Source: Bacteroidota bacterium | GTDB taxonomy: Bacteria > Bacteroidota > Ignavibacteria > UBA10030 | Direction of reading: 5' to 3' | Length of the DNA stretch: 64,000 nt | NCBI GenBank assembly: GCA_035286705.1 | Contig: DATECW010000088.1 | Span: 2,853 to 66,852, forward strand | Part shown: positions 1 to 64,000 of the stretch, one piece after another | Layout: each line of letters starts with the position of its first letter | Position numbering within the stretch: the first letter of the stretch is position 1 | Translations under genes and position numbers: made by a program | Notes under the pieces: generated by a model | Told to the model about the DNA's origin: nothing | What the model saw: only the letters and a program-made list of their open reading frames with translations | Databases searched by the model: none

Positions 1-159
1 TTGATCGAATGAAATTGGAGAGTATCCCCGTGGATGCGACGAACTTCAAAACGTTTCAAGAAACACAGTACGTTCAAACATATCGACCAGCCTGATGGCT
101 CTCCACAGCGCCGTCGAGGAAGACCCACGCGTTACTACATACAAGGAGACATCGTGAGA

Positions 160-1086
160 ATGCGAATAGTCAAAATCCTGACAATAATACTTGCCGTCAG
201 CCTTGGAACATCCTTTTCAGTCGCCGGGGAAAAGATGGGAATCTTGATTCTTGCTCACGGTAGCAAGGATAAGAGATGGGAAGATGCAGTCCGGAGTGTC
301 GCAGAGCCAATCAAACAGCGTTATCCGCTCGAGATTGCTTTTGGAATGGCCGATCCGGCAACCATGCAACAGGCCATCGACAAGTTGGAAGCCGAGGGCG
401 TGACAAGAATTGTAGTGGTTCCTTTATTTATCTCAAGCTACAGCCCCATCATACGCCAGAACGAATACTTGCTCGGGTTAAGAAAGAAACTTGCCGATCC
501 TCCGATGATGATGCAGCACTCGTCAGACGGACATGAAAGCAATCATCTCTCACACGGGGGAGAACTACCTTCACTCAGGCCATTGAGAGTGAATGCCCAG
601 GTAATTCTCACAAAAGCGCTTGATGATAATCCCCTCGTTGCCGAGATCCTTGATGAGAGGATTAACGAACTCAGCAAGGATCCCCCGAATGAAACGGTCA
701 TCCTCGTGGCTCATGGGCCAAACGACGAAGAGGATAACAGGAATTGGCTTGGGACAATGGAGAGTATTGCAGATCGAATCTACGTGTCGCGATCTGAGGC
801 CCGAATGAGATTCAAGCACATCTTTTGCGTGACCGTGCGCGATGACGCTGAAAAGGCCGTCCATGACCAGGCAAGACAACACCTGCGCTCATTGGTTCGT
901 CAGTCTGGAAAGAGCGGAGATGTCATTGTGATTCCCGTGTTTGTTGCGCAGGGTGGCGTAGAATTGAAGATTGTGGAAAGACTAGAAGGGTTGAAGTATA
1001 GATGGAGCGGAAAAACCCTTCTGCCTCATGGTAACATTCAGCGTTTCATAGAGGAATCAGTTCAACATCTCCCTGGTCTTGATTGA
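160..1086 (+). CDS. cbiX: Signal-peptide-bearing sirohydrochlorin cobaltochelatase CbiX-like protein with two tandem CbiX domains; likely periplasmic
   Basis: ORF 34-1086. An internal Met at 160 is followed by a hydrophobic signal peptide (MRIVKILTIILAVSLGTSFSVAG). Two repeats of the class II chelatase motif (ILILAHGSKD... and VILVAHGPNDEED...). The start at 160 is inferred. Confidence 0.6.
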   Translation: MRIVKILTIILAVSLGTSFSVAGEKMGILILAHGSKDKRWEDAVRSVAEPIKQRYPLEIAFGMADPATMQQAIDKLEAEGVTRIVVVPLFISSYSPIIRQNEYLLGLRKKLADPPMMMQHSSDGHESNHLSHGGELPSLRPLRVNAQVILTKALDDNPLVAEILDERINELSKDPPNETVILVAHGPNDEEDNRNWLGTMESIADRIYVSRSEARMRFKHIFCVTVRDDAEKAVHDQARQHLRSLVRQSGKSGDVIVIPVFVAQGGVELKIVERLEGLKYRWSGKTLLPHGNIQRFIEESVQHLPGLD

Positions 1087-1163
1087 GGACTGAAGCACTC
1101 GCACCGCTGAAAAATCGGTATTTGGGGCGGCAAAGCGAATTTGCCATATGTTCCCCTAGGATC

Positions 1164-1589
1164 TCAATGCTTGTGGCCGTGAAAGTTGGGTTTCACTTTT
1201 TCTTTCGTCACGCCTGGAATGTCCTTACCCTCTCCAAGCTGCCATCCTGCATAGCAATCGGAACAAATACCTTTTCCCTCTCTCAAGTCCTTGTTGCAGG
1301 TGCAGCTCTGATGGTCCAGCGCGCATCGGTCACACGGCGCCTTTATGCAGCAGTTATAATACATCTCCTCTTTCGCTTCAGCAAGAAGCTCTTTTGCTTT
1401 CTGAACTTTCTCCTTCGCCGTGAGGCTGTCCGATTGTTTCTGAGACTTCGATTGAATGTTCTGCTGATCTGCCGCCGGTTTCGCAGTTTCCTGTTTCCCG
1501 TGGCCGGCATGCTTTTCCTGCGCAGTTGTCGTCGCGGAAAAAGCGACCGCTGCAATGACAATCAAACAAGCAATGATGATGCGCTGCAT
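1164..1589 (-). CDS. Secreted Cys-rich hypothetical protein with a His-rich C-terminus (HGHKH); possible metal binding
   Basis: N-terminal signal peptide. A Lys/Gln-rich linker, then a 12-Cys module (YYNCCIKAPCDRCALDHQSCTCNKDL...CSDCYAGW). No family recognised. Confidence 0.45.
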   Translation of the reverse strand: MQRIIIACLIVIAAVAFSATTTAQEKHAGHGKQETAKPAADQQNIQSKSQKQSDSLTAKEKVQKAKELLAEAKEEMYYNCCIKAPCDRCALDHQSCTCNKDLREGKGICSDCYAGWQLGEGKDIPGVTKEKVKPNFHGHKH

Positions 1590-1668
1590 AGCTCCTCCTT
1601 CAAGGTATTATTGGTTTGTGAACGGCGTGAATTCTCTTGTTTTTTCGTCGCTTCATGAGGCGACGATT

Positions 1669-2436
1669 TCAGCGCGTCAGTCTGTAAATCGCTACGTTTG
1701 TCCACAGACTGTTAAGGCGACCGGCAGCAAGTTGAGAGAGTCGAATATGCGCCAACAGTACCGGATGCTGAGGATCAACCGACACTTGCCCCAGACCCTG
1801 TTTGTCCGTTCTCACAACGGTCGTGTTCCGGTTCGTTATCACGCGAACCGGAGCATTGGAGACTGCCACACCTTCATAGAGCAACTGGAACTGAATGGTC
1901 GCCCGATCCTGCCCGGTATCCTTCCACGATTTCACCACTATCTCCAACGGCAATCCGAGCACTGAATCCTGCGGCGTATGAGAATCCGTTGCGACAACGA
2001 TCTTCATAATGCGGCTGTACGTTTCCCTGAATTCCTCAACGTGAGGCGTGAGGTAGTGTGACGCCTCTCTCTTTGTCAGTCCGATCTCTTCTCGTAGATA
2101 CTGTTCAGCCAGATCTCCTTTGAACGTGATCTCCCGCTGCTTCACACCCGTTGCAACGATCATGGTTGGCTCGGGAGGAAGCGAACCCAACAAGGTCGAA
2201 TCCGACGGGTCGCCTGCAAGGGCAATGGAGACGCCGGCGGGTAAATAGGCACGCGGGTCAACGAAGCGGTCAACACCTTTGATGGGCTCTCCATGCGGAA
2301 AATGCTCCGCAACAAGCGCAGAGATCGTGATCCGCGTCTTATCCTTGTTCCATTTCGCTGCGAGCCAGGCATCATGGGCATGAGCGGAAAGTGTGACAAG
2401 AACCATCACCACGACAGCACCGGAGACACGTTTCAT
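1669..2436 (-). CDS. Periplasmic DUF4198/COG5266 (CbiK-like) putative metal-binding protein
   Basis: Signal peptide ends ...LSAHA, with mature N-terminal His (HDAWL...) as in DUF4198 proteins. Size about 255 aa. Family assignment is from memory, not a search. Confidence 0.45.
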   Translation of the reverse strand: MKRVSGAVVVMVLVTLSAHAHDAWLAAKWNKDKTRITISALVAEHFPHGEPIKGVDRFVDPRAYLPAGVSIALAGDPSDSTLLGSLPPEPTMIVATGVKQREITFKGDLAEQYLREEIGLTKREASHYLTPHVEEFRETYSRIMKIVVATDSHTPQDSVLGLPLEIVVKSWKDTGQDRATIQFQLLYEGVAVSNAPVRVITNRNTTVVRTDKQGLGQVSVDPQHPVLLAHIRLSQLAAGRLNSLWTNVAIYRLTR

Positions 2437-2484
2437 GAAACCTCCCTTTCTAATGGTCCGACGAGTTTCTTTTCTTCCAAGAAC

Positions 2485-3216
2485 CTATTGCGCAACAGCC
2501 AGATGACGTTCTGTGTGTACTGACACATCATCGCTGAGCCTTCCATCTCTCAGGTAAATACATCGTTTTGCAAATCGAAGGTTTTCCGGATTGTGAGTTA
2601 CCATGATGATCGTGTGCCCTTCGGAATTCAGGCGTTGAAGAATCTTCATGATTTCATCGCTCGTCCCGGTATCCAGGTTCCCTGTCGGTTCGTCAGCAAG
2701 AACAATCGGCGGCTGATTCACAAGTCCACGCGCAATCGCAACCCGCTGCTGCTCCCCCCCGCTCAGCTCATCCGGAAGCCGAAATGCTTTTGAGCCCAAA
2801 CCGACATTTTCGAGAATCGCTTTTGCCATGATCTCTTGCTCATCGTTGTTGCGACCTGTGATGACCAATGGGATCATGACGTTCTCGAGAATGGTCAAAT
2901 ACGGCAACAATTGAAAGGACTGAAACACGAAGCCCAGATACTCACGGCGAAAATCCGCCCTGCGTTCGTCGCTCAACGAATACACATCAATGCCATCCAC
3001 AATGACCGACCCCTCAGACGGATGATTCAATCCACCCAGAATAGACAGGAGCGTGCTTTTACCGGAGCCTGACGGGCCCATGACCGCGACGAATTCTCCC
3101 TGAGCGATTTCAACCGAAACTCCGTCCAGCGCAGGGACGCACTCTTTACCGGTGTTATATGTTTTTTTCAATTGCTGAATCTGGACAAGGCTCATATTCT
3201 TCGTTCCATTGTTCAC
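2485..3216 (-). CDS. ABC transporter ATP-binding protein (MacB/LolD-type)
   Basis: Walker A GPSGSGKST, signature LSGGEQQRVAIARGL and Walker B ILADEPTGNLD. Confidence 0.9.
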   Translation of the reverse strand: MNNGTKNMSLVQIQQLKKTYNTGKECVPALDGVSVEIAQGEFVAVMGPSGSGKSTLLSILGGLNHPSEGSVIVDGIDVYSLSDERRADFRREYLGFVFQSFQLLPYLTILENVMIPLVITGRNNDEQEIMAKAILENVGLGSKAFRLPDELSGGEQQRVAIARGLVNQPPIVLADEPTGNLDTGTSDEIMKILQRLNSEGHTIIMVTHNPENLRFAKRCIYLRDGRLSDDVSVHTERHLAVAQ

Positions 3217-3229
3217 AAATTAAGAATGC

Positions 3230-4390
3230 CTACAATGCCTTTAGGGCGACCGTCGGATCGAGCCGCGACGCCTTATATGCAGGGTAGATACTTGAAACCA
3301 GTCCCACGGAAACAGCGAGCATTATCGAAAATGCAAACAATGCATAATCGGCTGACCAGCCGGCCGTCCCATTCACTGTCATCAATGGAGTTACCAACTG
3401 TGCAGCACCTGCACCGATGAAATATCCGCTCACCCCCGACAGAAAGCTCGTGAGAAATGCCTCCGTGAGAATGATCTTCATGACATGGGTTTGGCGGAAC
3501 CCGATGGCGCGGAAGATACCGATCTCCCTTGTTCGTTCATTCACGGACGCCATCATATTCGTGATAACAATAAGAGCTGCCACGAGGAGGACCACCCCGG
3601 AGATCCCATACGAGAAATGCTCAAACCGGTGCATCGCCTCCATTTTTGATTCAATCGTCTGACGAATGGCCACCACCTTCGCCCCGGGCAATTTCTCCGA
3701 TGTCTGGCGCACAATCTCCTCGATGGGACAGTCGTAACAGAGAGCCGCGACTTCGACGAGGCTCAATTCATCCGGTTTGCCGAACAATCGCTGGGCTTCC
3801 GCAAGATCAATGAATACAACGCCATCGTCTTGCGAACCGGTTGGTTCGAGGACCCCCGCAACGGTAAACGATTCTCCTTGGATCTCGAAAGACTGGTTCA
3901 AGTCGAGCCCGAGCGACTTCTTCGCGTCTGCTCCAATGATCGCCTGATCCTTCGTTGCCGGTCTCCGTCCAACCAACTTCCACCATTTCTTCAGTTGCAG
4001 TTCTTGATCGAACTCGACACCGACAACGAGGACGGTTCGGTCTATCACCTCGGTTATATTGAGAAGCTTCGGAGCGATGATCCTAATATTCTTGCTGTTC
4101 TCGATCGTGAGAATCTCCTGCGCGTCTTTTGTACGAAGCTGCTTCACATCCAAAGCAACGCCAGAGACCGCCATTCCACCGTAGTTCAGCGAGAGGTCAT
4201 CAGATTTTGGAGTGATGAGAATATTCGCTCCAAACTCGTCTAATTTGTTGGCAATATCTGCATTCATGATCCTGGCCACCGTAATGAGTGTGACAACCGT
4301 ACTGACGGCAATGGTTAGTCCAAGAACAAGAAAGAGCATCTTGGACTTTCGCCGTCGAAGATTGTTGAGCGAGATGTTGTAGAGTTTCAT
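3230..4390 (-). CDS. ABC transporter permease, FtsX/MacB family
   Basis: N-terminal TM helix, large periplasmic domain, three C-terminal TM helices. Size and topology fit FtsX-like permeases. Adjacent to the ABC ATPase. Confidence 0.8.
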   Translation of the reverse strand: MKLYNISLNNLRRRKSKMLFLVLGLTIAVSTVVTLITVARIMNADIANKLDEFGANILITPKSDDLSLNYGGMAVSGVALDVKQLRTKDAQEILTIENSKNIRIIAPKLLNITEVIDRTVLVVGVEFDQELQLKKWWKLVGRRPATKDQAIIGADAKKSLGLDLNQSFEIQGESFTVAGVLEPTGSQDDGVVFIDLAEAQRLFGKPDELSLVEVAALCYDCPIEEIVRQTSEKLPGAKVVAIRQTIESKMEAMHRFEHFSYGISGVVLLVAALIVITNMMASVNERTREIGIFRAIGFRQTHVMKIILTEAFLTSFLSGVSGYFIGAGAAQLVTPLMTVNGTAGWSADYALFAFSIMLAVSVGLVSSIYPAYKASRLDPTVALKAL

Positions 4391-4458
4391 TGTAATCTTT
4401 GATTGTTCGTTTTCTGCATCCCGCTGTTCTTGGGCGGGAACGATAGGCGACTATCGAC

Positions 4459-5133
4459 TTAGATTCGCCTCTGCCACCGGACGACCAATTGCTCGTCGAT
4501 CTGAATTTCGTTCCCAGCGACGGTATTGGGGAGGGCGTCCGGCGGGTACTTCCCGCATGAACCACTCACCGGCTCGAGATCGTTCAACTCCCATGTCGAG
4601 CCGCAAGAGTTGCAAACCAGCTTGTCGCCCTTCATGTGGAACCGAGTCGAATTGCACGGTTCACACATGCTCACGGCTGTCACCACCTTTCCCTCGCCGG
4701 TGATATAGGCAAGAAGGGGTATATTGTTCAGTTCGGTGGAATACTGAAAGGCAATGAACTTCCGTTCCCTGAGCAGGTCGAGTGGTAGTATGATCTTTCG
4801 ATTCTCGACTTTTGCAGGGACATCGATCATCTGCTCTCCCGTCACACTGTAGCTCGCAGGCGAGACAATTGCTGGAGACGCCTTGATGACTGGGTTACCG
4901 CTCTCTGGAAGGTTGAAATATACCCAGCCGCCGAACACGGCAACAACTCCGAGCGCGATGAATATTTTCAACCGATTCTTGCCCGACGGTCTATGGTTTG
5001 CCACAACTCGGTCGTGTTTTTCCTGCCAAAGAGGTTTTGCCGGTTTCTTCCCGGTCAGTGAAGCTCCGCATCCGATGCAGAAGTTCGAATCAGGCTCGAG
5101 AGCCTTTCCACATTCTGAACAAAAGTTTGCCAT
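4459..5133 (-). CDS. Zinc-ribbon / TM / Cys-rich membrane protein (DUF2318-like)
   Basis: N-terminal CxxC...CxxC zinc ribbon (CSECG...CIGCG), one TM helix, C-terminal CEPCN...CNSCGS...CGKY motifs. Resembles the DUF2318 membrane proteins that accompany FtsX-type ABC transporters. Confidence 0.5.
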   Translation of the reverse strand: MANFCSECGKALEPDSNFCIGCGASLTGKKPAKPLWQEKHDRVVANHRPSGKNRLKIFIALGVVAVFGGWVYFNLPESGNPVIKASPAIVSPASYSVTGEQMIDVPAKVENRKIILPLDLLRERKFIAFQYSTELNNIPLLAYITGEGKVVTAVSMCEPCNSTRFHMKGDKLVCNSCGSTWELNDLEPVSGSCGKYPPDALPNTVAGNEIQIDEQLVVRWQRRI

Positions 5134-5168
5134 GATGTTGCTCCTGTTGTGATTCGGTTTCTGTTGAT

Positions 5169-7361
5169 TTACAATCTTGCACTTACACCTATGACCGGAA
5201 GAAATGGAATGATTGTTAGTTGTTCTTTCGAAGAATACGTCTCATCCCACATGTAGTGCACGATGTTCTTTTGATTGTAGGCATTCAGTACTTCCAAATA
5301 GACATCGAGATCGAACGATGCAAATTGAAAATGTCGAGTTACACGAACGTCGAGTCGATTATATGCCGAATAACGATCCGAGTTATGGATGCCGGGAATG
5401 GGAAACCAGCGTTCTTCGTTCGGGTCGTACCAGGACGAAGCGACCGGTGTGTATGGCCTTCCGCTGCCATAGCGGAAGCGCAAACCGGCTTGCCAATGTT
5501 CCGAGAATTTGTAGTTTGAAACGACACTTATCAAGTGTGGCCGGTCAAAATCGAAAACGTGCAGATCGCTGTTTGTTCCTTCTCTCCGCTTTGACAGAGA
5601 ATAGGTGTACGACAACCAGCCGAAGAATCCTTGACCATTCTTGAGTTGAACGTAAGACTCTACGCCGCGTGAGTATCCGTCGCCATTATTGGAAAGATTC
5701 CAAAGCGAATCGATTGTAATGAGTCGAGAAAGATTCTTGTTGTACAGCTCAAGGCTCACCACCATTGCGTCACCCACCTCGTGCCTGATGCCGATGCCAT
5801 AGCTTTCAGCACGCTTGGATTTGAGATTGCTGTTGATATCCAGCTCAAACGGTCGTGGTGACTGATAATACCATCCGTAGCCTGCCGAAAGACTCATGTG
5901 TTCATTCCAGGCATAGGAAAGATTGAATCGCGGGGAGAACGTACTCTCCTTGCTTTTCGCAATGTAGTCATATCGAACACCAACGCTCGCACTTAGCGAT
6001 GGGGAGATGGTCCATCTGTCATCAACATAAAGTGAAGGCTTCATGGATGTTCCGGTTCCCCGAAGTTTTAGCTCGTTGAAGTTCAAGGCTATTTCGAGCG
6101 GGACATCAATGGTGACATCTTCCTTCTCTCGACCGAGCCATCCGCCGATATGCAGCTCATTTGCGGGAAAGATGACGGTGAAATCCTGCTTGAGCGTCCA
6201 TTCTTGAATGTTGTATGCTTCTACGGCATTACGCGGTTGAACGGAAGAGCTTTTCGCTTGACTCCATGAGACGATAAAATCCGAAAGAAAGAACTCGCCG
6301 AGCAGAGAGCGAAGGCGGCCTGTTACAACACCGCTTTTGTTTTCCCAGGAAAAATCTCCTGTGTAGTTGGGACGGTCAAAAAAACCGTACATCCGTTCTC
6401 TGGAGTAAAGCCCGGAGAAGGTCAATTTATGGTCTTGTGAAAGGTTGAAATCCACTTTTGAGTTAATATCAAAGAAGTACGGCAGCACGCTGTAATCGCT
6501 GGCAAGATCAGTATATTTGAGCAGCACGTCGAAATAACTCCGCCGGGCAGAGAGCATTGCTGTGCCATTGGCAAATGCGAGCGGCACTTCGACTGTTCCA
6601 CTCGCATCCGACATGCTGATCGATGCCTCGCCATTCAGCTTCTCCATATTGCCGGTCCGATTCTCAATCAACAACACCGAAGAGAGCCTATCACCATAGC
6701 GGGCAGGGAATCCCGCCGCATAGAACTCGACTTTCTCGACGAGTCGGGAGTTGAAAATGCTCCAGTAGCCGCCGCCCATCATATCGAAATGGAATGGGTT
6801 TCGGATTGTTGCGCCGTCGTACAGCACGAGATTTTCATCCGGACTTCCGCCGCGCACGTAGAGCTTTGAATTGTCACCATCGGATGCGATTCCTGGGAGT
6901 GTCTGAACCACCCAGAAGATATCCTGGGCGGAACCTGGTGTATTGACCACCATTTGTTTTCCGAGACGCGCTGTGATGCCGCTTGCATCGTAGCGCTCGG
7001 GTTTCGGTGTAATGACGATTTCTTCCGTTTCCAAAGCTGTTTCTTCCAGCAGCACGTCAATAACATTTTCCCCCTGTTTGATTCGAACGTTTGAAACGAG
7101 CTTCTCCTTGAAACCGATCATCGAAAATCTCACGGTATACGTTCCAATCGGGATATTTTGAATAGAGTAACGTCCCTGTGAATTTGTTGCAGATCCAATG
7201 TTCGTGCCCTTGAGAATAACGTTGACCAGCTCAAGCGGCTGCTTTGATCCCTTGTCCAGCACAACTCCTTCAAGACTGCCCGTTTGCGCTTGTGCGGGGA
7301 GACAAACGACTGTGAGTGCAAACAATAAGACCATTAGAGACGATTTCATTTTGTGTCTCAT
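5169..7361 (-). CDS. TonB-dependent outer-membrane receptor with N-terminal CarboxypepD_reg-like domain
   Basis: Signal peptide, then a CarboxypepD_reg-like region (GVVLD...QPLELVNVILKGTNIGSATNSQGRYSIQNIPIGTYTV), plug and about 22-strand barrel length. The start may be at the MKSSL Met (7349). Confidence 0.8.
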   Translation of the reverse strand: MRHKMKSSLMVLLFALTVVCLPAQAQTGSLEGVVLDKGSKQPLELVNVILKGTNIGSATNSQGRYSIQNIPIGTYTVRFSMIGFKEKLVSNVRIKQGENVIDVLLEETALETEEIVITPKPERYDASGITARLGKQMVVNTPGSAQDIFWVVQTLPGIASDGDNSKLYVRGGSPDENLVLYDGATIRNPFHFDMMGGGYWSIFNSRLVEKVEFYAAGFPARYGDRLSSVLLIENRTGNMEKLNGEASISMSDASGTVEVPLAFANGTAMLSARRSYFDVLLKYTDLASDYSVLPYFFDINSKVDFNLSQDHKLTFSGLYSRERMYGFFDRPNYTGDFSWENKSGVVTGRLRSLLGEFFLSDFIVSWSQAKSSSVQPRNAVEAYNIQEWTLKQDFTVIFPANELHIGGWLGREKEDVTIDVPLEIALNFNELKLRGTGTSMKPSLYVDDRWTISPSLSASVGVRYDYIAKSKESTFSPRFNLSYAWNEHMSLSAGYGWYYQSPRPFELDINSNLKSKRAESYGIGIRHEVGDAMVVSLELYNKNLSRLITIDSLWNLSNNGDGYSRGVESYVQLKNGQGFFGWLSYTYSLSKRREGTNSDLHVFDFDRPHLISVVSNYKFSEHWQAGLRFRYGSGRPYTPVASSWYDPNEERWFPIPGIHNSDRYSAYNRLDVRVTRHFQFASFDLDVYLEVLNAYNQKNIVHYMWDETYSSKEQLTIIPFLPVIGVSARL

Positions 7362-7365
7362 TGAC

Positions 7366-8295
7366 TTAGAATTTGCGCCCTCCGTACTTTTTTTCTACCT
7401 CATCGACTAGCTGCACGATAGTGTATGTGCCCTCGCGAATCTTGTCATCAACAAAAGTCTTGACCTCCTGTGCTCCGCGTGGATGAGCACAACTGCAGTC
7501 TTTCAGTTCATCAATGCCGCATTGACCGCACGGGCACGTGAAGCGTGAAAAGACTTCCACTCGATCCGCAATGGTTGCGGGCTTGGAGGTGTTGGAGATT
7601 CTTGAAGCTAAGGCGAACATCTCGCTTACCGGCTGTTTGGGTACCGTGAGCTTTGTCGATTGCCCTGTCGTGTGGGCAAGAGAATCGTAGCGAGAGGAAA
7701 GCGCGGACTTCATCCACCCGAACGTGTTATTGACGGCAAGTATGATTTCCTGCGATGATTTTCCGGATTGAAGGTTCGTCCTGATGAATTGCCGTTCCTG
7801 TATGGCGGTGTTGCACCGGCAGGTATCGAGAGGCTGTTCCCCACACGCTCCGCACGAACAAATGAATTGTGAGGCAATGTCCAGCACTTTCCTCTCCAAG
7901 GCCGCATCGCTGCTCTTCAACTCCACGAGAGAGGCTTGTGGTTCCGGTTTCCCCCGCTCACCACGCTCGTAGAGTACAACAATGAAGAGAATCCCGGCAG
8001 TCAACAAGATAAGACCGACTACTCCGGGACTCCGGCGCCATTTCGTATCGACTCGTCGATCCTTTTTCTTGTATCGCGCTTGTGCTGGAGCCAGTTGTCG
8101 AGGGTGATGAGCTCGTTCTTGCCGAATTTCGGAACCGCAATTTGCGCAGAACTTCGCCCCTGGAATGCTTTCAAAGCTGCATGTAGGGCATGGCCTCAAA
8201 TCATTTGCCTTCTCTGTTTTCCCAACCTCAATACCACAGTTCGCACAAAACTTTGTATTATCCCTGTTTTCCGCACCACATTCGTTGCACTTCAT
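7366..8295 (-). CDS. Membrane-anchored protein with an N-terminal double zinc ribbon and two C-terminal PCYCGC-like Cys modules
   Basis: MKCNECGAE...FCANCG and CPTCSF...FCANCG are two zinc ribbons. One TM helix follows. Then two repeats: FICSCGACGEQPLDTCRCN and FTCPCGQCGIDELKDCSCAH. Confidence 0.55.
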   Translation of the reverse strand: MKCNECGAENRDNTKFCANCGIEVGKTEKANDLRPCPTCSFESIPGAKFCANCGSEIRQERAHHPRQLAPAQARYKKKDRRVDTKWRRSPGVVGLILLTAGILFIVVLYERGERGKPEPQASLVELKSSDAALERKVLDIASQFICSCGACGEQPLDTCRCNTAIQERQFIRTNLQSGKSSQEIILAVNNTFGWMKSALSSRYDSLAHTTGQSTKLTVPKQPVSEMFALASRISNTSKPATIADRVEVFSRFTCPCGQCGIDELKDCSCAHPRGAQEVKTFVDDKIREGTYTIVQLVDEVEKKYGGRKF

Positions 8296-8315
8296 TTCAA
8301 AATCCTTTCATTGAA

Positions 8316-8666
8316 TCACTTCCTCGCTGTGAGTTTCTCAGCCTCTAATCCATCTCCAATCTGTCCTGAGACAAGTTCAACTTCAGCTCTCGTCTCATCA
8401 ACAAGACGCATAACCTTAACAATGCCGAGTTCTTGCTTGTGGGGCAAAGGGGCACTGGCGCCATGATTGTGTCCGCCGCTTGAGGTTGAAGGCTGATGAT
8501 ATTGGTAGAGAATAAAAAGGTCTCCCACTTTTACATCGGCTCCCTTGGAGAATTCGAGGTAGATCTCTTTCGGGAGGCCATCGACGACTTGAATCCGGTA
8601 CGATGTGCTGCATGAAGAAACAAATAAAGAAAGGACGGATAGAGTACCATATGCAAGATATTTCAT
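8316..8666 (-). CDS. Small lipoprotein with a His-rich insert; paralog of the 10324-10710 product
   Basis: Lipobox LFVSSC. VKVGDLFILYQY and IVKVMRLVDE...EVELVSGQIG blocks are shared with the 10324-10710 product. Carries a GGHNHGASAPLPH insert. Confidence 0.5.
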   Translation of the reverse strand: MKYLAYGTLSVLSLFVSSCSTSYRIQVVDGLPKEIYLEFSKGADVKVGDLFILYQYHQPSTSSGGHNHGASAPLPHKQELGIVKVMRLVDETRAEVELVSGQIGDGLEAEKLTARK

Positions 8667-8680
8667 ATTTGTTCCCTCGT

Positions 8681-9337
8681 CTAGAACATGCTTCCCCCAC
8701 GTGCAGCCCAGATGACGATCATCACAGCCCCCATGACGATGCCGCCAATGATGAGATAGTCCGACATTCCTCCCCTCCGGTCCATCATCATGCTGCCGTG
8801 GCCATCTCCTGATGCTGCCGGGTGCCTTGTCGTTTCGATGATAACCTCAGGCCGTAATCGTCGCTCGCCCAGCGCGCCAATGTGAAACATGGTCTTGTGC
8901 TCACTCGCCTGGGAAGGTGTAAAGCTGACGACATAGACTCCTGGTTGCGCGCTTTCCTCGACTTCCTGGTCAAAATTCATATCATGCTCCGGCGACAGAA
9001 GAACGCGCGTGGAGTCGCCCTCGCCATACATCGCGCTCATATGGCGTTCTTCTGGCGCATGCAAGAACGATGTGTGGAAGGAAACCTTCGCGTTCGAGAC
9101 GGGTTGGCCGGTTGTCTTATCCACGAGCTTGAGGGTAAAAACCGCCTTTTCACCCACTTGAAGTGGTGGGAAGAGTGCAATTGCCTTCACATCTCCGAAT
9201 TCGACTTCCTTTTCAAGAGCTGATTCAAGTGCCATCTGGTGGCTCCCCGAATCCATTCTTCCGTGAGTTCCCATCATCCCGACACCCATGCAGGATACGA
9301 GGAACAGACTTAGAGTAAATGCGACCATGCTTTTCAT
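8681..9337 (-). CDS. Secreted protein with C-terminal TM anchor; Ig-like (YtkA/FixH-like) putative metal-binding domain
   Basis: Signal peptide. TLKLVDKTTGQPVSNAKVSF block is similar to TLTDEKSSQPVEKAKVTIEI in the 12037-12879 product. His/Met-rich tail (DGHGSMMMDRRGGM) and a final TM helix. Confidence 0.45.
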   Translation of the reverse strand: MKSMVAFTLSLFLVSCMGVGMMGTHGRMDSGSHQMALESALEKEVEFGDVKAIALFPPLQVGEKAVFTLKLVDKTTGQPVSNAKVSFHTSFLHAPEERHMSAMYGEGDSTRVLLSPEHDMNFDQEVEESAQPGVYVVSFTPSQASEHKTMFHIGALGERRLRPEVIIETTRHPAASGDGHGSMMMDRRGGMSDYLIIGGIVMGAVMIVIWAARGGSMF

Positions 9338-9367
9338 TGTTTTTGATCCTTTTGTGAATTCCGTGTG

Positions 9368-9676
9368 TCAGGCTCCGACATATTGTTTCGGACTGCTCTC
9401 AAACTGTTCCCGGCAGGCGTGCGAGCAAAAATAGAACCGGATCCCTTTGTACTCAACGAAATATGGGGGACTGTTCTTATCCACATTCATTCCACAAACG
9501 AGGTCGATGGCTGTTTCACCATCATTTGTCCCGGATGTGAAGTAGCCTGGATCCTTGATGAAGGTCAACATGCACTCTGCGCTGCAGAAGTAGTATGTCT
9601 TGTCGAGAAATGTCTTTACGACCGTCCTCGAATCATCTTCTTCGATATCCATTCCACAGACGATGTCCCGTATCAT
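9368..9676 (-). CDS. Tandem YHS/TRASH-domain metal-binding protein
   Basis: Two copies of VCGM...(Y)YFCS..C (VCGMDIEEDD...YYFCSAEC and VCGMNVDKNS...FYFCSHAC). The start is chosen at the Met just before the first VCGM. Confidence 0.7.
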   Translation of the reverse strand: MIRDIVCGMDIEEDDSRTVVKTFLDKTYYFCSAECMLTFIKDPGYFTSGTNDGETAIDLVCGMNVDKNSPPYFVEYKGIRFYFCSHACREQFESSPKQYVGA

Positions 9677-9686
9677 GGCTTCCCTT

Positions 9687-10313
9687 TCATTCACTGCCGT
9701 AGAAGTACCGTGCCACGTCATACCCCAGCCTGCTGATCAGCCCCTGCAGAAGTTGTCCATCGGTGTAAAACGTCCCCTGCTGCTCGCCGCCGCTGTAATA
9801 GTAGGTCGTCGTCGAGAAAGTGGATTCCACGTGCTTTGCCCAAACGACGGTCGAGGAATCGCAATCGACCAGCCTGACTGTGACGCTGCCTGATGCGATT
9901 CGGTTTGAATATGAGTTTGTGTATTTCACTTCGCCAACCGACGTAAACAGGTTTCCTGTCAGGAGATATCGACATTGAAGACCTTGCTTCAATCCATGAA
10001 TGGTATGCATATCGGGAATGCCGTTTACGTTGAGATTGTTCGCAAGCAGATAATTGCGTACAACCGTTGCAGGAATAATTTTCATATGCGCGGAGTGTTC
10101 AAGAAGGTTGACAATAACCTCATCGGACACCTGTCCACCCAAATTCGAAAGAACGCTTTCGGTTTCGAACGGCATGATCGCAATCGCCTCGCCGGGCTTG
10201 ATGATGACAGAGGGACTGATCTGTACCGTCCTCTTCGTAACCGAGCCTGTTCCGCAACCAGTCAGAAAGAACATAGCCAGGAACACCGTTGAAAGGTAAA
10301 TGATTGTTTTCAT
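9687..10313 (-). CDS. Lipoprotein, function unknown (LpoB/LPP20-like size class)
   Basis: MKTIIYLSTVFLAMFFLTGC lipoprotein signal. The rest is soluble, with no recognised motif. Start moved to the internal Met. Confidence 0.45.
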   Translation of the reverse strand: MKTIIYLSTVFLAMFFLTGCGTGSVTKRTVQISPSVIIKPGEAIAIMPFETESVLSNLGGQVSDEVIVNLLEHSAHMKIIPATVVRNYLLANNLNVNGIPDMHTIHGLKQGLQCRYLLTGNLFTSVGEVKYTNSYSNRIASGSVTVRLVDCDSSTVVWAKHVESTFSTTTYYYSGGEQQGTFYTDGQLLQGLISRLGYDVARYFYGSE

Positions 10314-10323
10314 AGCACTCTCC

Positions 10324-10710
10324 TTATCGAAGCCGTTGTTTCTCAACGATGTCGTTCGACTGAAGCTCACCGCTGATGAGTGTCACCGCTGCGAAGTGTC
10401 CATCGAATAATTCGACGACTTTCGCTTCGCCGACCTTGATTTTCCGATAACTCGGTCTCCCGTTACGCGCCGTCGGAACATCTCGTTGATATTCAGAAAG
10501 CCACCGCGTATTATCCACTTTTACTCGGTACACGAACATGATATCGCCGACCTGTATTCCGTCGTCAGTTCCAATGCAGATGTGGACCCTGTCTTCGAAT
10601 TTCATCAGTACGGATCCACGCATTGTTTGATGGCTTGTAGAACACCCGCCAAACGCACTCACAATCAAGAGCATACTAATCGCTATCGGGATGAATCCTG
10701 TCGTTTTCAT
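10324..10710 (-). CDS. Small lipoprotein, paralog of the 8316-8666 product
   Basis: Lipobox AFGGC. IQVGDIMFVYRV and IKVGEAKVVELFDGHFAAVTLISGEL blocks align with the paralog. Confidence 0.5.
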   Translation of the reverse strand: MKTTGFIPIAISMLLIVSAFGGCSTSHQTMRGSVLMKFEDRVHICIGTDDGIQVGDIMFVYRVKVDNTRWLSEYQRDVPTARNGRPSYRKIKVGEAKVVELFDGHFAAVTLISGELQSNDIVEKQRLR

Positions 10711-11741
10711 TTGACCACTCCCGTATCAATTATGTTCGCTTCTTCGACGAGCTTCCGGATAGGGCGATTAACCTTTCGCTCCAACATGAGCCATAGCAAT
10801 GTAGTGAGGACAATCGCAACACCGGCCAGTAGAAGAAGCGAAGTCCTCACTTCTTGTGCCGACCGGTTCATCTCTCTTTGCTGCTGAGCGAGAAGTTCTC
10901 TTGTGTCGCTCCCAAACGAGTCAAGTTGGTCAAGAAGCCTGAGTCTAAGGCTGTCAAGTGATGACATGATGAGATTGTGCGAGACAAATAGTTCCGCTCT
11001 CTCTTGCTGATGATTCCGCTTCCCTTCATTTGACAGCCTCTCCACAACGTCGAACATGCCACCTGCGATCAGATGGAAACGATGCTCAAGATTTGTAAGC
11101 ACGTCGAAAGTCGACTTGGACACAGCCTGCGATTCCTCGAGATCTGAAACCGCATCGATGACCTTCACACGGGCTCTCTTGAAATCGCTAAGGGCATCAG
11201 TCGCCTCTCCACGGTGGAATCGTTCTACCGCCAACATTTCCTCAAGCACGCCGCTTTCCATCGCACTCGACGCCTCTGAAAGAAGTCGCACGGTTTCCAC
11301 TGTTCTTCTTGCGTCGAGTTGAATCTCGTTTGTCCGAAGCCCAATGAACAGTGCGACACCGAGGACACTGATTGTCATGAGCAAAAATGCCGACCGAATT
11401 CTCCTGTGGCTGCCACGCAGCATGAAGTTGATGAGTTGCTTGATCCGTGATTCCTCCAGTTTGCTTGTCCGCTTGCCCAGCGGGATTTGACTTGGAAGCC
11501 CTGGATCGTATTCCTCTACAAAGAAACAATGATCAGCTACAGCCCCTATCGTGCCAACGCGATGTACGCTCTCACGAACAAGTTCCACTTCATCGTCGCG
11601 CGAAAGCAACTCCATTCGGGAGATTTTGGATGATGGTGAAAAGTATTCGGTGACCATGATTTCTGCAATTCCCAGGGCCTCGAGCTCTTCAACGAGCCAG
11701 TGGACTCGCACCGTGTTGATGTATGCGGTGATCTTTTTCAT
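10707..11741 (-). CDS. P-II-like (GlnB/PII-NG, DUF3240-type) N-terminal domain fused to a two-TM coiled-coil membrane module
   Basis: N-terminus MKKITAYINTVRVHWLVEELEALGIAEIMVTEYF matches the GlnB fold start (MKKIEAIIKP...GI.GMTVTEV). TM helices at about 120-140 and about 300-320 flank a roughly 160-aa helical segment. No output domain. Confidence 0.5.
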   Translation of the reverse strand: MKKITAYINTVRVHWLVEELEALGIAEIMVTEYFSPSSKISRMELLSRDDEVELVRESVHRVGTIGAVADHCFFVEEYDPGLPSQIPLGKRTSKLEESRIKQLINFMLRGSHRRIRSAFLLMTISVLGVALFIGLRTNEIQLDARRTVETVRLLSEASSAMESGVLEEMLAVERFHRGEATDALSDFKRARVKVIDAVSDLEESQAVSKSTFDVLTNLEHRFHLIAGGMFDVVERLSNEGKRNHQQERAELFVSHNLIMSSLDSLRLRLLDQLDSFGSDTRELLAQQQREMNRSAQEVRTSLLLLAGVAIVLTTLLWLMLERKVNRPIRKLVEEANIIDTGVVK

Positions 11742-11820
11742 GTTTCCTTTGCCTGGTCGCTAGCTCCGAACGAGAGACCCATCGTTTGTCGAGCTAGCTC
11801 CATGATGATCGTTTCTCTGG

Positions 11821-12015
11821 TCATTCCTCCACGATCAGATCGTTTGCCGACGTATTGTCGTCCTTTCCCATTGCCTTTAGATATTTTGCAGGCTTTTCAA
11901 CAAACGAATGAAGACATCCCGGTGCACAAAAAAAATACGTTTGACCATCATAGAGAGCACTGCCCGCTGCAAATTCCTCATCAATCATCATTCCACAGAC
12001 AGGGTCTTTTTTCAT
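11821..12015 (-). CDS. Single YHS/TRASH-domain protein
   Basis: PVCGMMIDEE...TYFFCAPGC motif. 64 aa. Confidence 0.7.
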   Translation of the reverse strand: MKKDPVCGMMIDEEFAAGSALYDGQTYFFCAPGCLHSFVEKPAKYLKAMGKDDNTSANDLIVEE

Positions 12016-12036
12016 AACGGCATCTCCACCGAGGGA

Positions 12037-12879
12037 TTAGTGCCCATCATAAGCAAACCTTGCATGTTTGACCTCATTGTCGCTCTGAAAGCTCACATCA
12101 ATCATGTACCTTCCTTTTTCATCGAGCTTCAGGCCGCCGCCATAATGATTCATCATCGAGGATAAATCAACACTGCCCGATTTCTCCGATGGCGCAACGA
12201 TCTCAATCGTAACTTTCGCTTTCTCTACGGGCTGGCTTGATTTCTCATCCGTGAGAGTGACCATTACATGGTGAGTTCCGGCCATCATTGCTTCCATCAT
12301 CTTATTATGTTCATCGTCTTTCATATCGGGTTTTGTTCCTTCTTCCATCTTTCCGTGATCCATCCCTTTCATCTCTCCATGCATCATGTGCCCACCCATC
12401 GATGAATCTTTTTTGCCTTGCATCATCGTGCCCATCATTCCGTGATCCATTTTGCCCATATCGTGTTTCTTTTCCGAGTGCATCATACCTCCAGCCTCGG
12501 ATGAGTTCTTACCACTTTGCATCATTGTTCCCATCATCTTCTTATGTTCATCTTGCGTTATGAGCCATACTCGGACCTGTACACCTTCAACAGACTTTTC
12601 GAACGTCGGCTTTCCCATCATAGCGGACATCCTCTCTTGCCGGTCGGTTGCGGACAATTGCTTCTTTTCCAGAGTCATACCGCACTTGGGGCATTTCCCG
12701 GGTTTATCGGAAATGACATCCGGATGCATGGGACACGTGTACACAACCTTTGATTGCGCTTGTGCCTGTGTCGTTTGCTGTTCAGGCGTTTGATGATTGT
12801 GTTCCTGAGCCACGGATGTATTCCGCAAGCCGAAGAATGCCGCAATTGCAATTACGATAATGAAATGATTCTGTCTCAT
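12037..12879 (-). CDS. Secreted Met/His-rich metal-binding protein with N-terminal heavy-metal-binding domain (TCPMHP motif) and C-terminal Ig-like domain
   Basis: Signal peptide, then YTCPMHPDVISDKPGKCPKCGMTL (HMBD as in CusB/Cu oxidases). Long M/H/G/K-rich repeats (MMGTMMQ..., GGHMMHGEMKGMDHGKMEEG). Confidence 0.65.
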   Translation of the reverse strand: MRQNHFIIVIAIAAFFGLRNTSVAQEHNHQTPEQQTTQAQAQSKVVYTCPMHPDVISDKPGKCPKCGMTLEKKQLSATDRQERMSAMMGKPTFEKSVEGVQVRVWLITQDEHKKMMGTMMQSGKNSSEAGGMMHSEKKHDMGKMDHGMMGTMMQGKKDSSMGGHMMHGEMKGMDHGKMEEGTKPDMKDDEHNKMMEAMMAGTHHVMVTLTDEKSSQPVEKAKVTIEIVAPSEKSGSVDLSSMMNHYGGGLKLDEKGRYMIDVSFQSDNEVKHARFAYDGH

Positions 12880-12893
12880 ACTGTTCTCCTCTG

Positions 12894-13232
12894 TTACTGT
12901 TGATTGTGTTGGTGGTTTGATTTTTCCTTCTTCGTGTCTTCAAGCATTTCCAAAACAATGCGGAGCATCCGCTTGTCATCTATCATGGCTCTGCACATTT
13001 CCGTCATCTTCATCGTATCGCCGACTGCGTAATAGATCATCTTCTTCATCATCGTTGCGTGCATCTGATTGTTAGAGGCAATATGGTCCATCAGCAAGTC
13101 CATCATCACTGAATCTTTCATCATCTCCATCATTTGCATGTGTTTGTGCTGTCCCAAAGCGAACGATGAGAGGGCAGTCAGGAGAGCCACAAGGAGGATC
13201 AAAGGTCTTATTTTCATAGTTTTTTTCTTCAT
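12894..13232 (-). CDS. Secreted Met-rich helical protein (SilE/PcoE-like metal sponge candidate)
   Basis: Signal peptide, about 25% Met in the mature part (HMQMMEMMKDSVMMDLLMDH...), His-rich C-terminus (NHQHNQQ). Located directly downstream of cusA. Confidence 0.45.
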   Translation of the reverse strand: MKKKTMKIRPLILLVALLTALSSFALGQHKHMQMMEMMKDSVMMDLLMDHIASNNQMHATMMKKMIYYAVGDTMKMTEMCRAMIDDKRMLRIVLEMLEDTKKEKSNHQHNQQ

Positions 13233-13235
13233 CGT

Positions 13236-16200
13236 TTAGTCTTCTAGGAGCTGCCCTTCGGTGGCCAATTCCTTCTTCAAGCTCCAGCTCTTCCACAAAT
13301 AGTAGATGACGGGATAGACAGCGAGTTCCAGCAAGAAGGAAGATGTGAGACCGCCGACCATCGGGGCAGCGATGCGTTTCATAACATCCGCGCCGGTGCC
13401 CGTGCTCCACATGATCGGGAAGAGGCCGATCATGGTCGTCAACACGGTCATGAGCTTGGGCCGCACGCGCTGGACGGCCCCGTGGTGGATGGCCTCCCGC
13501 AGATGCTGCAAGCTTCTCATCTTGCCTTCTTTCTTCCACTGTTCATACGCTATGTCGAGGTAGAGAAGCATGATCACCCCCGTTTCCGCGTCCAGGCCGG
13601 CCAGTGCAATAATGCCCACCCAGACAGCGATACTCAGGTTATACCCGAGGATGTAGAGCAGCCAGAAGGCTCCGATGAGCGAGAACGGCACCGCCAAAAA
13701 CACTATTCCCACCTTGGTCATCGATCGCGTGCTGAGATAGAGCAGCACGAAGACGATGAAGAGCGTCAGGGGAATGACGAGCATCAGGCGCGTTTGCGCC
13801 CGCTCCATGTACTCGTACTGACCGCTCCAAATGATATTGTATCCCGCAGGCAGTTTTATCTTTTCTGCAACGGTTCGCTTCGCATTCTGTACGTATGTTC
13901 CGACATCGATGTCTTTGATGTCGACATAAACCCAGGCATTGGGACGCGTATCTTCACTTCGAACGACCATCGGACCTTTGCGGGGAGTGATCGTGGCAAG
14001 CTGACCGATCGGAATCTGTTCCCCTGTTGGCGTCGGGACGAGCACACGTTGAATCGCCTCGAGATCATCGCGGAGTTCGCGGCTATATCGCAGGTTGACA
14101 CTGTACCTTTCGAGGCCCTCCACCGTGTTTGTGATGCTCATTCCTCCCATTGCCGTCTGAATGACCATTTGCACATCGCCGACCGTCAAGCCGTAGCGGG
14201 CGGCCTCCCTGCGATCGATATCGAAATCAAGGTAGTTCCCGCCGACGGCCCGTTCGGCAAAGGCACTCAATGTGCCGGGAACGGTGCGCATGACGGACTC
14301 AACTTCTTTCCCTATTTCTTCCAACACTTTGAGATCGGGGCCGGCGATTTTGATCCCCACCGGAGTCTTAATCCCGGTGCTCAACATATCTGTGCGGGTT
14401 TTGATCGGCATCGTCCAGGCATTCGTCAGTCCCGGAAACTGGATAGCACGGTCCATCTCGTCGACCAGCTTCTCCACTGTCATGCCGGCGCGCCATTCAC
14501 TTTCTGGTTTAAGCATGATCGTCGTTTCGATCATATCCAGACCAGCGGGATCGGTCGCGGTCTCAGCGCGGCCGATCTTGCCGAACACATGATGCACTTC
14601 GGGAAATTGTCGAAGAATCTTGTCGGTTTGCTGAAGGAGCTCTCTTGCCTTTGTGATCGACATTCCCGGCAACGTTGTCGGCATATACAGGAGGTCACCT
14701 TCATACAGGGGCGGCATGAACTCAGAGCCAAGTTGGCTGTAAGGGAGATAAGTCACCACGAGGAGAGCCAGCGTCAGCCCGATCACCCATTTGTTATGCT
14801 TCAACACAAAATCGACAACAGGGTGATACAGCCTGATCAAGACCCGACTGAGAGGATGGCGTTCCTCCGACCGGATTTTTCCGCGAATCCAATATCCCAT
14901 CAGCACAGGAACGAGCGTGACCGCAAGAATGGCTGCGGCTCCCATGGCGTAGGTCTTGGTAAAGGCAAGCGGTTTGAACAGCCGGCCTTCTTGCGCTTCC
15001 AGGGTAAAGACGGGAAGGAACGAAATGGTGATGATAGCCAGAGAAAAGAACAACGAGGGACCTACTTCCTTGGCTGCATCCAATATCACTTGCCAGTGTT
15101 CCTTGCGCTGTGCCGGGGGTTTCTCATGCTCGCGTTCAAGATGCTTATGACCATTCTCGACCATGATGATAGCGGCATCAACCATGGCTCCGATGGCGAC
15201 AGCGATTCCACTCAGTGACATGATGTTCGCGTTAATGCCCTGCATTTTCATGACAATGAAGGAGATCAAGACTGCCGTCGGCAGTGTAATGATCACGACA
15301 AATGAACTCCGGGCATGCAAGAGGAACGCAATAATCACGAGAGCCACAACAACCATCTCTTCAATGAGGCTTTCGGTGAGCGTATCAATGGCTCGCTCAA
15401 TGAGGCTTGACCTGTCGTAGGCCATCTCGATTTTCACGTCCTCCGGCAACCCTTGCTTCAGGCCTTCTAACTTTTTCTTCACGTTCTCGATTACTTCCAG
15501 GGCGTTCTGGCCATATCGCATCACAATAATGCCGCCGACGACTTCGCCTTCGCCGTTGCTTTCGGCAAGACCACGGCGCATCAGAGGTCCAATCGTCACG
15601 TCCGCAACATCCGCCACGTACACTGGAGTGCCGCTTTTCTTGTCCACCATAAGCGGGATGTTCTTGACATCATCAACGGACTTTATATATCCAAGGCCCC
15701 GCACCATGAACTCCATCTCACTCATTTCGATAACTTCACCGCCAACGTCGTTGTTGGAGTTTTTGATTGCCATCTCAACCATATTGAGCGGGATGTTATA
15801 GGCTAAGAGCTTTGTCGGATCGACCGTTACCTGATACTGTTTGACAAATCCACCGATGCTTGCTACCTCTGCGACTCCTTCAACGGCCGTGAGTTCGTAT
15901 TTGAGATACCAATCCTGGTATGACCGAAGCTCCTGCAGCGAGCGCTTATCGGATGTGAGTGTATACATAAAGACCCAGCCTACGCCGGTTGCATCCGGTC
16001 CCAGTGCGGGAACAACGTTCGGAGGAAGACGCTTCTGTGCATAGTTCAGGTATTCTAGGACCCGACTACGGGCCCAGTAGAGATCGGTTCCGTCCTCGAA
16101 GATGACGTAGACCAAGGAATAGCCGAAGAACGAATAGCCACGCACAACTTTGGATCCCGAAACAGAGACCATTGCGGTGGTGAGTGGATAGGTCACCTGG

Positions 16201-16388
16201 TCTTCCACAATGCGTGGAGATTGACCCGGATACTCGGTATAAATGATCACCTGGACGTCGCTCAAATCGGGGATCGCATCAATCGGAATGCTCAGCATCG
16301 AATAGACACCCCAACCGATAAGAAAGAGCACCGCGAGAATGACCATGAACTTATTTCGAATCGACGCTTCAATGATTTTTTCTAACAT
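13236..16388 (-). CDS. cusA: Heavy-metal efflux RND transporter, CusA/CzcA (HME) family
   Basis: 1050 aa, 12-TM RND layout, the long antisense ORF typical of HME pumps, and adjacent adaptor and OMF genes. Cu/Ag specificity is inferred from the surrounding Met-rich/HMBD proteins. Confidence 0.9.
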   Translation of the reverse strand: MLEKIIEASIRNKFMVILAVLFLIGWGVYSMLSIPIDAIPDLSDVQVIIYTEYPGQSPRIVEDQVTYPLTTAMVSVSGSKVVRGYSFFGYSLVYVIFEDGTDLYWARSRVLEYLNYAQKRLPPNVVPALGPDATGVGWVFMYTLTSDKRSLQELRSYQDWYLKYELTAVEGVAEVASIGGFVKQYQVTVDPTKLLAYNIPLNMVEMAIKNSNNDVGGEVIEMSEMEFMVRGLGYIKSVDDVKNIPLMVDKKSGTPVYVADVADVTIGPLMRRGLAESNGEGEVVGGIIVMRYGQNALEVIENVKKKLEGLKQGLPEDVKIEMAYDRSSLIERAIDTLTESLIEEMVVVALVIIAFLLHARSSFVVIITLPTAVLISFIVMKMQGINANIMSLSGIAVAIGAMVDAAIIMVENGHKHLEREHEKPPAQRKEHWQVILDAAKEVGPSLFFSLAIITISFLPVFTLEAQEGRLFKPLAFTKTYAMGAAAILAVTLVPVLMGYWIRGKIRSEERHPLSRVLIRLYHPVVDFVLKHNKWVIGLTLALLVVTYLPYSQLGSEFMPPLYEGDLLYMPTTLPGMSITKARELLQQTDKILRQFPEVHHVFGKIGRAETATDPAGLDMIETTIMLKPESEWRAGMTVEKLVDEMDRAIQFPGLTNAWTMPIKTRTDMLSTGIKTPVGIKIAGPDLKVLEEIGKEVESVMRTVPGTLSAFAERAVGGNYLDFDIDRREAARYGLTVGDVQMVIQTAMGGMSITNTVEGLERYSVNLRYSRELRDDLEAIQRVLVPTPTGEQIPIGQLATITPRKGPMVVRSEDTRPNAWVYVDIKDIDVGTYVQNAKRTVAEKIKLPAGYNIIWSGQYEYMERAQTRLMLVIPLTLFIVFVLLYLSTRSMTKVGIVFLAVPFSLIGAFWLLYILGYNLSIAVWVGIIALAGLDAETGVIMLLYLDIAYEQWKKEGKMRSLQHLREAIHHGAVQRVRPKLMTVLTTMIGLFPIMWSTGTGADVMKRIAAPMVGGLTSSFLLELAVYPVIYYLWKSWSLKKELATEGQLLED

Positions 16389-16429
16389 GTCTTAAATCCT
16401 TTGTCAGGTTCTATTCGTCAAGAAGAACA

Positions 16430-18130
16430 TTAGTGCTGTTGGTCGTCTGGCACGTACTTCTCAGGGCTCTTCTTAAACTTCTCCAAGTCATCATCGCTGC
16501 AGAAAAAGTAGGTCTTCCCTTTGTGCATGTACGATCGTTCCTTGTCGGGTGTAATTGTCATTCCACAAACAGGATCTACCACAGTTTCAGGAACCACGGC
16601 CATCGTATCGACGTCATTGTGATCCTGCGCCCGAGGTTTTTCCTGATTCATTTCGTGACCCGCATGTTCCGCCGATTTCAGCGTCTCCTGTCCTTTCTTC
16701 GCCTCTTGTTGCTCCATGGGTTTCCCTGCCCGCCCGGAAGAATCCCCTGTGGCGGGCGGGGACATGTCATGCCCCTCGTGTCCCCGCATCAAGCCCACAG
16801 CTGCCTTGAGGTTGCTTTCGGAATCAATAAGGAATTGAGACGAAGTGACTATTTTCTCACCCTCTTTGATCCCGTCGAGAACCTGGACGTAACCGTCGGC
16901 CATCACCCCGAGTCGTATTTCACGCGGATCAAAGTAGCCTCCGCCCAGAGCTATCACGGCAATATTGCGTTCGCCTGATCGAATGATGGCCTGATTCGGA
17001 ATGGCCACCGCATCGACAGCAACGGGAGATATAATCTTCACCGTCGCAAACATTTCCGGTTTCAAGTCGAGACTCGCGGTGTTGCTGACAACCACGCGCA
17101 CCTTCGCTGTTTTTGTTTCCATATTGAGGGTGGGATAGACGTACGTAATCGTCCCTCGAAACGTTTTTCCGGGCAGATAGGAAAGTTCCACATTCGCCTG
17201 TTGCCCAACTTTTACCCACGGCAACTCGTACTGGTAGATGTCCGCAAGAACCCACAGCGTGGAAAGATCGGCAATCTTATAGAGGTCCATCCCCGCCATG
17301 ACATTCTGCCCTTTAAAAACCATTTTCTCCATGACGATCCCCTCAACGGGCGAGTAGATTGTCATCGTTTTCCTGGGCGATCCGCGCTTTTCGAGCTGCT
17401 GGATCTCAGACTCGGAAATGTCCCAATACAGAAGCCTGCGCTTTGCACTCTCGATAAGTTCATCTGCACCTGTGCGTGCCTCTTCAATACTGCTTTGCTG
17501 CAACTGTTTTCTGTATCGAATTGCTTGCAAGTATTCTTCCTGTGTTGAGACCAGTTCGGGGCTGTATAACTCCATCAAGGGATCCCCTTTTTGAACAACC
17601 TTGCCAGTGTAATCAACGTGAAGCTTCTCCACCCATCCCATGATTTTCGTGTTGACTGAATACACCTTCGTCTCGTCAAAATCGACCTTCCCGACTGCTC
17701 GAATGACTTTGCTGAGTTTCCTCCGTTCGACCGTTGCAATCTTGACGCCAATATTCTGGACGGTCACAGGATCGATTTTGATTCCCTTCGAATCGCCTTG
17801 ACCTTCGTAGACCGGCACCAAATCCATTCCGCAATCAGGGGCTTTCCCCGGCTTGTCGGAAGTGTACCACGGGTGCATCGGATCTCTGTAGAAGGCGATT
17901 GTTTTTTCGCCTGATGTGCCCGACGATTCATCGTAGACCGGGACGAAGTCCATACCATCAGCGGCTTTCTTCGGTGTTGGAGATGTTATTTGAGGACTCA
18001 TCGGGTCACGATAGTAAAGGATCTTCCTTTCCGATGAAGAGTTTCCTGCGTCCGAAGGGCGAAATGCCAACCAGCCTGCCCCCAGACCGATTACGAGACT
18101 CAAAACTGCTATCACGGCGATGCGTTTCAT
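16430..18130 (-). CDS. cusB: Efflux RND periplasmic adaptor (CusB/CzcB family) with N-terminal HMBD repeats and C-terminal YHS/TRASH domain
   Basis: N-terminus has YYRDPMSPQ...GMDFVPVY and FYRDPMHPWYTSDKPGKAPDCGMDLVPVY. Central barrel/lipoyl/MP domains. C-terminus has VCGMTITPDKERSYMHKGKTYFFCSDDD (YHS). Confidence 0.85.
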   Translation of the reverse strand: MKRIAVIAVLSLVIGLGAGWLAFRPSDAGNSSSERKILYYRDPMSPQITSPTPKKAADGMDFVPVYDESSGTSGEKTIAFYRDPMHPWYTSDKPGKAPDCGMDLVPVYEGQGDSKGIKIDPVTVQNIGVKIATVERRKLSKVIRAVGKVDFDETKVYSVNTKIMGWVEKLHVDYTGKVVQKGDPLMELYSPELVSTQEEYLQAIRYRKQLQQSSIEEARTGADELIESAKRRLLYWDISESEIQQLEKRGSPRKTMTIYSPVEGIVMEKMVFKGQNVMAGMDLYKIADLSTLWVLADIYQYELPWVKVGQQANVELSYLPGKTFRGTITYVYPTLNMETKTAKVRVVVSNTASLDLKPEMFATVKIISPVAVDAVAIPNQAIIRSGERNIAVIALGGGYFDPREIRLGVMADGYVQVLDGIKEGEKIVTSSQFLIDSESNLKAAVGLMRGHEGHDMSPPATGDSSGRAGKPMEQQEAKKGQETLKSAEHAGHEMNQEKPRAQDHNDVDTMAVVPETVVDPVCGMTITPDKERSYMHKGKTYFFCSDDDLEKFKKSPEKYVPDDQQH

Positions 18131-18152
18131 TACTTGGCTCCTTGAATATCCG

Positions 18153-19448
18153 TTATTGAACTTGTGCTGAGATTTCCGAGATGTCCATGCCGACAGCCTG
18201 CTCGAGCTGGGCCTGACTTGCCATATGGCTCATAACTGACATGTAATAATCGAGCTTGGCCATCAGAAGCATGCGATAGGCATCGATGAGCATGAGAAAC
18301 TCCGTCTTTCCGGTTTGGTATGCCGCGACAGTCGATTGCAGGGTCTGTTCTGCCTGCGGGATGACAGTGTTCTTGTACAAGAGCACCAGATTCTGATTTG
18401 TTTGAACCTTTACAAGAGCATCCTGAACCTCAAACAAGGTCATGTTTTTCATAGCGGTAAGATCTTCCTCGGCCTTCCTTACATTCAGTGCGTTTTCATC
18501 AGTCTTCGACGTATATTTTCCGCTCGACCACGGAGTCAAGGGAATGCTGATTCCAAGCATTGCCGACCAGAAATCGTTTTTGGTCATGGCCATGTCCTTG
18601 TACATGAAACGCAGCATCAGATCGGGGAAATATTCCTTTTTCGAAAGCGAGAGTTCAGATTTGTTCATTTCGATGTTAAAATTCATCGCTTTCAGTTCCG
18701 GACGAGATTCGAGGGCTAGAGGTCGAATTTGCTCAAACGTCCAGCGTGGAATATCCTTCTCAATTTCAGGTACGAACCCGAGCGGTGCATTTGCTGGACG
18801 ACTCAGGATTGTGTTAATCATCGATTCGATGACCGCACGCTCCTTTTGCAGATTGAGACCATCATTGATAAGCGTGGACAACTCTGTTTGTGCGCGCAAG
18901 ATATCGGGCTGCTTCCCCATCCCAACTTCGTATTGTTTTAAGGCGATATCGACAAACCGGCGCATGAGGTCCTGATTTTCTGCATTGATCTGAATTTTGC
19001 GCTGCACGAGGTAGAGCTCAAAGTACGATGACTTGAGTTCGCGAAGAACTTTTCGCTCTAACGCATTATATCCCTGATCCATCATATTGGCGTTGTTTTC
19101 CGCTGCCTTGCCCATATCAGAAAGCTTCCCCGGGAATGGAAACATTTGCTGTATGAAATAGTCCATTTCCATTTGATTTTTGAGCGGATTGGGAAATGAC
19201 TGAACTGGCGTCTGAAAGAACTCGACGCCGAATTGTGGCGCATCCCAGGATGTCACTTGATCAACGCGGGTTCTCGCGGCCGCGGTTTGATGCCGGGCAG
19301 CGCGAAGCTGAGGATTGTTTTCGAGCGCCTCCTTCACAAGTCCATCAAGACGAAGGGGCTTCTTCTCTTCTTGTGAGAAAGCCTGGTAAGTGACGAGAAC
19401 CGCCATCAAGAAGAAAACGAGAGAACGGAAGAATCGGAACATGGGCAA
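18153..19448 (-). CDS. cusC: TolC-family outer-membrane efflux protein (CusC/CzcC)
   Basis: Signal peptide, two-repeat helical OEP architecture, 431 aa, directly upstream of the adaptor. Confidence 0.85.
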   Translation of the reverse strand: MPMFRFFRSLVFFLMAVLVTYQAFSQEEKKPLRLDGLVKEALENNPQLRAARHQTAAARTRVDQVTSWDAPQFGVEFFQTPVQSFPNPLKNQMEMDYFIQQMFPFPGKLSDMGKAAENNANMMDQGYNALERKVLRELKSSYFELYLVQRKIQINAENQDLMRRFVDIALKQYEVGMGKQPDILRAQTELSTLINDGLNLQKERAVIESMINTILSRPANAPLGFVPEIEKDIPRWTFEQIRPLALESRPELKAMNFNIEMNKSELSLSKKEYFPDLMLRFMYKDMAMTKNDFWSAMLGISIPLTPWSSGKYTSKTDENALNVRKAEEDLTAMKNMTLFEVQDALVKVQTNQNLVLLYKNTVIPQAEQTLQSTVAAYQTGKTEFLMLIDAYRMLLMAKLDYYMSVMSHMASQAQLEQAVGMDISEISAQVQ

Positions 19449-19566
19449 CTCCTTGTTGAGAAAGAATGATCTCTTTCGTTACCTCACGTGGAAAACATGA
19501 GGAAAGCACACCCGTATCCTTGGGATAGAGGAATCCCCGGATTAGGGTAATTACAAGGAGAAGCTG

Positions 19567-19995
19567 TTAGATAAGAAAGGAAGAGTTGAGAATGTGTTTC
19601 CCCACCGGCGACAAGAACGATGCCTCGGTGCGGGAATCAGAACGGCTGGAGGAAAGGGAAGAGAACGAAATATCTGAAAAAAGACTGACGACAAGAGTCG
19701 CCGCTCTTTGAACCTTGCTGATTTTGTCTTTTTCGACTATTGCCTGCTTAACAGCCAGACCGCCAATAATACTATTCGTATGGCACGCTTGGTCAGATTC
19801 AAACGATGCGCCAGCCTTCGGCGCTGAGTTCTGGTTGCATTCATCCTCATTCATGCGATCAGGTATTGCGCAGCATGCCATTTGCTGCTGCAACCTGCAT
19901 TCATGAAGAATAGTCGTAAAACCAGAGCTCGCCAGTACAAAAACAAAGAGCACAACAACGTGCAAGCTCGCGTTATAATGAAGAATTTTTCTCAT
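19567..19995 (-). CDS. Hypothetical membrane-anchored Cys-containing protein at the head of the metal operon
   Basis: One N-terminal TM helix, then HECRLQQQMACCAIPDRMNEDEC. No recognised family. Start chosen at MRKIL. Confidence 0.35.
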   Translation of the reverse strand: MRKILHYNASLHVVVLFVFVLASSGFTTILHECRLQQQMACCAIPDRMNEDECNQNSAPKAGASFESDQACHTNSIIGGLAVKQAIVEKDKISKVQRAATLVVSLFSDISFSSLSSSRSDSRTEASFLSPVGKHILNSSFLI

Positions 19996-20449
19996 GGTGG
20001 TGAAATTATCAACATTCATGCCAGGCTAACTCGAAATAAAATCAGGAATAATTCTTTGAAAGTCAATAGTATTTGAAGCCGCTATTCTCGAATCTGAAAA
20101 TTCATGAGTACTTCTGATTCCTACTCTTGAGAACCCAATGACCTTTACGATCTGCTTAAAACATACGGCGCCAGGCCGGAAAAAGCGTTATAGATAATTG
20201 ACAAATGTTTATATTTTGTCGCGTGCATCACCCGTGTGCGTCATTTGCGCGGTTCTTTGAACGATCTATCCCCTGCCTCCTGCGCTCTTCAAAGGCTTGT
20301 AAGGAAGAATTCCAAAGACAAGAAAGCAGATCCCGGGGCGTACGAGAAGCTCGATGAATGCTGCAAGCTGCCTGAGGATCGGGAGTAGTCGCACCGGCGG
20401 TGGATCGGCTCATGCTCGTACGGACGGCGAGTATCGAGCTCTTGTCTGC

Positions 20450-21319
20450 CTATTGTGAGCCGAAATTATAGGCGAACCCAACCCAGGGGAAGAAAGGAAA
20501 TCCTCTGATTCGGGAGCCGGCAGGATAAATGAAGCCCAAATCAGCTGCGAGGCGATCCCCGAAAAAGCGTATGCCAAACGATAAAAGAGCAATGTCGGAA
20601 TCGGGCGGAATCCAGTTCTCCGTAATTAATTTGATGCTGTTCGACGCCCTGACTTCTCCACCTATCAGGATGATTGGCTTGTCGGCAGTCTCGTCTCCGG
20701 AGAACCCCCATCCGAGCCCGCCTGTGATTGACGCCGCATCCGTTCCATAAGAAGCGACGCCATAGAAAATCCCCATTCCATCGGACCCTGCTGAAGTCGA
20801 TTGTATGAAGAGAACTCCGCCAGAGATACTCAGCTTTTCTGTTTGAACCGGGGTTATTTTTGGGGCGATGTAGAAAAGTTGGTTCTCCGCTCCCGGCAAT
20901 AGCGACATCCCACCTGCGAGGGTAATGAAATCAGACACTCCGATGGCAAGAAACGGGAAGAAAATCTGATACGCTGAAAAGTACCCCTGGCCCAGCCTGA
21001 GCGCCCGAGCTGTCGGAGCAAAGAACAGACGGGTGTAGTTGGGATCGCCGCCGACATACCCATTTCGTGAGGTTTGTCCCAAGACTCGTTCGATAGACTC
21101 CACCTGATCTTTCGGTACCGTCATGGAAATCCCCCCGGAGGTCCTGAACATGATCGAGTCGGGAACTCCCCTCACGACGGTCCCGATCAGCTCTGAGCCG
21201 TCTTTAAGGGTGAGCCTGATAAGTTGTGCTGATGTCGTATCCTGCTGAGAAAGAGAGTTGGCCGGGAAGACGCCCTCGAGACCACCGACCAGCACAAGTG
21301 CACCGAGAATTGATTTCAT
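20450..21319 (-). CDS. Hypothetical secreted protein (possible outer-membrane beta-rich protein)
   Basis: Signal peptide. Gly/Ser-rich alternating pattern. C-terminus ...GFAYNFGSQ. Confidence 0.4.
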   Translation of the reverse strand: MKSILGALVLVGGLEGVFPANSLSQQDTTSAQLIRLTLKDGSELIGTVVRGVPDSIMFRTSGGISMTVPKDQVESIERVLGQTSRNGYVGGDPNYTRLFFAPTARALRLGQGYFSAYQIFFPFLAIGVSDFITLAGGMSLLPGAENQLFYIAPKITPVQTEKLSISGGVLFIQSTSAGSDGMGIFYGVASYGTDAASITGGLGWGFSGDETADKPIILIGGEVRASNSIKLITENWIPPDSDIALLSFGIRFFGDRLAADLGFIYPAGSRIRGFPFFPWVGFAYNFGSQ

Positions 21320-21495
21320 GGTCTGCGAGTCTATTTCATTTCTGTGTCTCTGTCAAAGGCGGAATTGAAAGGCCTGGTCACCCGTAGAAAACATCCCGAC
21401 TGAAAACATCGCGACAGGCGGGGCATGCAAAGGAGGACATGGAGACGAGCGGGGTGTTATCGCTTCCATCACCGTGGCTCTCCCCCCAATGCGAA

Positions 21496-23706
21496 TCAGC
21501 TCAGGAGCGACTCCAGGAGGCGGATGACTTCGCCCACGTCCCTTACATTGAACCTCGCGTGACTATTCGTGACACCCACGCGAATGGAATATGCATCTTC
21601 GGGGAGAGCACAAAAGAGATCTTCGTCAGTCCAGTCATCCCCAATGGCAAGTACGAAAGCGCCGGGTTCCCTCACAAGCCAGTGCCCTGCCGCCACGCCT
21701 TTGTTGACGGCGGCCGGCCTGACCTCGACAACCCGGTGTCCGCGAAGTATCTGGAGGTCGGTATTGGCTGCAAGATTCAGGAGGCGATCTGTCAGCTCGG
21801 CAGCAAGGAACGCCGCCTGATCCGGATCGGACATCCGGTAATGCCAGACAATCGAGTGTTCCTTTTCCTCCACGAGGGCACCCGGTAATCGGTCAGCGTA
21901 CTGCTCGAGAATTGGAAGCAGCGACGCTTTCCAGTCGTTGTTGCCGCGTCCCAGGAATTCCCAGTCCTTGTCTCTTTCCTTCCGCCAGATTCCATGTTCG
22001 GCAACGAACTCCATGGGAATGTCGTGAAACCATGAAATCAGTGTCTTCCGGTCTCTTCCGCTGATCAACACAGTGTTATTTTTCTTGTCGTTTGCCAGCT
22101 TTCTCAGCAATGCCAGAATTGAGGCTGAGGGTGTCGCAAGGTCGGGAAGCCGTACAAGGGGGGTGAGGGTACCGTCATAGTCGAGAAAAATAAGTCTCTT
22201 GGCCGCTCTTTGATAAGCATCGCGCAGTGCTTTGGCAGCCGCCGCTTCAAGAAGCCTGGCGTTCAGTTTCTCCTGAATTGCTTTTGCAGAATTCAATTCA
22301 CTGATGAAGTCTCCGGCCCAGCGGGTCACGTCGTAGCGCCTGAGGCGGCTCTGCATCATCCGGTTTCGGCGAATCTGCTCTCCGCTCTCCATGGCGAGGG
22401 CTTCCTTCAGTGCGGCTGCAATCTCGGCACGATCATTCGGGTTGATAATAATCGCCTCGCCCAACTCCTTGGCCGCACCAGCCATCTCGCTCAAGATAAG
22501 GACTCCCGTCCCTTCGGAACGGCATGCAACGTATTCCTTCGCAATGAGGTTCATCCCATCGCGCAAGGGAGTCACCAGGGCAATGTCGGCAACACCGTAC
22601 AGGGCTACGAGTGAGGTGAGCGAAAGCTGCCTGTACTGATAGATGACCGGCATCCATCCTATCGTTCCGAATCTGCCATTGATTTTTCCGACGTACTCTT
22701 CCACCTGCCTTTTCATCTGCTCATACTCTGTTACCCCAATGCGGGAGGGAACAACAACCATCGTCAGGACAACCTTGCCGTGAACCTCAGGGGTCGTTTC
22801 CAACAATACCTCATAACCCTGCAGCCGATGGAGGATCCCCTTGGTGTAATCCAGGCGGTCAACCGACAGAATCACCCTTGCCCCGCCGAGAACTTTTCTC
22901 AGCTCGTCCTTTTCTGCCTCCGTTTGCGGGTCGCAACTTGCGGTTGTGAACCTCTGATAATCGATACCCATGGGGAGCGTGTCCGTCTTGACAATCCGGT
23001 TCGGAAGAGAGATTTGTCCCATTGAGTGATCATGACCAAGGATGCGCAGGACTGATTGGAGAAAGTGATGGGTGTATTCGTACGTATGAAAGCCGATCAG
23101 GTCAGCACCCAGAAGGCCTTCCAGGATCCCTCTTCTCCAATGAAGGGGGAGCAGCCGGAAGATCTCAAATGAAGGAAAAGGGATGTGGAGGAAAAATCCG
23201 ACGACTGCGCTGGGCATCCTTTTTCGCAACATGGCCGGCAGCAACATCAGGTGATAATCCTGAATCCAGACCATATCATCTTCCCGCATGATCTCTCCAA
23301 GGGTATCGCAGAACAAGGTATTGACCTTTTCATACTGCTCCCAATAGTCTTCCCGGTAAGCCGTCCAGGAGGGAAAATAGTGAAAAAGCGGCCATATGGT
23401 GCTGTTGCAGAAGCCCATGTAGAATTTCTCCATGTCGCTTTCGGACAGGAAGACCGGGCTTGCATGGTACTCAGCGAGCGCCCGTACGCGCACTGTCTCG
23501 CGATACGGTTCGTCCACCGTGGCACCGGGCCATCCGACCCAAAGATGGTCTTCACTCCTGGGGAAATGGTCCTTGTAGGAATCGAGGAAGGCACTGAGAC
23601 CCGTTGTGAGGCCTCCTGCGACCTCGCCAAAACGGACCTCCCCCTCGACAACGCTTGCCGAAAAAGGAAGACGATTTGAGACAATGATGAGTCGACGATG
23701 TTTCAC
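21496..23706 (-). CDS. otsA: Bifunctional trehalose-6-phosphate synthase / trehalose-6-phosphatase (OtsA-OtsB fusion; GT20 + HAD)
   Basis: N-terminal GT20 region (RLIIVSNRLP..., WVGWPG, HDYHLMLLPAMLRK). C-terminal HAD phosphatase with DXD motif (IFLDYDGTLTP). 736 aa. Confidence 0.85.
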   Translation of the reverse strand: MKHRRLIIVSNRLPFSASVVEGEVRFGEVAGGLTTGLSAFLDSYKDHFPRSEDHLWVGWPGATVDEPYRETVRVRALAEYHASPVFLSESDMEKFYMGFCNSTIWPLFHYFPSWTAYREDYWEQYEKVNTLFCDTLGEIMREDDMVWIQDYHLMLLPAMLRKRMPSAVVGFFLHIPFPSFEIFRLLPLHWRRGILEGLLGADLIGFHTYEYTHHFLQSVLRILGHDHSMGQISLPNRIVKTDTLPMGIDYQRFTTASCDPQTEAEKDELRKVLGGARVILSVDRLDYTKGILHRLQGYEVLLETTPEVHGKVVLTMVVVPSRIGVTEYEQMKRQVEEYVGKINGRFGTIGWMPVIYQYRQLSLTSLVALYGVADIALVTPLRDGMNLIAKEYVACRSEGTGVLILSEMAGAAKELGEAIIINPNDRAEIAAALKEALAMESGEQIRRNRMMQSRLRRYDVTRWAGDFISELNSAKAIQEKLNARLLEAAAAKALRDAYQRAAKRLIFLDYDGTLTPLVRLPDLATPSASILALLRKLANDKKNNTVLISGRDRKTLISWFHDIPMEFVAEHGIWRKERDKDWEFLGRGNNDWKASLLPILEQYADRLPGALVEEKEHSIVWHYRMSDPDQAAFLAAELTDRLLNLAANTDLQILRGHRVVEVRPAAVNKGVAAGHWLVREPGAFVLAIGDDWTDEDLFCALPEDAYSIRVGVTNSHARFNVRDVGEVIRLLESLLS

Positions 23707-23855
23707 TGGGACCGTGGCCGGTATTTGTAAAGCTGATTCTAGTGGCGAGTGTCAGAGATTCCTTTAATAAGTCGCCAGCAGCTTTCGGACGAATTCTGAC
23801 TGTTTTGAGCAATCTTAGGGAACGAATTTATTCAAGGAACTTGCAGCTCGAGACA

Positions 23856-25073
23856 CTAGAGGGAAACGACATCCCCCTGATGGAACAAGGAAATAAACAG
23901 CAGCAGATAATCTCTGATGTGGCGGGTGATGAGAAAATTGTTCTTGATGTGTTCCCTGCCGTTCAAACCCAGCTTGCGTGCATATTCAGGCTCGTTGATC
24001 ATCTGCTTGATCCAGTATGCTGTTCCCTCAACGGAATGAGTGAGAATTCCCGAATACTTGTGGGCAATTTGCAGGGGAATTCCCCCCACCGCAGAGGCTA
24101 TTGTCGGCCTTCCCTTCCACAACGCCTCCGAGACAGTCAGCCCAAAACCCTCTTTCAGGGATTTCTGCAGTACTACCGTTGACCCGCGTTGAAGCGCGTT
24201 GATTTCGAGATCGCTCCCAGGCGGCAGGAAAAGCGAGAAAATGTTCTTGTCACCTGCAGCCTCGTCTTCGACCTGTTTCATGATCGCAGGGCCCTCCGGA
24301 TCGTCCGTAGCACCACCGCCTGCAAGCACCAACTGAACATCCAGGTGTTTTTTGACAAGCTTGTATGCTTTGATAACGCCAAGAGGATCTTTGAGATAAT
24401 CGAAACGGGAGATCTGGGTGACGACCGGCAGGGAACGGTCAATATGAAACCGCTCAAACACAGAATCAATGTAGCTTTCGGGCAGTTCCTTGTTCTTATC
24501 GCTCAAAGGGTCAATGGACGGAGCAATCAACACCTGGGGAATTGGAAGACTTCGGGCAAATGCCGGAGCGGAAAAAACGGCGACATCGTACCGCTTGATA
24601 TATTGTTCCAGGAAACTCCAGATCTTCCTGTCGGGCCTGGAGAAGTCGATATGACAACGCCACATCCATTTTCGTCCTTCGTGTTTGTCCTGGTCGATAA
24701 GGGCAACCGGCTGGGGATCGTGAACAAACACAAGCCCTGCGGACTGGAGCACCTGCGCATTATCCCGGTTGACCTGCAGAAACCACTCGTACTCATCGTC
24801 GCTCACCGTCACCGGCACTCCGTGAAGCCCGTTGTGGAATTTCTTCGTTATCACAAAGAATTTCTCGTCGCCTTTAATGACATCCCACCGGGCCTGGACA
24901 CCCAGCTGATTGAGGAGCGGTATCATTCGGGAAAGTATCTCCGCGACACCGCCTCCCACGGCAGTCGAGTTAATATTCTGCACCTGCTTCCCTTCCAGAT
25001 GCCTCGCCAGCATGCGGAGCTCATCAACGGTCGACTGTCCCACGATTGGGATGTATTCTTCAAGCTGTACCAT
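23856..25073 (-). CDS. treT: Trehalose glycosyltransferring synthase TreT (GT4)
   Basis: Multiple blocks match archaeal/Thermotoga TreT: NSTAVGGGVAEIL, VHDPQPVALI, WRCHIDFS, PSIDPLSDKN, VTQISRFD, DDPEG, KEGFGLTVSEALWKG, AVGGI, NNFLITRHIRDYL. Confidence 0.8.
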   Translation of the reverse strand: MVQLEEYIPIVGQSTVDELRMLARHLEGKQVQNINSTAVGGGVAEILSRMIPLLNQLGVQARWDVIKGDEKFFVITKKFHNGLHGVPVTVSDDEYEWFLQVNRDNAQVLQSAGLVFVHDPQPVALIDQDKHEGRKWMWRCHIDFSRPDRKIWSFLEQYIKRYDVAVFSAPAFARSLPIPQVLIAPSIDPLSDKNKELPESYIDSVFERFHIDRSLPVVTQISRFDYLKDPLGVIKAYKLVKKHLDVQLVLAGGGATDDPEGPAIMKQVEDEAAGDKNIFSLFLPPGSDLEINALQRGSTVVLQKSLKEGFGLTVSEALWKGRPTIASAVGGIPLQIAHKYSGILTHSVEGTAYWIKQMINEPEYARKLGLNGREHIKNNFLITRHIRDYLLLFISLFHQGDVVSL

Positions 25074-25701
25074 GCACCTGCACCAATTGTATGATCATGC
25101 TTCGAAGCCCTTCGAGCGTATAGGTATACGGGTCAAGGCGAGCAACCATGTCCGCAAGCTCCATCTTTCCAAGATCACGAAACCAGCGTGAGAAATCGTT
25201 TTCCCCTTTTTCCAGTCTCAATTTGGCCTCAAAGATATGATAGTACAGCGAGCCGTGGCTAATCAGCTTCAACGATTCCACAAAATCCTGAAGCGAATGC
25301 GCTACGTACGGTGTGCGGAGGACAAAGGTTCTCGCCGCCATGAAGTGAAATTCCTGGCCCGCTGGAGCCGAGGGCATACGCTCCGTGCTGTCCATGTGTG
25401 ATTGCAGAATGTCAACGAAGACATTCCGAAGCTCTTCCAGAGTGTGGAACTGTATGATATCGACACTGGAGATTCTCTCCGCCAGCGATCCTTCGTTCAG
25501 GACATCAGTGATCCAGTACGCAAAATCGTTGGGGGGCTCCGGAGAAAGAAAGTGGTGCTGCCGGAGATACCGATGCGTGTGGTAATAAATCGAAGATTCC
25601 GGGACCCCCTGGACCCCTGCGAGCAATTCAGAGAGGTTTCGCGCCTTGATTCCCAGGAGGATCGATTGATCCAGTTTCGTATGGAAATAGAATTCGTCCA
25701 A
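25060..25701 (-). CDS. Conserved hypothetical protein co-transcribed with treT
   Basis: 213-aa soluble ORF overlapping treT by 14 nt. No recognised motif. Confidence 0.4.
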   Translation of the reverse strand: MDEFYFHTKLDQSILLGIKARNLSELLAGVQGVPESSIYYHTHRYLRQHHFLSPEPPNDFAYWITDVLNEGSLAERISSVDIIQFHTLEELRNVFVDILQSHMDSTERMPSAPAGQEFHFMAARTFVLRTPYVAHSLQDFVESLKLISHGSLYYHIFEAKLRLEKGENDFSRWFRDLGKMELADMVARLDPYTYTLEGLRSMIIQLVQVHGTA

Positions 25702-25863
25702 CTTCGCTCCTCTGGTGTGGGTTTTCTTTCACAATCAATATTACGAGAGTCACTTAGAAAGTCAAGCATTGAAGAGACCGATTACAGGCGGAGGTCACCG
25801 ATGGCGAAGGTCTGACTTTGATTCTTTTGGCTGAAAATGCTATACTGTTTTCACGGTTGAACA

Positions 25864-26925
25864 ATGAGTGACTCCGGCCTCACACGCTTCCTGAAGGAAC
25901 ACAAAGAGAAACTGAATCCCCTTCTCGTGCTCACACACGACTATCCGGATCCGGACGCGCTCGCTTCTGCGTTCGCCCTGACGTATCTCGCAGAGCAACT
26001 GGCCGGCATTCATGGCAAAATCGTTCATGGAGGAGTCATCGGGAGAAGCGAAAACCGGGAGATGGCGAGACTTCTCAAGATTCCGGCGCACAAGCTTCAG
26101 ACTTCGGATCTGAGCCACTTTGCGGGGATTGCCCTCGTGGATACACAGCCGATCTTTGACAACAACTCATTCCCGGCGACACGGAAAGCATCGTTAGTCA
26201 TTGATCAGCATCCCAGCGATGAACCGCCGAATGCCGAGTTTGTCCTCATTGATACTGAAGCAGCTGCGACATCTGCTTTGTTGGCCAGAGAACTTCTCGC
26301 CAGCAACCTGGCAATTCCGGCCCCGCTTGCCACAGCTCTTGTATACGGCATTCTCTCCGACACTCTCAATTTCTTTCGGGTCACGAATCGTGAAACCATC
26401 GAGCTCTATCTGCGACTCTTGCACCGCGCGGATATCCGTATGCTCGCCCGAATCCAGAACCCGCCGCGTCCAAGGAAGTTTTTCGGAGACCTCGCGGCTG
26501 GAATCGAAAAAGCATGGGCACAGGGAACACTCATCGTTACGCATCTGGGCCCAACCGAATTTCCAGACCATATCTCCCAAATGGCCGATTTCCTGTTAAC
26601 GTGCGAAGGAATCCAGTGGGCTTTTTGTACGGGCTGGCACGGGGAATTTCTCCATATGTCGTTGCGAACGAACCTCCCTGATGGCCAAGCTGTCGTCATT
26701 CTTCGCGCAATCTGCGACCATCCCCGACAGGCCGGGGGTCACGGTCAAATCGCGGGCGGAAAAGTGAACCTCGGAGCGATGAACGAGAAGAGCCGTTGGA
26801 AATCCACGGAGGAGTTCACAAGAAGGCTCATCAACCAACTCGACAAGGGTCGCCGGGGGCGGATTACTCCGCTCATCGCTTCCGGTCCCGTCGGCCTGAT
26901 GCCACAACAAAAAAGGAGAAGTTGA
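25864..26925 (+). CDS. DHH/DHHA1 phosphoesterase (NrnA / DhhP-type); candidate pApA / c-di-AMP phosphodiesterase
   Basis: LTHDYPDPDALASAFAL (DHH motifs I-II), VIDQHP (motif III with DQH instead of DHH), AGGHGQIAGGK (DHHA1 GGGH motif). Ends 2 nt before cdaA. Confidence 0.7.
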   Translation: MSDSGLTRFLKEHKEKLNPLLVLTHDYPDPDALASAFALTYLAEQLAGIHGKIVHGGVIGRSENREMARLLKIPAHKLQTSDLSHFAGIALVDTQPIFDNNSFPATRKASLVIDQHPSDEPPNAEFVLIDTEAAATSALLARELLASNLAIPAPLATALVYGILSDTLNFFRVTNRETIELYLRLLHRADIRMLARIQNPPRPRKFFGDLAAGIEKAWAQGTLIVTHLGPTEFPDHISQMADFLLTCEGIQWAFCTGWHGEFLHMSLRTNLPDGQAVVILRAICDHPRQAGGHGQIAGGKVNLGAMNEKSRWKSTEEFTRRLINQLDKGRRGRITPLIASGPVGLMPQQKRRS

Positions 26926-26927
26926 CG

Positions 26928-28088
26928 ATGTTTGAGATCTTCGAGTCCGTCGGTGTCCCCGATCTGCTGGATATCCTCTTCATGACCATCGTTATCTATT
27001 CCGCTCTGGTGTGGTTCAAGCGCACGCGGGCCGGATTTGCAGTGCTCGGATTGTTCATCTTCGGGGCAGTCTATCTTCTGGCACGTCAGCTCGACCTCAC
27101 GCTCACGACAATCGTCTTCCAGGGATTTTTCGCGATCATCCTGATCGCGATTGTCATTCTTTTCCAGGAGGAGATCAAGCATTTCCTTGAACAACTCGCA
27201 AGCCGCAGTCTCATTCAGGGCCGCCGGTTGAAGGAGCGATTCGGCGTATCAAAGAATCGAGCACAGATCCTTGTCGATTCCCTCAACAACCTCGCCCGCC
27301 AAAGAATCGGAGCAATCATTGCCGTCCGGGGAAAGGACCCTATCTCACGCCATCTTAACGGAGGGATAGCGCTCAACGGGGAGGTGAGTGAGGAACTGAT
27401 TCGCAGTATCTTTAACCCGTCCGCGCCGGGTCATGACGGCGCTGTCGTTATTGAAGGGGACCGCGTGACGGTTTTTTCGTGCTATCTTCCTCTTTCCCGC
27501 GACTTTCAAAGATTCGAAAAGGCGGGATCACGTCACGCCGCGGCGCTGGGCCTCGCAGAACTCACAGATGCGCTTTGCCTCGTTGTTTCGGAAGAGCGAG
27601 GTACAATCTCTGTTGCGCGGGGCAGCCGCATCCGCGCGCTTCGGGATGCCGAAGAATTACGAGCGGCGATCGCGGCGTTCTACGAAGAGACCCTGCCGAC
27701 GAGCAAGGCGGGAAAGTGGAAGAGCTTCTTTAAGAAGAGCTACAGAGAACTCGCTATTGCATTTGGTGCCACAGTTATTCTCTGGTTCTTTTTCGTCCAT
27801 GCGACAAGGATCGACTACCGAACGTTCACTATACCGGTGGAACCCAACATCCCCCAGGCGTTGGAGATTCATAGTATGGATCCACCCGAGGTTCAGGTCA
27901 CATTCTCGGGGACCCGACGCGCATTCTGGTTCATCGGTACAGATCAGATCAAAATCAGCCTGAAATTCCAGGGAAGGGGAACCTTCCGAAAGACAATTAC
28001 CCGGTCGGATATTTCCTCACCGGAAGGCCTCGTGCTGGAGAATATTGAGCCAAACAGGATTGTGGTGCAGATTGGAGGGAAATCCTGA
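26928..28088 (+). CDS. cdaA: Diadenylate cyclase CdaA fused to a C-terminal TM + YbbR (CdaR-like) domain
   Basis: Three N-terminal TM helices. DAC domain motifs APGHDGAVVIEGDRV and GSRHAAALGLAE. Then a TM helix (LAIAFGATVILWFFFV) and about 100 aa with the YbbR pattern (VQVTFSGTRRAFW...ISLKFQGRG...PEGLVLENIEPNRIVVQIGG). Start moved to MFEIF (26928). Confidence 0.75.
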   Translation: MFEIFESVGVPDLLDILFMTIVIYSALVWFKRTRAGFAVLGLFIFGAVYLLARQLDLTLTTIVFQGFFAIILIAIVILFQEEIKHFLEQLASRSLIQGRRLKERFGVSKNRAQILVDSLNNLARQRIGAIIAVRGKDPISRHLNGGIALNGEVSEELIRSIFNPSAPGHDGAVVIEGDRVTVFSCYLPLSRDFQRFEKAGSRHAAALGLAELTDALCLVVSEERGTISVARGSRIRALRDAEELRAAIAAFYEETLPTSKAGKWKSFFKKSYRELAIAFGATVILWFFFVHATRIDYRTFTIPVEPNIPQALEIHSMDPPEVQVTFSGTRRAFWFIGTDQIKISLKFQGRGTFRKTITRSDISSPEGLVLENIEPNRIVVQIGGKS

Positions 28089-28166
28089 CCTTCCCGCGCG
28101 GCCCGCGTTCACAACACGTTGATTGCGCCGTTGTCTTCTGCAACGTCGAGATCCCTTTTCCGAAGA

Positions 28167-30524
28167 TCAGGGGGTTGGTTCATTCTGGCGGGCTTCCTGG
28201 ACGCGGCGGAGAATTGTGAGAAAGAATCCTACTACGAGGGTCACCGTCCCCATCCACACGAGGTTGATCATCGGCTTGATGCTGGCTTCGACCACAAGGG
28301 TCTCAGCCTTCCGCCCGGCTATGGGATCGTCGGGAAGCTTTACCGAGAGCTGAACCTTCGACTTCGAGGGGTCTTCCCTGTCTGGCAAAATTCGGGAAAG
28401 TGTGAAAACATAATCCCCCACTCCCTTCAGTGCATAGGGAACTGGAACGGGCTCCATCGTTCCCTTTTCACCTTTGATAGACACAGTCAGCTTCTTCCCC
28501 GTGCCGGCTTTCCCCTCTTTTACTAACAGACCGGCGCTGATGGTGAAATCGCGACCTTCAACCATCGCCATCCGATCGACGTTCGTGAAATCCACAAATT
28601 CAACCTGAAGATCCCCTATTTCGGCAGTCTGGCCCTTCTGAATTTCAACCGATTTCTCCTGTGCGGCGGCGGGCTCCTCCAGGGAAAGCGGGGCAAGATA
28701 GATGTCCTTGCTCAGAAGATTCATCAAGTCGGGATGACGCATGAGCCCTTTCGTGAACTCGCTGTAGTACATCACAGGAGACACAGAATGCCGGCGGCCG
28801 TCTCTTTCGAGATCAACACGGAATGCATATTTCTCCTGGTCAATCGGGGCGTAGCCGACATACGTCATGGTATATCCAAGAGCTTCGACCGGCTTGTTTC
28901 GCTCAAGCGAGATAGTTTCTTGCTCATCGTACCGTTCCGAGGTAATAAATCCCAGACAAAGAAGAGCAAGACCGATATGAGCGATCGAACCCCCGACGAA
29001 CTTTGGATTTCCCACATAGATGGCATACCCAACCTGCGTGTTGGCAACGAGAGAGAACACTGCACAGAAGGCAAAAAGGAGAATCAGGACTTCTTCCGTC
29101 GCAAATATGGCCATGAAGACGGTAGCAAGAGCTGCAACGACGAGAGACGGCAGCATGCCGCGCAGAACCGACCCGCCTTGTGAATGTCGCCACCAGAGGA
29201 GCTGACCCAATCCCGACAGAAAAGCAATAGCGATGCCAAGTGGAAGGTTCGTTTTCACATAGTACGACATCTCTACAGCGGAAGCTTTGCCTTTGAGAAT
29301 TGTTGTAATGATTGGCGAAGAGGTTCCAATGGTGACAAAAATCGCAACCGCAGCAAGTGCAAACGCTCCGAGGAACAGCGCAAACTCTCGTGAGAAAAAT
29401 GAATGCTGAACCGGAATCCTGGGCATTTCGCGTGAACGCACGTAGAGCAAGCCGAAACCGAGTCCGGCAAAGAAGATGATGCAACCCATCAACAACCAAT
29501 ATACCCACATCCCCGGATCGACAAACGAATGCACCGATGTTTCTCCCAGGACGCCGCTCCTCGTGAGGAACGTACTATACAGGACGGCAAGGAATGTGAG
29601 GATGCTGAGGGCGAAGTTCGTTTTTTGATAGGAACCGTTTTTTCGCTGCACAAGGGTCGTATGAATCGTTGCAACACACACAAGCCATGGTACAAGAGAC
29701 GAATTCTCGACCGGATCCCATCCCCAGAACCCGCCCCATCCCAGTGTTTCGTACGCCCAATAGCCGCCCAGAATAATACCAGTGCCGAGAATCATTGCGC
29801 CAAACACAAGCCATGGAGTCGCTACCTTGATCCAGGATGTGTAGTCCCTCTTCATGAGTCCCGCTATGGCATGTGCATACGGTACTGCCATCGACGAGAA
29901 TCCGATGAACAGAATTTGCGGATGAATCACCATCCAGTAATTCTGGAGGAGGGGATTCAGTCCCTTTCCTTCTACGGGAAACTGAGCCCAAATATTTCGC
30001 GCCGCATCGAGGACAACGATATTCCCCATCTCCGCTGGAAGAGGCCCTGTATGAATGAGGTCGCTGGGAAATTTATCCCAGATGAACTCAAACGGATTCT
30101 TGACGATCAGCATGAGCAAGAGAAACGAGAGAATGAGCGAGTAGACGCTCATAACTTCCGGCTCGTAGCTCTTCCTCATGGAGTACTGCATCAAGAAAAC
30201 GCCGATGAGGGCCGTATAGAGCGCCCAGAGTGTAAAACTTCCCTCCTGCCCGGCATAGAACGTCGATATCAGCAGAGGCAAAGAGAGATTCGTCGAACTG
30301 TAGTTCCAGACGTACGAGTACTGAAACTGGTGAGTCAAGATGAGGTAAAGCAGGATGGCAGAAGCCGAAAGAAGAGAAATTGTTGCCAGATGATAGCTGT
30401 TCCGCGCCAACCCGAGAAGGAATGGCTGGTTGGTCTTGTACACCCGGTAATACATGAAAGCGCCTGCCAGAGCGGCGAGCAAGGCAAGCTTGATGAGAAC
30501 GGCACCCACAATACCGATCGTCAT
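28167..30524 (-). CDS. ccmF: Cytochrome c-type biogenesis protein CcmF (System I heme lyase)
   Basis: 785 aa polytopic. WWD motif WGGFWGWDPVENSSLVPWL. Conserved His-containing loops. C-terminal periplasmic domain with a final TM helix. Confidence 0.8.
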   Translation of the reverse strand: MTIGIVGAVLIKLALLAALAGAFMYYRVYKTNQPFLLGLARNSYHLATISLLSASAILLYLILTHQFQYSYVWNYSSTNLSLPLLISTFYAGQEGSFTLWALYTALIGVFLMQYSMRKSYEPEVMSVYSLILSFLLLMLIVKNPFEFIWDKFPSDLIHTGPLPAEMGNIVVLDAARNIWAQFPVEGKGLNPLLQNYWMVIHPQILFIGFSSMAVPYAHAIAGLMKRDYTSWIKVATPWLVFGAMILGTGIILGGYWAYETLGWGGFWGWDPVENSSLVPWLVCVATIHTTLVQRKNGSYQKTNFALSILTFLAVLYSTFLTRSGVLGETSVHSFVDPGMWVYWLLMGCIIFFAGLGFGLLYVRSREMPRIPVQHSFFSREFALFLGAFALAAVAIFVTIGTSSPIITTILKGKASAVEMSYYVKTNLPLGIAIAFLSGLGQLLWWRHSQGGSVLRGMLPSLVVAALATVFMAIFATEEVLILLFAFCAVFSLVANTQVGYAIYVGNPKFVGGSIAHIGLALLCLGFITSERYDEQETISLERNKPVEALGYTMTYVGYAPIDQEKYAFRVDLERDGRRHSVSPVMYYSEFTKGLMRHPDLMNLLSKDIYLAPLSLEEPAAAQEKSVEIQKGQTAEIGDLQVEFVDFTNVDRMAMVEGRDFTISAGLLVKEGKAGTGKKLTVSIKGEKGTMEPVPVPYALKGVGDYVFTLSRILPDREDPSKSKVQLSVKLPDDPIAGRKAETLVVEASIKPMINLVWMGTVTLVVGFFLTILRRVQEARQNEPTP

Positions 30525-30539
30525 TCAGAATTGTCCTCC

Positions 30540-30929
30540 TTATAAAGTCTTTTTTACGGCTTCAGCGTCTCCTTCATATTTTGACGGGCACTTTGTCAGT
30601 ACCTCCTTCGCATGAAAATGATCCCCGCTGAACGTGCCCTTTGCCACAACACTCGTGGCAATCTCGAAATTGTTCGGCTTGGCACCTTCAAGAACGACTT
30701 TCATGACCATCTGGTTGTCGTCCTTCATGTAAAACATAAACTGCGCCTTGTCCGGGTCGAACTTGCTGTCCATATCCTTCATCCATTCCCCCTTCACCTG
30801 AACTTTCTTGCCGGTCTTCTCGGCCGTCGCAAAGTCGGCATACTCCACATTCGACTCAAAAAAATTCACAGCACCCAGTACAAGTCCGACGACAATCACA
30901 GCTGCAGCGACAATAACCTTCCCGTTCAT
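30540..30929 (-). CDS. ccmE: Cytochrome c maturation heme chaperone CcmE, CxxxY variant
   Basis: N-terminal TM anchor, OB-fold-sized body. C-terminus LTKCPSKYEG aligns with E. coli LAKHDENYTP, so the heme-binding His is replaced by Cys. Confidence 0.7.
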   Translation of the reverse strand: MNGKVIVAAAVIVVGLVLGAVNFFESNVEYADFATAEKTGKKVQVKGEWMKDMDSKFDPDKAQFMFYMKDDNQMVMKVVLEGAKPNNFEIATSVVAKGTFSGDHFHAKEVLTKCPSKYEGDAEAVKKTL

Positions 30930-30937
30930 GGCGTTCT

Positions 30938-31075
30938 CTATCCCTTCTTCATTGATTGTTCCAGTTCTTTCACTTTCCTGTCGAGCCGCAACAAATAGAA
31001 TACGATCCCTGCCCAGATGAGCAGAATGATGGTCATGACAATAAACAATTGATTGTTCGCAAAAAATTCGAGCAT
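30938..31075 (-). CDS. ccmD: Small single-TM protein, CcmD-like (not in ORF track, 45 aa)
   Basis: Reverse-strand reading gives MLEFFANNQLFIVMTIILLIWAGIVFYLLRLDRKVKELEQSMKKG*. It sits exactly between ccmC and ccmE, with start codon adjacent to the ccmC stop. Confidence 0.5.
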   Translation of the reverse strand: MLEFFANNQLFIVMTIILLIWAGIVFYLLRLDRKVKELEQSMKKG

Positions 31076-31786
31076 TTATCCCTCTTCGTTCTGAAGTATC
31101 CGGTGATAGTCCAATCGGGCAACCCTCAGGCGCAGATTAAAAAGCCAGATGTAGAGCAGATTGAATCCGACAAGTCCAAGATAAAAAAGGACCCGCATGT
31201 TTGCCGCCATCATTTTCCCCTCGAACAACGGGCCCGAGCCTTCATCCCCTTTTGCCCCTGGATGAAGCCCTCCCACCATGCGCGGCATGACGAAAATAAA
31301 GAACGGTACGGTCAATCCCGCAATGATCGCGTACACAGCCGACAGTGCGGCCCTTTTTTCTTCCGAATCAATCGCCGAGCGCAGCGCAAAATAGGCGCCG
31401 TAGATCAGAAGAAGAACAAAAATTGATGTCTGTCGCGGATCCCAATTCCAGAAGGACCCCCAATTGAATTTCGCCCACAGCGCTCCCGTTACGGTCGCCA
31501 GAATGCAGAACAGGAGTCCCAATCCCGCAGACGTCACTGATTTCAGATCGTCGTCGATGTTTCTTTTTCGCAAATAACGAATGCCATAAAATGTGGAAAC
31601 AAGGAAGGCCAGTACCGTTGTCCATGCTGTGGGGACATGGAAGAAAATATTGCGTGCCTTTTGTTCCAGTCCCGGGATTTCAGGGAATTCCAGCCAGCTG
31701 GTCGGGGAAGGAACGAGAGGAATCGCCAGTCCTGCGACCAGGACAAATGTGATGATAAGAATGGATCCCAGTTTAACGAATTTCAT
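31076..31786 (-). CDS. ccmC: Heme exporter protein CcmC
   Basis: Six TM helices. WWD domain FNWGSFWNWDPRQTS. 236 aa. Confidence 0.85.
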   Translation of the reverse strand: MKFVKLGSILIITFVLVAGLAIPLVPSPTSWLEFPEIPGLEQKARNIFFHVPTAWTTVLAFLVSTFYGIRYLRKRNIDDDLKSVTSAGLGLLFCILATVTGALWAKFNWGSFWNWDPRQTSIFVLLLIYGAYFALRSAIDSEEKRAALSAVYAIIAGLTVPFFIFVMPRMVGGLHPGAKGDEGSGPLFEGKMMAANMRVLFYLGLVGFNLLYIWLFNLRLRVARLDYHRILQNEEG

Positions 31787-31834
31787 CGAGATTTGAGAAG
31801 TGGATATTTACAGGTGCAGCCTACCGCATTCAAT

Positions 31835-31980
31835 TTCACACCTCTGTGGCACTCTGTGTAATGTTTCTTTCCCTTGGGTTATTTCACAGAGAGACACAGA
31901 GCAAGAAAAGAGAGTTCCACAGAGAAAAGCTTCCCTCTGTGTCCCTCTGTGACTTCTCTGTGACACACTGTGTAATATTC
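31835..31980. repeat. Intergenic palindromic repeat element (CACAGAG x3 / CTCTGTG x3 arms plus a CTCTGTG..CTGTGTAAT copy) inserted between ccmB and ccmC
   Basis: 31885-31925 is cacagagagacacagagcaagaaaagagagttccacagag. Its reverse-complement-like arm at 31935-31976 is ctctgtgtccctctgtgacttctctgtgacacactgtgtaat. A further cctctgtggcactctgtgtaatg sits at 31841-31863. The ctctgtgtcc core recurs at 45406. Confidence 0.6.
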
Positions 31981-31989
31981 TCTTTGAAA

Positions 31990-32661
31990 CTAATCCTTCC
32001 AAACATAGTCGAAGAGCAGGTACGAACCCGCGGTGATGACCATAACATAGGAGATTAACACCAGAAAATCTACAGCAGCTTCACCGAATCGCTCACCATC
32101 GAGTGCTTTCGCGGTCGCATTCATCACGCTCATCAGCAGAATGATCAAGATCGGAAACGAAAGAACCGGATATAAAGTTCCTCGTGTGTTCGCTTTTGCG
32201 ATGATCGCCGCGATGATGGTTGCAGCCGATGCCAATCCCAGGCTTCCAAGAACGACAGTCACGAGGAAAACATCGAGCGACTGGATCGAGAAGCCCGGAA
32301 AAGCCACTGTATACACAATGGTAACACCCAGGACAAGTGACAGGGTCAACAGGACGTTGAACAGCAGTTTCCCAAAATATACGGAGGATGGAATCGCCAC
32401 CAATTGAAGCGTAAGCGCGGTGCCACGTTCTTCTTCACTCACAAAGGCTCTCGAAAGTCCGGACATAGCCGAAAAGAAAACAACAACCCAGAACATTCCC
32501 GCGAGCACCGTACTCGAGGGCTGGTCTCCTCGCAAAGCAAAGAGGATGATTGAAACCGTGGTGAGAACAAACATGAGGAGGGCATTCAGAGCATACCGCG
32601 TCCGAAGCTCGGACTGGACGTCCTTTGTCACAATGGCATAAATGCTCTTCCACGTATTCAT
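31990..32661 (-). CDS. ccmB: Heme exporter permease CcmB
   Basis: 223 aa, six TM helices, positioned between ccmA and ccmC. Confidence 0.75.
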   Translation of the reverse strand: MNTWKSIYAIVTKDVQSELRTRYALNALLMFVLTTVSIILFALRGDQPSSTVLAGMFWVVVFFSAMSGLSRAFVSEEERGTALTLQLVAIPSSVYFGKLLFNVLLTLSLVLGVTIVYTVAFPGFSIQSLDVFLVTVVLGSLGLASAATIIAAIIAKANTRGTLYPVLSFPILIILLMSVMNATAKALDGERFGEAAVDFLVLISYVMVITAGSYLLFDYVWKD

Positions 32662-32679
32662 GATCTGTCGATCACTTTG

Positions 32680-33306
32680 TCATACTCCGACATGAATTCT
32701 TTTCTTGCACCAGGATGCCTCCCGCTCATCGTTCGTGGCTATGATTGTGAGAGTGTCCGTCTGCAGGCTTTGCACCGTATCATGCACGACCCTGCATCCA
32801 TCTTCATCCAGGTTCGCCGTCGGCTCATCGAGCATGACGATGGAGGGGGCATGCGCTAATGCCACAATGTACTTCAATCGCTGCTTCATTCCGGATGAGA
32901 ATGTCCGCACAACGTCATCGCGTCGTTCCCAGAGTCCATAGGTTCTGAAAATCTTCTCGATATCCGCGGGCGCGGGCGTCGAGTTGTTTCGTATCCTTAA
33001 CAAGATCAGGAGATTTTCGAGCGCGGTAAATTCATCATAAAGCTGGAGGTACGGGGACACAAGCCCTATCGTCGGCCGCAACCCGTCCAGATCGACGGCT
33101 GCTCCTGAGAGCTCGTATTCCACTTTTCCTTTTGTGGGACTCAGCAATCCCGCCAGGACCTTGATCAATGTGGATTTTCCGGATCCGTTCTTTCCCGTGA
33201 CGGCAAGCGATTCGCCGGAGCTGAGGGAAAAAGTGATGTCTTTCAACACCGTTCTCCTGTTGAAATTCTTCCCTATTCCTGCTGCACGAATTGTTACGAG
33301 GTTCAT
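32680..33306 (-). CDS. ccmA: Heme ABC exporter ATP-binding protein CcmA
   Basis: Walker A GKNGSGKST, signature FSSGMKQRL, Walker B IVMLDEPTANLD. About 208 aa. Start moved to MNLVTI. Confidence 0.8.
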   Translation of the reverse strand: MNLVTIRAAGIGKNFNRRTVLKDITFSLSSGESLAVTGKNGSGKSTLIKVLAGLLSPTKGKVEYELSGAAVDLDGLRPTIGLVSPYLQLYDEFTALENLLILLRIRNNSTPAPADIEKIFRTYGLWERRDDVVRTFSSGMKQRLKYIVALAHAPSIVMLDEPTANLDEDGCRVVHDTVQSLQTDTLTIIATNDEREASWCKKRIHVGV

Positions 33307-34991
33307 CGGATGACCGCCAGTTTCCATCGGTATTCCCGCTGTCCCGTTTTCAGATAGATGAAATGAACTCCTGATGACACTTTTCCGGCAAAGTCCCTTG
33401 TGGGAACCGTCACAGTCGCCTGCCCGAAAACACTTGCCACGGGATACGAACCGGAGAACACGAGATCGAATGTTGCAGTCAGAATGAATACGCTGGCGGG
33501 GCCGGACAAAGAGCCTTCAGCCGGCAGAGCAAGAGTTGTCGCATCCTGAATTCTCAACGGATTAGGGGAAGGAACCGGCCTGCCGTTCAGACCCGATTCG
33601 GAGGCCGTTCCTATATAAAGAGTCCGCCAATCTTCTGCAGGTTCCCCCTCAAATCCCATGACAAACCCATTCAAGAGTCTCTGGATTGCTCCGTTGGTCT
33701 CAGACCGAGAGAGAGTCAGTCGGATACCCGAACGCTGGCCGGGGTTTGTGTAAGCCATCTCATGATTGACATTCGAAACCTCGGCAAGAATTGTATCTCC
33801 CGGGACCGTAAAGGCATAGTATTGTACTGACAAGGGATACGCCTCACCCTGGATGAACATTGACGATCCGCTGAACGATGCAGTCACGTTCGGCTGAATC
33901 ATCGGGAACAGATGCCCTTCTTCGTAGTATCGCAACGTGTCTGCGCGCTGGCCTGTGAACATGTTCCACGCCGAAAATTCGGCAAATGCCGTTCTGAGGC
34001 TGCTACCGGCATTCTTAAGCACCACATCCATACTCTTCAAGGCGGGCTGCAAACGCATTTCCTCCCAAATCCGCCTGATGACGTCTTTTCCGAATCGCTT
34101 CTCCAGGTATTGGTTCCAGATCGATCGTTCATACCCTGAGTTTGCAAGCGTGTACGTAGCAAATGCATGGGATTGCCCCGACGGGTCTTTGAAGCTCTGA
34201 AGAAATCGCGGAAGATCAAAGTAGTAGTCATTGATATCATCGTAGACCACTTCCTCAATCCACACAGAAGTCAATTCATAGAAAAAAAAGTCGTTGTCCG
34301 GAACCGTGTTCCAGATACCGTATGATCCAATTTGAAGGGCATGGTGAAACTCATGAGCAGCAGTGACGCGCGCGCCGTCTAATCCTTTCGTCCTTTGAGC
34401 AAAAAAATCATTGTCGATTTCTATGAATGTGACGTAACGATCCCGAACTCCGCTCTCGAGCTGTGTTTCCCCATCCCAGGATGTGAATCCGAACAGGTCG
34501 GACGGCTGATCCCGGATGTACACGTCGTACTCAGCTCCGCCGCCGCTCCCTCCGTCCGAAGGCGGCGGGCTGAAACCCAGAAGTTCAATCTCCACATTCC
34601 AGCATTGATCGAAGATCGCTCCCACGGAATCGACATATTCCTCGTGCGAATTGAGAACAGGATTCAACGGAGTACCGGCGAGCATCCGCGGAAGGTTCAC
34701 GCCTGATGTATCGTAGTGAATTCGGAATCGCCCCGACGGACTGAGCCGGCTTGTGTGCAGGTTCGGCCTCAGGAGTATTTGTCCAATTGTCGTTCTGACA
34801 TTCTCCGGGAATTCCTGAATCCTCCGGCGGGCTTCAAAGATGAGCGTTGTCCCGCATTTCCCGCCGAAATCCTCCCTTTTCCCAATCTGGACTTCACGAA
34901 GGATTTCCCGAAGAACCTCCATCGGTTTCTGCTGCGCCTCCGCTGCAACGGCCATGATCAAAGAGAGTACGGCAAAGACCGCAACCCGCAT
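33303..34991 (-). CDS. Secreted putative zinc metallopeptidase with T9SS C-terminal sorting domain
   Basis: Signal peptide MRVAVFAVLSLIMAVAAEAQQ. HExxH motif in AAHEFHHALQIGSYG. C-terminal SGVHFIYLKTGQREYRWKLAVIR matches the Por_Secre_tail pattern. Start moved to the internal Met. Confidence 0.6.
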   Translation of the reverse strand: MRVAVFAVLSLIMAVAAEAQQKPMEVLREILREVQIGKREDFGGKCGTTLIFEARRRIQEFPENVRTTIGQILLRPNLHTSRLSPSGRFRIHYDTSGVNLPRMLAGTPLNPVLNSHEEYVDSVGAIFDQCWNVEIELLGFSPPPSDGGSGGGAEYDVYIRDQPSDLFGFTSWDGETQLESGVRDRYVTFIEIDNDFFAQRTKGLDGARVTAAHEFHHALQIGSYGIWNTVPDNDFFFYELTSVWIEEVVYDDINDYYFDLPRFLQSFKDPSGQSHAFATYTLANSGYERSIWNQYLEKRFGKDVIRRIWEEMRLQPALKSMDVVLKNAGSSLRTAFAEFSAWNMFTGQRADTLRYYEEGHLFPMIQPNVTASFSGSSMFIQGEAYPLSVQYYAFTVPGDTILAEVSNVNHEMAYTNPGQRSGIRLTLSRSETNGAIQRLLNGFVMGFEGEPAEDWRTLYIGTASESGLNGRPVPSPNPLRIQDATTLALPAEGSLSGPASVFILTATFDLVFSGSYPVASVFGQATVTVPTRDFAGKVSSGVHFIYLKTGQREYRWKLAVIR

Positions 34992-35172
34992 TCCGGATAC
35001 TCTGCGTATCCACGTTTTCTTACATGGGGCCGGGAATGCCTGCCGTTCATCGATGAGGGGGCGATCAGAAAGCAAAAGACCGTTTGATAGACATCGCGTG
35101 GGAAAATGGATACAACGGTGCAGGCAGGGGTGCTCCGGCATGGACGTCCATCCATCGGGAGAGGGGGGCAAT

Positions 35173-35652
35173 TCAGGCATTCTTCTTGCCGCGATGTTTC
35201 AACCGCGACGCTCTTCGTCGGGCTGCATCTGCATACCGGCGCTTTTCTTCCTTTGTTTCAGGCCGAATAGGCGGAACTGCCACAGGATTGCCCGAGTCAT
35301 CGATAGCCACGAATGTCAGATAAGCCGTGTTGGCATGCTTGCGTTCGCCAGTCAGCAGATTCTCCCCAATAACCTTCACCCCTACTTCGACCGACGTGTG
35401 AAAAGCTCTGTTCACCGATCCCTGCAGGATTACCACCTCTCCCTCCTTGATGGGGTGCAGGAAATTGAGCTCGTCAACTGATGCAGTCACGCATACCCTG
35501 TTCGTGTGGCGAAAGGCGGCAATCGCGGCACAAATATCCATCCAATGCATCAATTGGCCTCCCAGAAGATTCCCCAACCTGTTGGTGTGGTTGGGCAGCA
35601 CCATTTCGGTCATCTGCACTTGGGATTCACGTATTGTCTTCTTTTTTCTCAT
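35173..35652 (-). CDS. Acyl-CoA thioesterase (hotdog fold, YciA-like)
   Basis: MVLPNHTNRLGNLLGGQLMHWMD...ASVDELNFLHPIKEGEVV is the typical YciA/4HBT pattern. Confidence 0.75.
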   Translation of the reverse strand: MRKKKTIRESQVQMTEMVLPNHTNRLGNLLGGQLMHWMDICAAIAAFRHTNRVCVTASVDELNFLHPIKEGEVVILQGSVNRAFHTSVEVGVKVIGENLLTGERKHANTAYLTFVAIDDSGNPVAVPPIRPETKEEKRRYADAARRRASRLKHRGKKNA

Positions 35653-36587
35653 AACGGTTGCGGGATGCCGGCACCGCTGTTGTCTGTTGTTTGCTTTGCG
35701 GATTTCGCCTGCTCCTCAACCGCTTCCTTGGCGTCATTCAAAAGCGATTCGGCCGTCTGCCGGAGAGAGCTTGACGGATATTTCTCCAGAAACCGCGTTG
35801 CGATATCTCTCGCGTCGCGAAAGCGCCGGCGGGCGTAAAGAGATTCCGCCTTCCTCAACAATGCCGGTTCGGCGAACGGAGAGTCATGGTATTTTTCAAG
35901 CACATGGTCAAACGAAACTGTTGCGGCACGGTAGTACTCCATTCTCATGTAGATAACGCCGCTTTCGTACTCTTTCCTGGCAAGCTTGGCATTCAGCTCA
36001 TTGATTCTCAATTCAGCATCGGGAACGCGGGGATCCGTCGGGTAATATTCCAAGAAAGCCTGAAATGCATCAATTGCCTTCACCGTGAATTCCTGGTCGT
36101 GATAATATTCAGGCGAACGGTTGTAATAACACATTGCCAGTTGATACTGCGCGTTCGATACGAACTCGGACGTCGGCATGATACGGATAAGAGTCTCATA
36201 CTCGAACGATGCCAGTATATAATCCTCGCGTCGGAATTGACATTCGCCCAGATAGAACTGAGCGTCGTCGGCGAACGCGCTTCCTTGATATTGCAGCGTC
36301 AACACTCGGAATTGTTCGTAGGCCTCCAGGTAGTCCTCCTCGTCGAATTTTTCCTTGGCGCTCTTGAACAACTCCTCCGCGCCCGGCGGACTCCCTTCAT
36401 CGCCGGAAGAACATCCTCCCATCATCAAAACAACCGCAGCAACAATCCCGACGCCGGTCAATACGAGAGATCTTGTCGGCACAACTTCACTGAATGATAG
36501 CAAACGTGGTATCCTTTCTGATAATCGAAACCCTTGACAACTTCCGAAGACGTTCCTCCAGCAGGAGCCGATCGGCGGAAGAAACAT
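35649..36587 (-). CDS. bamD: Outer-membrane protein assembly factor BamD-like TPR lipoprotein
   Basis: Lipoprotein signal ...VVLMMGGCSSG. TPR blocks typical of BamD (FADDAQFYLGECQFRREDY, NAQYQLAMCYY, AIDAFQAFLEYYP). The true start is uncertain. The ORF-track start at 36647 would overlap capA by 160 nt. Confidence 0.65.
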   Translation of the reverse strand: MFLPPIGSCWRNVFGSCQGFRLSERIPRLLSFSEVVPTRSLVLTGVGIVAAVVLMMGGCSSGDEGSPPGAEELFKSAKEKFDEEDYLEAYEQFRVLTLQYQGSAFADDAQFYLGECQFRREDYILASFEYETLIRIMPTSEFVSNAQYQLAMCYYNRSPEYYHDQEFTVKAIDAFQAFLEYYPTDPRVPDAELRINELNAKLARKEYESGVIYMRMEYYRAATVSFDHVLEKYHDSPFAEPALLRKAESLYARRRFRDARDIATRFLEKYPSSSLRQTAESLLNDAKEAVEEQAKSAKQTTDNSGAGIPQPL

Positions 36588-37509
36588 CAAACGACGGCTG
36601 GAATCCGGCCTTAAGGGGCAGAATCTCGGCTTTTTCAATCGACACACCCAGACTATCTCTCACCGCGGTGAAAGCGACGGCTATTCCCTTCTGCGTCCAT
36701 TCTCTTTGCGGTTGATAGAACACAAAATTGCCCAACGAATAGAAAATCAACTTCCCTTTGTACGATTCAACACCCTGCGGAACATGAGAATGATGTCCAA
36801 TGACAACGTCCGCACCGGCATCGATCAATGCTCTCATGTCGCTCACAGTTCGCTTGTTCGGCTGCTCGCGATATTCGTCCCCGCCGTGATAACTGACTAC
36901 AACAAGGTCGACCCGTGAACCCAGCGCTGCAATTTCCTTTTTCGCGAGTGACTTTTCGAAGAGGGCAATATGTCCAATCCAGCCGGTCTTCCTGTTGACA
37001 AACTGAGTATAAGCGAGAAACCCCATCCGGATTCCGTTCCGCTCAAGAACGACCGGCGGAAACGTACCGACTGAGTCAATCGATGTGCCGCTCCACGCGA
37101 TACCGGCATCCTTGAGATAGCCGATTGTTTCCCGCAACCCCTTCGCCTTATAGTCGTACGCGTGATTGTTTGCAGTGGCCACGAGGGTGACTCCAGCCAT
37201 CCTGAGTGCCTTCGCTGCCTGCGGGGGCGCACAGAAAATGTACCGGTCGCTGGGATGTTGAGTTTCACCATTCTGATCGGTAATCTGACTCTCGAGATTC
37301 CCCAACACAATATCATATCGTGAGAAGACGCCGGAGACGAAGAAAAACGGATAGTCCAGACTATCTTTGAGCAAGACCTGGCCAACATGTCGTCCGAGGT
37401 TGATATCTCCCACGGCGATCAACGACATTCGCCGGGCTTCGTCTCCCTGAGCTCCTGCTACTCCTGCTATTGCCGCCCATGCGACGGCCGTCAAAATCCA
37501 ATTCATCAT
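36487..37509 (-). CDS. capA: CapA/PGA_cap family metallophosphatase-like protein (paralog 1)
   Basis: Signal peptide. AVGDINLG...GNLESQI...ANNHAYDYKAKGL...VSYHGGDEY...GHHSHV motifs. Confidence 0.7.
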   Translation of the reverse strand: MMNWILTAVAWAAIAGVAGAQGDEARRMSLIAVGDINLGRHVGQVLLKDSLDYPFFFVSGVFSRYDIVLGNLESQITDQNGETQHPSDRYIFCAPPQAAKALRMAGVTLVATANNHAYDYKAKGLRETIGYLKDAGIAWSGTSIDSVGTFPPVVLERNGIRMGFLAYTQFVNRKTGWIGHIALFEKSLAKKEIAALGSRVDLVVVSYHGGDEYREQPNKRTVSDMRALIDAGADVVIGHHSHVPQGVESYKGKLIFYSLGNFVFYQPQREWTQKGIAVAFTAVRDSLGVSIEKAEILPLKAGFQPSFDVSSADRLLLEERLRKLSRVSIIRKDTTFAIIQ

Positions 37510-37614
37510 CCGGGGCGCTGCCACTCTGTCATTGTTGTGTTTGAAAATGCAAAGTGCGATTGGAGCTGCCGTAGACCTCTGAGCGAGAACCAAGATCTTC
37601 TTCTACAATCGGCA

Positions 37615-38154
37615 CTAGCTTCGTATGGTGAAAAACAGATAAACAACCAGGATGGTCCCTGCTATTACGACGAGCGGTTCGAGGATTCGTTCCAGGACAG
37701 TCCCGCCCGGAGGGCCGTTTTCTAACGGCTTAATTGGCACATCGCTACGGAATCTGCCGAGATAACTCACGCTTCCATCCCCTTCTTCCCACCTGGCATC
37801 GCAACTCGTTTGAAGAGAAGGGCTTTCGAGAGTCACAATCCCGGAAATTCGGAGCACCCGTGTTTCACCCGAGGCCTTTTCTTCTGTGATCATCAACTGC
37901 GCCCCTTTCCGCCCGAAGGAGACGAGAAAGGCATTCTCAATGGTAGACCTGTCCTTCTCCGCTTCCACAACAAGCATCACCCGCCCCAAAGACGCCAACG
38001 GGATTCTCACAAAGATGGACTCAGCGAGCGTCTCCCATTGAACCCTCAGGGAATTGACATCGGCATCTTTCCCCGATTGTGCCATTGAAGAGGACACGCC
38101 AATCGTCACCAGCAGCGCGATATTCGCGGAAGCCAGATTCACGAAGAGATACAA
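37615..38154 (-). CDS. Hypothetical protein with N-terminal signal/TM and C-terminal TM helix
   Basis: Hydrophobic N-terminus and C-terminal LVVIAGTILVVYLFFTI. No recognised motif. Confidence 0.35.
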   Translation of the reverse strand: MYLFVNLASANIALLVTIGVSSSMAQSGKDADVNSLRVQWETLAESIFVRIPLASLGRVMLVVEAEKDRSTIENAFLVSFGRKGAQLMITEEKASGETRVLRISGIVTLESPSLQTSCDARWEEGDGSVSYLGRFRSDVPIKPLENGPPGGTVLERILEPLVVIAGTILVVYLFFTIRS

Positions 38155-38264
38155 CCCAAAATGACAAGGTAGCGAAAACTCAAGGGATATTCAACCAGGC
38201 AGGCCGTCAGGTAGTGTCTCAATTTGCCTCTTCGACCACAATGAGATTGAGACACTGCCGACCC

Positions 38265-39125
38265 TCAACCACGTTGCTCTCTCATCTCCACGATTCTCTG
38301 AAGTGCACGAAGCAAAAGGGCGGGATCTTCATCAAGCACGTGGCGCGATAATCGACGCGCGCGACGAACGTTCTCCGACGAAAGTTCGGCGATGAGCAGG
38401 TCCTCTTCGAACGTTTTTGCTACTGTCAGCGACTCACCCGAGGGATCTGTGACACTGGATCCTCCCCAGAAATTCACACCATCCTCAAATCCAACCCTGT
38501 TCGAGAAAAGAAAGTACGTTCCAAGAAGGCGTGCGTACGTTCTATGATGCTCGTGATTGACCTGAGCCGTCGCGAGACCTTCCTTGTCTCCTGCGATCCT
38601 GGTCGGACTCGCGGTAAGACACAACAGGGCCTCGGCACCATCCATCGTCAGGGCATAAGGAACGGACATATGCCAGACATCCTCGCAGATCAACATGCCA
38701 AACCGGCCGTGTTTTGAATCGAATGAACGCAAGGACCTGCCACGGCTGAAATACCGTCCTTCTTCAAACATTCCGTACGTCGGCAAGTACAACTTCCGAT
38801 GGGTGTGCCGGATACGTCCGTCTTCCAGAAAAAGAGCGGAGTTGTACATTGCGTGGTTTTCACCGTTCTCAACACACCCACAGGCGATGGAAATCTGATT
38901 GCTTTTCCTGAGAAGTTTTCGGAGCAGTGGATTTCGAAGAGGATCGATCGCTACTTCCCATGCAAGATCGCGGAGAGTATATCCCGTGAGGCTCAGCTCC
39001 GGGAAGAGAATCAACTTTGCCTTCTGGCGGATGGCCCGGTTGATGAACTCGAGATGACGGTCGACATTTTCCCGAAGATCGCCAACGGTACAATCGATTT
39101 GTGCTATTGCTGCACGGAGGTTCAT
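38265..39125 (-). CDS. Carbon-nitrogen hydrolase (nitrilase superfamily) protein
   Basis: The E-K-C triad context is LILFPELSLTGY ... MLICEDVWH. 286 aa. Confidence 0.75.
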   Translation of the reverse strand: MNLRAAIAQIDCTVGDLRENVDRHLEFINRAIRQKAKLILFPELSLTGYTLRDLAWEVAIDPLRNPLLRKLLRKSNQISIACGCVENGENHAMYNSALFLEDGRIRHTHRKLYLPTYGMFEEGRYFSRGRSLRSFDSKHGRFGMLICEDVWHMSVPYALTMDGAEALLCLTASPTRIAGDKEGLATAQVNHEHHRTYARLLGTYFLFSNRVGFEDGVNFWGGSSVTDPSGESLTVAKTFEEDLLIAELSSENVRRARRLSRHVLDEDPALLLRALQRIVEMREQRG

Positions 39126-39131
39126 TGGTCT

Positions 39132-39806
39132 TCAGGAAATATCAATCATTCGGATATCTTTGATATACTGGACGGTCTTGTCTTCCTTCAGATTCTTGAG
39201 CTTCTCAATCTTGAAATGGATTCGGTCAACATTTTCCTTGATGATGGAAAGATATTTTTCCGTCTTGTCACTCGGTTCGCCCTCAAGCAGTTCCTGCACA
39301 ATGGTTTTCATGGCATCGAGGGGCGCTGCGACCTCGTTCGTAATATTGACGATCATCTCCTGAATCGCCTCCAGTCGTTTCTTCCTGATCTCGAGTTCCC
39401 CCATTTCCCTTTGCAGCTTCCGCTTCTCCACCACGCTCATAATCGTCTTCGGAAGGATCGGCGTGGAGATTTCCTCTTTGACAAGATAATCTTCAACGCC
39501 CAGTTTCATGACTTCGACGGCGAGGTTGACGTCTTTGTTCACTGTAAGGAACACCACCGGGGTTGCGACATTTTTCTGCTGCAGGTTGCGCGTCACTTCC
39601 AGTCCGTTCAAACCCGGAAGGAAGTAATCCATAAGGATAACATCGTAATGACGCGCGATCGCTTCATCGACACCTTCCCTTCCATTACCCTTCCATTCCA
39701 CGATGAATTTCATTTCCTCAGATCTGCCAAGGTACAGTTTCACCAGTTTGGCAAAATCGGCGTTGTCTTCTATGAGCAGCACTTTGACAGACTGTTGTTC
39801 GTCCAT
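39132..39806 (-). CDS. Response regulator receiver protein with C-terminal coiled-coil (DHp-like) extension, no DNA-binding output
   Basis: REC motifs VLLIEDN...ILMDYFLPGLNG...VVFLTV...LGVEDYLVK. The C-terminal 110 aa are helical (EMGELEIRKKRLEAIQEM...). Start at MDEQQ. Confidence 0.7.
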   Translation of the reverse strand: MDEQQSVKVLLIEDNADFAKLVKLYLGRSEEMKFIVEWKGNGREGVDEAIARHYDVILMDYFLPGLNGLEVTRNLQQKNVATPVVFLTVNKDVNLAVEVMKLGVEDYLVKEEISTPILPKTIMSVVEKRKLQREMGELEIRKKRLEAIQEMIVNITNEVAAPLDAMKTIVQELLEGEPSDKTEKYLSIIKENVDRIHFKIEKLKNLKEDKTVQYIKDIRMIDIS

Positions 39807-39807
39807 A

Positions 39808-40248
39808 TTATCCTCTGCGGGGAAGCTTTGCAATCCTCGACCAGTAATCAAGTACGGATTGGAGTGAGTCGCTGAGTTCATTCAAGATCACAGCTTTGCT
39901 GATGTACGTGCTTGCACCAAGTTCATAGGCCCTGCAAATATCCTCATCCCTTTCAGAGCTGCTAAGGATGATCACCGGAACGTTTTTCGACGACTCGCTC
40001 GATTTCAGCTGCACCAACACATCCTTCCCATCGATTTTCGGGAGATTGAAATCCAGGAAAATGAGGTCGGGCGGGCCGCTCAGCCGGTGTCCGGCCTTCG
40101 CAAGATGATTGAGTGCAGTCTCAGCGTCCTGAAAGAACGTCAGGTGTGTCTGGTGACTGGTCCGCTCAAATGCCCACTTAAGAATCTTCGCATGATCCTG
40201 GTTGTCTTCGATCAGGACAATACGAAGCGGAATGCCGTTGTCCGCCAC
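39808..40248 (-). CDS. Single-domain response regulator (CheY-like)
   Basis: IVLIEDNQDHAKIL...LIFLDFNLPKIDGKDVL...VIILSSS...LGASTYISKA. Confidence 0.8.
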   Translation of the reverse strand: MADNGIPLRIVLIEDNQDHAKILKWAFERTSHQTHLTFFQDAETALNHLAKAGHRLSGPPDLIFLDFNLPKIDGKDVLVQLKSSESSKNVPVIILSSSERDEDICRAYELGASTYISKAVILNELSDSLQSVLDYWSRIAKLPRRG

Positions 40249-40261
40249 GTGTCACTCCTTT

Positions 40262-42697
40262 TTAGCTCGTCGGCAACGTGAAATGGAAAGTTGATCCTTC
40301 TCCCTTTTTTGAGGTCACCCAAATCTGGCCTCCAAGACCCTCAATGATCTTCTTTACAATTGTCAATCCTGCCCCTGTTCCTTCGTACTCTTCTTTCATA
40401 TGCAGCCTTTGGAAGATCATGAAAATACGCTCAAAATACTCCTCTTCGATCCCTATGCCGTTGTCAGAAACCAATATTTCAGTCTGATGCCCGCGCGGCA
40501 CGTGTTTGATCACGATTCGAGGTACCTGTTTGTCGCAGAATTTCACCCCATTCGAGAGAATATTGCGGAACACGATTCTGAGATGCTGGTCCACGCCCAG
40601 GACCTTCGGGAGGGTCGGTTGAATCTCAATGACGGCCTGCCGCTCGCGCAGGGTATACTGCATCTCTTCCAGGACGCCCTGAATGAGGCTGTACAAATCG
40701 ATGGGTGTCCTCTTTTCAGCCAGCTTGCTCACTCTTGATAGCAGGAGAAGGTCCTCGATGAGTCTTTTCATGTGGGAACAGGATTCCACGATCGATTTGA
40801 CATATTCCCGTCCGGACTCATCAAACGAATCCTCGTATTCCTGGCGGAGGATCTTTGCGTATCCTTCGACGCTGATGAGTGGCTCCTTCAGGTCGTGAGA
40901 CACCACGTAGGTGAAATCATCCAGTTCTTTGTTGCGTGCTTCAATTTCAGTGGATTTCTCCAACGTTTCCTGATACAGCTTCGCCTTTTCAATCGCAATT
41001 GCGGCGACGTTTGCGATGCTTTCCAGAAGAGTGAGCTGGTCGCGGGTGTAAGCGTTCAGGTCATAGGACTGCGCGGACATGATCCCAATAATCCGATCTT
41101 TGGAAAACATCGGGGCATGCATCAGAGATGCGGAAGCGCGCGACGTATCCCCAAAGGCCATGAGTTCCGGTTTGTCGGGAATCGACTTGCGAAGGTCAAG
41201 CAACGGCCGGCGCTTCGATACGACATTCCAGCTCGCTGTTTGTCGCTCGAGCGGGATGGGATCCGCAGGGATTGCAAGCTCCCTTTGCTGCCCGTCGATG
41301 ATGTCGACAACGTACAGCCACTGCACTTCCTGCCGTTCTTCATCGTAGAGATCGATGTAGAATGCATCCGTCGGAATGACTTTCTTGAGCTGGCGGAACG
41401 TTATCTTGCCGATTTCCACCGGGTCGAGAGTTCCGCCCAACATCTTGCTCAGCTCATACAGCACCTCCAGACGTTTGACCTGGCGGTCCAGCTCAACCCG
41501 CGCGGTTTGCCGTTCCGTGATATCGCGGGCAATATTCACCATGAGAATAGGATCGCCGGCGGAGTTGTGAAGAAGAGTCGTGTTGAGACTCACCTCAATT
41601 TTTTGCCCTCCTTTGTTGACCCAAGTGATGTCAAAGTCGCGAAGCTCGCTGTGTGATCTCAGTCCTTCCAGCCATGCCATATAGATGCGCAGGCCCTCTT
41701 CGTCGATCCATGGGTACGGGATGGTCGCGTTCAGTGCTTCCTGCCGTCGGTAACCGGTCAACCTCTCGAATTCTTCGTTCACGTCAAGAACTCTTCCCTG
41801 CAGATCGGTAATGACAAGCGCGTCAACCATCGAGTTTACCACGTTACGAAAGAGGCGCTCGGAATCAGTGAGACGCTTCTCCAACTCTTTTCGCAGAGTG
41901 ATGTCGCTGATGGTGAGATTCAGAGCAAGCTCGCCTTTGTACGATCCCAGAGTCAACGTGGCCTCCACCTCAATGGCCGAGCCGTTGATTTCGATCATTT
42001 GAGTCTCAAACCGATCAGGAACCGATTCTCCGTTCACTTTCCGGCGAAGAAGGAGCTGAAAAAACCGCCGTGAGTGGGGCTCGACAAACTCGAGGATACT
42101 GTGCCCGGGGATCGATTCGGCGGAACGATGTCCCAGGATGCGGGCAAACATTTGATTGGCGACAACGATTTCTTCACCCCGGAGAATGCCGACACCGTAG
42201 GGTGAATGTTGTATGATCGACTGATAGTAGCCCTCCTCATCCATGCTGTCGGTAACAATCACCTGAGAGAGAAATGATGAAGACTTCAGCCGGCTTGACT
42301 TAGTCCGCGGACCGCCTTTCATCCCTTCTTCCTTCATTGTGAGAAGGTACCGGCCGGAATCGAGTGCATTCCATCGAATCTCGACCGGGCACATTTCCGC
42401 GCTTTTGGATGCGGCCTGGGTCTGGAGAGTCCCGTCTTTGCGTCTTAGAAACAACTGGTGATCAATCGACGGGAAAAGATGGTTCAGCGTGGTTTTTGAT
42501 GAGAGACGAGACGGGAGACTCAGGAGAAGGCGTGCATGTTTGTTCGCGGCGAGAACGAGCCCATCGCGTTTGACGATCATACAGGGCTCGGGGAAGACCT
42601 CGAAACTGCGGGAAAAGTCCAACATTCCGGCCGCAAGCGGTACCTGCTGCTTCGCCCGCGGGGGCGTTTTCGTTCGACGACGAGGCCGAGATTTCAC
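40262..42697 (-). CDS. Multi-PAS/GAF sensor histidine kinase
   Basis: HisKA H-box VSHDLKEPL. HATPase N/G-boxes (NILSNGVKF, GTGAGLTIVKKIIEGLGGQIWV). Several PAS-like and one GAF-like segment upstream. No TM helix. Confidence 0.8.
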   Translation of the reverse strand: MKSRPRRRTKTPPRAKQQVPLAAGMLDFSRSFEVFPEPCMIVKRDGLVLAANKHARLLLSLPSRLSSKTTLNHLFPSIDHQLFLRRKDGTLQTQAASKSAEMCPVEIRWNALDSGRYLLTMKEEGMKGGPRTKSSRLKSSSFLSQVIVTDSMDEEGYYQSIIQHSPYGVGILRGEEIVVANQMFARILGHRSAESIPGHSILEFVEPHSRRFFQLLLRRKVNGESVPDRFETQMIEINGSAIEVEATLTLGSYKGELALNLTISDITLRKELEKRLTDSERLFRNVVNSMVDALVITDLQGRVLDVNEEFERLTGYRRQEALNATIPYPWIDEEGLRIYMAWLEGLRSHSELRDFDITWVNKGGQKIEVSLNTTLLHNSAGDPILMVNIARDITERQTARVELDRQVKRLEVLYELSKMLGGTLDPVEIGKITFRQLKKVIPTDAFYIDLYDEERQEVQWLYVVDIIDGQQRELAIPADPIPLERQTASWNVVSKRRPLLDLRKSIPDKPELMAFGDTSRASASLMHAPMFSKDRIIGIMSAQSYDLNAYTRDQLTLLESIANVAAIAIEKAKLYQETLEKSTEIEARNKELDDFTYVVSHDLKEPLISVEGYAKILRQEYEDSFDESGREYVKSIVESCSHMKRLIEDLLLLSRVSKLAEKRTPIDLYSLIQGVLEEMQYTLRERQAVIEIQPTLPKVLGVDQHLRIVFRNILSNGVKFCDKQVPRIVIKHVPRGHQTEILVSDNGIGIEEEYFERIFMIFQRLHMKEEYEGTGAGLTIVKKIIEGLGGQIWVTSKKGEGSTFHFTLPTS

Positions 42698-43734
42698 CGT
42701 ACCTCCGCGCTCACCTCTTCGGGGCTGGTTCGCCCGACGTACGCCGCTAGCTCCCGGAGCCGCTCCATAAGAACGCGAAACTTGTCCGGACGCAGCGACT
42801 GAAATCCATCCGACAGAGCCGACTCGGGACTGGGATGCACTTCAATGATCAACCCATCCGCCCCGGCGACAATGGCCGCCTGAGCCATGGGAATCACGAG
42901 ATCCCATGCACCCGTCCCGTGACTCGGATCCACGATGAAAGGCAAATGGGACAACTTTTTCGCGAGTGGAACTGCATTCAGGTCCAAGGTATTCCTTGTA
43001 TAGGTCTCAAAGGTCCGAATCCCGCGCTCGCAGAGAATGATATTGTAATTACCTCGCGAAGCAATGTACTCCGCAGACATGAGCAATTCTTCGAGAGTGG
43101 CGGAAAACGAGCGCTTCAACAGCACGGGCTTGCCGATTTCACCGAGCTTTTCCAGCAAAGTGAAATTGTACATGTTCCGGGCACCGACCTGAATGACATC
43201 CGCCTGTTGCGCCACCTGTGAAAGGGTCTCGGTATCCTTGGCTTCCGTCACAATGTGCATTCCGGTCTTGTCCGCAGCCTCGCGGAGATACTCCAGACCC
43301 TCGAGTTTCAGTCCTTGAAATGAATATGGCGACGTCCGAGGTTTGAATGCACCGCCCCGCAGGAACTTTACACCCATCTCCCGAAGCATTATTGCAGTCT
43401 CAAGAATCTGCGTACGGCTTTCGACCGAACACGGGCCGGCAATGATGGTAAGTTCCTTGCCCCCTATTTCGCTGCCGCCGACCCGAACGATGGTACTTTC
43501 CGGCTTGATCTCGCGGCTGACAAGCTTAAACGGTTTGGACACCGGTATAGCATCGAGCACCCCGGGCAAGCTCAAGAAGAGATCCGGACTCACGCGACCT
43601 CTGTTTCCCGTTATCCCAATGGCTACCCGCTGGGCCCCGGGAATTTCGTGCGGAACATACCCCAGCTTCTTGACCTTCTCCTTGACCGTTTCGATCTCGG
43701 AAGGGGTGACGCCTTGTTTCATCAGAATGAGCAT
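42694..43734 (-). CDS. 3-deoxy-7-phosphoheptulonate (DAHP) synthase, Thermotoga/AroG2 type with N-terminal ferredoxin-like regulatory domain
   Basis: TIIAGPCSVES, KPRTSPYSFQGL and FIVDPSHG motifs. The N-terminal 70 aa are an ACT/FL-like extension. Confidence 0.8.
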   Translation of the reverse strand: MLILMKQGVTPSEIETVKEKVKKLGYVPHEIPGAQRVAIGITGNRGRVSPDLFLSLPGVLDAIPVSKPFKLVSREIKPESTIVRVGGSEIGGKELTIIAGPCSVESRTQILETAIMLREMGVKFLRGGAFKPRTSPYSFQGLKLEGLEYLREAADKTGMHIVTEAKDTETLSQVAQQADVIQVGARNMYNFTLLEKLGEIGKPVLLKRSFSATLEELLMSAEYIASRGNYNIILCERGIRTFETYTRNTLDLNAVPLAKKLSHLPFIVDPSHGTGAWDLVIPMAQAAIVAGADGLIIEVHPSPESALSDGFQSLRPDKFRVLMERLRELAAYVGRTSPEEVSAEVR

Positions 43735-43754
43735 TGCTATCGCTTCGCTCCTCG

Positions 43755-44360
43755 CTAGAACCGCACCTGCGGCGCATCCTGGGCACCGCTGACGGCCTGG
43801 AAGTACTGAGCTTCCTTGAAATTGCCAAAACCTGCCACCAGGGAGCCGGGGAACCGACGAATTGTTGTATTAAATTCCTGCACCGTCTCATTGAACCGAT
43901 TCCGTGCGACAGCGATCCTGTTCTCTGTTCCTTCCAGCTGCGATTGGAGCTGTAAGAAATTCTCGTTGGACTTGAGTATGGGATAGTTTTCAACAACAGC
44001 CAGAAGGCGTGACAACGCGGAACTCAGACCATCCTGTGCACTTTGGAACCGTGCAAAGGCTTCCGGATTGTTCAGAACTTCAGGAGTGACCGTGATCTGA
44101 CCGACCCGAGCCCTCGCACTCACCACGTTGTCGAGAACCTCTCTTTCCTGCTTCGCAAATCCCTTAACGGTTTCAACAAGATTGGGAATCAGATCGTAAC
44201 GACGCTGGTACTGGCTTTCCACCTGTCCCCAGCTCGATTTCACTCCCTCATCGAGCCCTACAATCTTGTTATAGGTCGAAACAGCCCAAACAATAAGAAT
44301 CGAGACGACAAACAAAATTCCGATAAGTGCCACGATACCAATTGAGAGTTTTCGGTTCAT
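43755..44360 (-). CDS. lemA: LemA family protein
   Basis: N-terminal TM helix, then the LemA signature (WGQVESQYQRRYDLIPNLVETVKGFAKQEREVL...). Start moved to MNRKLS. Confidence 0.8.
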   Translation of the reverse strand: MNRKLSIGIVALIGILFVVSILIVWAVSTYNKIVGLDEGVKSSWGQVESQYQRRYDLIPNLVETVKGFAKQEREVLDNVVSARARVGQITVTPEVLNNPEAFARFQSAQDGLSSALSRLLAVVENYPILKSNENFLQLQSQLEGTENRIAVARNRFNETVQEFNTTIRRFPGSLVAGFGNFKEAQYFQAVSGAQDAPQVRF

Positions 44361-45334
44361 TCTTCTGCTCCTGGTGCAAGTATGTTTTTCATAAAATTCC
44401 GTGAACGTTCCTCGACAAGCTGCAGTACTTTGCGCTTCTGCGCACCAACGGCGAGCACTGGTTGCCACCGTTTCACGGTGACCGGAAGAAGCTGCACGAC
44501 GACGCTGTCGCCCAAGGTTACTTTCAAAACCCCCGTTTCATAGGTATGTTGAGTATTCCCTCCAAAAACAAAGTTACCAAGGGAATACGCAATGTGTTTT
44601 CCCTGATATTGTTCAATGCCCTGAAGGACGTGCGGATGATGGCCCACGATCAAGTCGGCACCAGCCTCTATGACACGGTGTGCGAGGCGGACTTGCCATT
44701 GAACCGGCTCGGGAGCCCGCTCTGTTCCCCAATGAAAATTGACGACAACAAAATCCGCCTTTTTCCGAAGAGACCGCACATCCTCAATGATGTACCTCTC
44801 AAATCGGGGTGCAAATCCCGGGCGGGTCGCTGTTGCAGCATACTCTCCCCCGCCATAGTATCCAAGAAAGCCGATCCTGCGTCCTTTTGTTTCCAGAATC
44901 ACGGGCGTTCGGGCACCGCGAAGGTCCTTTCCTATTCCCACAAACTTCACTCCCGCAGAATCGAGGTTTCTCATAGTTTCTTCGATCCCCTGCAACCCAT
45001 AGTCAAACACATGGTTATTGGCGCAATTAACAAGAGAAACGCCGCCGCTCTTCAACGTTCCGATCGCAGCAGGATTCATCTTGAAATTGTATTTCTTCTC
45101 GACCTTTTCAACCCCCGTTGTGACCGGATGCTCCAGATTCACCATGAAAATATCGCAATCCCCGCCCGGCTTCCACAACCCGAACACATAGGACGTGTCC
45201 ATGCCAATGTGACGTTCCACATTGTCCGAGAGAGTCACATCTCCGGCAAAGAGGATCGTCACTGGTTCGGGGGTCTGCGCCGCGAGAGTGCAGATCCCCG
45301 TTGAAATTATTACAGCAATGAAGAGACGGCGCAT
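44357..45334 (-). CDS. capA: CapA/PGA_cap family protein (paralog 2)
   Basis: Signal peptide. FAGDVTL...VNLEHPVT...CANNHVFDYG...VNFHWGTE...GHHPHVLQG motifs. Confidence 0.7.
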   Translation of the reverse strand: MRRLFIAVIISTGICTLAAQTPEPVTILFAGDVTLSDNVERHIGMDTSYVFGLWKPGGDCDIFMVNLEHPVTTGVEKVEKKYNFKMNPAAIGTLKSGGVSLVNCANNHVFDYGLQGIEETMRNLDSAGVKFVGIGKDLRGARTPVILETKGRRIGFLGYYGGGEYAATATRPGFAPRFERYIIEDVRSLRKKADFVVVNFHWGTERAPEPVQWQVRLAHRVIEAGADLIVGHHPHVLQGIEQYQGKHIAYSLGNFVFGGNTQHTYETGVLKVTLGDSVVVQLLPVTVKRWQPVLAVGAQKRKVLQLVEERSRNFMKNILAPGAEE

Positions 45335-45402
45335 TGGTGGTGTAATTTTTTCTATGGTACGAAATGTTCACGGTAAAAACAACAAAGCCGACGAGAGGCG
45401 GT

Positions 45403-45466
45403 GAGCACTTGGCTTTTCTCTGTGTCCGCTGTGGTAACATTGTTCACCACAGAGCGCACAGAGAAG
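45403..45466. repeat. Second copy of the CTCTGTG/CACAGAG palindromic element, in the panD upstream region
   Basis: ttctctgtgtccgctgtggtaacattgttcaccacagagcgcacagagaag is an imperfect inverted repeat, with arms about 20 bp. It shares ctctgtgtcc and cacagag..cacagag with the ccmB-ccmC element. Confidence 0.55.
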
Positions 45467-45477
45467 GCACGCCCGCC

Positions 45478-45504
45478 CCCGCCCGACCAAGTCGTTCGGG
45501 CGGG
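45478..45504. other. Perfect 9-bp GC-rich stem-loop (cccgcccga / ccaagtcgt / tcgggcggg)
   Basis: Read directly. 9-bp stem, 9-nt loop, no downstream T-run. Located between the capA stop and the panD start. Confidence 0.5.
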
Positions 45505-45683
45505 CGACCGAACGCATCTGACCTCCGCGCGGTCATTCGGGCGGGGAGGGCACGGAGAATTCAGAGTCACACCGCTGCGCGTAGCTTGCTTTCGTTTGTC
45601 ACTCTCCCTTTTTCCCCTGGAGAAGGTATTTTGCATTTGAACCAATCCCACAGTATGTTTGTTCAAAGATACGACCGAATCTC

Positions 45684-46064
45684 ATGAGAGTATATCTTCG
45701 TTCAAAAATCCACAAGGCGACTGTCACGGAAGCCGACCTTCATTACGTCGGCTCCATTTCGATTGACGAAGATCTTATGGACCATGCCGGGCTCGAGGAG
45801 TACGAGAAAGTACTTGTCGTCGACAACTCCAACGGGGCTCGAATTGAAACATACGTCATCAAGGGGCCGAGAGACTCAGGTATGATCGGAATCAACGGGG
45901 CGGCAGCTCACATGATTCACAAAGGTGACGAAGTCATCATCATGGCCTTTCAACTCACCGATAAGCGCCCTGCCAAACCTGTTAATGTACTGGTCGACAA
46001 GAAGAACAGATTCAAGCAATTCCTGTCTGAGAGGTCCGAAATGAGGGATACAGACGGCTGTTAA
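45684..46064 (+). CDS. panD: Aspartate 1-decarboxylase (pyruvoyl-dependent) PanD
   Basis: MRVYLRSKIHKATVTEADLHYVGSISID is a near-identical pattern to PanD, including the G-S self-cleavage site. 126 aa. Confidence 0.9.
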   Translation: MRVYLRSKIHKATVTEADLHYVGSISIDEDLMDHAGLEEYEKVLVVDNSNGARIETYVIKGPRDSGMIGINGAAAHMIHKGDEVIIMAFQLTDKRPAKPVNVLVDKKNRFKQFLSERSEMRDTDGC

Positions 46065-46083
46065 GTCCTTCGCGATGCAGTAA

Positions 46084-46119
46084 ACAAAAAAGGCGATCTG
46101 ACGATCGCCTTTTCTTTTT
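46084..46119. terminator. Bidirectional rho-independent terminator between panD (+) and bcd (-)
   Basis: acaaaaa AGGCGATC tgac GATCGCCT tttcttttt: an 8-bp perfect stem flanked by an A-run and a T-run. Confidence 0.8.
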
Positions 46120-46133
46120 CTCTTTGGATTTTG

Positions 46134-47273
46134 TTACTGGAGCATGGCTCGTGAAATAACCATGCGTTGGATTTCAGATGTGCCCTCATAAATCTCAGTT
46201 ATCTTCGCGTCTCTCAGGAACCGCTCCACCTTGTATTCCCGCATGTAGCCGTAGCCGCCATGGATCTGAATCGCTTCCAGGGCGGCGTTCACAGCGACCT
46301 TGGACGCATACAATTTGGCCATTGCCGCCGCAGTGCTAAAGCTCTGTCCCGCGTCCTTGAGGCGTGCCGCTTTGAGCGTCAGCTGACGTGCCGCTTCAAC
46401 AGCCGTTGCCATATCGGCAATCTTGAACTGAATTGCTTGAAACTCCGCAAGAAGATGGTCGAAGGCCTTTCTTTCCTTGCTGTAGGCAATCGAAGCATCC
46501 AAAGAAGCCTGGGCAATGCCCAGGGCCTGCGCGGCGATTCCGATTCTTCCCCCATCAAGGGTCTTAAAAGCGAACTTGATTCCAAATCCCTCTTCCTTGA
46601 TCAGATTCTCCTTCGGAATCTTACAGTCTTGAAATGCCAGCGAAACTGTATCAGAACTGCGGATTCCGAGTTTCCGCTCCTTCTTCGCGACGGAGAATCC
46701 TGATGTGCTCTTCTCGACAATAAAGGCGCTGACACCCCTCGATCCCTTTGTCTTGTCCGTCGACGCTGTGACAAGAACCACGTCGGCGTTGGCGCCATTG
46801 GTGGTGAAGTTCTTTGTTCCATTCAAGATGTAATGGTCGCCGTTTCGAACTGCAGTCGTTAGCTGGTTGGTTGCATCGCTGCCAGCCTCCGGCTCGGAGA
46901 GGGCAAACGCACCCAACTTTTTCCCCGAGGCGAGATCTTTCAGGTATTTTTCTTTCTGGTAGTCTGACCCGTACGTTTCCAACCCCCAGGTAACAAGGGA
47001 ATTATTCACCGACATAATGACACCTGCCGATGCATCGACCTTGGAGATTTCTTCGATGGCAAGAACATACGAAACGGTATCCAACCCCGCGCCGCCGTAT
47101 TTTTCCGAAACCATCATCCCCATGAATCCAAGCTCCCCAAGTTTCTTCACGGCTTCATACGGGAATTCTTCCTTCTCATCCCGTTCATCAGCAGAAGACG
47201 CCAATTCATCCTGCGCGAACTTCCTCGCCGTTTCTCTGATCATCTGCTGCGTTTCGTTGAATTCGAAATTCAT
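46134..47273 (-). CDS. bcd: Acyl-CoA dehydrogenase (short-chain/butyryl-CoA type)
   Basis: [24 protein letters not shown]... start. ACAD N-, middle- and C-domain length of 379 aa. Start moved to the internal Met, giving a 4-nt ATGA overlap with hbd. Confidence 0.85.
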
Positions 47274-48139
47274 TTCTTCACCTCGGCCGTCTGGGTGTAA
47301 TCGAAAAACCCCTTTCCGGATTTCCTGCCAAGGTGTCCCGCTGCGACCATTTTCTTCAACAGCGGACAGGGACGGTACTTCGAGTCGCCCAATCCCTGAT
47401 GAAGCACCTCCATGATAGAAAGGCACACATCGAGACCAATGAAGTCGGCCAAGGTTAACGGCCCCATCGGATGGTTCATCCCAAGCTTCATCACGGTGTC
47501 AATGGCTTCCGGCGAAGCGACACCCTCCATGACACAGTACATCGCTTCGTTCAGCATTGGAAGGAGCACCCTGTTGGACACGAATCCCGGATAATCGTTA
47601 ACCTCCACAGGAACCTTCTCGAGCCTTTCGGTCAATTCTTTTACAACCCCGAAGGTATCATTGGAAGTCGACAGCCCCCTGATAATTTCCACAAGTTTCA
47701 TGACAGGGACCGGATTCATGAAATGCATTCCCACAACCTTCTCCGGCCGCCTCGTGACCGCCGCGATCTCTGTTATCGAAATCGAGGATGTGTTGGAGGC
47801 CAGAATTGCTGCGGGCTTCGTGGACCGATCGACCGTCCGGAAAATGTCCTTCTTGATCGCATCGTTCTCGGTTGCCGCTTCAACCACCAGATCGGCCTCT
47901 TGACATGCCTGCTCAAGATTCGTGCTCGTTTTGATTCGATCGAGGGTCTGCTTCTTCTGATCCTCGCTCAACACGCCTTTCTTCATTTGCCGATCGAGGT
48001 TCGCCGTAATCGTCTTCATTGCGCGGTCGACAAATTCGGGCTTGATATCGCACAGCGTGACGGCAAAGCCGTATTGGGCAAACACATGGGCAATACCGTT
48101 GCCCATGGTTCCGGCCCCAATGACCGTTATGTTCTTCAT
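47270..48139 (-). CDS. hbd: 3-hydroxybutyryl-CoA dehydrogenase
   Basis: NAD-binding fold [16 protein letters not shown], then the 3HCDH C-domain. Confidence 0.85.
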
Positions 48140-48221
48140 CGATTGAGATATCATGGGATTGTCATTCTGTTGGTGGAAGTTGCTGGTCAATGTGACGTAT
48201 TCTGCAAACTGTGCCAGCCCG

Positions 48222-49397
48222 CTACGGACTCTCCACGATCATGCCGCTGGCCTCGCCTCCGCCGATGCAGATGGCAGCCATTCCGCGGCGCTTCTGATGT
48301 TGTTTCAATGCGTGCAAAAGAGTCACCAGAATCCTCGCACCGCTTGCGCCAATCGGATGGCCAAGTGCCACTGCCCCTCCGTTGACGTTGACTTTTTCGA
48401 TATCAAGTCCGAGGATCTTGTTAACGGCAAGAGAGACAACTGCAAAGGCCTCATTGATTTCGTACAAATCGATATCACTTTCTTTCAGGCCGGCCTTTTT
48501 GAGCGTTTTCGGAATAACATCGGCAGGAGCCGTGGTGAACCACTCCGGTTTCTTTGCGGCCGACGAAAATGCAACAATCTTTGCCAATGGTGTCAACCCG
48601 AGAGATTTCGCCTTATCGGCGGACATGACGACCACCGCCGCTGCACCGTCATTGATCTTGGAGGCATTGGCCGCGGTCACTGTTCCCTCTTTCTGAAATG
48701 CCGGCTTCAGCTTTGGAATTTTCTCAAAATTGGTCTTAAAGGGCTCCTCGTCCTTGTCCACGATGGTATCCCCTTCTTTCCCTTTGATCACCACCGCGAC
48801 GATCTCTTCTTTGAACAATCCCTTCTCGATTGCACCCTGTGCCCGCTTGTAGCTTGTGACGGCAAATTCGTCCTGCGCATCGCGTGGAATGGAACACTCC
48901 TTCGCACAAAGCTCCGCAGCATTCCCCATATGGAAATCGTTATAAACATCCCACAAACCGTCCTTCACCATGGAATCCAGTACCTGGCCATGCCCCATGC
49001 GATATCCGGTTCTTGCTTTGTCGAGCAAATAGGGCGTCTGAGACATGTTCTCCATCCCTCCCGCAACGATAACGTCGGCGTCGCCGAGCTGCACGGCTTG
49101 GGCCGCAAGCATCACTGCCTTGAGCCCTGATCCGCAAACCTTGTTGACCGTCATACATTCAACAGATTCCGGCAGTCCGGCAAAGAGTGCGGCCTGGCGT
49201 GCCGGTGCCTGGCCGATCCCGGCAGTCAGCACATTCCCCATGATCACTTCCTGGACATCCGTTTTCTTGATGCCCGCCCTCTTGACCGCTTCCTCAATAA
49301 CAATTGATCCCAGCCGGGGCGCCGAAAATGAACTGAGACTTCCCATGAACGATCCAATGGGAGTCCGGCAAGCACTTACAATGACTGCGTCTTTCAT
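48222..49397 (-). CDS. Acetyl-CoA C-acetyltransferase (thiolase II)
   Basis: [17 protein letters not shown]. Active-site Cys context [13 protein letters not shown]-terminal [11 protein letters not shown]...AICIGGGEA. Confidence 0.9.
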
Positions 49398-49411
49398 AGC
49401 AGATCCTTGGC

Positions 49412-50662
49412 TTAGCTGTTCATCGATTTCAGGAATTCTTTATTGGACTTCGTTCCGCGCATTTTCTCCAGCAGAAACTCCATCGCCTCGATCGGACTGA
49501 GATCGCTCAGGAGCTTGCGCAGGATCCAGACGCGGTTCAGTTCCTCCGGTTCCAGGAGCATTTCTTCTTTTCTCGTCCCTGACCGGTAGTCGATTGCAGG
49601 GAAGACTCTCCGATCGCTCAGTTTTCTGTCGAGTACCACTTCACTGTTGCCGGTTCCCTTGAACTCTTCAAAAATCACCTCATCCATTCTGCTCCCTGTC
49701 TCAACCAGAGCAGTAGCAATGATCGTCAGGCTGCCCCCTTCTTCGATGTTCCTGGCTGCACCGAAGAATCTTTTCGGCCGGTGCAGGGCATTTGCGTCGA
49801 CACCGCCCGAGAGAATCTTTCCGCTATGCGGAACGACGGTATTATGTGCCCGGGCGAGCCGCGTAATACTGTCGAGCAGAACCACCACATCGTGTTTTGC
49901 TTCAACGAGACGCTTTGCCTTTTCCAGAACCATATCGGAGACCTGAACGTGACGCTCGGGCGGCTCGTCGAATGTGGAGCTCACCACCTCGGCATGCACA
50001 GTCCGTTCCATGTCGGTCACTTCTTCCGGACGTTCATCGATCAAAAGGACGATGAGCTTGATTTCCGGATGGTTCCGGGTGATGCTGTTTGCAATTTTCT
50101 GCAGGATTACTGTTTTTCCCGCCTTTGGAGGCGAAACGATCATCCCCCTCTGCCCCTTTCCAAGAGGTGCGAGGAGGTCGAGAATGCGCATGGAATATTC
50201 CCCCGGAGCAGTTTCGAGCTTGATCCGGCCTGTCGGATACAAGGGAGTGAGGTTGTCGAACAGAACGCGCTCACGAATGACATCAGGATGGTCATCGTTG
50301 ACTGCTTCAACTCGCAGGAGAGCGAAGAACCGTTCACCCTCTTTCGGAGGTCTCACCTGACCGCTGACGCTATCGCCTGTTCGAAGACCGAATTTCTTGA
50401 TTTGGGATGGGGAAACATAGATATCGTCAGGCGAAGGAAGATAGTTGTAGTCGACCGAGCGAAGGAAGCCGTAGCCGTCGGGCAAGACTTCCAACACACC
50501 TTTGCTGAAAGTCAATCCGTCTTTTTCGGTCTGCGCCTCCAGGATCTTGAAGATCAATTCCTGTTTACGCATATCGCTGTAGCCGATGATATTCATCTCT
50601 TTCGCGATGGAATTCAGTTCGGCGATTTTTTTGGACTTCAGTTCAGTGATGTCCATGGGCAT
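49412..50662 (-). CDS. rho: Transcription termination factor Rho
   Basis: N-terminal Rho_N ([18 protein letters not shown]), CSD, and P-loop [12 protein letters not shown]. 416 aa. Confidence 0.9.
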
Positions 50663-50831
50663 GGCGTGAAGACCTTACAATGGTGGAAGGATAGAACGAT
50701 CAAGAAAATCTTGGGGGATAGAAATGGATCCGTTGGAGATCGTTGAAATTCGGTTGGGATTAGTGAACTATGAAGTGCGCTGGATGGAAAAACGAAATGG
50801 GGCACCCACTTCTGAAGGAGAATATACCCGA

Positions 50832-52175
50832 TTACTGGTTGATTGTCAAGTATTTTTTCCCCTCCAGAAATGCCAGCGCTTCCCCAACCACGAAGTGCGA
50901 TCCGGTCACAAGCACCGTACCAACCGATCCCGCTTTCTTCATCGCGAACGTGATTCCATCGCGGACTGAACCCGTGAAGAGGACCGGTACATCAACCTCT
51001 TTGAATTGCCGTTTCAACACCGTTGCTTCTTGTGCACGTTCGGTCGCGGGCTGCACCAAGATGGCACACGATGAAACCTCTCGCAGTGTTGCGACCATGG
51101 GATGAAACTTCTTGTCTTTCATGACGCCGAAAACGAGAATGGTTTTTACAATCCCAAGCCGCTTCAGTTCCTTCACCAGCGTTTTGATGCCCGCTGGATT
51201 GTGGGCAACGTCCATTATGATTCGAGGCTTGGCGTGAACCACCGAGAGCCGGGAACGCAGTCCCGTCCGCGCTTGAACCTCAGCAAGGCCCTCTCGGATG
51301 CTTTCGTCGGAAATTCTGACAACTCCTCTGCTTTCAAGCACGCGAATAACGAGCAGCGCGATACGGGCGTTTTCAACCTGATGATATCCGGGGAGATCAA
51401 GGAACAAATCCCTGTATGATTTCCCTTGGAGGCCGATGTCCACGCAAGTCCCACGTATCGATTGATTCTTGACGCGCGTTCGCACGCGGTTCGAATGCAG
51501 AATGGGAGCTTTCTGTGCACGGGCTGCGGCACGGATAACATCGAGAGCCCTTCGCGACCTGACCCCCGTAATGCAGGGTATCCCGGGCTTGATGATCCCC
51601 GCTTTCTCATACGCAATAGTGCCGATCAGGTTTCCAAGAATCTCCGTGTGTTCCCTGCTGATCGTCGTGATAACCGATGCCTCAGGCTGAATCACATTTG
51701 TTGCATCGAGTCTTCCACCCAACCCGGTCTCGACAACGACAATGTCCGTTTTCTGTTCGGCAAAATACTTGAAGGCCAGCGCTGTGGTTGTTTCAAAAAA
51801 TGTCACTTCGTCGCGATTGACCATCTTTCTCAACAGGCCGACAAGCCGAACGATATCCGATGGCGCGATCGGACGGCCGTTGATGCGAATTCTCTCGCGA
51901 AACGAAACGAGATGAGGCGATGTATAGAGGCCCGTTCTGTACCCGGCAGCGGAAAGAATTGCGGCAATCATAGCCGCGGTGGATCCCTTTCCATTCGAGC
52001 CGGCTACATGAATCGAGCGGAAGTTGCTTTCAGGATTGCCGAGTCTGAGAAGCAGCCTGCGAATGTTCCGCAGACCGAATTTCATTCCGCTCTTTTGCAG
52101 TCCGTACAGGAAAGCAATGGCATCATCGAACGAATTCAAAAGGGACTCGCCTTGTGAGGAAGGATTCACAGCCAC
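50832..52175 (-). CDS. folC: Bifunctional folylpolyglutamate synthase / dihydrofolate synthase
   Basis: HVAGSNGKGSTAAMIAAIL P-loop and Mur ligase middle/C domains. Confidence 0.8.
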   Translation of the reverse strand: MAVNPSSQGESLLNSFDDAIAFLYGLQKSGMKFGLRNIRRLLLRLGNPESNFRSIHVAGSNGKGSTAAMIAAILSAAGYRTGLYTSPHLVSFRERIRINGRPIAPSDIVRLVGLLRKMVNRDEVTFFETTTALAFKYFAEQKTDIVVVETGLGGRLDATNVIQPEASVITTISREHTEILGNLIGTIAYEKAGIIKPGIPCITGVRSRRALDVIRAAARAQKAPILHSNRVRTRVKNQSIRGTCVDIGLQGKSYRDLFLDLPGYHQVENARIALLVIRVLESRGVVRISDESIREGLAEVQARTGLRSRLSVVHAKPRIIMDVAHNPAGIKTLVKELKRLGIVKTILVFGVMKDKKFHPMVATLREVSSCAILVQPATERAQEATVLKRQFKEVDVPVLFTGSVRDGITFAMKKAGSVGTVLVTGSHFVVGEALAFLEGKKYLTINQ

Positions 52176-53107
52176 GACTGAAGCACGGAAAACTCAACAT
52201 TTGCATCGAGAGCCCCGACGAGTTCTCCCGCGTCCTTGAGCCCGGACTGCCTGCAGTATGCTTCAATCCCTTGCGCCACTTGAACGCCGGTAGTCGGATC
52301 AATGAAATTCGCAGTGCCAACCTGAACGGCACTCGCCCCCACGAGGAGAAACTCGATCGCATCTTCGGCCGAGGAGATCCCTCCGATGCCGATCACGGGA
52401 ATATCAACCACCTGTGCAGCCTCATACACTTTTGCAAGGGCGATGGGCCTGATCGCCGGTCCCGAAAGCCCGCCCGTGACAGTCGAGAGTTTCGGTTTTC
52501 TGGTTTTGATGTCAACCGCCATGCCAATCAGGGTATTGATGAGGGAAATTGCATCCGCACCCGAATCCTCCACAGCCTTCGCAAACTCAGAGACATGAGT
52601 GACATTGGGCGTGAGCTTGATGATCAGCGGCTTCTCCGTCAACGCCCGAAGCCGCGCTGTCATCTCGGCTGTCTTGGAACAATCCGCCCCGAAGCTGAGC
52701 CCTCCCTCCTTGACATTGGGACAGGAAACATTGATTTCAAATGCATCGATGCCCTCTTGCTCATCCAGCAGACGCAACACGTCACAGTATTCATCAAAGG
52801 AGCTGGCAGCGATGTTGACGACAATGGTCGTATCGAGAGTACGCAGATACGGCAGTTTCTTCTCGATGAACGCATGGACCCCGACGTTTGCCAGACCGAT
52901 CGAGTTCAGCATTCCGCTTGGAGTTTCGGCGATTCTCCTCGGCGGATTGCCGTCGCGCGGTTTCCATGAGAGAGATTTGGTCACAATCCCGCCAAGCCCC
53001 GCGACATCCACAAGCTCCTTCACCTCATCGCCATACCCGAACGTGCCCGATGCGACAAGAACCCTGTTCTTGAATTCCACGTTCCTTATTGAAAAGGCAG
53101 TTTTCAT
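52166..53107 (-). CDS. pyrD: Dihydroorotate dehydrogenase catalytic subunit (class 1B)
   Basis: NRVLVASGTFGYG...GGIVTKSL...NVSCPNV...GGISSAEDAIEFLLVGASAVQVGTA. Confidence 0.85.
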   Translation of the reverse strand: MKTAFSIRNVEFKNRVLVASGTFGYGDEVKELVDVAGLGGIVTKSLSWKPRDGNPPRRIAETPSGMLNSIGLANVGVHAFIEKKLPYLRTLDTTIVVNIAASSFDEYCDVLRLLDEQEGIDAFEINVSCPNVKEGGLSFGADCSKTAEMTARLRALTEKPLIIKLTPNVTHVSEFAKAVEDSGADAISLINTLIGMAVDIKTRKPKLSTVTGGLSGPAIRPIALAKVYEAAQVVDIPVIGIGGISSAEDAIEFLLVGASAVQVGTANFIDPTTGVQVAQGIEAYCRQSGLKDAGELVGALDANVEFSVLQSWL

Positions 53108-53874
53108 TATCCCAGAATCACGTCACGAGAATTGAAGGTCGGTCCCTCCACGCACACGAGAGAGTATTTCTTTTCGCCTGAGGCACGCTCAACGGGGCAA
53201 CCCTGGCAAATTCCTATGCCGCATGCCATCTCTCCCTCAAGGGAGAGCTCGCACTCAATGTCTTTGCTCCCGGCGAAATCGCTCAGTGCTTTCATCATGC
53301 GCGTCGGGCCGCATCCGAAAATCTTGGCTTTCGCCGGCTTCTCCGTATTCCAGAACTCCTCGAGCAGCTGTACCACCGTTCCCCGGAATCCCAGCGATCC
53401 GTCATCCGTGGCGACATGAACGTTCACGAGATATTTCTCAGTCAGGTGAGCCGCCGTGCGCGCGCCCAGAAACGATTGGACCTTTTTGCGGCCTTTCCGA
53501 AGAGCACCCGTCAGCAGAGGAAACGGCGCCACACCAAGTCCGCCGGCAACGATCACCGCCAGGTCATATTCCCCTTCGACCCGGAACGGAACGCCCAAAG
53601 GACCGAGAATATTCAGCTCATCGCCGACCCTTTTTCCCGCAAGAATTTCAGTACCGCGACCCACGACATTGAAGAGAATCTCAAGAGTGTCCCCCTCGAC
53701 TCTGGAAACGCTGAATGGCCGCCGCAAGAGCGGTGAAGTCTCATGGTCGATCCGGATATTGAGGAACTGGCCCGGACGGGTCATGCGCGCAATCTCACGC
53801 GCATCCAGTGAAAGCGCGAAGAGTCCCTCCGCTCTTTGTTCCCGCGATACAATTCTCACATCCTGTAAACGCAT
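53107..53874 (-). CDS. pyrK: Dihydroorotate dehydrogenase electron-transfer subunit
   Basis: FAD/NAD-binding fold (RPFSVS, GGLGVAPF). C-terminal 2Fe-2S Cys cluster CGIGICQGC. Confidence 0.8.
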   Translation of the reverse strand: MRLQDVRIVSREQRAEGLFALSLDAREIARMTRPGQFLNIRIDHETSPLLRRPFSVSRVEGDTLEILFNVVGRGTEILAGKRVGDELNILGPLGVPFRVEGEYDLAVIVAGGLGVAPFPLLTGALRKGRKKVQSFLGARTAAHLTEKYLVNVHVATDDGSLGFRGTVVQLLEEFWNTEKPAKAKIFGCGPTRMMKALSDFAGSKDIECELSLEGEMACGIGICQGCPVERASGEKKYSLVCVEGPTFNSRDVILG

Positions 53875-53908
53875 GCTGGTCTTTCAATCCGATGTTCTCC
53901 GCCCTTCT

Positions 53909-55855
53909 TCATTCCTCCCGCTTCGACGATTTCTTCCCCTCCAGAGGAGCTCCCGTGGAGGTTGTATCGGTACGCGATAGCTGAATTGCGCGAATGCGCG
54001 GACGGACACGCGCAGCATAAGGACTGGAAGAATAGGTTTGCAGCAAAACAGTGTACTGATTCAGCGCGCTGTCCGGCTGGGAAAGCCGATGTTCATACAG
54101 CCAACCTACCGTATAGGCGCTTTTTGCGGCAAAAGGAGAAAGCGGAAAGTCTGATGTGATCTTCTTAAGCGTACTTATTGCCTGAGAGTAGTTGCCCGAA
54201 TCAATTGTCGCTTCGGCTTTCTTGTAGAGCATCTCGCTGTCATCCGATTCGGTTGGCTCGAGAGGGACGCCAAGCTGGATCTTTGCTCTCATCGCATAGA
54301 CAGACTTCGGGTAGGTTTCAATGATCGAGCGCAACAGCGCGTTGCCATCGCCATACCCCCTGGACGCGTTGGAGAGCGCTAACTCTGCAAGAATATACGT
54401 GATGCGGGGAGTTCTCACACTATCGTCTATCCCCTTCAGTGCCTCTTTATACCAGAATACGGCCGAATCGGGATTCTCAATGTCGATGTAAAACAGTTCA
54501 CCCATTTCATAGCAATTCACCGCGAAAGCAGACCGGAGCGAGTCGAGATTGAGCCGCGGAGTTGTTGCCGCTGTCGTATCGAGGGGCAGACTATCGGCGA
54601 GAGATTCGACAGCAATCACGCTGTCAAGTTTCGCTCGGGCATCGTTCAGAGAAAAATACCGAGTGAATCCCGATTGTTTCCTTCGCGCTTCAGCAATGAA
54701 CTCGGGGACCGGGAAGGCAGTTGACCGCCCATAGGAATCACGAGCAGCGCGATAGTCGCCTTTCGTATACTCAGACAATCTGGCAAGTTCAAAAGAAGCC
54801 TTTGACCCGAGCTCTGACCGACCCGACGTTGTGTCCACTTCCGTAAAATCGTCCACGGCAAGCTCGATCTGTCCCCCTAGCCTGTACGTAACTCCCCGTT
54901 CAAAGACTATTTCCCTGGAATTCTGTGCAAAACGAAAGTTGTCCAGCATCTCATTCAACCTGCCCAGAGATTCATCGAGCCGGCCCAAGGATCGCAACGT
55001 ACGAATGTACTCAAGATGGCATCGGTACTGGATTTGACGATCGTCGGTGTTTTCCGCGGCACGTCGAAACATCTCGGCGGCGTCTTCAGGTTGATTGAGA
55101 ACAATTTTTTGTTCGCCGGCCCTGAAGAGCGCCCATGCCCGTGTTTCGTCATCCGCGCCGAGTTCCTTCAACCGATCATACATCGCCAGCGACCGGTCAT
55201 GCCGGTTCACCCGTTCGTAGAGAACGCCCAGGACGTCTGAGACTGCGGCAGCAAGATCAGTTTCATCTCCCGCCTCCGTCTGCGGAAGGAGAAATTCTCC
55301 CTCCTCGATCGCCTGGTCATCCTTTTTCAGGCGGGCGAGGGTCTTGATGTACCAGAGGCGCGCTTCGAAATTCAGCGGGGAATTCGGATAGACGGAAAAA
55401 AATTCTGTGAATTTCCTCTCGGCTTTCAGATAGTCGCCCTGGTAGTAATAGGATTTCCCGATCAGCATCAATGCATCATCGACGAGAGCGCTCGAAGGAT
55501 AGAACTGGAGGATATTCGAGCATTTGTCGATGACGATGGTCAACCGCGGCCGCGTTGTGTTCGGCAACGGTTGGGGTTTGTCGGTAAATCCCCGAATGCC
55601 GGAAAGCTGATCGGCCGCAGCAATCTCAGCCTCGGCATCATCAAATGCGCGGCGGGCGTTGTAGTATGAATTGAAATATGCAACGGTGTTCTGATAGCCG
55701 TCGGAGATCGAGTCTCCGACCGAACTGAAAAATGAACAACCATTGAAGAACGACAGGGTCAACAGGAGGATGGAAAAGAGGAAGCGAAATACTGGGAACG
55801 ATCTCATTGCACCATTCAAGATATTGAAAAAGCCGCTGCTTATCAAGTCACTCAC
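53909..55855 (-). CDS. TPR-repeat protein (648 aa), likely lipoprotein/periplasmic
   Basis: N-terminal hydrophobic segment with Cys (LSFFNGCSFF). Multiple TPR-like helical repeats throughout. Its stop overlaps the SDR start by 4 nt. Confidence 0.6.
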   Translation of the reverse strand: MSDLISSGFFNILNGAMRSFPVFRFLFSILLLTLSFFNGCSFFSSVGDSISDGYQNTVAYFNSYYNARRAFDDAEAEIAAADQLSGIRGFTDKPQPLPNTTRPRLTIVIDKCSNILQFYPSSALVDDALMLIGKSYYYQGDYLKAERKFTEFFSVYPNSPLNFEARLWYIKTLARLKKDDQAIEEGEFLLPQTEAGDETDLAAAVSDVLGVLYERVNRHDRSLAMYDRLKELGADDETRAWALFRAGEQKIVLNQPEDAAEMFRRAAENTDDRQIQYRCHLEYIRTLRSLGRLDESLGRLNEMLDNFRFAQNSREIVFERGVTYRLGGQIELAVDDFTEVDTTSGRSELGSKASFELARLSEYTKGDYRAARDSYGRSTAFPVPEFIAEARRKQSGFTRYFSLNDARAKLDSVIAVESLADSLPLDTTAATTPRLNLDSLRSAFAVNCYEMGELFYIDIENPDSAVFWYKEALKGIDDSVRTPRITYILAELALSNASRGYGDGNALLRSIIETYPKSVYAMRAKIQLGVPLEPTESDDSEMLYKKAEATIDSGNYSQAISTLKKITSDFPLSPFAAKSAYTVGWLYEHRLSQPDSALNQYTVLLQTYSSSPYAARVRPRIRAIQLSRTDTTSTGAPLEGKKSSKREE

Positions 55856-56559
55856 GGCCTGGTCGGTCGGATATCAATTTCGCTTATCATGGCCCGATCC
55901 GGCATGGTAACAGCGAGGAGAACCGTATCGGCAACATCCTGCGGTGAGAGAATTCTCTGCGCTTTGTCAGGATCCCGCTGCGGGGAAAACGTCGTATCTA
56001 CCGATCCCGGTGAGATCGTCACGACACGGATATTATGGTCGCGTTCCTCAAGCATGAGACATCGGGAAAATCCGAGCAATGCCCATTTCGTTGAGGCGTA
56101 TCCTGCTCCCCCAACAAACGCGTTCTTTCCCGCGAGTGATGATATATTAACAATGACTCCCCGCTTGTCCCTTTCCATAGCCTGGATGGCAAGTTTCGTA
56201 CAATGGACCACTGCCCTCACGTTCAGCCTCCACATCTCATCCAGGTCGTTCATCGTGAGGCTTCGGACCGGTGCGAATCTTCCAATACCCGCGTTGTTGA
56301 CGAGGATGTCGATTCGGCCGTGGCGTTCGGTGATGTCCCTGAAAACCCGCTCGGCGGCAGCGTCGTCGGTAATATCTGCTTCGGCAGTCTCTGCCTTTCC
56401 GCCGCGTTCTTCAATCTCTCTCCGAACAGCGTCCAACTCTTTCCCGGATCTGGAGTTCAGGACAACCAAAGCACCTTCTGCCGAGAGAGAAATGGCGATT
56501 GCCCTTCCTATCCCCCTGCCGGCACCCGTAACGAGTGCGATCGTGCCCTCCAGTTTCAT
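55852..56559 (-). CDS. SDR family oxidoreductase (candidate pterin/sepiapterin reductase 1)
   Basis: TGAGRGIGRAIAISL Rossmann motif. Y/K catalytic context (GYASTKWAL). Start moved to MKLEG. Confidence 0.75.
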   Translation of the reverse strand: MKLEGTIALVTGAGRGIGRAIAISLSAEGALVVLNSRSGKELDAVRREIEERGGKAETAEADITDDAAAERVFRDITERHGRIDILVNNAGIGRFAPVRSLTMNDLDEMWRLNVRAVVHCTKLAIQAMERDKRGVIVNISSLAGKNAFVGGAGYASTKWALLGFSRCLMLEERDHNIRVVTISPGSVDTTFSPQRDPDKAQRILSPQDVADTVLLAVTMPDRAMISEIDIRPTRP

Positions 56560-57287
56560 ATTTTCAGATCTCCAAGTTGCGGACGAAAAGCGATTTCTTC
56601 CACCATCATGGAAACCGGCATGCCAGCCGTCGCAACAATGAACTCGGCAACATCTTCCGGCCTCATCATCCGATGTTTGAAACGCGAACGGGCTTTCACG
56701 CTCCACATCGGCGTCACTGAAGCCCCGGGATAGACGTTGACAACCTTGATGTTCTTGTCCCGAACCTCCTCCCGAAGAACACTCATCATGGCGGCCCCGG
56801 CAGATTTCGACGCCGCATAGACACTCGAACCGGTGTAAACAGTCTTCGCCGCATACGAGAGGATGTTGATGATAAGACCCCTCCGCATTTTGAGCATCGA
56901 AGGAAGAACAGCTGAGGTCAAGAGAAACATACCCCTCACGTTTGTCTCCATCACATGGTCGAACTCTTTCGGCGTCATTGAAATGAAATCCTTGAAGTAC
57001 GTCACTCCGGCATTATTCACCAGGATATCAACCTTACCCAACCGCGCGACTTTCCTTGCGGCCGCTCGGATGCTCGCTTCACTGCGAACGTCACACTGCA
57101 CGGGAATGAAGTCGCCGCCCGACCGACTGATTCTGTTTGCCAAAGTCTTTAAGCGCGCGGCGTTCCTCCCGTACCCTATCACCACGTCCCCTTCACACGC
57201 AAACCTGCGTGCAAGGGCTTCTCCAATACCTGATCCCGCCCCTGAAACAAGAACGATACGCGTGGTTCTTTGATCCCTACTTGGCAA
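56556..57287 (-). CDS. SDR family oxidoreductase (paralog 2)
   Basis: [13 protein letters not shown] Rossmann motif. SVYAASKSA catalytic YxxxK. Overlaps the neighbouring genes by 4 and 11 nt. Confidence 0.75.
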
Positions 57288-57858
57288 GGTTGGGTCCGAT
57301 GAGAGTGAGGAACTCGCTTCTTGTTTTCACGTCATCGCGGAAGCTGCCGATCATGGCACTTGTCGTGGCCATGGAACTCTGCTTTTCCACTCCGCGCATC
57401 ATCATACAGAGGTGTCTTGCTTCAACAATGACACCGACTCCCAGGGGGTTCAACCACTCAAACAACGTGTCGGCAATCTGCTGGGTCATGCGTTCCTGAA
57501 CCTGCAGCCGGCGGGAAAACACTTCGACAATGCGCGGCATCTTGCTGAGGCCGATGATCTTTCCATTGGGGATATAGGCGATATGGCATTTCCCATAGAA
57601 AGGAAGCAAGTGATGTTCACACAGACTGAAAAAATCGATGTCTTTCACAATCACCATCTCGCTGTACCGTTCCTTGAACACCGCTCCGTTCATTACCTCA
57701 TTGATATCCTTTTTGTAGCCCTGGAGAAGGAACTCGTACATTGAAGCAACCCTGGCCGGGGTGCTTTTGAGGCCCTCGCGTTGCGGGTCCTCGCCCCATT
57801 GAGTAAGGAGATCCTTGATCAACGATTCAGTTTTGCGGACGTTCGATGGCATTCTCAT
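57277..57858 (-). CDS. folE: GTP cyclohydrolase I
   Basis: [18 protein letters not shown] is a near-identical pattern to FolE, including the zinc-binding Cys/His. Confidence 0.9.
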
Positions 57859-58268
57859 TCTCCCCGATACTCAACAACGTTATTTTCGGTTTCATGAAGG
57901 CGAATGGAAAAGAGCTTACCCTCCGTTATCCTGGGCGCCAGAAGATTCCATATCACCACGGCAATGTTTTCTGCCGTGGGAATCACCCCTTTGAATGACT
58001 CGACATCGAGATTCAAATGCTTGTGATCCATCTTTGAAAGCACCTCTTCCTGAATGATCCGCTTCAGTTTCTTGAGATCTATGACGTACCCCGACTTTTT
58101 CCCCGGTTTTCCGGCAACAGTCACTTCCAGCACGTAATTGTGCCCATGGCCATGTGGATTGGCGCATTTGTCAAAGAGCTCGTTGTTTTCGGCATCCGAT
58201 AACGCAGGATTGTACAAACGATGGGATGCACTGAATGTTGAACGACGAGTAACATAAACGGTGTTCAT
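57855..58268 (-). CDS. 6-pyruvoyl-tetrahydropterin synthase family protein (PTPS / QueD)
   Basis: [29 protein letters not shown] carries the Cx3HGH zinc/catalytic motif. 137 aa. Confidence 0.8.
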
Positions 58269-58729
58269 TGATTTCCGATAATCTCCAAAACTTGTTCTGT
58301 ATGCCCGTCCACTTTGACCTTCCTGAAAATCGCAGTTATCTTTCCTTTTTCATCAATCACGAAGGTGGACCTTTCAATTCCCATGAACTTCCGCCCATAC
58401 AGGCTTTTCTCCCTCCAGACACCGTATGCTTTGATAGTCTTTTCCCCCGAGTCACTCAGCAGAGGGAACTTCAGCCCGAACTTGCCAACGAATCGCTCAT
58501 GTGACTCAAGAGAATCCCCGCTGATGCCGAGGACGACGGCGCCGGAGGACCGGATCGAATCGAAATGCTCATTAAATGAGCAGGCCTCCCTGGTGCAGCC
58601 AGACGTATTGTCTTTTGGATAGAAATAGAGCACCACCTTTTTTCCCCGGAGATCCTTCAACCGGAGATTCATCTTGCCGCCGGTCACCGGAAGGTCGAAT
58701 TCAGGAGCTTTGTCCCCGATCTTCAGCAT
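58265..58729 (-). CDS. bcp: Thioredoxin-dependent peroxiredoxin Bcp (PrxQ)
   Basis: YFYPKDNTSGCTREACSF has the peroxidatic Cys in the conserved context. Confidence 0.85.
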   Translation of the reverse strand: MLKIGDKAPEFDLPVTGGKMNLRLKDLRGKKVVLYFYPKDNTSGCTREACSFNEHFDSIRSSGAVVLGISGDSLESHERFVGKFGLKFPLLSDSGEKTIKAYGVWREKSLYGRKFMGIERSTFVIDEKGKITAIFRKVKVDGHTEQVLEIIGNQ

Positions 58730-58741
58730 CGTTTTTGTCTC

Positions 58742-59269
58742 TCAGAATGGTAGAATCAGTGTGATAACAACGCAAAGACCAAGGAAAAGGTTCACAGTAA
58801 GCAGCATCATTGAACGTCCCACCGCCCGCCGAATCCTCCGGATTTCCTCGTTGCCCGGATCGGTGATTTCCGATGTGTGGAGCCTCGATCGCAGTGCCTC
58901 GATTCCGGGAAGCATCGTAAACCGGAGATAGACTGTCAGCAGAGTTGCAAGTGAAGTGAGACTGAGGGCAATTCGCAGCTTGAGGCCGATCGAGTCAGAG
59001 AGAAGAAGGAGTTGCAGGTAAAGAGTCGCGAGAAGAAACACCTGGAGGAATGCAAGGAGTCCATTATAGCGCCTCATAATAAGAGCTACCAATTCGCTTG
59101 CCCCTTCAAGGGGTGAAGTGCGAAAAGCGGACGGCGCCACGATAGTCAACAGGACTGTCGTTCCGCCGATCCACAGCGAGAGACAGACGAACTGAAGAAT
59201 CAGGACCAAATACGTCATCATGGAGGGTAGAAAGAGCAGCGGGTCGCTTGTGCGACCCGCGGGTTTCAT
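58742..59269 (-). CDS. Hypothetical integral membrane protein (DUF4149-like)
   Basis: Four or five predicted TM helices. Sits between the two peroxiredoxin genes. Confidence 0.4.
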   Translation of the reverse strand: MKPAGRTSDPLLFLPSMMTYLVLILQFVCLSLWIGGTTVLLTIVAPSAFRTSPLEGASELVALIMRRYNGLLAFLQVFLLATLYLQLLLLSDSIGLKLRIALSLTSLATLLTVYLRFTMLPGIEALRSRLHTSEITDPGNEEIRRIRRAVGRSMMLLTVNLFLGLCVVITLILPF

Positions 59270-59751
59270 TTGATGGCCGTGAGAGCCGAGGATATTTCAT
59301 CATAATTCGGTTCAACGCCGGGACTTTCGGTAATCCATACGTATGTGACCTTGCCATGCTTATCAATCACGAATATGGATCGTTTGGATGCAGTGTAACC
59401 GGAGACTCCTGCGAAATCGTTATACAAGCCCGCGTATTGCTTGCTCACGATCCGATCGTGATCGGAGAGCAGAATGAATTGAAGTTTGTTCTGTGTGGCA
59501 AAGGCTTTGTTGGCAAATGGGCTGTCAATGCTGATGCCGACAACATGCGCATTGAGTGTGTTCATCCCCGCCATGGAATCCTGAATCGCGCACATTTCCT
59601 TTGTACATACGCCAGTGAACGCGCCGGGATAGAATGCCAGAACCGTGCTCTTTCCGAGGAATTCCTTCAACGAATGCGGTTTCTTGTCATAGTCAAAAAG
59701 CGTAAACTCGGGGGCTTTGTCCCCAACTTTGACCGGCATAGTGACCTCCAT
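59266..59751 (-). CDS. Peroxiredoxin, AhpC/TSA-Bcp type
   Basis: FYPGAFTGVCTKEMCAIQD gives the Cp...Cr spacing typical of Bcp. Confidence 0.8.
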   Translation of the reverse strand: MEVTMPVKVGDKAPEFTLFDYDKKPHSLKEFLGKSTVLAFYPGAFTGVCTKEMCAIQDSMAGMNTLNAHVVGISIDSPFANKAFATQNKLQFILLSDHDRIVSKQYAGLYNDFAGVSGYTASKRSIFVIDKHGKVTYVWITESPGVEPNYDEISSALTAIK

Positions 59752-59864
59752 CGTGTTCTAGGATTGTTCCCTTTGGGAACGAAGTGTATGTTCGTGAAAG
59801 CAAAGCGTCCCCTTCTCTTTCTGCGAAAGAGAGGGGTACCCTCCAGGGAGAATCGTGCGGAAGG

Positions 59865-60260
59865 CTACTCGTTGAGAAGACACTCAGAGCACGTTCCAAA
59901 GAAATCCAGCCGGTGAGTGTAGACAATGCCCGGCACCGAGTTCTTCACGCGCTCATTGAGATCTTGCTGCGGTGGCACATCGAGATCCTTGACCCCTCCA
60001 CATTGCATGCAGACGAAGTGATAATGCTCGTCGACGAATGCATCATAGCGGCGGGATGTCTCTCCAAAGTCGAGTTCTCGGACTTTTCCCTGTTGCTTGA
60101 GAATATTGAGATTCCGATAAACAGTTCCAAGTGAAATCTTGGGCATCTGCTCACGGACTTTCTCAAATACCCACTCGGCTGTCGGGTGAGAACGCGTTTT
60201 CCTCAGAGTCTGGAATATTCTTTCACGCTGCTTACTGCGTTTGGTAATCAGAGTTTGCAT
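59865..60260 (-). CDS. Fur family transcriptional regulator (PerR-like by context)
   Basis: Winged helix N-terminus. HYHFVCMQCG and FGTCSEC metal-site motifs. Adjacent to the peroxiredoxins. Confidence 0.75.
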   Translation of the reverse strand: MQTLITKRSKQRERIFQTLRKTRSHPTAEWVFEKVREQMPKISLGTVYRNLNILKQQGKVRELDFGETSRRYDAFVDEHYHFVCMQCGGVKDLDVPPQQDLNERVKNSVPGIVYTHRLDFFGTCSECLLNE

Positions 60261-60371
60261 GAATTGTCCTCGAGAAGGTGAAGTTGGACAAAAAAAAGAT
60301 ATCGAATAATGAGAGTAATGTCAAGAACCATTCCGAAAATCATACCTGTTTGTCCTAAAACGGAACTCTCG

Positions 60372-60417
60372 TGAACAATGCAATGTTCATCATCGTGTTG
60401 CAGCACACGCATTGCAT
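60372..60417. promoter_or_regulatory. Candidate operator: palindrome TGAACAatgcaaTGTTCA overlapping an 8-bp inverted repeat ATGCAATG..(24)..CATTGCAT
   Basis: Read directly in the divergent intergenic region between the Fur-family gene (start 60260) and the + strand ORF (start 60447, with RBS agaaggag). Confidence 0.4.
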
Positions 60418-60446
60418 CGAACAACAAAACCAGAGAAGGAGATCGC

Positions 60447-60833
60447 ATGGCAAACGTTGCTCTCTTTTTGTTCCTGCTTCTATCTGTCGCAATGCCACAG
60501 GACACGGCGAATCAGCTCCACGAAGTCACCATCGTAGGGGAAGTGATTGACACGAAATGTTATCTGACACAGGATTCAGAACTCTCGACTGGGGAGAAGC
60601 ACCGGGAGTGCGCGATCAAATGCGCAAAGCGCGGCATTCCGCTCGCTATACTGGAAGAGAAAACGGAGAAGGTGTATTTTACAACCAAGGAACGCGGTAA
60701 CTCCGACGCGAACGAGATGCTTCTTCCGTTTGTCGGTGAGCGAGTTGAGGTGCACGGTACACTTGCTGAGAAAGGCGGGGCAAGACTGCTTCTTGTTCGC
60801 AGTGTCGAAAGGTCGCGCACGATTCCGAAATGA
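60447..60833 (+). CDS. Hypothetical secreted protein (3 Cys)
   Basis: Signal peptide MANVALFLFLLLSVAM. Good RBS. No recognised family. Confidence 0.45.
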   Translation: MANVALFLFLLLSVAMPQDTANQLHEVTIVGEVIDTKCYLTQDSELSTGEKHRECAIKCAKRGIPLAILEEKTEKVYFTTKERGNSDANEMLLPFVGERVEVHGTLAEKGGARLLLVRSVERSRTIPK

Positions 60834-60893
60834 ACTGCTACCGCGTTTGAAGTTAGACCACTTTTCGCTATATTAGCAGCCCAAAACCATTCG

Positions 60894-60980
60894 GGAAGGG
60901 TGCGAGAGTGGTTGAATCGGCCGGTCTCGAAAACCGGTGTGGCCTCCGGGCTACCGTGGGTTCGAATCCCACCCCTTCCG
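60894..60980 (+). tRNA. tRNA-Ser (anticodon CGA)
   Basis: Acceptor stem GGAAGGG/CCCTTCC with discriminator G. Anticodon stem CCGGT/ACCGG with loop CTCGAAA. Long variable arm (GTGTGGCCTCCGGGCTACC). T-arm GTGGGTTCGAATCCCAC. Confidence 0.85.
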
Positions 60981-61033
60981 CAAAACTACGTCCATACAAC
61001 GGACTCCGTTTTGCAGGGATCTTCAGTAGACGA

Positions 61034-62464
61034 TCATCCCTGCTTGCCGCCGGCAGTAAATCCTTTTCGTTGCATCTCTCCCCATGATCGCACGTCCCTC
61101 ACAAAGTAGTCCCAGAAGGCTTTTACCCTCCACCAGGTAGTCAATTGCCGGTATCCGAAATTCTCAATGACACCAATAGAAAGCAACAAGGCAAGATCCC
61201 GCGGTCGAGGGTATCGCTGGAACGAAACCTCCTCAAGAAGGACAGCTCCCACTGAGAACATCACTCCGTAGAAGAGGGCGACGATAAAAAAGAGAACAGC
61301 CAACTTCATGTCAAGAATCCCCAATGCATATAGCCCTGTGAGCGAAGCGTAGCCAAAAAACTCGATTGCCGGACCCAACAGCTCGACGAAAACAAAGTAT
61401 GGCATCGCAGCAAGCCCAATGACGCCATACGCCGGATTAAACAACATCTTCCTGTGAATCAACATTGTATCAAGCAAACCCCTATGCCATCGGTTGCGCT
61501 GGCGCGAGAGCATTTTGAACGATTCCGGCGCTTCCGTCCAGCAAACCGGATCCGGGACGAACACCACCCTGTAGGGTTCTTTCTTTTCCCTCTTCATCCG
61601 ATGAAGCCTTGTGATCAGCTCCATGTCTTCACCAACAGTATCCCGACGGTAGCCTCCTGCCTCAACAAGGGCATCCTTCCTGAAGAGACCAAAAGCTCCG
61701 GAGATAATGAGTAAACCATTGACACCGTGCCAGGCCATTCTGCCGGACAAGAAGGCCCTGAAGTATTCCACAACCTGAAAAACCGGAAGGAGCCGGCTTG
61801 AAAGCTTGACGTTCACCACTCGACCGTTCACCACTTCGCACCCGTTCGCAATGCGTACAATCCCCCCCGCTGCAACGACCGTGTCATCCTCCAAGAACGG
61901 CTTGACAACGCGAAGCAGAGCATCGTCTTCCAGGAGCGAGTCGGCATCAATGGAGCACACGAATTCGTGCCTTGCCGCATTGATTCCGGCATTCAGCGCA
62001 TCTGCCTTTCCTCCGTTTTCCTTGTCAACCACAACCAGGTTTTTGTGCTCAGTTTTGGTAGACCGATAGATTCCCCTCACCTCTTTGCATGGAAGCACGG
62101 GAGCATAGAGCTGCTTCGAAGGAAGAAGATGGAATTCCCGTTGAAGACGGTCCAGGGTTCCATCTTTCGACCCATCATTGATGACGACAACTTCGAAATT
62201 CCCATAATTCAGTTTCATAAGGCTCCGCACGCTCTCAACGACCGTTGCCTCTTCATTGAATGCAGGCGCAATAATTGACACGGGCGGCGTAAGCTCCGAC
62301 TGAACCATCACCCGGTAGTTGCTGAAGGCATTATGGCGCATGTATCGCATGATTTCCCGGAACGAGAGAATGAGGAGGACAGTATACGTCACATTGACGA
62401 CGATAAAGAAGCCCGTCACAAAATACATGTAGTATTCAGCCGCTATTTCAAGGATGCCGATCAT
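61034..62464 (-). CDS. Processive family-2 glycosyltransferase (PgaC/IcaA-like poly-beta-1,6-GlcNAc synthase type)
   Basis: N-terminal TM helices. DGSKDGT, DADS and QRNRWHRG (QxxRW) motifs. C-terminal TM cluster. Confidence 0.75.
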   Translation of the reverse strand: MIGILEIAAEYYMYFVTGFFIVVNVTYTVLLILSFREIMRYMRHNAFSNYRVMVQSELTPPVSIIAPAFNEEATVVESVRSLMKLNYGNFEVVVINDGSKDGTLDRLQREFHLLPSKQLYAPVLPCKEVRGIYRSTKTEHKNLVVVDKENGGKADALNAGINAARHEFVCSIDADSLLEDDALLRVVKPFLEDDTVVAAGGIVRIANGCEVVNGRVVNVKLSSRLLPVFQVVEYFRAFLSGRMAWHGVNGLLIISGAFGLFRKDALVEAGGYRRDTVGEDMELITRLHRMKREKKEPYRVVFVPDPVCWTEAPESFKMLSRQRNRWHRGLLDTMLIHRKMLFNPAYGVIGLAAMPYFVFVELLGPAIEFFGYASLTGLYALGILDMKLAVLFFIVALFYGVMFSVGAVLLEEVSFQRYPRPRDLALLLSIGVIENFGYRQLTTWWRVKAFWDYFVRDVRSWGEMQRKGFTAGGKQG

Positions 62465-63597
62465 GATTGTGGCTGGAGCCCCTCAACCTCCTCAAGAACA
62501 TGGAGGGCGATTGCCTTGACAAGGCTCTCACTGTGGTCGGTAAACAGGCGAAGCTCTTCGAGCCCGGCGTTCCCCGATTTCGCGAGAGCACGGGCCGCAG
62601 AAATACGTTCCTGAATATCCCCCGACGTGATGCGTTCTTTCAGTCGAGGAATGGATCCCGGCGAACCGACGCGCTCGAGTGCCTTGACGGCGCTTGACCT
62701 GATGAGCGGGTAGGGATTGGAGAGGAGATCGCGAAGAAGCGGCTCCGACCGTTCGTCACTGAGCCGGCCAAGGGCTTCTATCGCCTTGGAGCGTACGATC
62801 ACATTGGGATAGTCTTGCGCCATCGCGACAAGAGGTTCCACCGCCGACACGAAACCGATTTCCGCGAGCATCTCAATCGAGAAAAGGATGACCGATTGAT
62901 CCTTGTACTGCAAAGCCTCAATCAGGTAGGGAATGGATTTTTCTTCGAACTGTCTCACGATGATCGACAGTTCGAGTGTTGTCCATCTCGACAGGCCCTT
63001 TACCATTTGGAAAATGGTCCTCAGCGCTTCAACTCCCACCAGAGCCACGAGAGATTGCATCGCCTGATTGCGAACGTCATCGTGATCGTCGGTCAATGCA
63101 GCGGTCAAGGCGGGAGTTCCTCTCCGTGCCCGCAGCAAACCAAGGTTCCGCGCCGCGTGCGCACGCACCCACCAATGCCTGCTTCCCAAAAGAGCGATTT
63201 CTTCATCGACGAAGCCAAACGAATAGAAAAAATATTGCAGCCGGTCCAGAGATTCTCCCGACAGGTCCCTGGCAAAATCAATGAGCACGTTCCGAATTGC
63301 AGTGCGATGCAAGCCCTTTCTGGCCCTGGACGACCACGAGAGCCCGCTTTTCACGGGAGCGAGAAGACTCTCGTACTGATCGAAGACGGCGCTTTTTCGG
63401 GATCCGGAAAGCTCGGGCAACGGCTGCAAAAGTAGGTCGGCAAGCAATCCCGAATAGTACCGGTACAGCCGTTCCGTGCTGCGTGACTGACGGAGTTCGA
63501 TCCACTTGTTGATAATCAGGCCAACACTCACCACGATAACAAAGAATGTCGCCCCCACGGCAAGTGCAATGACAATAAGGAATTCGATCGAAAGCAT
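62461..63597 (-). CDS. HEAT-repeat (PBS-lyase-like) membrane-anchored protein co-transcribed with the GT2 synthase
   Basis: N-terminal TM helix. Repeated HEAT-like units (VRSKAIEALGRL, IRSSAVKALERVG, ISAARALAKSG). 4-nt overlap with the GT2 gene. Confidence 0.6.
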   Translation of the reverse strand: MLSIEFLIVIALAVGATFFVIVVSVGLIINKWIELRQSRSTERLYRYYSGLLADLLLQPLPELSGSRKSAVFDQYESLLAPVKSGLSWSSRARKGLHRTAIRNVLIDFARDLSGESLDRLQYFFYSFGFVDEEIALLGSRHWWVRAHAARNLGLLRARRGTPALTAALTDDHDDVRNQAMQSLVALVGVEALRTIFQMVKGLSRWTTLELSIIVRQFEEKSIPYLIEALQYKDQSVILFSIEMLAEIGFVSAVEPLVAMAQDYPNVIVRSKAIEALGRLSDERSEPLLRDLLSNPYPLIRSSAVKALERVGSPGSIPRLKERITSGDIQERISAARALAKSGNAGLEELRLFTDHSESLVKAIALHVLEEVEGLQPQS

Positions 63598-63602
63598 TGT
63601 TC

Positions 63603-64000
63603 TCAGAACAAAAAGGAAAGTGTCACAAGGGCGAGATGGGAGTCAGACGGCGAGTTCCTTGCCGTGTATTGATACAGGACTTCGATTGCGAATGGCTTGC
63701 TCACCCGTGATTTCAATGCCGCGAAACCACCGCTTGTCTTCAGAGCAGAGAGTTCATTGAACGTTGTCGCCCGAAATGCTTCAGTACCCGTGAAGGCACC
63801 AACGCGCAACACTGTCAAGGGATCCAGCGAATAGTACACAGCAGCGGTCGTGGAATTCGTGGTGGCGCCTGAAGAAGTCAGGCCGACATACACCTTCACT
63901 GTCAACCAGGCATCACCCGTCATGTACCACGTTGCTCCAGGTTGAAGAATATGGGCATGTGCTGAATCGAATTTCACATACCGATAGCCTCCGATCAATT
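63603..64000 (-). CDS. Outer-membrane beta-barrel-like protein, C-terminal part (runs off the window end)
   Basis: Alternating hydrophobic pattern. The C-terminal residue is Phe (...LVTLSFLF). The ORF is open to the window edge. Confidence 0.4.
   Translation of the reverse strand, partial: LIGGYRYVKFDSAHAHILQPGATWYMTGDAWLTVKVYVGLTSSGATTNSTTAAVYYSLDPLTVLRVGAFTGTEAFRATTFNELSALKTSGGFAALKSRVSKPFAIEVLYQYTARNSPSDSHLALVTLSFLF

What the first reader, a model, noticed from the sequence alone, without database searches (positions are those of the whole stretch)
160..7361. Putative metal/heme uptake module: TonB receptor + DUF2318-like Zn-ribbon protein + FtsX/ABC + DUF4198 + periplasmic CbiX
The gene set recalls the Campylobacter cj1660-1663 accessory set of the P19/Ftr1 iron system (a DUF2318 membrane protein plus a MacB-type ABC). 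A TonB-dependent receptor is upstream. A DUF4198/CbiK(COG5266)-like periplasmic protein with N-terminal His is downstream. A CbiX chelatase with a signal peptide on the opposite strand recalls the heme-binding periplasmic CbiK-P of Desulfovibrio. An uptake module embedded in an efflux island is unexpected. It may import a metal cofactor (Co/Ni/Fe/heme) while toxic metals are exported.
Basis: partly seen in the sequence, partly recalled or inferred. Interest (0 to 1): 0.7.

Follow-up and report, generated by a model that had tools for sequence, protein, structure and literature searches.

The report
Fet-like ABC module in copper island
The genes are real, but they are not a metal or haem import set: their conserved core is a four-gene membrane module, related to the unexplained accessory genes of the Campylobacter iron system, that here and in dozens of other bacteria sits inside copper/silver-resistance gene clusters with no iron importer nearby.

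Summary
Every gene and family assignment in the finding holds: an exported CbiX, DUF4198 with an N-terminal His, a MacB-type FtsX permease with its ATPase, a Zn-ribbon PF10080 (ex-DUF2318) protein and a TonB-dependent receptor.

The five-gene "uptake module" does not survive phylogenetic profiling. In 80 loci from different species, the PF10080 gene is followed by FtsX in 78 and by the ATPase in 66-68. The receptor occurs in 9 loci, DUF4198 and CbiX in none, and FTR1 in none.

In the FCB-group loci, 29 of 31 with enough flank carry metal-resistance genes. The window genes form the tail of a roughly 18-kb same-strand cluster headed by cusCBA. Its RND pump is 54% identical to E. coli CusA and keeps the Met triad.

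CbiX is convergent and belongs to a different operon. The PF10080 periplasmic domain models as a Rieske fold.

Best reading: an ATP-driven periplasmic thiol/metal-handling accessory of Cu(I)/Ag(I) resistance. The context is shown; the mechanism is inferred. It is a new variant of the Fet accessory set, uncoupled from FetMP.

The parts
7366..8295 (-). Bitopic membrane protein. It has a cytoplasmic double Zn ribbon (C3/C6/C17/C20 and C36/C39/C50/C53), one TM helix (91-109), and two periplasmic repeats, each with CxCGxC-x7-CxC (C146-C161 and C254-C269 plus H271) in a CcmH-like helical context.
   Evidence: Pfam: DZR 38 bits; CcmH 23.7 bits, just under the cut-off of 25. The cysteines are invariant in 21 homologues. 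hhalign places C148xxC151 on E. coli CcmH C43xxC46, E=0.006. There are 8 K/R before the TM and 3 after. The gene lies upstream of the PF10080 gene in 55-58 loci, including 31 of 31 FCB loci with at least 8 kb of flank.
5169..7361 (-). TonB-dependent outer-membrane receptor: signal peptide, CarboxypepD_reg domain, plug, 22-strand-type barrel, and a TonB-box-like 'EEIVIT'. It is an optional member of the module.
   Evidence: Pfam. Present in 9 of 80 loci plus L007, always inserted between the DZR gene and the PF10080 gene. Its nearest solved relatives are only weakly similar (FepA/PfeA, E about 1e-8 over 80 residues).
4459..5133 (-). Bitopic membrane protein with a cytoplasmic Zn ribbon (C5/C8/C19/C22), one TM helix (57-75) and a periplasmic PF10080 (ex-DUF2318, 'FtrD-like') domain. 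The domain carries invariant C157xxC160, H166, C174xxC177 and C193 and has a predicted Rieske fold. Core member.
3230..4390 (-). MacB-type (type VII ABC) permease: TM1, a periplasmic MacB_PCD domain, then the FtsX TM2-4 bundle. Core member.
   Evidence: PF12704 60.7 bits and PF02687 82.3 bits. Follows the PF10080 gene in 78 of 80 loci.
2485..3216 (-). ABC ATPase of the LolD/MacB/FtsE type. Core member.
   Evidence: PF00005 119.6 bits. Best NCBIfam hits are LolD, MacB-NBD and FtsE, all below their equivalog cut-offs. Present in 66-68 of 80 loci; the misses are at contig ends.
1669..2436 (-). Periplasmic DUF4198 protein. Signal peptide cleavage after A20 exposes an invariant N-terminal His21. 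It is a lineage-specific addition to this operon.
   Evidence: PF10670 47.4 bits. H21/D22/W24 are invariant in 27 of 27 relatives. Model pLDDT 87.9. The top 9 PDB hits are Zcp (9MHI and related entries) and Ni-IsDUF4198 (9GCB). Absent from all 80 loci. Relatives lie in other copper islands.
1164..1589 (-). Small secreted protein: signal peptide, a K/Q-rich linker, a C-terminal 8-Cys domain (YNCCIKxPCDRCALDHQSCxC...CxDCYAGW) and an HGHKH tail. It is the last gene of the operon.
   Evidence: No Pfam family. Found downstream of the ATPase in 5 of 80 loci; three of those homologues carry an N-terminal HMBD heavy-metal-binding motif.
160..1086 (+). Exported two-domain CbiX-type chelatase-like protein. 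It is convergent to the operon and is not part of the module.
   Evidence: PF01903. Start and signal-like N-terminus are conserved. It belongs to a PIG-L/144-aa/CbiX unit next to xseAB-dxs. Absent from 80 of 80 loci.
8316..13217 (-). Run of small envelope proteins between cusA and the module: HMBD protein, two YHS proteins, a P-II-like/2-TM protein, three lipoproteins and a His/Met-rich YtkA-like lipoprotein. All lie on the same strand with gaps of 79 nt or less.
   Evidence: Many of these recur upstream of the module in FCB loci.
13236..19448 (-). cusC-, cusB- and cusA-like genes that head the cluster: OEP 18153-19448; MFP with HMBD and YHS domains 16430-18130; RND 13236-16388.
   Evidence: Pfam. 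The RND is 53.9% identical to E. coli CusA, with M573/M623/M672 and six of seven checked relay Met conserved (M755 is Ser).

Best explanation
What is shown. Genes 1164-8295 (- strand) are the promoter-distal part of one roughly 18-kb, same-strand Cus-type Cu(I)/Ag(I) resistance cluster, headed by cusC-B-A at 19448-13236.

The conserved core is four genes:
1. A double-Zn-ribbon, single-TM protein with two periplasmic 5-Cys CcmH-like repeats.
2. A Zn-ribbon, single-TM protein whose periplasmic PF10080 domain has a Rieske fold and a CxxC-x13-CxxC-x15-C motif.
3. A MacB-type FtsX permease.
4. Its ATPase.

Genes 2-4 correspond to the DUF2318/FtsX/ABC accessory part of the Campylobacter FetMP-FetABCDEF iron system, but no FetM/Ftr1 gene was found (FetP/P19 was checked only in the Pfam-annotated loci).

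What is inferred. The four proteins form one inner-membrane complex. As in MacB, LolCDE and FtsEX, ATP hydrolysis in the cytoplasm is transmitted mechanically to the periplasmic domain of the permease. Nothing is imported. That movement acts on the thiolate-rich periplasmic domains of the two bitopic partners, which capture thiophilic metal ions (Cu+/Ag+), or metal-blocked or oxidised cysteines. The metal is then released or handed on towards the Cus pump and the soluble carriers.

DUF4198 (N-terminal His) and the 8-Cys protein are periplasmic metal buffers added in this lineage. The TonB-dependent receptor is an optional outer-membrane partner of unknown substrate. CbiX is an unrelated neighbour.
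For: - Gene order is conserved across 80 species loci: FtsX in 78, ATPase in 66-68, a Zn-ribbon partner in 58 of 68 informative loci.
- Of 31 FCB loci with at least 8 kb upstream, 29 carry resistance hallmarks: RND 20, P-II 17, HMBD 13, P-type ATPase 7.
- Among 122 recurrent neighbour families, the commonest Pfam domains are HMA, YHS and HMBD. FTR1 and P19 are not among the 25 commonest families shown.
- The window RND is CusA-like and keeps the Met triad. Its MFP carries HMBD and YHS domains.
- Nineteen genes lie on one strand with gaps of 79 nt or less.
- The permease has MacB_PCD and FtsX domains. This family works by mechanotransmission, not import (PMC5985334, PMC12646458).
- No FTR1 in the window or in 83 loci.
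- The cysteine motifs are invariant. Both partners are N-in/C-out by the positive-inside rule.
- Relatives of this DUF4198 and of the 8-Cys protein are tied to copper islands or to HMBD.
- DUF4198 proteins are periplasmic metal buffers (PMC12663993, PMC12537917).
Against: - No expression, binding or genetic data exist for this module. The complex and the metal hand-off are pure inference.
- A TonB-dependent receptor inside the operon, in 9 species, is an import device and fits a detoxification role poorly.
- In Thermodesulfobacteriota the same trio lies among sulfur-assimilation genes, and only 2 of 13 informative loci have metal hallmarks. Copper may therefore not be the common denominator.
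- In C. jejuni the homologous genes are needed for iron acquisition (PMC10783030).
- A Rieske fold suggests electron transfer rather than metal capture.
- No dedicated membrane-fusion protein links the ABC system to an outer-membrane duct.
Confidence: 0.5

Rival explanations
1. Periplasmic thiol-redox or sulfur-supply machine. The ABC system, the Rieske-fold CxxC/CxxC domain and the CcmH-like protein (with a CcmF-like partner in some genomes) keep periplasmic cysteines reduced and metal-free under copper stress, for example the CxxCH sites of apocytochromes. Alternatively they deliver reductant or sulfur to build a metal-sulfur centre outside the cytoplasm. Copper islands, the Fet iron system and sulfur-assimilation operons would all recruit the same redox or sulfur service.
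For: - A CcmF-like gene directly precedes the DZR/CcmH-like gene in 10-11 loci.
- hhalign aligns the DZR C148xxC151 on the redox-active CxxC of CcmH.
- The window's own ccm operon has a Cys-type CcmE and no CcmG or CcmH.
- The PF10080 domain has a Rieske fold.
- The Fet cluster includes two thioredoxins, and its authors propose a redox-support role (PMC10783030).
- c-type cytochrome assembly is a main periplasmic target of copper (PMC4600104).
- In Thermodesulfobacteriota loci the trio sits among CysK, COG1900, MnmA, LarE-like, ThiI-like, Thi4 and ThiH-like genes.
- DsrC-like/PF10080 fusions exist.
Against: - CcmH similarity is below the Pfam cut-off (23.7 against 25 bits), and PDB hits are weak (E 0.07-0.25).
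- There is no thioredoxin-fold, DsbD or CcdA gene in the module.
- A single TM helix cannot relay electrons by itself.
- The DsrC-like fusion lacks the active C-terminal Cys.
- There is no conserved twin-arginine motif for exporting a pre-assembled Fe-S domain.
Confidence: 0.25
2. One reading: a nutrient-metal or haem uptake route. The receptor imports a chelated metal or tetrapyrrole. DUF4198 and the exported CbiX bind it in the periplasm. The PF10080/FtsX/ABC set assists entry, as it does for FetMP in Campylobacter.
For: - A TonB-dependent receptor lies in the operon.
- DUF4198 proteins bind Ni or Zn and are induced by metal limitation in other bacteria (PMC12537917, PMC12663993).
- fetABCD are required for growth at low iron (PMC10783030).
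- One CbiX homologue lies in a TBDR-HmuY-CbiX-CbiX-cytochrome c/FTR1 cluster.
Against: - The receptor occurs in only 9 of 80 loci, and DUF4198 and CbiX in none.
- No inner-membrane importer or FTR1 is present.
- MacB-type ABC systems do not import (PMC5985334).
- CbiX is convergent and in another operon.
- The context is Cus/YHS/HMBD in 29 of 31 FCB loci.
- Relatives of this DUF4198 sit in copper islands, not next to receptors or NikR.
Confidence: 0.12
3. Envelope sensor. The two Zn-ribbon-anchored proteins sense periplasmic metal through their Cys domains and signal through the cytoplasmic Zn ribbons. The ABC system acts as a flux sensor, as in BceAB-type modules.
For: The layout of a cytoplasmic Zn ribbon, one TM helix and an extracytoplasmic domain resembles membrane-anchored regulators. 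Histidine-kinase domains are among the recurrent neighbour families. A sigma-70 family gene lies 7 kb away in one locus.
Against: No sigma factor, kinase or DNA-binding gene is adjacent in the window or in most loci. The Zn ribbon is absent from many PF10080 relatives of about 195 aa.
Confidence: 0.05

Closest known systems
FetMP-FetABCDEF (Cj1658-1665 / CJJ81176_1649-1656) iron uptake cluster of Campylobacter jejuni and uropathogenic E. coli
   Same: A periplasmic PF10080/DUF2318 domain with the same CxxC-x13-CxxC-x14/15-C motif. An adjacent FtsX-type permease and an ABC ATPase. YHS domains and thiol-active periplasmic proteins in the same cluster (PMC6083913, PMC10783030).
   Different: There is no FetM (Ftr1); FetP (P19) was not seen but was not searched for in the 80 loci. 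The DUF2318 protein is bitopic with a cytoplasmic Zn ribbon, not an 8-TM protein with a fused YHS domain. There is one permease gene instead of two. A CcmH-like tandem-repeat protein takes the place of the thioredoxins FetE/F. The context is Cus-type resistance, not Fur-type iron starvation. The 2018 paper stated that DUF2318 genes almost always map to Fet clusters; these 80 or more loci are exceptions.
Type VII ABC systems (MacAB-TolC, LolCDE, FtsEX-EnvC, YbbAP-TesA)
   Same: MacB_PCD and FtsX architecture with a separate LolD/FtsE-like ATPase. The expected mode of action is mechanotransmission to a periplasmic partner (PMC5985334, PMC12646458).
   Different: All NCBIfam equivalog scores are far below their cut-offs. 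There is no MacA-type adaptor. The partners are two Cys-rich bitopic proteins not seen in any characterised system.
CusCFBA Cu(I)/Ag(I) efflux system of E. coli
   Same: The cluster is headed by OEP, MFP and an RND that is 54% identical to CusA and keeps the three-Met site.
   Different: No CusF was recognised. The MFP carries HMBD and YHS domains. About 15 extra envelope genes, including the module studied here, follow cusA.
NosDFY-NosL machinery for the copper centres of N2O reductase
   Same: A functional analogy only: an ABC complex that imports nothing and uses ATP to drive Cu(I), and probably sulfur, hand-over between periplasmic proteins (own knowledge; NosL is described in PMC6530538).
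   Different: A different ABC fold (ABC-2, not MacB type). No NosD, NosL or NosZ homologues were seen. No shared ancestry is claimed.
DUF4198 proteins Zcp (N. gonorrhoeae) and IsDUF4198 (Ideonella sakaiensis)
   Same: Same Pfam family and fold, a signal peptide, and an N-terminal His after cleavage as in the Ni-binding IsDUF4198.
   Different: Only 12-18% identity. H21 is the only invariant His, so the three-His Zn site of Zcp is probably not conserved. The genomic context is copper resistance rather than Zur or NikR regulons.
CcmH/NrfF thiol-disulfide proteins and the Scs copper-tolerance thioredoxins
   Same: A periplasmic CxxC at the start of a short helical domain, aligned on CcmH C43xxC46. 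A CcmF-like neighbour in some genomes. Thiol proteins that confer copper tolerance have a precedent in Scs (own knowledge).
   Different: The score is below the family threshold. The motif is extended to five Cys and duplicated. A cytoplasmic double Zn ribbon is attached. There is no thioredoxin fold.

Membership tests
PF10080 (DUF2318, 'FtrD-like') proteins | Profile match above the Pfam gathering score | tested here: met
   79 bits against a cut-off of 26.3, residues 122-222.
PF10080 (DUF2318, 'FtrD-like') proteins | Conserved CxxC-x13-CxxC-x14/15-C motif (PMC6083913) | tested here: met
   C157xxC160-x13-C174xxC177-x15-C193, invariant in 32 sequences.
Fet accessory set (FetA + FetBCD) | DUF2318 gene adjacent to FtsX-type permease(s) and an ABC ATPase | tested here: met
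   Window order is PF10080, FtsX, ATPase. Conserved in 78 and in 66-68 of 80 loci.
Fet accessory set (FetA + FetBCD) | Linkage to the iron permease FetM (FTR1) and to FetP (P19) | tested here: not met
   tblastn with an FTR1 protein finds no permease-domain hit in the window or in 83 loci. FTR1 and P19 are not among the 25 commonest Pfam families shown for 122 neighbour clusters, and neither appears in the Pfam-annotated loci. P19 was not searched for directly in the 80 loci.
Fet accessory set (FetA + FetBCD) | FetA architecture: polytopic (8 TM) with periplasmic DUF2318 and YHS domains | tested here: not met
   One hydrophobic segment (57-75), an N-terminal Zn ribbon and no YHS domain in this protein. 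YHS is found in separate genes of the island.
Type VII (MacB-family) ABC transporters | Permease with an N-terminal TM, a periplasmic MacB_PCD domain and a C-terminal FtsX bundle, plus a cognate ATPase | tested here: met
   PF12704 at 21-210, PF02687 at 263-379, PF00005 in the next gene.
Type VII (MacB-family) ABC transporters | Dedicated MacA-type adaptor for a tripartite pump | tested here: not met
   The only MFP in the cluster is the CusB-like gene at 16430-18130. None lies next to the ABC genes in the window or in the loci.
DUF4198 (PF10670) periplasmic metal-binding proteins | Profile match, family fold, signal peptide | tested here: met
   47.4 bits against 34. The top 9 PDB structural hits are Zcp and IsDUF4198, TM 0.57-0.67. 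A hydrophobic N-terminus with A-x-A precedes H21. No SignalP run was possible.
DUF4198 (PF10670) periplasmic metal-binding proteins | Metal ligands: N-terminal His (IsDUF4198) or three His (Zcp H29/H31/H142) | tested here: inconclusive
   The N-terminal His is invariant in 27 of 27 relatives, but no other His is invariant. A residue-level structural superposition could not be made.
TonB-dependent transporters | Plug domain and beta-barrel; TonB box | tested here: met
   PF07715 and PF00593. A TonB-box-like 'EEIVIT' precedes the plug (sequence). The substrate is unknown.
CbiX class II chelatases | CbiX profile and conserved His of the two half-domains | tested here: met
   PF01903 50.6 bits. 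H75 and H227 (numbering from the ORF starting at 34) are invariant in 28 sequences.
CbiX class II chelatases | Cytoplasmic location in a sirohaem, cobalamin or F430 pathway | tested here: not met
   A signal-like N-terminus is conserved in all 27 homologues. The neighbours are PIG-L/144-aa/xseAB here, and HmuY/TBDR/FTR1 or unrelated genes elsewhere. NCBIfam CfbA scores 54 bits against a cut-off of 120.
CcmH/NrfF | Profile match and redox-active CxxC | tested here: inconclusive
   Pfam 23.7 bits, below the cut-off of 25. PDB CcmH hits have E 0.07-0.25. hhalign E=0.006 with the CxxC aligned.
CusA-type Cu(I)/Ag(I) RND pumps | Three-methionine binding site and Met relay pairs | tested here: met
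   53.9% identity to E. coli CusA. M573, M623, M672, M410, M501, M403, M486, M391 and M1009 are conserved; M755 is Ser.

The most novel reading that the evidence does not exclude
The PF10080/FtsX/ATPase trio may be a general ATP-driven device that works on metal-sulfur or thiolate chemistry outside the cytoplasm. For example, it could supply sulfur or reductant to assemble or recycle a metal centre on a Sec-exported Rieske-fold domain that has no Tat signal. The same service would then have been recruited independently by three kinds of operon: Fe uptake (FetMP), Cu/Ag detoxification (Cus islands in FCB bacteria) and sulfur-assimilation operons (Thermodesulfobacteriota). If so, the long-unexplained FetABCD function would not be iron-specific.
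Probability: 0.15. Interest if true: 0.8.

Novelty: new variant of a known kind. Interest (0 to 1): 0.5.

Why it matters
What the DUF2318/FtsX/ABC accessory genes of the FetMP (P19/Ftr1) iron system do has remained unknown (PMC10783030). They have been treated as specific to that system (PMC6083913).

Here the same trio occurs without FetM in at least 80 species. It has a conserved fourth partner and sits inside CusCBA-type copper/silver islands in FCB bacteria, and among sulfur-assimilation genes in Thermodesulfobacteriota.

This argues that its job is a general periplasmic thiol, metal or redox operation rather than iron transport. It also supplies a simpler, bitopic form of the protein for biochemistry, a predicted Rieske fold for the domain, and cultured carriers for genetics.

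For annotating metal-resistance islands, it identifies a recurrent four-gene unit that is currently labelled only 'Fe-S-containing protein' or 'hypothetical'.

Tried and rejected
- PDB sequence searches with the PF10080 profile and with DUF4198 found no relative beyond Zn-ribbon noise. The folds had to be obtained from models.
- tblastn of the PF10080 protein against 72,556 plasmids found nothing.
- The promoter and terminator scan of 1-9000 gave counts equal to shuffled sequence, so it does not help to define the operon.
- The 251-aa protein between FtsX and the ATPase in the 65%-identical relative L007 was tested as a diverged DUF4198. It is unrelated.
- The AlphaFold-database fold library was unavailable.
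- The DsrC-like/PF10080 fusion was followed up, but its contig is only 1.6 kb and the DsrC-like part lacks the active Cys.
- The DZR protein could not be modelled with an alignment, because locus-derived sequences are not accepted for structure prediction.
- I considered that the DZR protein is simply the housekeeping CcmH missing from the window's ccm operon. I did not adopt this, because the protein travels with the ABC trio in Cus islands, and the CcmF-like neighbour, where present, lies outside a ccmABCDE operon.
- I considered a recent horizontal insertion. GC content is uniform across the window at 0.48-0.55.

Full report
**Observation.**
- CbiX at 160-1086 (+): PF01903.
- DUF4198 at 1669-2436 (-): PF10670, 47.4 bits against a cut-off of 34.
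- An ABC ATPase at 2485-3216 (-).
- A MacB_PCD+FtsX permease at 3230-4390 (-).
- A Zn-ribbon protein with PF10080 ('FtrD-like', the former DUF2318; 79 bits against 26.3) at 4459-5133 (-).
- A TonB-dependent receptor with CarboxypepD_reg, plug and barrel domains at 5169-7361 (-).

Two genes of the same strand run were not mentioned. One is a secreted protein with an 8-Cys domain at 1164-1589. The other, immediately outside the given range, is a 309-aa protein at 7366-8295 with an N-terminal double Zn ribbon and two Cys-rich repeats that score just under the CcmH threshold (23.7 against 25 bits).

Neither was met.
- The CbiX ORF is open from position 34. In an alignment with 27 homologues, however, all start at the Met that corresponds to position 160. 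All carry a hydrophobic signal-like segment before the conserved GVLILAHG, and an AAGGAG lies 11 nt upstream. CbiX is therefore most probably exported.
- DUF4198 is confirmed by profile, by model (pLDDT 87.9) and by fold. The nine best PDB matches are the only two characterised DUF4198 proteins, Zcp and Ni-bound IsDUF4198. Its mature N-terminus is an invariant His in 27 of 27 relatives.

**Source and cluster structure.** Identical proteins occur on metagenome contigs, and the relatives are Ignavibacteria, Bacteroidota and Calditrichia, that is, the FCB group. From the outer-membrane factor gene at 19448 down to 1164, nineteen genes lie on the minus strand with gaps of 79 nt or less.

The cluster starts with OEP, then an MFP carrying HMBD and YHS domains, then an RND pump. 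The pump is 53.9% identical to E. coli CusA and keeps the M573/M623/M672 site and six of seven checked relay methionines. The island is therefore Cu(I)/Ag(I)-type.

Between cusA and the genes of the finding lie HMBD, YHS, P-II-like and His/Met-rich lipoprotein genes.

Beyond 19.5 kb the window is housekeeping: trehalose synthesis, c-di-AMP cyclase and a ccm operon. To the left of CbiX the contigs continue with a 144-aa gene and PIG-L on the CbiX strand, then xseAB and dxs. CbiX is therefore convergent to the operon, belongs to another transcription unit and marks the island border.

**Phylogenetic profiling.** A degenerate-pattern scan of one genome per species returned 80 loci that encode a relative of the PF10080 protein. 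I ran tblastn with all window proteins and clustered all ORFs of these loci.

| Gene | Loci with it (of 80 unless stated) |
|---|---|
| FtsX permease | 78 |
| ATPase | 66-68 (misses at contig ends) |
| Upstream Zn-ribbon-anchored periplasmic protein | 58 of 68 loci with enough upstream sequence |
| TonB-dependent receptor | 9, always between the DZR and PF10080 genes |
| 8-Cys protein | 5 |
| DUF4198 | 0 |
| CbiX | 0 |

The upstream partner is the DZR/CcmH-like type in all 31 FCB loci with at least 8 kb of flank. In Thermodesulfobacteriota it is mostly a Zn-ribbon/SurA_N type.

An FTR1 query found no permease hit in the window or in 83 loci. Among 122 neighbour families that recur in at least two loci, the commonest Pfam domains are HMA, YHS and HMBD. 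Of the 31 informative FCB loci, 29 carry resistance hallmarks: RND 20, P-II 17, HMBD 13, CcmF-like 10, P-type ATPase 7. Three Pfam-annotated contexts at 50-65% identity show the same picture, including mer genes and P-type ATPases.

The conserved unit is thus a four-gene core that regularly resides in metal-resistance islands. It is not a five-gene uptake set that landed in one by chance.

**The lineage-specific additions point the same way.** The DUF4198 subfamily has only 28 detectable relatives. The three whose context could be read lie in copper islands. Two are directly downstream of an HMBD protein. Around them are a multicopper oxidase, an OEP, a CDF, MerT, CsoR, a cupredoxin, and RND and YHS genes. 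One lies about 8 kb from the module on the same contig as the closest module relative.

Homologues of the 8-Cys protein carry an N-terminal HMBD motif in three of five cases.

Published work describes DUF4198 proteins as periplasmic metal-buffering proteins: Zn in Zcp, and Ni through the N-terminal His in IsDUF4198 (PMC12663993, PMC12537917). In this subfamily H21 is the only invariant His, so the ligand set differs.

**Anatomy of the core.**
- *No Tat motif.* No twin-arginine motif is conserved before the helix. I infer that the domain is exported unfolded and acquires its metal outside the cytoplasm.
- *DZR protein.* It has eight invariant Cys in two cytoplasmic Zn ribbons, one helix with eight K/R before it, and two periplasmic repeats with CxCGxC-x7-CxC. 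A profile comparison aligns C148xxC151 with the redox-active C43xxC46 of E. coli CcmH (E=0.006). Membership of the CcmH family remains inconclusive.
- *Permease.* It is of the MacB type. All characterised members export substrates or transmit mechanical force to periplasmic partners, and none imports (PMC5985334, PMC12646458).
- *Family size.* An exhaustive HMM search found 102 clusters (at 50% identity) with E of 1e-30 or better. Many are about 195 aa and lack the Zn ribbon.

**Mechanism.** What is shown: the gene content, the conserved order, the Cus context, the folds and the topology signals.

What is inferred: the four proteins form one inner-membrane complex. ATP hydrolysis drives the periplasmic domain of the permease. 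That motion works on the thiolate-rich domains of the two bitopic partners to capture and release Cu(I)/Ag(I), or to clear metal-blocked cysteines, and feeds the Cus pump and the soluble carriers. I give this 0.5.

The strongest rival (0.25) is a thiol-redox or sulfur-supply role. It is supported by several points:
- the Rieske fold;
- the CcmH-like CxxC;
- a CcmF-like gene directly upstream of the DZR gene in 10-11 loci;
- the thioredoxins and redox model of the Fet cluster (PMC10783030);
- the known sensitivity of cytochrome c assembly to periplasmic copper (PMC4600104);
- the Thermodesulfobacteriota loci, where the trio is embedded in an Rrf2-CysK-COG1900-MnmA-LarE-like-ThiI-like-Thi4-ThiH-like string.

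A sensor role gets 0.05.

**Comparison with known systems.** The trio is homologous to the FetA (DUF2318 part) and FetBCD accessory genes. It fails two defining features of that system: linkage to FetM (FetP was not tested directly), and the polytopic FetA architecture with a fused YHS domain. It works within a Cus-type island, and its permease belongs to the type VII ABC family without matching any characterised member. The NosDFY-NosL machinery is a functional analogy only.

I therefore rate it a new variant of a known kind. The 2018 statement that DUF2318 genes almost always map to Fet clusters (PMC6083913) does not hold for this large clade.

**Limits.** There are no expression or biochemical data. 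No SignalP or Tat predictor was available. P19 was not searched for directly in the 80 loci. The DZR protein could not be modelled. The 10-kb flanks truncate the contexts. The role of the receptor remains unexplained.

Noticed in passing
window 160-1086; L091 2171-8954: The window CbiX belongs to a widespread family of about 300-340 aa, two-domain CbiX proteins with a signal-like N-terminus and a variable His-rich insert. They occur in Bacteroidota, Ignavibacteria, Balneolaceae and some Proteobacteria. In a Melioribacteraceae genome the homologue sits in a cluster TBDR - HmuY - CbiX (203 aa) - CbiX (326 aa) - cytochrome c/FTR1 fusion. That looks like periplasmic haem capture, iron removal and iron import. 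Other homologues are solitary.
   Followed up: partly
window 28167-33327 (-): The ccm operon is of the variant System I type: CcmA, CcmB, CcmC, CcmD (45 aa), CcmE with a Cys-type 'CPSKY' motif, and CcmF. No CcmG or CcmH is present. The only CcmH-like sequence in the window is the DZR protein at 7366-8295 in the copper island.
   Followed up: partly
L010, L021, L024, L031, L033, L035, L037-L039, L042, L043 (about -3.2 kb from the PF10080 gene): A CcmF-like gene (Cytochrom_C_asm + CcmF_C, about 750 aa, 33% identical to the window's CcmF) directly precedes the DZR/CcmH-like gene. It is not part of a ccmABCDE operon.
   Followed up: partly
L064, L073-L075, L083, L084, L087-L089: In about ten Thermodesulfobacteriota loci the PF10080/FtsX/ATPase trio is embedded in one same-strand string of sulfur-incorporating enzymes: Rrf2, CysK, COG1900, NIL/ferredoxin, MnmA, LarE-like, ThiI-like, then PF10080, Thi4, DUF6775, ThiH/BioB-like radical SAM, then FtsX and the ATPase. 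Only 2 of 13 informative loci in this group carry metal-resistance genes.
   Followed up: partly
P0348, P0394, P0368 (proteins): Other PF10080 architectures exist. One has an N-terminal DsrC-like domain, then a TM helix, then PF10080; the DsrC-like part lacks the C-terminal active Cys. Another has two tandem PF10080 domains. Many relatives of about 195 aa lack the Zn ribbon.
   Followed up: partly
L057, L062, L063, L065, L066, L069, L078, L080, L082, L085, L086, L090: There is a minimal five-gene form of the module in Thermodesulfobacteriota and relatives: a small protein with a CDMDHCNPYMPKCPLCP motif, a Zn-ribbon/TM/SurA_N protein ending in a CCxxxC motif, PF10080, FtsX and the ATPase.
   Followed up: partly
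window 10707-11741 (-); P-II genes in L007, L009 and about 20 other loci: A 344-aa protein with a P-II-like N-terminal domain and two TM helices (no Pfam hit) lies in the island. Stand-alone P-II genes recur next to the RND genes in 20-22 loci.
   Followed up: no
window 8681-9337 (-): A lipoprotein with 18 Met and 10 His, a weak YtkA-like beta-sandwich match and a C-terminal TM helix. It recurs upstream of the module in 12-14 loci and is a likely Cu(I)/Ag(I) binder.
   Followed up: no
L007 11904-13356: In the closest distinct relative (65% identity), a UbiE-type methyltransferase and a 251-aa protein with no Pfam match are inserted between the FtsX and ATPase genes. Methyltransferase domains are among the recurrent neighbour families.
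   Followed up: no

Follow-up and report, generated by a model that had tools for sequence, protein, structure and literature searches.

The 20 minus-strand ORFs that fill positions 1164-20019 of the window (the whole 64-kb stretch of DNA analysed here) seem on balance to form a lineage-conserved Cu(I)/Ag(I) envelope-detoxification system of Ignavibacteria, probably transcribed as one long unit or a few. ORF listing and translation gave no credible plus-strand gene between the ORFs of this ~19-kb run, and near-identical metagenome contigs, called independently, carry the same 20 genes, in agreement with the co-directional set counted in an earlier note on this DNA. That note put the gaps at no more than 90 bp, but the largest, between the lead gene and cusC, is actually 118-124 bp, the remainder being at most 79 bp. 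None of the intergenic gaps of the cluster contains a terminator-like hairpin with a T-run, and a single 19-kb transcript free of internal promoters is unlikely. Besides a CusCBA pump, the cluster encodes ~16 poorly characterised metal-binding or envelope proteins, a set unusually rich in HMBD, YHS and Met/His/Cys-rich members, as the earlier note had remarked; Met, His or Cys positions are kept across homologues in all of the accessory families.

The pump around which the cluster is built, identified from the outset as cusCBA, is a genuine one of the Cu/Ag type:

18153..19442 (ORF listing: 19448), minus strand: cusC-type outer-membrane factor (Pfam OEP, E 2.9e-43)
16430..18130, minus strand: cusB-type periplasmic adaptor (HlyD_D23 E 9e-81, HMBD E 4.7e-14, YHS E 2.3e-13)
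13236..16388, minus strand: cusA, HME-RND pump of the Cu(I)/Ag(I) type (TIGR00914 score 1207 bits, cut-off 701)

CusA matches E. coli CusA (3k07/3t51) with 1228 bits and keeps the three Met residues aligning with M573/M623/M672, the Cu(I) Met triad, together with GAMVDAAI (the VDAA motif) in TM4. The adaptor carries extra HMBD and YHS sites: its N-terminal DPM-x-P...GMD motif (HMBD) is duplicated and a YHS domain lies at the C-terminus. It matches E. coli CusB with 161 bits, scoring above the cut-off of TIGR01730 and below that of the CusB-specific NF007303, and its N-terminal motif aligns with DPMYP / FMDMD of the E. coli protein, a stretch that presumably holds the metal ligands M49/M64/M66. 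CusC orthologues are 72-78% identical in most syntenic loci.

Downstream of the pump the gene order is fixed and conserved across species. The order lead-cusCBA-(Met-rich)-HMBD-YHS-PII-(lipoA-lipoB)-2xYHS-YtkA-lipoC-CcmH-like-(TBDR)-FtrD-FtsX-ABC-(Cys-rich) is found again in 10 or more species-level MAGs of Ignavibacteria, all distinct GTDB species representatives (loci L010, L012-L015, L017, L019-L022), with 36-58% identity for the P-II fusion protein; recurrence in so many representatives argues that the co-directional order is beyond chance. In L008 and L009 the P-II fusion adjoins P-type ATPases, not Cus. The presence or absence of cluster genes was scored over 39 distinct related loci. 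The earlier note had spoken of an island, and a strain-specific one is ruled out: the GC content equals that of the flanks, the sole tRNA of the window lies ~41 kb away, a Pfam scan found no integrase or transposase among flanking and other window ORFs (0/20), and synteny is class-wide. The cluster is thus chromosomal and conserved within the lineage, and was not acquired by this strain alone.

Four secreted proteins are candidates for handling periplasmic metal:

12894..13232, minus strand: secreted Met-rich helical protein (from sequence; ~20 Met in ~85 mature residues)
12037..12879, minus strand: secreted HMBD protein (E 1.7e-16); Met/His-rich linker, then a YtkA/FixH-like beta domain at the C-terminus
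8681..9337, minus strand: lipoprotein with a YtkA-like beta-sandwich (YtkA E 0.0023, sub-threshold) and a C-terminal TM helix
1164..1589, minus strand: secreted Cys-rich protein with nine conserved Cys, H93 and a C-terminal HxH

The Met-rich protein, whose gene directly follows cusA in L010, L012, L017 and L021, keeps 11 Met, H50 and C80 across 8 homologues, and is proposed to be a periplasmic Cu(I) buffer or chaperone. The description "Met-rich SilE-like" holds in its first half; the likeness to SilE was one of composition alone, with no HMM match in Pfam or NCBIfam. The HMBD and the Met/His-rich region of the next protein are both as described earlier, its His and Met residues being kept across homologues, and its C-terminal part gives sub-threshold matches to YtkA (E 0.0012) and FixH (E 0.013). 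An Ig-like module had been thought common to this protein and the YtkA-like lipoprotein; both do have sub-threshold YtkA matches, but direct comparison of the two profiles is insignificant (probability 2.4%). The lipoprotein, present in 14/39 related loci, keeps C16 of the lipobox, H88, H93, H118, H152 and M184. For the Cys-rich protein, which has no HMM match, the kept positions listed are C80, C81, C86, C89, C96, C98, C109 and C112; homologues lie near the cluster end in L009, L012 and L020 and at other places in the L008 and L025 loci, and one in L009 (16311-16835) is fused to HMBD. Together these four may buffer periplasmic Cu(I) and pass it to CusB/CusA.

A further group of genes encodes small YHS proteins and a membrane-anchored fusion:

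11821..12015, minus strand: YHS protein, 64 aa (E 3.3e-13), directly upstream of the P-II-like gene
10707..11741, minus strand: membrane-anchored P-II-like protein (AF2 model, pLDDT 78, and Foldseek)
9368..9721, minus strand: tandem YHS protein (two YHS stretches, E 8.3e-20; no signal peptide)

The earlier note counted three YHS/TRASH genes, one of them tandem; there are two stand-alone genes, one indeed tandem, the third YHS domain being the CusB C-terminus. The 64-aa protein has no signal peptide and is probably cytoplasmic. Its D4, C7, C30 and C34, kept in 52 homologues, correspond to the Asp and three Cys proposed as the ligand set of a YHS copper sensor (PMC4626032), and D/C/C/C sets are kept in both repeats of the tandem protein. 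A YHS gene lies at most 107 bp upstream of 23/46 P-II-like domains in related loci. The P-II-like protein consists of an N-terminal domain (1-77; beta-alpha-beta-beta-alpha-beta), TM1 (~117-134), a periplasmic four-helix bundle with invariant E173, H176, H255 and M259, TM2 (~301-320) and a short HAMP-AS1-like tail (HAMP E 0.009). The P-II assignment of the earlier note stands at the level of fold: among the Foldseek PDB matches listed, 50/50 are canonical P-II/GlnB/GlnK (E about 2e-4, TM 0.6-0.75), while Pfam P-II is below threshold (E 0.24; 12 bits against a cut-off of 25). Given that score, the short loop in place of the T-loop and the absence of the C-terminal segment, P-II-style binding of nucleotide and target is only putative. 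The family is small (32 representatives in 1.84 billion proteins; ~50 clusters), and all clusters with an organism name come from Ignavibacteria/Bacteroidota MAGs. The cytoplasmic YHS proteins might report cytosolic copper and, with the four-helix bundle and its conserved Glu/His/His/Met, signal to the P-II-like domain, which could modulate a transporter by contacting it directly, in the manner of GlnK and AmtB.

Three lipoproteins may provide an envelope scaffold, lipoprotein B being PelC/GNA1162-like and the other two its small partners:

10324..10710, minus strand: lipoprotein A, 128 aa (lipobox AFGGC), paralogue of lipoprotein C
9687..10313, minus strand: lipoprotein B, 208 aa, GNA1162/PelC/LpoB/FlgT-type fold (AF2 pLDDT 82 and Foldseek)
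8316..8666, minus strand: lipoprotein C, 116 aa (lipobox FVSSC), with an HxH loop (H66 and H68 kept)

Lipoproteins A and C are true paralogues, as had been supposed (family comparison by hhalign: probability 99.8%, E 1.6e-29); A also has a weak FlgT_C match (E 0.15). Lipoprotein B, better conserved than any other accessory protein here (53-74% identity across loci), matches GNA1162 (4e-8), PelC, FlgT, LpoB and CsgG in Foldseek.

The head of the cluster bears on its control:

19567..19995, minus strand: lead gene, 142 aa, single-TM, Cys-rich (orthologue alignment)
20009..20023, minus strand: sigma-54-like promoter element TGGCATGAATGTTGA (TGGCAT-N5-TTGA), just upstream of the lead gene
20198-20205 and 20187-20194, minus strand: putative upstream activator sites TTTGTCAA and TCTATAAC, direct repeats

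The lead gene, which heads the cluster in 9 loci, probably starts at ATG 19995 and not at 20019; its product has no Pfam or NCBIfam match, belongs to a family of 8 clusters only, and shares with its orthologues the motifs HxC, CC, C, CH and VGGL as well as SVEKYVLNxSFLI at the C-terminus. The promoter element has the -24 GG and the -12 TTG, followed by A where the canonical base is C. YGGCAYN5TTGV has 5 matches in the window against 1.87 expected; 4 are intragenic, leaving TGGCATGAATGTTGA the only intergenic one. A like element is found at 9/9 orthologous cluster heads examined, 12-35 nt before the lead-gene ATG (L009/L016, L010, L012, L013, L015, L019, L020, L021), with a -12 part of TTGA/G/T rather than canonical TTGC. 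This departure, and the very short leaders that the spacing implies, count against the promoter reading. TTTGTCAA and TCTATAAC lie ~165-180 bp upstream of the element, and similar T(C/T)TGTAAC-like direct repeat pairs occur 170-250 bp upstream of it in L010, L012, L019 and L021; that they are candidate activator sites is something we infer only.

Domain searches found no HTH, MerR, response-regulator or histidine-kinase domain in the cluster proteins, confirming that no cognate regulator is encoded there, and relatives likewise have no adjacent regulator gene. The suggestion that the P-II-like fusion or the lead protein takes this part finds no favour, both being without a DNA-binding domain; at most they would have a post-translational or accessory-sensor role. 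A sigma-54-type promoter, and not a neighbouring regulator gene, seems to drive the cluster. Against this, the window holds neither rpoN nor an activator gene, tblastn with an NtrC-type query finding no AAA+ region in it. The conserved promoter and upstream repeats imply a remote activator of NtrC type, which is probably the regulator, since two relatives (L041 and L042) encode a histidine kinase and an NtrC-type activator beside a similar element. Transcription would start at the promoter overlapping 20009-20023, switched on when an NtrC-family activator encoded elsewhere binds the repeats ~170 bp upstream.

The distal part of the cluster holds the following genes:

7366..8295, minus strand: cytoplasmic double zinc ribbon (DZR E 1.5e-9), one TM, two periplasmic CcmH-like domains
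5169..7361, minus strand: TonB-dependent receptor with N-terminal CarboxypepD_reg (Pfam Plug, TonB_dep_Rec_b-barrel, CarbopepD_reg_2)
4459..5133, minus strand: zinc ribbon, TM, periplasmic DUF2318/FtrD-like five-Cys domain (E 3.2e-22)
3230..4390, minus strand: MacB/FtsX-type ABC permease (FtsX E 3.6e-23, MacB_PCD E 3.1e-16)
2485..3195 (start from the L002 gene calls; ORF listing: 3216), minus strand: ABC ATPase paired with the FtsX permease (ABC_tran E 1.9e-34)
1669..2436, minus strand: secreted DUF4198 protein (E 3.3e-12)

The first of these had been called a PCYCGC-like double-zinc-ribbon protein; the zinc ribbon is there, but the HMM search matched CcmH and not PCYCGC (28 bits for the first CcmH-like domain alone, cut-off 25). 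Each CcmH-like domain has five Cys, with CxCGxC-x7-CxC, and 18/18 Cys of the protein are kept in 23 homologues; the FtrD-like protein keeps C157, C160, C174, C177 and C193 in 25. An uptake-like module had been read into this region. The TonB receptor and the DUF4198 protein do fit import better than export, and we count them against the detoxification view. The receptor is an optional member (between the CcmH-like and FtrD-like genes in L021, L029 and L032), matching PDB sequences only weakly, to ferric enterobactin receptors, with no Cu-type receptor such as OprC among the matches; the DUF4198 gene, found in 0/39 related loci, is specific to this genome. The CcmH-like/DUF2318/FtsX/ABC block is stable in the copper cluster of relatives, even at loci without the receptor, and FtsX/MacB-type permeases are, to our knowledge, not classical importers, which makes an uptake function for the block doubtful.

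The block resembles Campylobacter FetABCD(EF), minus FetMP. There FetA combines DUF2318, the domain shared with the FtrD-like protein, and YHS, while FetBCD makes up an ABC transporter whose ATPase goes with two permeases encoded separately, thiol oxidoreductases being found next to it (PMC10783030). The C. jejuni Fet module serves to acquire iron and not to resist copper, which counts against the copper reading here, and FetABCD(EF) itself has no assigned biochemical role (PMC10783030). On the detoxification reading, the block would be a FetABCD(EF)-type ATP-driven machine for periplasmic thiol and metal handling, keeping Cys sites reduced or extracting Cu(I) at the inner-membrane surface. 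That metal RND clusters can include P-II-like genes is already established (PII-NG; PMC7726332). The secreted Met-rich, HMBD, YtkA-like and Cys-rich proteins could stand in functionally for the missing CusF and SilE. With every function past domain identity being one that we infer, the cluster is best taken as a variant of known copper-resistance systems.

We read the 20 minus-strand genes that lie between 1164 and 20019 as a sigma-54-controlled, class-conserved cluster for detoxification of Cu(I) and Ag(I) in the cell envelope, built of a CusCBA pump and a large accessory machinery, and hold this reading to be somewhat probable. CusCBA would be assisted by non-homologous periplasmic metal binders, and likewise by a FetABCD-like, ATP-driven module, by envelope lipoproteins and by a membrane-anchored P-II-like transducer. 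The ORF listing agrees gene for gene with independent calls made on near-identical metagenome contigs; the observation made in the earlier note is borne out with minor corrections, and its interpretation is partly supported. Its figure of at most 90 bp for the gaps holds for all junctions (none above 79 bp) except that between the lead gene (19567-19995) and cusC, which measures 118-124 bp.

Features of the cluster assigned by Pfam or, for the adaptor, by its match to E. coli CusB
18153-19442, minus strand: OEP outer-membrane factor
16430-18130, minus strand: CusB-type adaptor (161 bits to E. coli CusB)
12037-12879, minus strand: HMBD protein
11821-12015, minus strand: single YHS protein
9368-9721, minus strand: tandem YHS protein (two YHS)
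7366-8295, minus strand: double zinc ribbon protein
5169-7361, minus strand: TonB-dependent receptor
4459-5133, minus strand: zinc ribbon plus FtrD-like/DUF2318 protein
3230-4390, minus strand: MacB_PCD plus FtsX permease
2485-3195, minus strand: ABC ATPase
1669-2436, minus strand: DUF4198 protein

The gene at 13236-16388 is, to judge from its sequence, a CusA-type HME-RND transporter. It matches TIGR00914 over its full length (1207.5 bits against a cut-off of 701) and E. coli CusA at 1228 bits; the Met residues aligned to M573, M623 and M672 are all kept in the phmmer alignment (made to 3t51_A, with a +7 offset in chain numbers), as is the GAMVDAAI stretch of TM4. The OEP and HlyD_D23 genes, for the outer-membrane factor and the membrane-fusion protein, lie directly upstream. 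The adaptor passes the generic RND_mfp model TIGR01730 (116 bits vs. 94.9) and does not reach the CusB-specific NF007303 (193.6 bits vs. 390). Its N-terminal DPM-x-P...GMD motif is duplicated, the second copy being read by Pfam as HMBD, and its C-terminus carries a YHS domain; DPMHP...DCGMD aligns with DPMYP...FMDMD of the E. coli protein, with Cys in place of one Met. In E. coli CusB the N-terminal Cu(I) site is formed by three Met residues, M49, M64 and M66.

A scan of the genome collection with the alignment of the P-II fusion (10707-11741) gave 37 loci, almost all from Ignavibacteria-class MAGs, with which all 20 island proteins were compared by tblastn. A first arrangement is found in L010, L012-L015, L017 and L019-L022, where the P-II fusion is 36-58% identical and the co-directional genes run lead gene, cusC, cusB, cusA, (Met-rich), HMBD, YHS, P-II fusion, (lipoprotein A, lipoprotein B), and on through two-YHS, YtkA-like, lipoprotein C, CcmH-like, (TonB receptor), FtrD-like, FtsX, ABC, (Cys-rich). 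A second, in the Melioribacter-type loci L028-L040, runs cusCBA, CcmH-like, (TonB receptor), FtrD-like, FtsX, ABC, YHS and a small stand-alone P-II-like protein. At two loci (L008 and L009) the P-II fusion stands beside P-type ATPases, not Cus. The TonB receptor occurs in few relatives, and in the syntenic loci L021, L029 and L032 it occupies the same slot; DUF4198 was absent from the related loci by tblastn. The recurrence of the arrangement marks a lineage-conserved chromosomal cluster, not a strain-specific island.

The GC content of the cluster (0.48-0.53) is close to that of the rest of the window (0.49-0.55), no tRNA lies within 40 kb of it (the only one in the window is at 60.9 kb), and a Pfam scan of 20 ORFs, from the flanks and elsewhere in the window, gave no integrase or transposase. 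Its flanks hold a plus-strand CbiX-like gene, a 289-aa gene without assignment and trehalose genes. Composition, flanks and class-wide synteny all speak against the horizontal acquisition that the word "island" had implied, and a mobile-element origin is rejected on these grounds. The trehalose set (21496-25701) is directly upstream of the cluster on the same strand and comprises an OtsA-OtsB fusion (Glyco_transf_20 plus Trehalose_PPase), a TreT-type trehalose synthase and a DUF5752 gene. Further on, 6-8 kb from the cluster, are a DHH-family protein and a CdaA-type diadenylate cyclase with a DAC domain (25864-28088). Some P-II-like proteins, e.g. SbtB, bind c-di-AMP (PMC8654305); no evidence ties the diadenylate cyclase of the window to the cluster. 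At 28167-33327, 8 kb from the island, follows a System I cytochrome c maturation cluster (CcmF, unusually long at 785 aa, CcmE, CcmC-like, CcmB and CcmA). CcmH is absent among the ORFs scanned there, and within the window CcmH-like domains were seen only in the protein at 7366-8295.

Many of the accessory proteins are small. No family match was obtained for the Met-rich protein (12894-13232), the lead protein, the three lipoproteins (A, 10324-10710; B, 9687-10313; C, 8316-8666) or the Cys-rich tail protein (1164-1589). The Met-rich protein had been called SilE-like; the likeness is one of composition only, with no Pfam or NCBIfam match, and membership of the SilE, PcoE or CusF families finds no support from these HMMs for any island protein. 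In alignments from the related loci the conserved positions are Met, His or Cys in every accessory family. The YHS proteins keep an Asp plus three Cys set; the same set has been put forward for copper binding in a YHS sensor domain (PMC4626032). In the stretch 9676-9721 the tandem-YHS ORF and the end of the lipoprotein B gene overlap by 35 nt, and an internal Met just before the first YHS repeat (MIRDIVCGMD, about 9676) may be the real start of the tandem protein. At L009, a homologue of the Cys-rich tail domain is fused to HMBD in one 174-aa protein (16311-16835), an arrangement that supports the putative metal-binding role of the Cys-rich domain.

Lipoproteins A and C are indeed paralogous, as had been proposed (BLASTP E 4e-6; hhalign 99.8%). 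The Ig-like module said to be shared by the proteins at 12037-12879 and 8681-9337 is hinted at only by parallel sub-threshold YtkA matches, and direct comparison does not bear it out (BLASTP E 0.007 over 28 residues; hhalign probability 2.4%). Lipoprotein B is the most conserved accessory protein, at 53-74% identity across loci, and its predicted structure has a fold of the GNA1162/PelC/LpoB/FlgT type (Foldseek E 4e-8 to 1e-6). The protein at 7366-8295 had been described as PCYCGC-like, and Pfam PCYCGC is unmatched on its isolated domains even at E <= 5; the first C-terminal domain taken alone matches CcmH (PF03918) at 28.0 bits against a cut-off of 25, the whole protein reaching 23.7. The second C-terminal domain has no CcmH match, and a CxCGxC-x7-CxC motif is common to both. 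A copper receptor of the OprC kind was considered for the TonB-dependent receptor and rejected, its resemblance being to FepA/PfeA alone, and weak.

The P-II-like fusion deserves its name at the level of fold, by Foldseek, and not at the level of sequence, where PF00543 is not reached (12.2 bits, E 0.24, against a cut-off of 25, with only the first 32 residues aligned). Its AF2 model (pLDDT 78) has an N-terminal beta-alpha-beta-beta-alpha-beta domain (residues 2-77), followed by a periplasmic bundle of four helices, with one TM helix on either side of it, and by a short helix that is weakly HAMP-AS1-like. All 50 of the PDB matches listed by Foldseek are canonical P-II proteins (target TM 0.55-0.75). 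The model has about seven residues between strands 2 and 3 and lacks the C-terminal segment; a GTxG...DH..FV stretch resembles the P-II B-loop. A phmmer search of 1.84e9 representatives with the P-II-like domain returned 32 proteins, most of them short and stand-alone or about 330-345 aa like the query, and of the roughly 50 homologue clusters of the fusion, each that bears an organism name is from an Ignavibacteria/Bacteroidota MAG. The fold matches, the missed family model and the 32 relatives together make the domain P-II-like in fold and a separate small lineage. Two pairs of invariant residues, E173/H176 in helix 1 and H255/M259 in helix 4, are close to the ends of these helices that face away from the membrane, and from helix topology alone they could form a metal site.

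A YHS gene lies within 107 bp upstream of 23 of the 46 P-II-like domains. Canonical PF00543 genes of 112-114 aa are found beside RND pumps at L007 (6142-6486) and L009 (735-1073), so that two kinds of P-II-fold protein coexist in these metal clusters. Extra paralogues flank the P-II fusion at L010 (10758-12491), L013 (11109-12307), L014 (7531-8729), L017 (8687-8917 and 12425-13120) and L021 (11097-11387); one kind is a small P-II-like gene standing alone, the other a protein resembling the TM/bundle part, and both halves of the fusion thus also exist as separate genes. In P0205, a 1146-aa protein of the representative library, five separate stretches match the P-II-like domain, a sign that this rare domain may also occur in multiple repeats.

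No island protein has a DNA-binding (HTH) domain, in agreement with the earlier finding that the cluster lacks a local regulator, and neither sigma-54 (RpoN) nor an activator AAA+ region is encoded in the 64-kb window. The only two-component genes of the window, a PAS-GAF kinase and two receiver-only proteins at 39.1-42.7 kb, are unrelated; with these some 19 kb distant and no HTH in the island, control by a local regulator was set aside. Housekeeping genes are the upstream neighbours in L010, L012, L015 and L020, which makes the lack of a local regulator a shared trait of the first arrangement. A scan of 1-22000, cluster and leader included, gave no Rfam match, riboswitch or other RNA, at E <= 0.1; counts of sigma-70-type promoters and intrinsic terminators were not clearly above shuffled expectation, with none at an informative junction. 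The two longer internal gaps, 11742-11820 and 4391-4458, hold short repeats or hairpins without T-runs (two copies of GGAGCTAGC ahead of the P-II gene, and CCCGC...GCGGG ahead of the FtsX gene), which may serve in processing or stability, or as regulatory sites within the cluster.

Upstream of the orthologous lead genes only two features are conserved. One is a TGGCAY-N5-TTG element 12-35 nt before the ATG, present at nine of the nine cluster heads examined (window 20009-20023, L009/L016, L010, L012, L013, L015, L019, L020 and L021); the other is a pair of TYTGTAAC-like repeats 170-250 bp further upstream. The window element is the sole intergenic match to the pattern in 64 kb, where 1.87 matches are expected on both strands with genes included. 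Compared with TGGCAC-N5-TTGC, its TGGCAT-N5-TTGA has the GG, the TTG and the spacing and lacks the C at -12. The annotated ATG at 20019 lies inside TGGCATG, and the orthologues align from a second ATG at 19995 (MRKILHY...); since the element overlaps the first ATG, and the alignment of orthologues also fits, the gene most likely starts at 19995, and the annotated 150-aa product is probably one of 142 aa. At L041 and L042 histidine kinase and NtrC-type activator genes stand directly upstream of the same kind of element, which there precedes cusC (L041) or the CcmH-like and P-II-like genes (L042); L028 also encodes an NtrC-type activator.

We read the element as a putative sigma-54-type promoter served by a remote activator, with the caveats of the missing -12 C and the very short leader. 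It is doubtful that it is instead an operator of a repressor or activator, or a translation-initiation signal, with a promoter for the housekeeping sigma factor further upstream. The lack of the canonical C, the unusual closeness to the ATG (12-35 nt) and the absence of a sigma-54 or activator gene from the window all fit these alternatives; however, the -24 GG and the TTG keep exactly the sigma-54 spacing in all nine heads within otherwise unalignable sequence, the upstream repeats lie at a distance typical of enhancer sites, and NtrC-type activators directly precede the same element in L041 and L042. Our literature search found nothing relevant, either on cus operons under sigma-54 control or on the present cluster in Ignavibacteria.

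The distal part of the cluster had been described as an uptake-like module, and its adjacent genes match PF10080 (E 3.2e-22), FtsX (E 3.6e-23) and ABC_tran (E 1.9e-34). With the CcmH-like protein and the YHS genes nearby, the block has the parts list of the Fet system of C. jejuni, in which FetA is a DUF2318 plus YHS protein, FetB and FetC are ABC permeases, FetD is the ATPase and FetE and FetF are thiol oxidoreductases, all supporting FetMP-dependent iron acquisition (PMC10783030). The FtrD-like protein has five conserved Cys, as described for FetA. No domain of FetM (an Ftr1-type permease) or FetP (P19) was seen in the island proteins or the immediate flanks; such a parts list, lacking FetM and FetP and lying inside a copper-efflux cluster, argues against a simple uptake module.

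The same genes bear on the idea that the cluster is a mosaic of adjacent independent units: a Cus efflux operon from the lead gene to about the YHS gene, an envelope lipoprotein/sensor unit, and a metal-acquisition unit (CcmH-like, TonB receptor, DUF2318, FtsX/ABC, DUF4198 and Cys-rich) that would bring in iron, zinc or a chelated metal, much as the Fet system supports iron uptake. We think this rather unlikely. TonB-dependent receptors and DUF4198 are typical of uptake loci, and growth under iron limitation requires FetABCDEF (PMC10783030). The 68-79 bp gaps before the P-II, FtsX and Cys-rich genes hold small hairpins that could mark unit boundaries, the receptor, DUF4198 and Cys-rich genes vary across relatives, and the Melioribacter-type loci place FtrD/FtsX/ABC directly after cusA, a different order that indicates modularity. 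Yet the CcmH-like/FtrD/FtsX/ABC block stays with cus, YHS and P-II-like genes on the same strand in about 25 loci of different genera, the island has no gene for an Ftr1/FetM permease or for P19/FetP, a relative joins the Cys-rich tail protein to HMBD, a copper-cluster domain, and the sole conserved promoter-like element is at the head. Nor are FtsX/MacB-type permeases known as classical importers.

The setting of the distal block suggests instead that Fet-type modules may handle periplasmic thiol/metal chemistry. FetP/P19 is a copper-binding protein. YHS is a probable copper sensor (PMC4626032), and FetA carries one (PMC10783030). A more far-reaching proposal, which we put forward as unlikely, is that the 344-aa P-II fusion represents a new class of transmembrane signal transducer in metal efflux, with copper handling by Fet-type modules as a corollary. 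Were it so, the periplasmic bundle, with its Glu, His, His and Met, would sense envelope copper and, with the adjoining cytoplasmic YHS protein, drive the P-II-like domain, which would bind directly to CusA, a P1B-ATPase or the FtsX/ABC unit and so gate it, as a post-translational switch in the style of GlnK-AmtB; FetABCD-type DUF2318/ABC modules would be copper-handling machines, and the need of the Campylobacter Fet system for them would be explained.

It is very unlikely that the role of the cluster is copper homeostasis and the supply of cuproenzymes, with copper entering by the TonB receptor, the HMBD, YHS, YtkA-like and Cys-rich proteins chaperoning its insertion into periplasmic and membrane enzymes, and CusCBA acting as an overflow valve only. 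The YtkA/FixH and CcmH families belong to cytochrome-oxidase and cytochrome c maturation, and their domains are present here, with matches that are weak or barely exceed the cut-off; the System I ccm genes (28.2-33.3 kb) are 8 kb off, and P-type ATPases take the place of Cus beside the P-II fusion in L008 and L009. Against this, no cuproenzyme gene (nosZ, cox/cco or multicopper oxidase) is in or beside the island, the main conserved partner is an efflux pump, and most relatives are without the receptor. Met-rich, sponge-like proteins go with detoxification in the Sil/Pco systems, and fit it better than enzyme maturation.

Models of copper resistance come almost entirely from Proteobacteria and Firmicutes. 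Here a widespread, mostly uncultured class combines a standard CusCBA with a different and much larger accessory set, apparently under sigma-54 control. Several leads follow: a membrane-anchored P-II-like protein that may connect metal sensing to transporter control, a gene neighbourhood against which the FetABCD/DUF2318 module of pathogens, itself unexplained, can be viewed, and several small proteins rich in Met, His and Cys that are candidates for Cu(I)/Ag(I) binding. Automated annotation is corrected as to the start of the lead gene and the labels "nitrogen regulatory protein PII" and "TolB-like".

With E. coli CusCFBA the cluster shares the tripartite OMF-MFP-RND gene order, the full-length CusA match, and the CusB core with its N-terminal metal-motif region. 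It differs in having no CusF and no adjoining CusRS, in the duplicated N-terminal motif (HMBD) and C-terminal YHS of the adaptor, in the Cys-rich membrane protein before cusC and the sixteen more same-strand genes after the pump, and in a putative promoter of sigma-54 type, where that of E. coli is CusR-dependent and sigma-70. As in Sil/Pco (SilE, PcoE) and with CusF, small secreted Met/His-rich proteins are encoded beside a Cu/Ag RND pump, and these may plausibly buffer or chaperone Cu(I)/Ag(I) in the periplasm; unlike SilE, PcoE and CusF, those of the window have no sequence-family tie to them and comprise several unrelated folds (helical Met-rich, HMBD plus beta-sandwich, and Cys-rich). The model of lipoprotein B matches the envelope lipoproteins GNA1162, PelC, LpoB and FlgT-N, but at 9-20% identity, outside any polysaccharide, curli, flagellar or PBP context, and with conserved His and Cys specific to its own family. 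ZraSR of E. coli is a sigma-54-dependent, metal-responsive two-component system; a metal-stress envelope operon with a -24/-12 promoter and an NtrC-family regulator would be a comparable design, and L041 and L042 have the same layout, whereas the window cluster has no activator beside it and its -12 element is non-canonical.

The association of P-II-family genes with czc-type clusters (PII-NG) is known, for instance GSU2134 of Geobacter beside czcABC-type pumps, with a proposed role in metal signalling (PMC7726332, citing Sant'Anna 2009). The window protein is likewise a P-II-fold protein within a heavy-metal RND cluster, its metal-signalling role equally a proposal; unlike PII-NG, it has no PF00543 match and a shortened T-loop region, continues into two TM helices, a four-helix bundle in the periplasm and a HAMP-like stub, and belongs to a tiny family apparently confined to Ignavibacteria-type MAGs (named clusters and 37 loci). 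The distal block resembles C. jejuni FetABCDEF in its five-Cys periplasmic DUF2318 domain, in separate genes for ABC permease and ATPase (a likeness of gene split, not of permease family), in periplasmic thiol-active partners and in associated YHS domains. It differs from fetMP-fetABCDEF in lacking FetM and FetP; its DUF2318 protein combines a single TM with a zinc ribbon, compared with the eight TMs and fused YHS of FetA, YHS being encoded here by separate genes; it has one permease gene, of FtsX/MacB type, instead of two, and CcmH-like five-Cys domains in place of the thioredoxins FetE and FetF; and it lies inside a copper-efflux cluster, whereas the Fet genes of C. jejuni lie inside one for iron uptake.

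Follow-up and report, generated by a model that had tools for sequence, protein, structure and literature searches.

A membrane protein with two tandem five-cysteine CcmH-family domains encoded in a copper/silver efflux island

The protein described here, hereafter the target, is an inner-membrane protein with two cysteine-rich domains that are predicted to face the periplasm, and the gene that encodes it is a real gene. Both domains are divergent members of the CcmH family, and the correct Pfam family is PF03918. The gene lies in the window, that is, the whole 64-kb stretch of DNA that was analysed. There, it sits in a copper/silver efflux island and beside a conserved set of genes encoding a DUF2318/FtrD-like membrane protein and a MacB/FtsX-type ABC transporter. 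The target probably handles cysteine thiols or metal in copper-resistance islands. With these assignments, an anonymous "zinc ribbon domain-containing protein" gains an identity as a five-cysteine, tandem and differently anchored form of CcmH. Literature searches returned no description of the family.

Architecture of the protein

The reading frame opens with an ATG, and a Shine-Dalgarno-like AAAGGA is found 8–13 nt upstream. A public protein collection contains an identical 309-residue entry, as well as some 98 homologues. The features of the protein and of its surroundings are collected in the table.

Table. Features of the target gene, its protein product and the surrounding window
Feature	Positions	Strand	Residues	Remarks
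Target ORF	7366-8295	minus	309 aa	Double zinc ribbon, TM helix, two Cys5 CcmH-like modules
Double zinc ribbon, cytoplasmic (predicted)	8134-8289	minus	3-54	C3/C6/C17/C20 and C36/C39/C50/C53
Single TM helix	7960-8028	minus	90-112	Preceded by basic stretch YKKKDRRVDTKWRR; predicted N-in/C-out
Module 1	7708-7920	minus	126-196	Three-helix domain, probably of CcmH fold
Cys5 motif 1	7813-7860	minus		CSCGACGEQPLDTCRC; C146, C148, C151, C159, C161
Linker between modules	7576-7707	minus	197-240	Little conserved; pLDDT <50 at 213-231
Module 2	7369-7575	minus	241-309	Second CcmH-family domain
Cys5-His motif 2	7483-7536	minus		CPCGQCGIDELKDCSCAH; C254, C256, C259, C267, C269, H271
TonB-dependent receptor	5169-7361	minus		4 nt downstream of target; between target and DUF2318 gene in a subset of loci only
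FtrD-like/DUF2318 partner	4459-5133	minus		Zinc ribbon, TM, periplasmic domain with CxxC-x13-CxxC-x15-C
MacB_PCD/FtsX-type ABC permease	3230-4390	minus		Conserved module member
ABC ATPase	2485-3216	minus		Conserved module member
Upstream genes	8316-9721	minus		116-aa lipoprotein; Met/His-rich protein; double YHS-domain protein; gaps 14-30 nt
Copper/silver efflux context	12037-19448	minus		Outer-membrane factor, CusB-like adaptor, CusA-type pump, Met-rich proteins
Outer-membrane factor	18153-19448	minus
CusB-like adaptor	16430-18130	minus		HMBD and YHS domains
CusA-type RND pump	13236-16388	minus		Motif AIGAMVDAAIIMVEN
Met-rich proteins	12894-13232 and 12037-12879	minus
ccmA-B-C-E-F operon	28167-33327	minus		20 kb from target; CcmE of Cys type (..KCPSKY..)

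The target contains 18 cysteines, the first eight of which form the N-terminal pair of zinc ribbons. This region is matched by Pfam DZR (residues 3–54, E 1.5e-9) and by Zn_Ribbon_1 (E 3e-7), and its two CxxC...CxxC units score 38.3 bits on PF12773, which exceeds the gathering score of 27.3. The AF2 model is confident here, with a pLDDT of 85–94. The zinc ribbons are missing in many relatives of the target.

The ribbons are followed by the lone hydrophobic segment of the protein, which spans approximately residues 88–114 in the hydropathy profile and is modelled by AF2 as a helix at residues 90–112. Eight Lys or Arg residues are present in the 15 residues before the helix versus three after it, a bias that is common to the homologues. 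An N-in/C-out topology is predicted from this distribution, which would place the cysteine modules outside the cytoplasm. CcmH domains are periplasmic. The first-pass annotation had read the protein as two zinc ribbons, one TM helix and two extracytoplasmic cysteine modules. That architecture is confirmed by the DZR match, the hydropathy and AF2 analyses and the positions of the motifs, while the proposed location of the modules is backed by the charge bias and by the known location of CcmH domains.

Each module comprises about 65 residues with five invariant cysteines in the pattern F-x-C-x-C-G-x-C-G-x4-L-x2-C-x-C, the core of which reads C-S-C-G-A-C-G in one module and C-P-C-G-Q-C-G in the other. 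The two modules align with one another by BLASTP (E 7e-7) and in a profile–profile comparison by hhalign (98.35% probability, E 1.1e-14, 65 columns) and, judged by these alignments, they are a genuine repeat produced by tandem duplication. When the window is translated in six frames, the pattern C.C..C.{5,10}C.C is found exactly two times, each within the target, and only 0.02 occurrences are expected per shuffled window, so the motif is not a product of chance. Across the 38 aligned homologues, none of the ten C-terminal cysteines varies. In addition, module 2 carries an invariant histidine, His271, located two residues past its last cysteine.

Relationship to CcmH and other cysteine-rich families

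In System I, CcmH serves the CcmFH holocytochrome c synthase as its thiol-disulfide oxidoreductase. The Pfam CcmH profile matches the target at residues 126–193 with a score of 23.7 bits (E 3.2e-5), which is borderline, being just under the gathering score of 25 bits. Of 40 distant relatives, 34 match PF03918 at E<=0.01, with a best E of 2.2e-9, and the relative P0172 scores 33.7 bits, above the cut-off. An HMM built from the genuine CcmH class of ccm operons, a reference class that itself scores about 70 bits on PF03918, matches both modules. By hhalign, the same class aligns to module 1 with 97.9% probability (E 4.8e-13) and to module 2 with 96.8% (E 2.9e-10), and its five invariant cysteines align one-to-one with those of the modules.

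Outside the zinc ribbons, the only solved structures matched by sequence are the CcmH proteins 2HL7 and 2KW0, and these are also the leading Foldseek matches of the full-length model (2HL7, probability 1.0, TM 0.68, rmsd 2.2 Å; 2KW0, TM 0.60), the region matched being probably module 1. Module 2, modelled alone, has a pLDDT of 93.3 and the same order of helices. Used alone as the query, it produced no match in the PDB with Foldseek and nothing useful in a PDB sequence profile search.

The likeness to CcmH of Pseudomonas aeruginosa (2HL7) and Escherichia coli (2KW0) extends, for what is probably module 1 of the model, to the three-helix fold, and also to the CxxC of the helix 1–helix 2 loop, which is found at the aligned position. 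Here, C148-G-A-C151 aligns with C-P-K-C of CcmH and its counterpart in module 2 is C256-G-Q-C259. CcmH is periplasmic and membrane-tethered, as is predicted for the target, and genetic linkage to ccmF is found for many of the target's relatives. In contrast, CcmH has only the two cysteines of LRCxxC, whereas each module of the target keeps the CxxC, has the preceding L-R replaced and adds three further invariant cysteines. The CcmH domain is single and is anchored by a signal peptide and a C-terminal TM helix; that of the target is duplicated in tandem and is held by an N-terminal TM helix behind the cytoplasmic double zinc ribbon. The constant neighbours also differ, being the DUF2318 protein and the MacB-type ABC transporter instead of the ccm genes, and a distance of 20 kb separates the target from ccmF in the window.

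Two further groups lie close to the target. The first is the multi-Cys CcmH class found in non-proteobacterial ccm operons (Spirochaetota, Latescibacteria, Nitrospinae and Chloroflexi), which has the motif C-x-C-G-C-G-x6-C-x-H-x2-C and, like the target, a histidine near the last cysteine. Unlike the target, it has the canonical CcmH architecture with one domain, its gene directly follows ccmF, and the C-x-C-x-C spacing leaves it without a CxxC. The second is NrfF (TIGR03147), the CcmH paralogue of the NrfEFG heme lyase and thus also a CcmH-fold partner of a CcmF-type protein. Its NCBIfam model matches the target weakly (E 0.0078; 15.9 bits versus a curated cut-off of 159), and the context of nrfA, nrfE and nrfG is absent from the target locus.

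Conserved gene module and copper/silver island

The order target, (TonB-dependent receptor), FtrD-like, FtsX and ABC is kept in 27–28 of approximately 29 species-level loci, counted where enough downstream sequence was present. In the window, the genes of this module are separated by 4–68 nt. The DUF2318 partner scores 79 bits on PF10080 and reads C-E-P-C-x13-C-N-S-C-x15-C, giving five periplasmic cysteines. In one locus (L020), the target homologue is not followed by an FtrD-like gene. Most loci are without the TonB-dependent receptor, which a strict count finds in 4 of 31 and inspection by eye in somewhat more, and in the window it flanks the module together with a DUF4198 protein. In a deltaproteobacterial locus, the gene order is FtrD-like, FtsX, ABC, a single Cys5 module and a TlpA-like redoxin. 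In locus L050, a paralogue of the target adjoins a DUF4198 gene.

CusA is encoded upstream in 19 of 31 loci. The metal island proposed in the first-pass annotation is borne out in the window by the CusA-type RND pump and by HMBD, YHS, weakly YtkA-like and Met-rich neighbours, where the YtkA-like match is that of the Met/His-rich upstream protein and is below threshold. The possibility that the island encodes a c-type cytochrome whose heme motif departs from the usual one, and which might be the client of a dedicated lyase, was rejected, as CxxCH, Cx3CH, Cx4CH and CxxCK motifs are all absent from the island proteins.

Gene content and gene order also suggest a link to cytochrome c maturation. 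A ccmH gene is missing from the ccmABCEF operon of the window, and among 890 six-frame ORFs of the 64 kb only the target is CcmH-like. Across the loci, ccmF is found within 8 kb in 15 of 43. In Calditrichia, it is directly upstream of the target homologue, with gaps of 3–10 nt, and in Melioribacteraceae it is placed just after the ABC gene of the module. Relatives with a single module form the first gene of the ccm operon in four loci. A second, island-specific clade of CcmF was considered but is not supported, since a neighbour-joining tree of the neighbouring CcmF proteins follows taxonomy; the test is weak, as it covered only the CcmF proteins encoded near the target.

Candidate functions

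The explanation placed first, if only tentatively, is that the target may be the cysteine-handling (thiol-disulfide) subunit of the DUF2318 and MacB/FtsX-type ABC module in the copper island. Here, the tethered modules would use the CxxC within each Cys5 knuckle, as in CcmH, for the exchange of disulfides or electrons with the periplasmic cysteine motifs of the DUF2318 partner and of client proteins. The most plausible clients would be the CXXCH sites of apocytochromes c that are matured by CcmF, and the ABC ATPase may supply energy or reductant. The location in a Cus island would follow because Cu(I) attacks exactly such thiols, and copper toxicity has one of its key periplasmic targets in the assembly of c-type cytochromes (PMC4600104). 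If the redox reading is true, copper defence would be tied to the protection of cytochrome c maturation, and the result would bear on whether "variant System I" truly operates without CcmH-type components.

In its layout, the module matches the FetABCDEF system of Campylobacter jejuni, with the target in the slot of FetE and FetF. In that system, FetA combines DUF2318 and YHS domains, FetBCD is an FtsX-type ABC transporter and FetE and FetF are membrane-anchored thioredoxins; in other phyla, the FetE/F slot is occupied by FMN-binding proteins or cytochromes (PMC10783030, PMC6083913). The motif of the DUF2318/FtrD-like family, CxxC-x13-CxxC-x14/15-C (PMC6083913), is present in the window protein, and the adjacent FtsX-type permease and ABC ATPase are present as well, although there is one permease versus two in the C. 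jejuni cluster. As with FetE and FetF, a membrane-anchored protein with predicted periplasmic cysteines stands beside a DUF2318 membrane protein and an FtsX-type ABC transporter. It is membership of the CcmH family that suggests a redox activity for the target in this slot. FetE and FetF have the thioredoxin fold, not that of CcmH, and are therefore non-homologous to the target. In addition, the Fet cluster is iron-regulated and accompanied by FTR1/P19, whereas the window has a copper-efflux setting. No FTR1/P19 (fetMP) domain was found in the window ORFs scanned or in the gene tables of related loci, and the absence from the window makes the Fet parallel only partial.

Several observations count against the redox reading. 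The five cysteines are equally invariant, and Gly follows both the second and the third of them (C-x-C-G-x-C-G), which fits a metal knuckle as much as a redox site, and the related CcmH class of ccm operons is devoid of any CxxC. The window ORFs scanned include no electron source of the DsbD/CcdA type and no periplasmic thioredoxin beside the module. Also to be set against the explanation placed first are the sub-cut-off Pfam score, the absence of a Foldseek match for module 2, the distance of 20 kb to ccmF, the lack of an FtrD-like gene in L020 and the reported CcmH-independence of variant System I (PMC9084895).

The main rival to thiol handling is a purely metal-thiolate protein, a reading that is rather unlikely overall. 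Here, the Cys5 (+ His) knuckles would be periplasmic binding sites for Cu(I), Ag(I) or Zn, so that the target would be a membrane-tethered buffer or chaperone exchanging metal with the Cus pump or with the DUF2318/ABC module or, alternatively, a periplasmic metal sensor that reports via its cytoplasmic zinc ribbons. Invariance extends to all five cysteines of each module and not to the CxxC pair alone, and to His271; the ccm-operon class without CxxC spacing likewise retains five cysteines and a histidine. The C-x-x-C-G turn and C-x-C pairs are similar to the motifs of rubredoxins or zinc knuckles and to those of Cu(I) clusters, for example in CopY. The placement of the gene among CusCBA, HMBD, YHS and Met-rich genes points the same way. 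However, the CcmH fold is known solely as that of a thiol-disulfide oxidoreductase, redox proteins hold the equivalent slot of Fet-type modules, a TlpA-like redoxin adjoins a single-module relative, and ccm operons that are remote from Cus genes also encode relatives. The sensor alternative is opposed by the lack of a signalling output domain and by the many relatives without zinc ribbons. Where the first-pass annotation had offered a metal sensor or a thiol-redox partner, the second half is reasonable and the first has gained no positive support. A related proposal, a sensor or anti-sigma role, was discarded, there being neither a zf-HC2 nor an output domain and the ribbons being dispensable in many relatives. 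An Fe-S cluster domain was likewise considered unlikely. The target is a signal-anchor protein whose juxtamembrane RR is not Tat-like and is not conserved in distant members, and no periplasmic route for Fe-S assembly is known.

It is unlikely that the target is simply the CcmH of its lineage, belonging in a variant System I to the CcmF holocytochrome c synthase as one of its subunits, with the links to the DUF2318/ABC module and to the copper island being secondary or only regulatory. Both modules are homologous to the CcmH of ccm operons, the window combines a ccm operon lacking ccmH with a lone CcmH-like ORF, and single-module relatives open ccm operons, all of which this reading would account for. 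It would also fit the position of ccmF, adjoining the gene in Calditrichia and near the ABC gene in Melioribacteraceae, and the CcmF tree, which tracks taxonomy as expected of housekeeping orthologues. Against this, linkage to FtrD-like, FtsX and ABC genes is far tighter than that to ccmF (27–28 of about 29 loci versus 15 of 43), and ccmF is not adjacent in the window or in the closest relatives. Furthermore, ccm operons of the Spirochaetota type also hold a separate CcmH of canonical architecture, so that the zinc-ribbon protein there is an additional component and not CcmH itself. Finally, variant System I, characterized by a Cys-type CcmE, has been reported to be able to function without CcmH (PMC9084895).

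Thiol handling within the module could also be part of something larger, although this extension of the explanation placed first is quite doubtful. The Cys5 CcmH-like protein, DUF2318 and the MacB-type ABC transporter would then constitute an unrecognised periplasmic pathway of thiol reduction and metal clearing for CcmF-dependent cytochrome c maturation. Such a pathway would be the functional counterpart of DsbD-CcmG-CcmH in lineages with a Cys-type CcmE, whose variant System I is described as lacking CcmH and CcmG, and would owe its place in copper-defence islands to the poisoning of cytochrome c assembly by Cu(I). Were this so, DUF2318/Fet-type ABC modules would gain a biochemical role.

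It is improbable that the target serves as redox partner in a Fet-like route of metal uptake, comprising the TonB receptor, the periplasmic DUF4198 protein and the DUF2318/ABC module. The target would then act only on the transported metal or on the cysteines of DUF2318 and would be unrelated to cytochromes. FetABCDEF does aid iron acquisition in C. jejuni, the module of the window has a TonB-dependent receptor and a DUF4198 protein at its flanks, and the paralogue in L050 lies beside a DUF4198 gene. These points are offset by the absence of FTR1/P19 domains from the window ORFs scanned, by the rarity of the TonB receptor among the loci (4 of 31, strict count) and by neighbouring genes that indicate copper/silver efflux and not uptake.

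Membership of the PCYCGC family (PF13798), which had been suggested for the modules, is effectively refuted and its probability is close to nil. PCYCGC proteins are lipoproteins of Firmicutes. Their domain is, like the modules, a cysteine-dense extracytoplasmic domain of unknown function, with seven conserved cysteines (PMC13068155). The likeness to the target is superficial, consisting of an alternating Cys/Gly run in an extracytoplasmic protein, and the spacing is C-x-C-G-x-C versus the contiguous P-C-Y-C-G-C. With PF13798, the target gives no hit at E<=1, and neither do any of the 40 distant relatives scanned; the family is also missing from the precomputed Pfam lists of 108 proteins from the homologue search and of 67 multi-Cys CcmH proteins. 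The positive domain matches of the modules are all to CcmH.

The five-cysteine domain type itself is widespread. A profile search at E<=1e-3 retrieved 653 clusters at 50% identity from several phyla, and the domain recurs in three settings: Cu/Ag efflux islands, ccm operons and DUF2318/MacB-type ABC modules.

Domain organization and topology

The tandem Cys5 protein is encoded by exactly one minus-strand ORF, which begins with ATG and has an AAAGGA motif immediately 5' of it. Public data hold one identical protein and ~98 homologues; where these have a label, it is "zinc ribbon domain-containing protein", "CcmH/NrfF" or hypothetical. The chain contains 18 Cys, which are divided by a single hydrophobic helix: eight in two zinc ribbons (Pfam DZR, E 1.5e-9, residues 3-54) and ten C-terminal to the helix. 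The latter form two copies of F-x-C-x-C-G-x-C-G-x4-L-x2-C-x-C (the Cys5 motif), one in module 1 (residues 126-196) and one in module 2 (residues 241-309). None of the ten varies among the 38 aligned homologues; C-terminal to the second copy, H271 is invariant too. The two modules are homologous (BLASTP E 7e-7; hhalign 98.35%, E 1.1e-14, 65 columns), and outside this protein the motif is absent from the six-frame translation of the window (chance expectation, 0.02). The first-pass annotation, which described two ribbons, a TM helix and two Cys modules, is therefore correct.

The helix spans residues ~88-114 (90-112 in the AF2 model), with eight K/R in the 15 residues before it and three in the 15 after, a bias that is also present in nearly all homologues. 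Some relatives are without ribbons and have merely a short basic N-terminus ahead of the helix. The N-terminal layout looks like a signal anchor and, taken with the K/R bias, predicts cytoplasmic ribbons and periplasmic Cys modules. The earlier proposal that the modules are extracytoplasmic agrees with this prediction.

A profile of the periplasmic region collects 653 clusters (50% identity) at E<=1e-3 and 309 at E<=1e-10. The tandem form is found in Ignavibacteriales, Melioribacteraceae, Calditrichia and Bacteroidota MAGs, and in an isolate, Melioribacter sp. Ez-97 (Melioribacteraceae). The family has three other forms, with the five Cys retained in all: a zinc ribbon and TM helix with a single module (~200 aa), a TM-anchored pair of module-2-type domains, and a single module without a ribbon. 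Single-module forms are found in Desulfobacteraceae and Spirochaetota, among others. In addition, one MAG has a second, divergent paralogue, and the DUF4198 gene next to it on its downstream side shares 53% identity with the one in the window.

Coordinates of features in the window and in related loci
Feature	Locus	Position (strand)	Details
Tandem Cys5 protein	window	7366-8295 (-)	309 aa
DUF2318 (FtrD-like) protein	window	4459-5133 (-)	N-terminal zinc ribbon, one TM helix, periplasmic five-Cys domain (CxxC-x13-CxxC-x15-C)
DUF4198 gene	window	1669-2436	
Two highly Met-rich proteins	window	12894-13232 and 12037-12879 (-)	one with 20 Met in 112 aa; the other with 33 Met and 17 His in 280 aa and an HMBD domain
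Conserved protein	window	10707-11741 (-)	344 aa
ccmA-B-C-E-F operon	window	28167-33327 (-)	
CcmE	window	30540-30929	ends ...EVLTKCPSKYE
Two AhpC/TSA-type redoxins and DUF4149 membrane protein	window	58265-60260 (-)	beside a Fur-family regulator
Divergent paralogue	L050 (MAG of L009)	7857-8444	33% identity
DUF2318/ABC cluster	L052 (deltaproteobacterial MAG)	5106-8820	
Ribbon-TM-single-Cys5 protein	L059	4853-5437	
Ribbon-TM-single-Cys5 protein	L064	9001-9666	
Ribbon-TM-single-Cys5 protein	L065	6462-7061	
Ribbon-TM-single-Cys5 protein	L060	~7641-8201	
Multi-Cys CcmH	L059	7913-8413	
Multi-Cys CcmH	L064	12278-12754	
Multi-Cys CcmH	L065	9485-9967	

Relationship to CcmH

The putative fold of the tandem protein is that of CcmH, its sole non-ribbon match. 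Pfam PF03918 covers residues 126-193 at 23.7 bits, slightly below the 25-bit cut-off, and matches 34 of 40 distant relatives (best E 2.2e-9). Ribbons aside, a profile search of solved structures returned CcmH 2HL7 and 2KW0 only, whose C-P-K-C aligns with C148-G-A-C151. For the AF2 model (mean pLDDT 81.6; both modules >90), the top Foldseek hit is 2HL7 (probability 1.0, target TM 0.68, rmsd 2.2 A, 68 columns), followed by 2KW0 (TM 0.60). Module 2 modelled alone (pLDDT 93.3) has no Foldseek match in the PDB, so its putative CcmH fold is assigned by homology, which is judged good. Here, hhalign pairs modules 1 and 2 with genuine ccm-operon CcmH at 97.9% and 96.8%, respectively; this reference class scores ~70 bits on PF03918, and its five invariant Cys pair one-to-one with the five of each module. 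The tandem protein differs from CcmH in that it has five Cys, is duplicated in tandem, carries a zinc-ribbon anchor at its N-terminus and keeps a new set of constant partners. No description of its family was found in the literature searched.

The CcmE of the window's own ccm operon is of the Cys-type, "variant System I" kind, and neither ccmH nor ccmG is in that operon; according to the literature, CcmH is absent from variant System I. An HMM of genuine multi-Cys CcmH has the tandem protein as its sole match among 890 six-frame ORFs of the window. Four Spirochaetota-type ccm operons start with a ribbon-TM-single-Cys5 protein and have the order ccmE (Cys-type), ccmF, ccmH (multi-Cys), ..., ccmA, ccmB, ccmC. 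They also encode a ~206-aa three-zinc-ribbon protein and a ~384-aa protein; one of the four loci has CcdA-like and thioredoxin genes and another has MerR regulator, P-type ATPase and YHS genes. The multi-Cys CcmH of three of them is of canonical architecture (C-x-C-G-C-G-x6-C-x-H-x2-C), with five invariant Cys and without CxxC spacing. Its gene lies directly after ccmF, the operon CcmE is Cys-type (read in L059), and Latescibacteria, Nitrospinae and Chloroflexi have CcmH of this class too.

Gene neighbourhood

The gene is part of a tight minus-strand array (gaps, 4-68 nt). First in order come CusC, CusB (with its HMBD and YHS domains) and the RND pump, which is of CusA type (motif AIGAMVDAAIIMVEN), followed by Met-rich proteins, lipoproteins and a protein with a double YHS domain. 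Next are a Met/His-rich protein, whose YtkA-like match is weak and below threshold, and a lipoprotein of 116 aa, which precede the tandem protein. The array continues with a TonB-dependent receptor, the zinc-ribbon-TM-FtrD-like (DUF2318) protein, the MacB_PCD/FtsX permease with its ABC ATPase, and a DUF4198 protein. The Met-rich pair directly downstream of the pump probably bind Cu(I)/Ag(I) in the periplasm. The 344-aa protein has orthologues in most related islands and no Pfam match; by eye only, its N-terminal part looks like a P-II-like fold, and a separate P-II gene adjoins CusA in related loci.

The order tandem gene, (TonB receptor), FtrD-like, FtsX, ABC is retained across species-level GTDB loci. 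A scripted count over loci with 4.5 kb or more of downstream sequence gave 27 of 31. Two of the 31 are not true tandem loci (L050 and L059), and L011 was missed solely through the distance limit; corrected, the count is 27-28 of ~29, with L020 the single real exception. CusA lies upstream in 19 of 31 loci. A ccmF gene is no more than 8 kb away in 15 of 43 loci; in Calditrichia it is the gene immediately upstream, and in Melioribacteraceae it follows the ABC gene. In two Calditrichia loci (L003/L005) and the Spirochaetota-type L064, genes for DUF302, SHOCT and YHS proteins, for a P-type ATPase and for a regulator of the MerR or ECF-sigma type are repeatedly found beside ccmF/Cys5 genes; metal/ccm pairing is therefore not restricted to Cus islands.

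The deltaproteobacterial L052 cluster, which is without zinc ribbons and Cus genes, encodes an FtrD-like/DUF2318 protein, FtsX, an ABC ATPase, a single-Cys5 CcmH-like protein and a TlpA-like redoxin; L053 and L054 are similar. This gene order ties the Cys5 domain to the DUF2318/ABC module and to thiol-redox partners. In the window, the DUF2318 protein mirrors the build of the tandem protein, which suggests that the two may act as a pair.

Possible functions

Architecture, homology, Cys invariance and synteny are observations, and the topology is a prediction. As to chemistry and partners, we tentatively infer that the tandem protein is a CcmH-type thiol-handling subunit, which would serve the DUF2318/MacB-type ABC module as its redox arm in the periplasm. 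Plausible clients are the CXXCH motifs of apocytochromes, and the location in a copper island would then be explained because cytochrome c assembly is sensitive to periplasmic copper (PMC4600104).

The main rival, which takes the Cys5(+His) knuckles to be metal-thiolate sites, is somewhat unlikely; in its favour, all five Cys are equally invariant, the C-x-C-G-x-C-G turn is rich in Gly, and the related ccm-operon CcmH class is without CxxC spacing. That the protein is simply the lineage's own CcmH is doubtful. The CcmF tree agrees with taxonomy, which makes the ccmF genes nearby look like housekeeping copies, as this reading would have it; however, the gene is linked far more tightly to DUF2318/ABC than to ccmF, and the Spirochaetota operons have a separate canonical CcmH.

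Together with the tandem protein, the DUF2318/ABC module has the layout of C. jejuni FetABCDEF, which combines DUF2318 with an ABC transporter of the FtsX type and a periplasmic redox protein anchored in the membrane: FetA is DUF2318 plus YHS, FetBCD the ABC transporter and FetE/F thioredoxins, and in other phyla the redox slot is taken by an FMN-binding protein or cytochrome (PMC10783030, PMC6083913). 

A Fet-like uptake role that is unrelated to cytochromes is improbable. Membership of the PCYCGC family (PF13798), as first proposed, can be set aside as highly improbable: the profile has no match in the protein at E<=1, is absent from the precomputed Pfam lists of the proteins returned by the homologue search and has no match in scans of 40 more distant relatives.

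Elsewhere in the window, the redoxin genes beside the Fur-family regulator are probably an oxidative-stress unit unrelated to the tandem protein.
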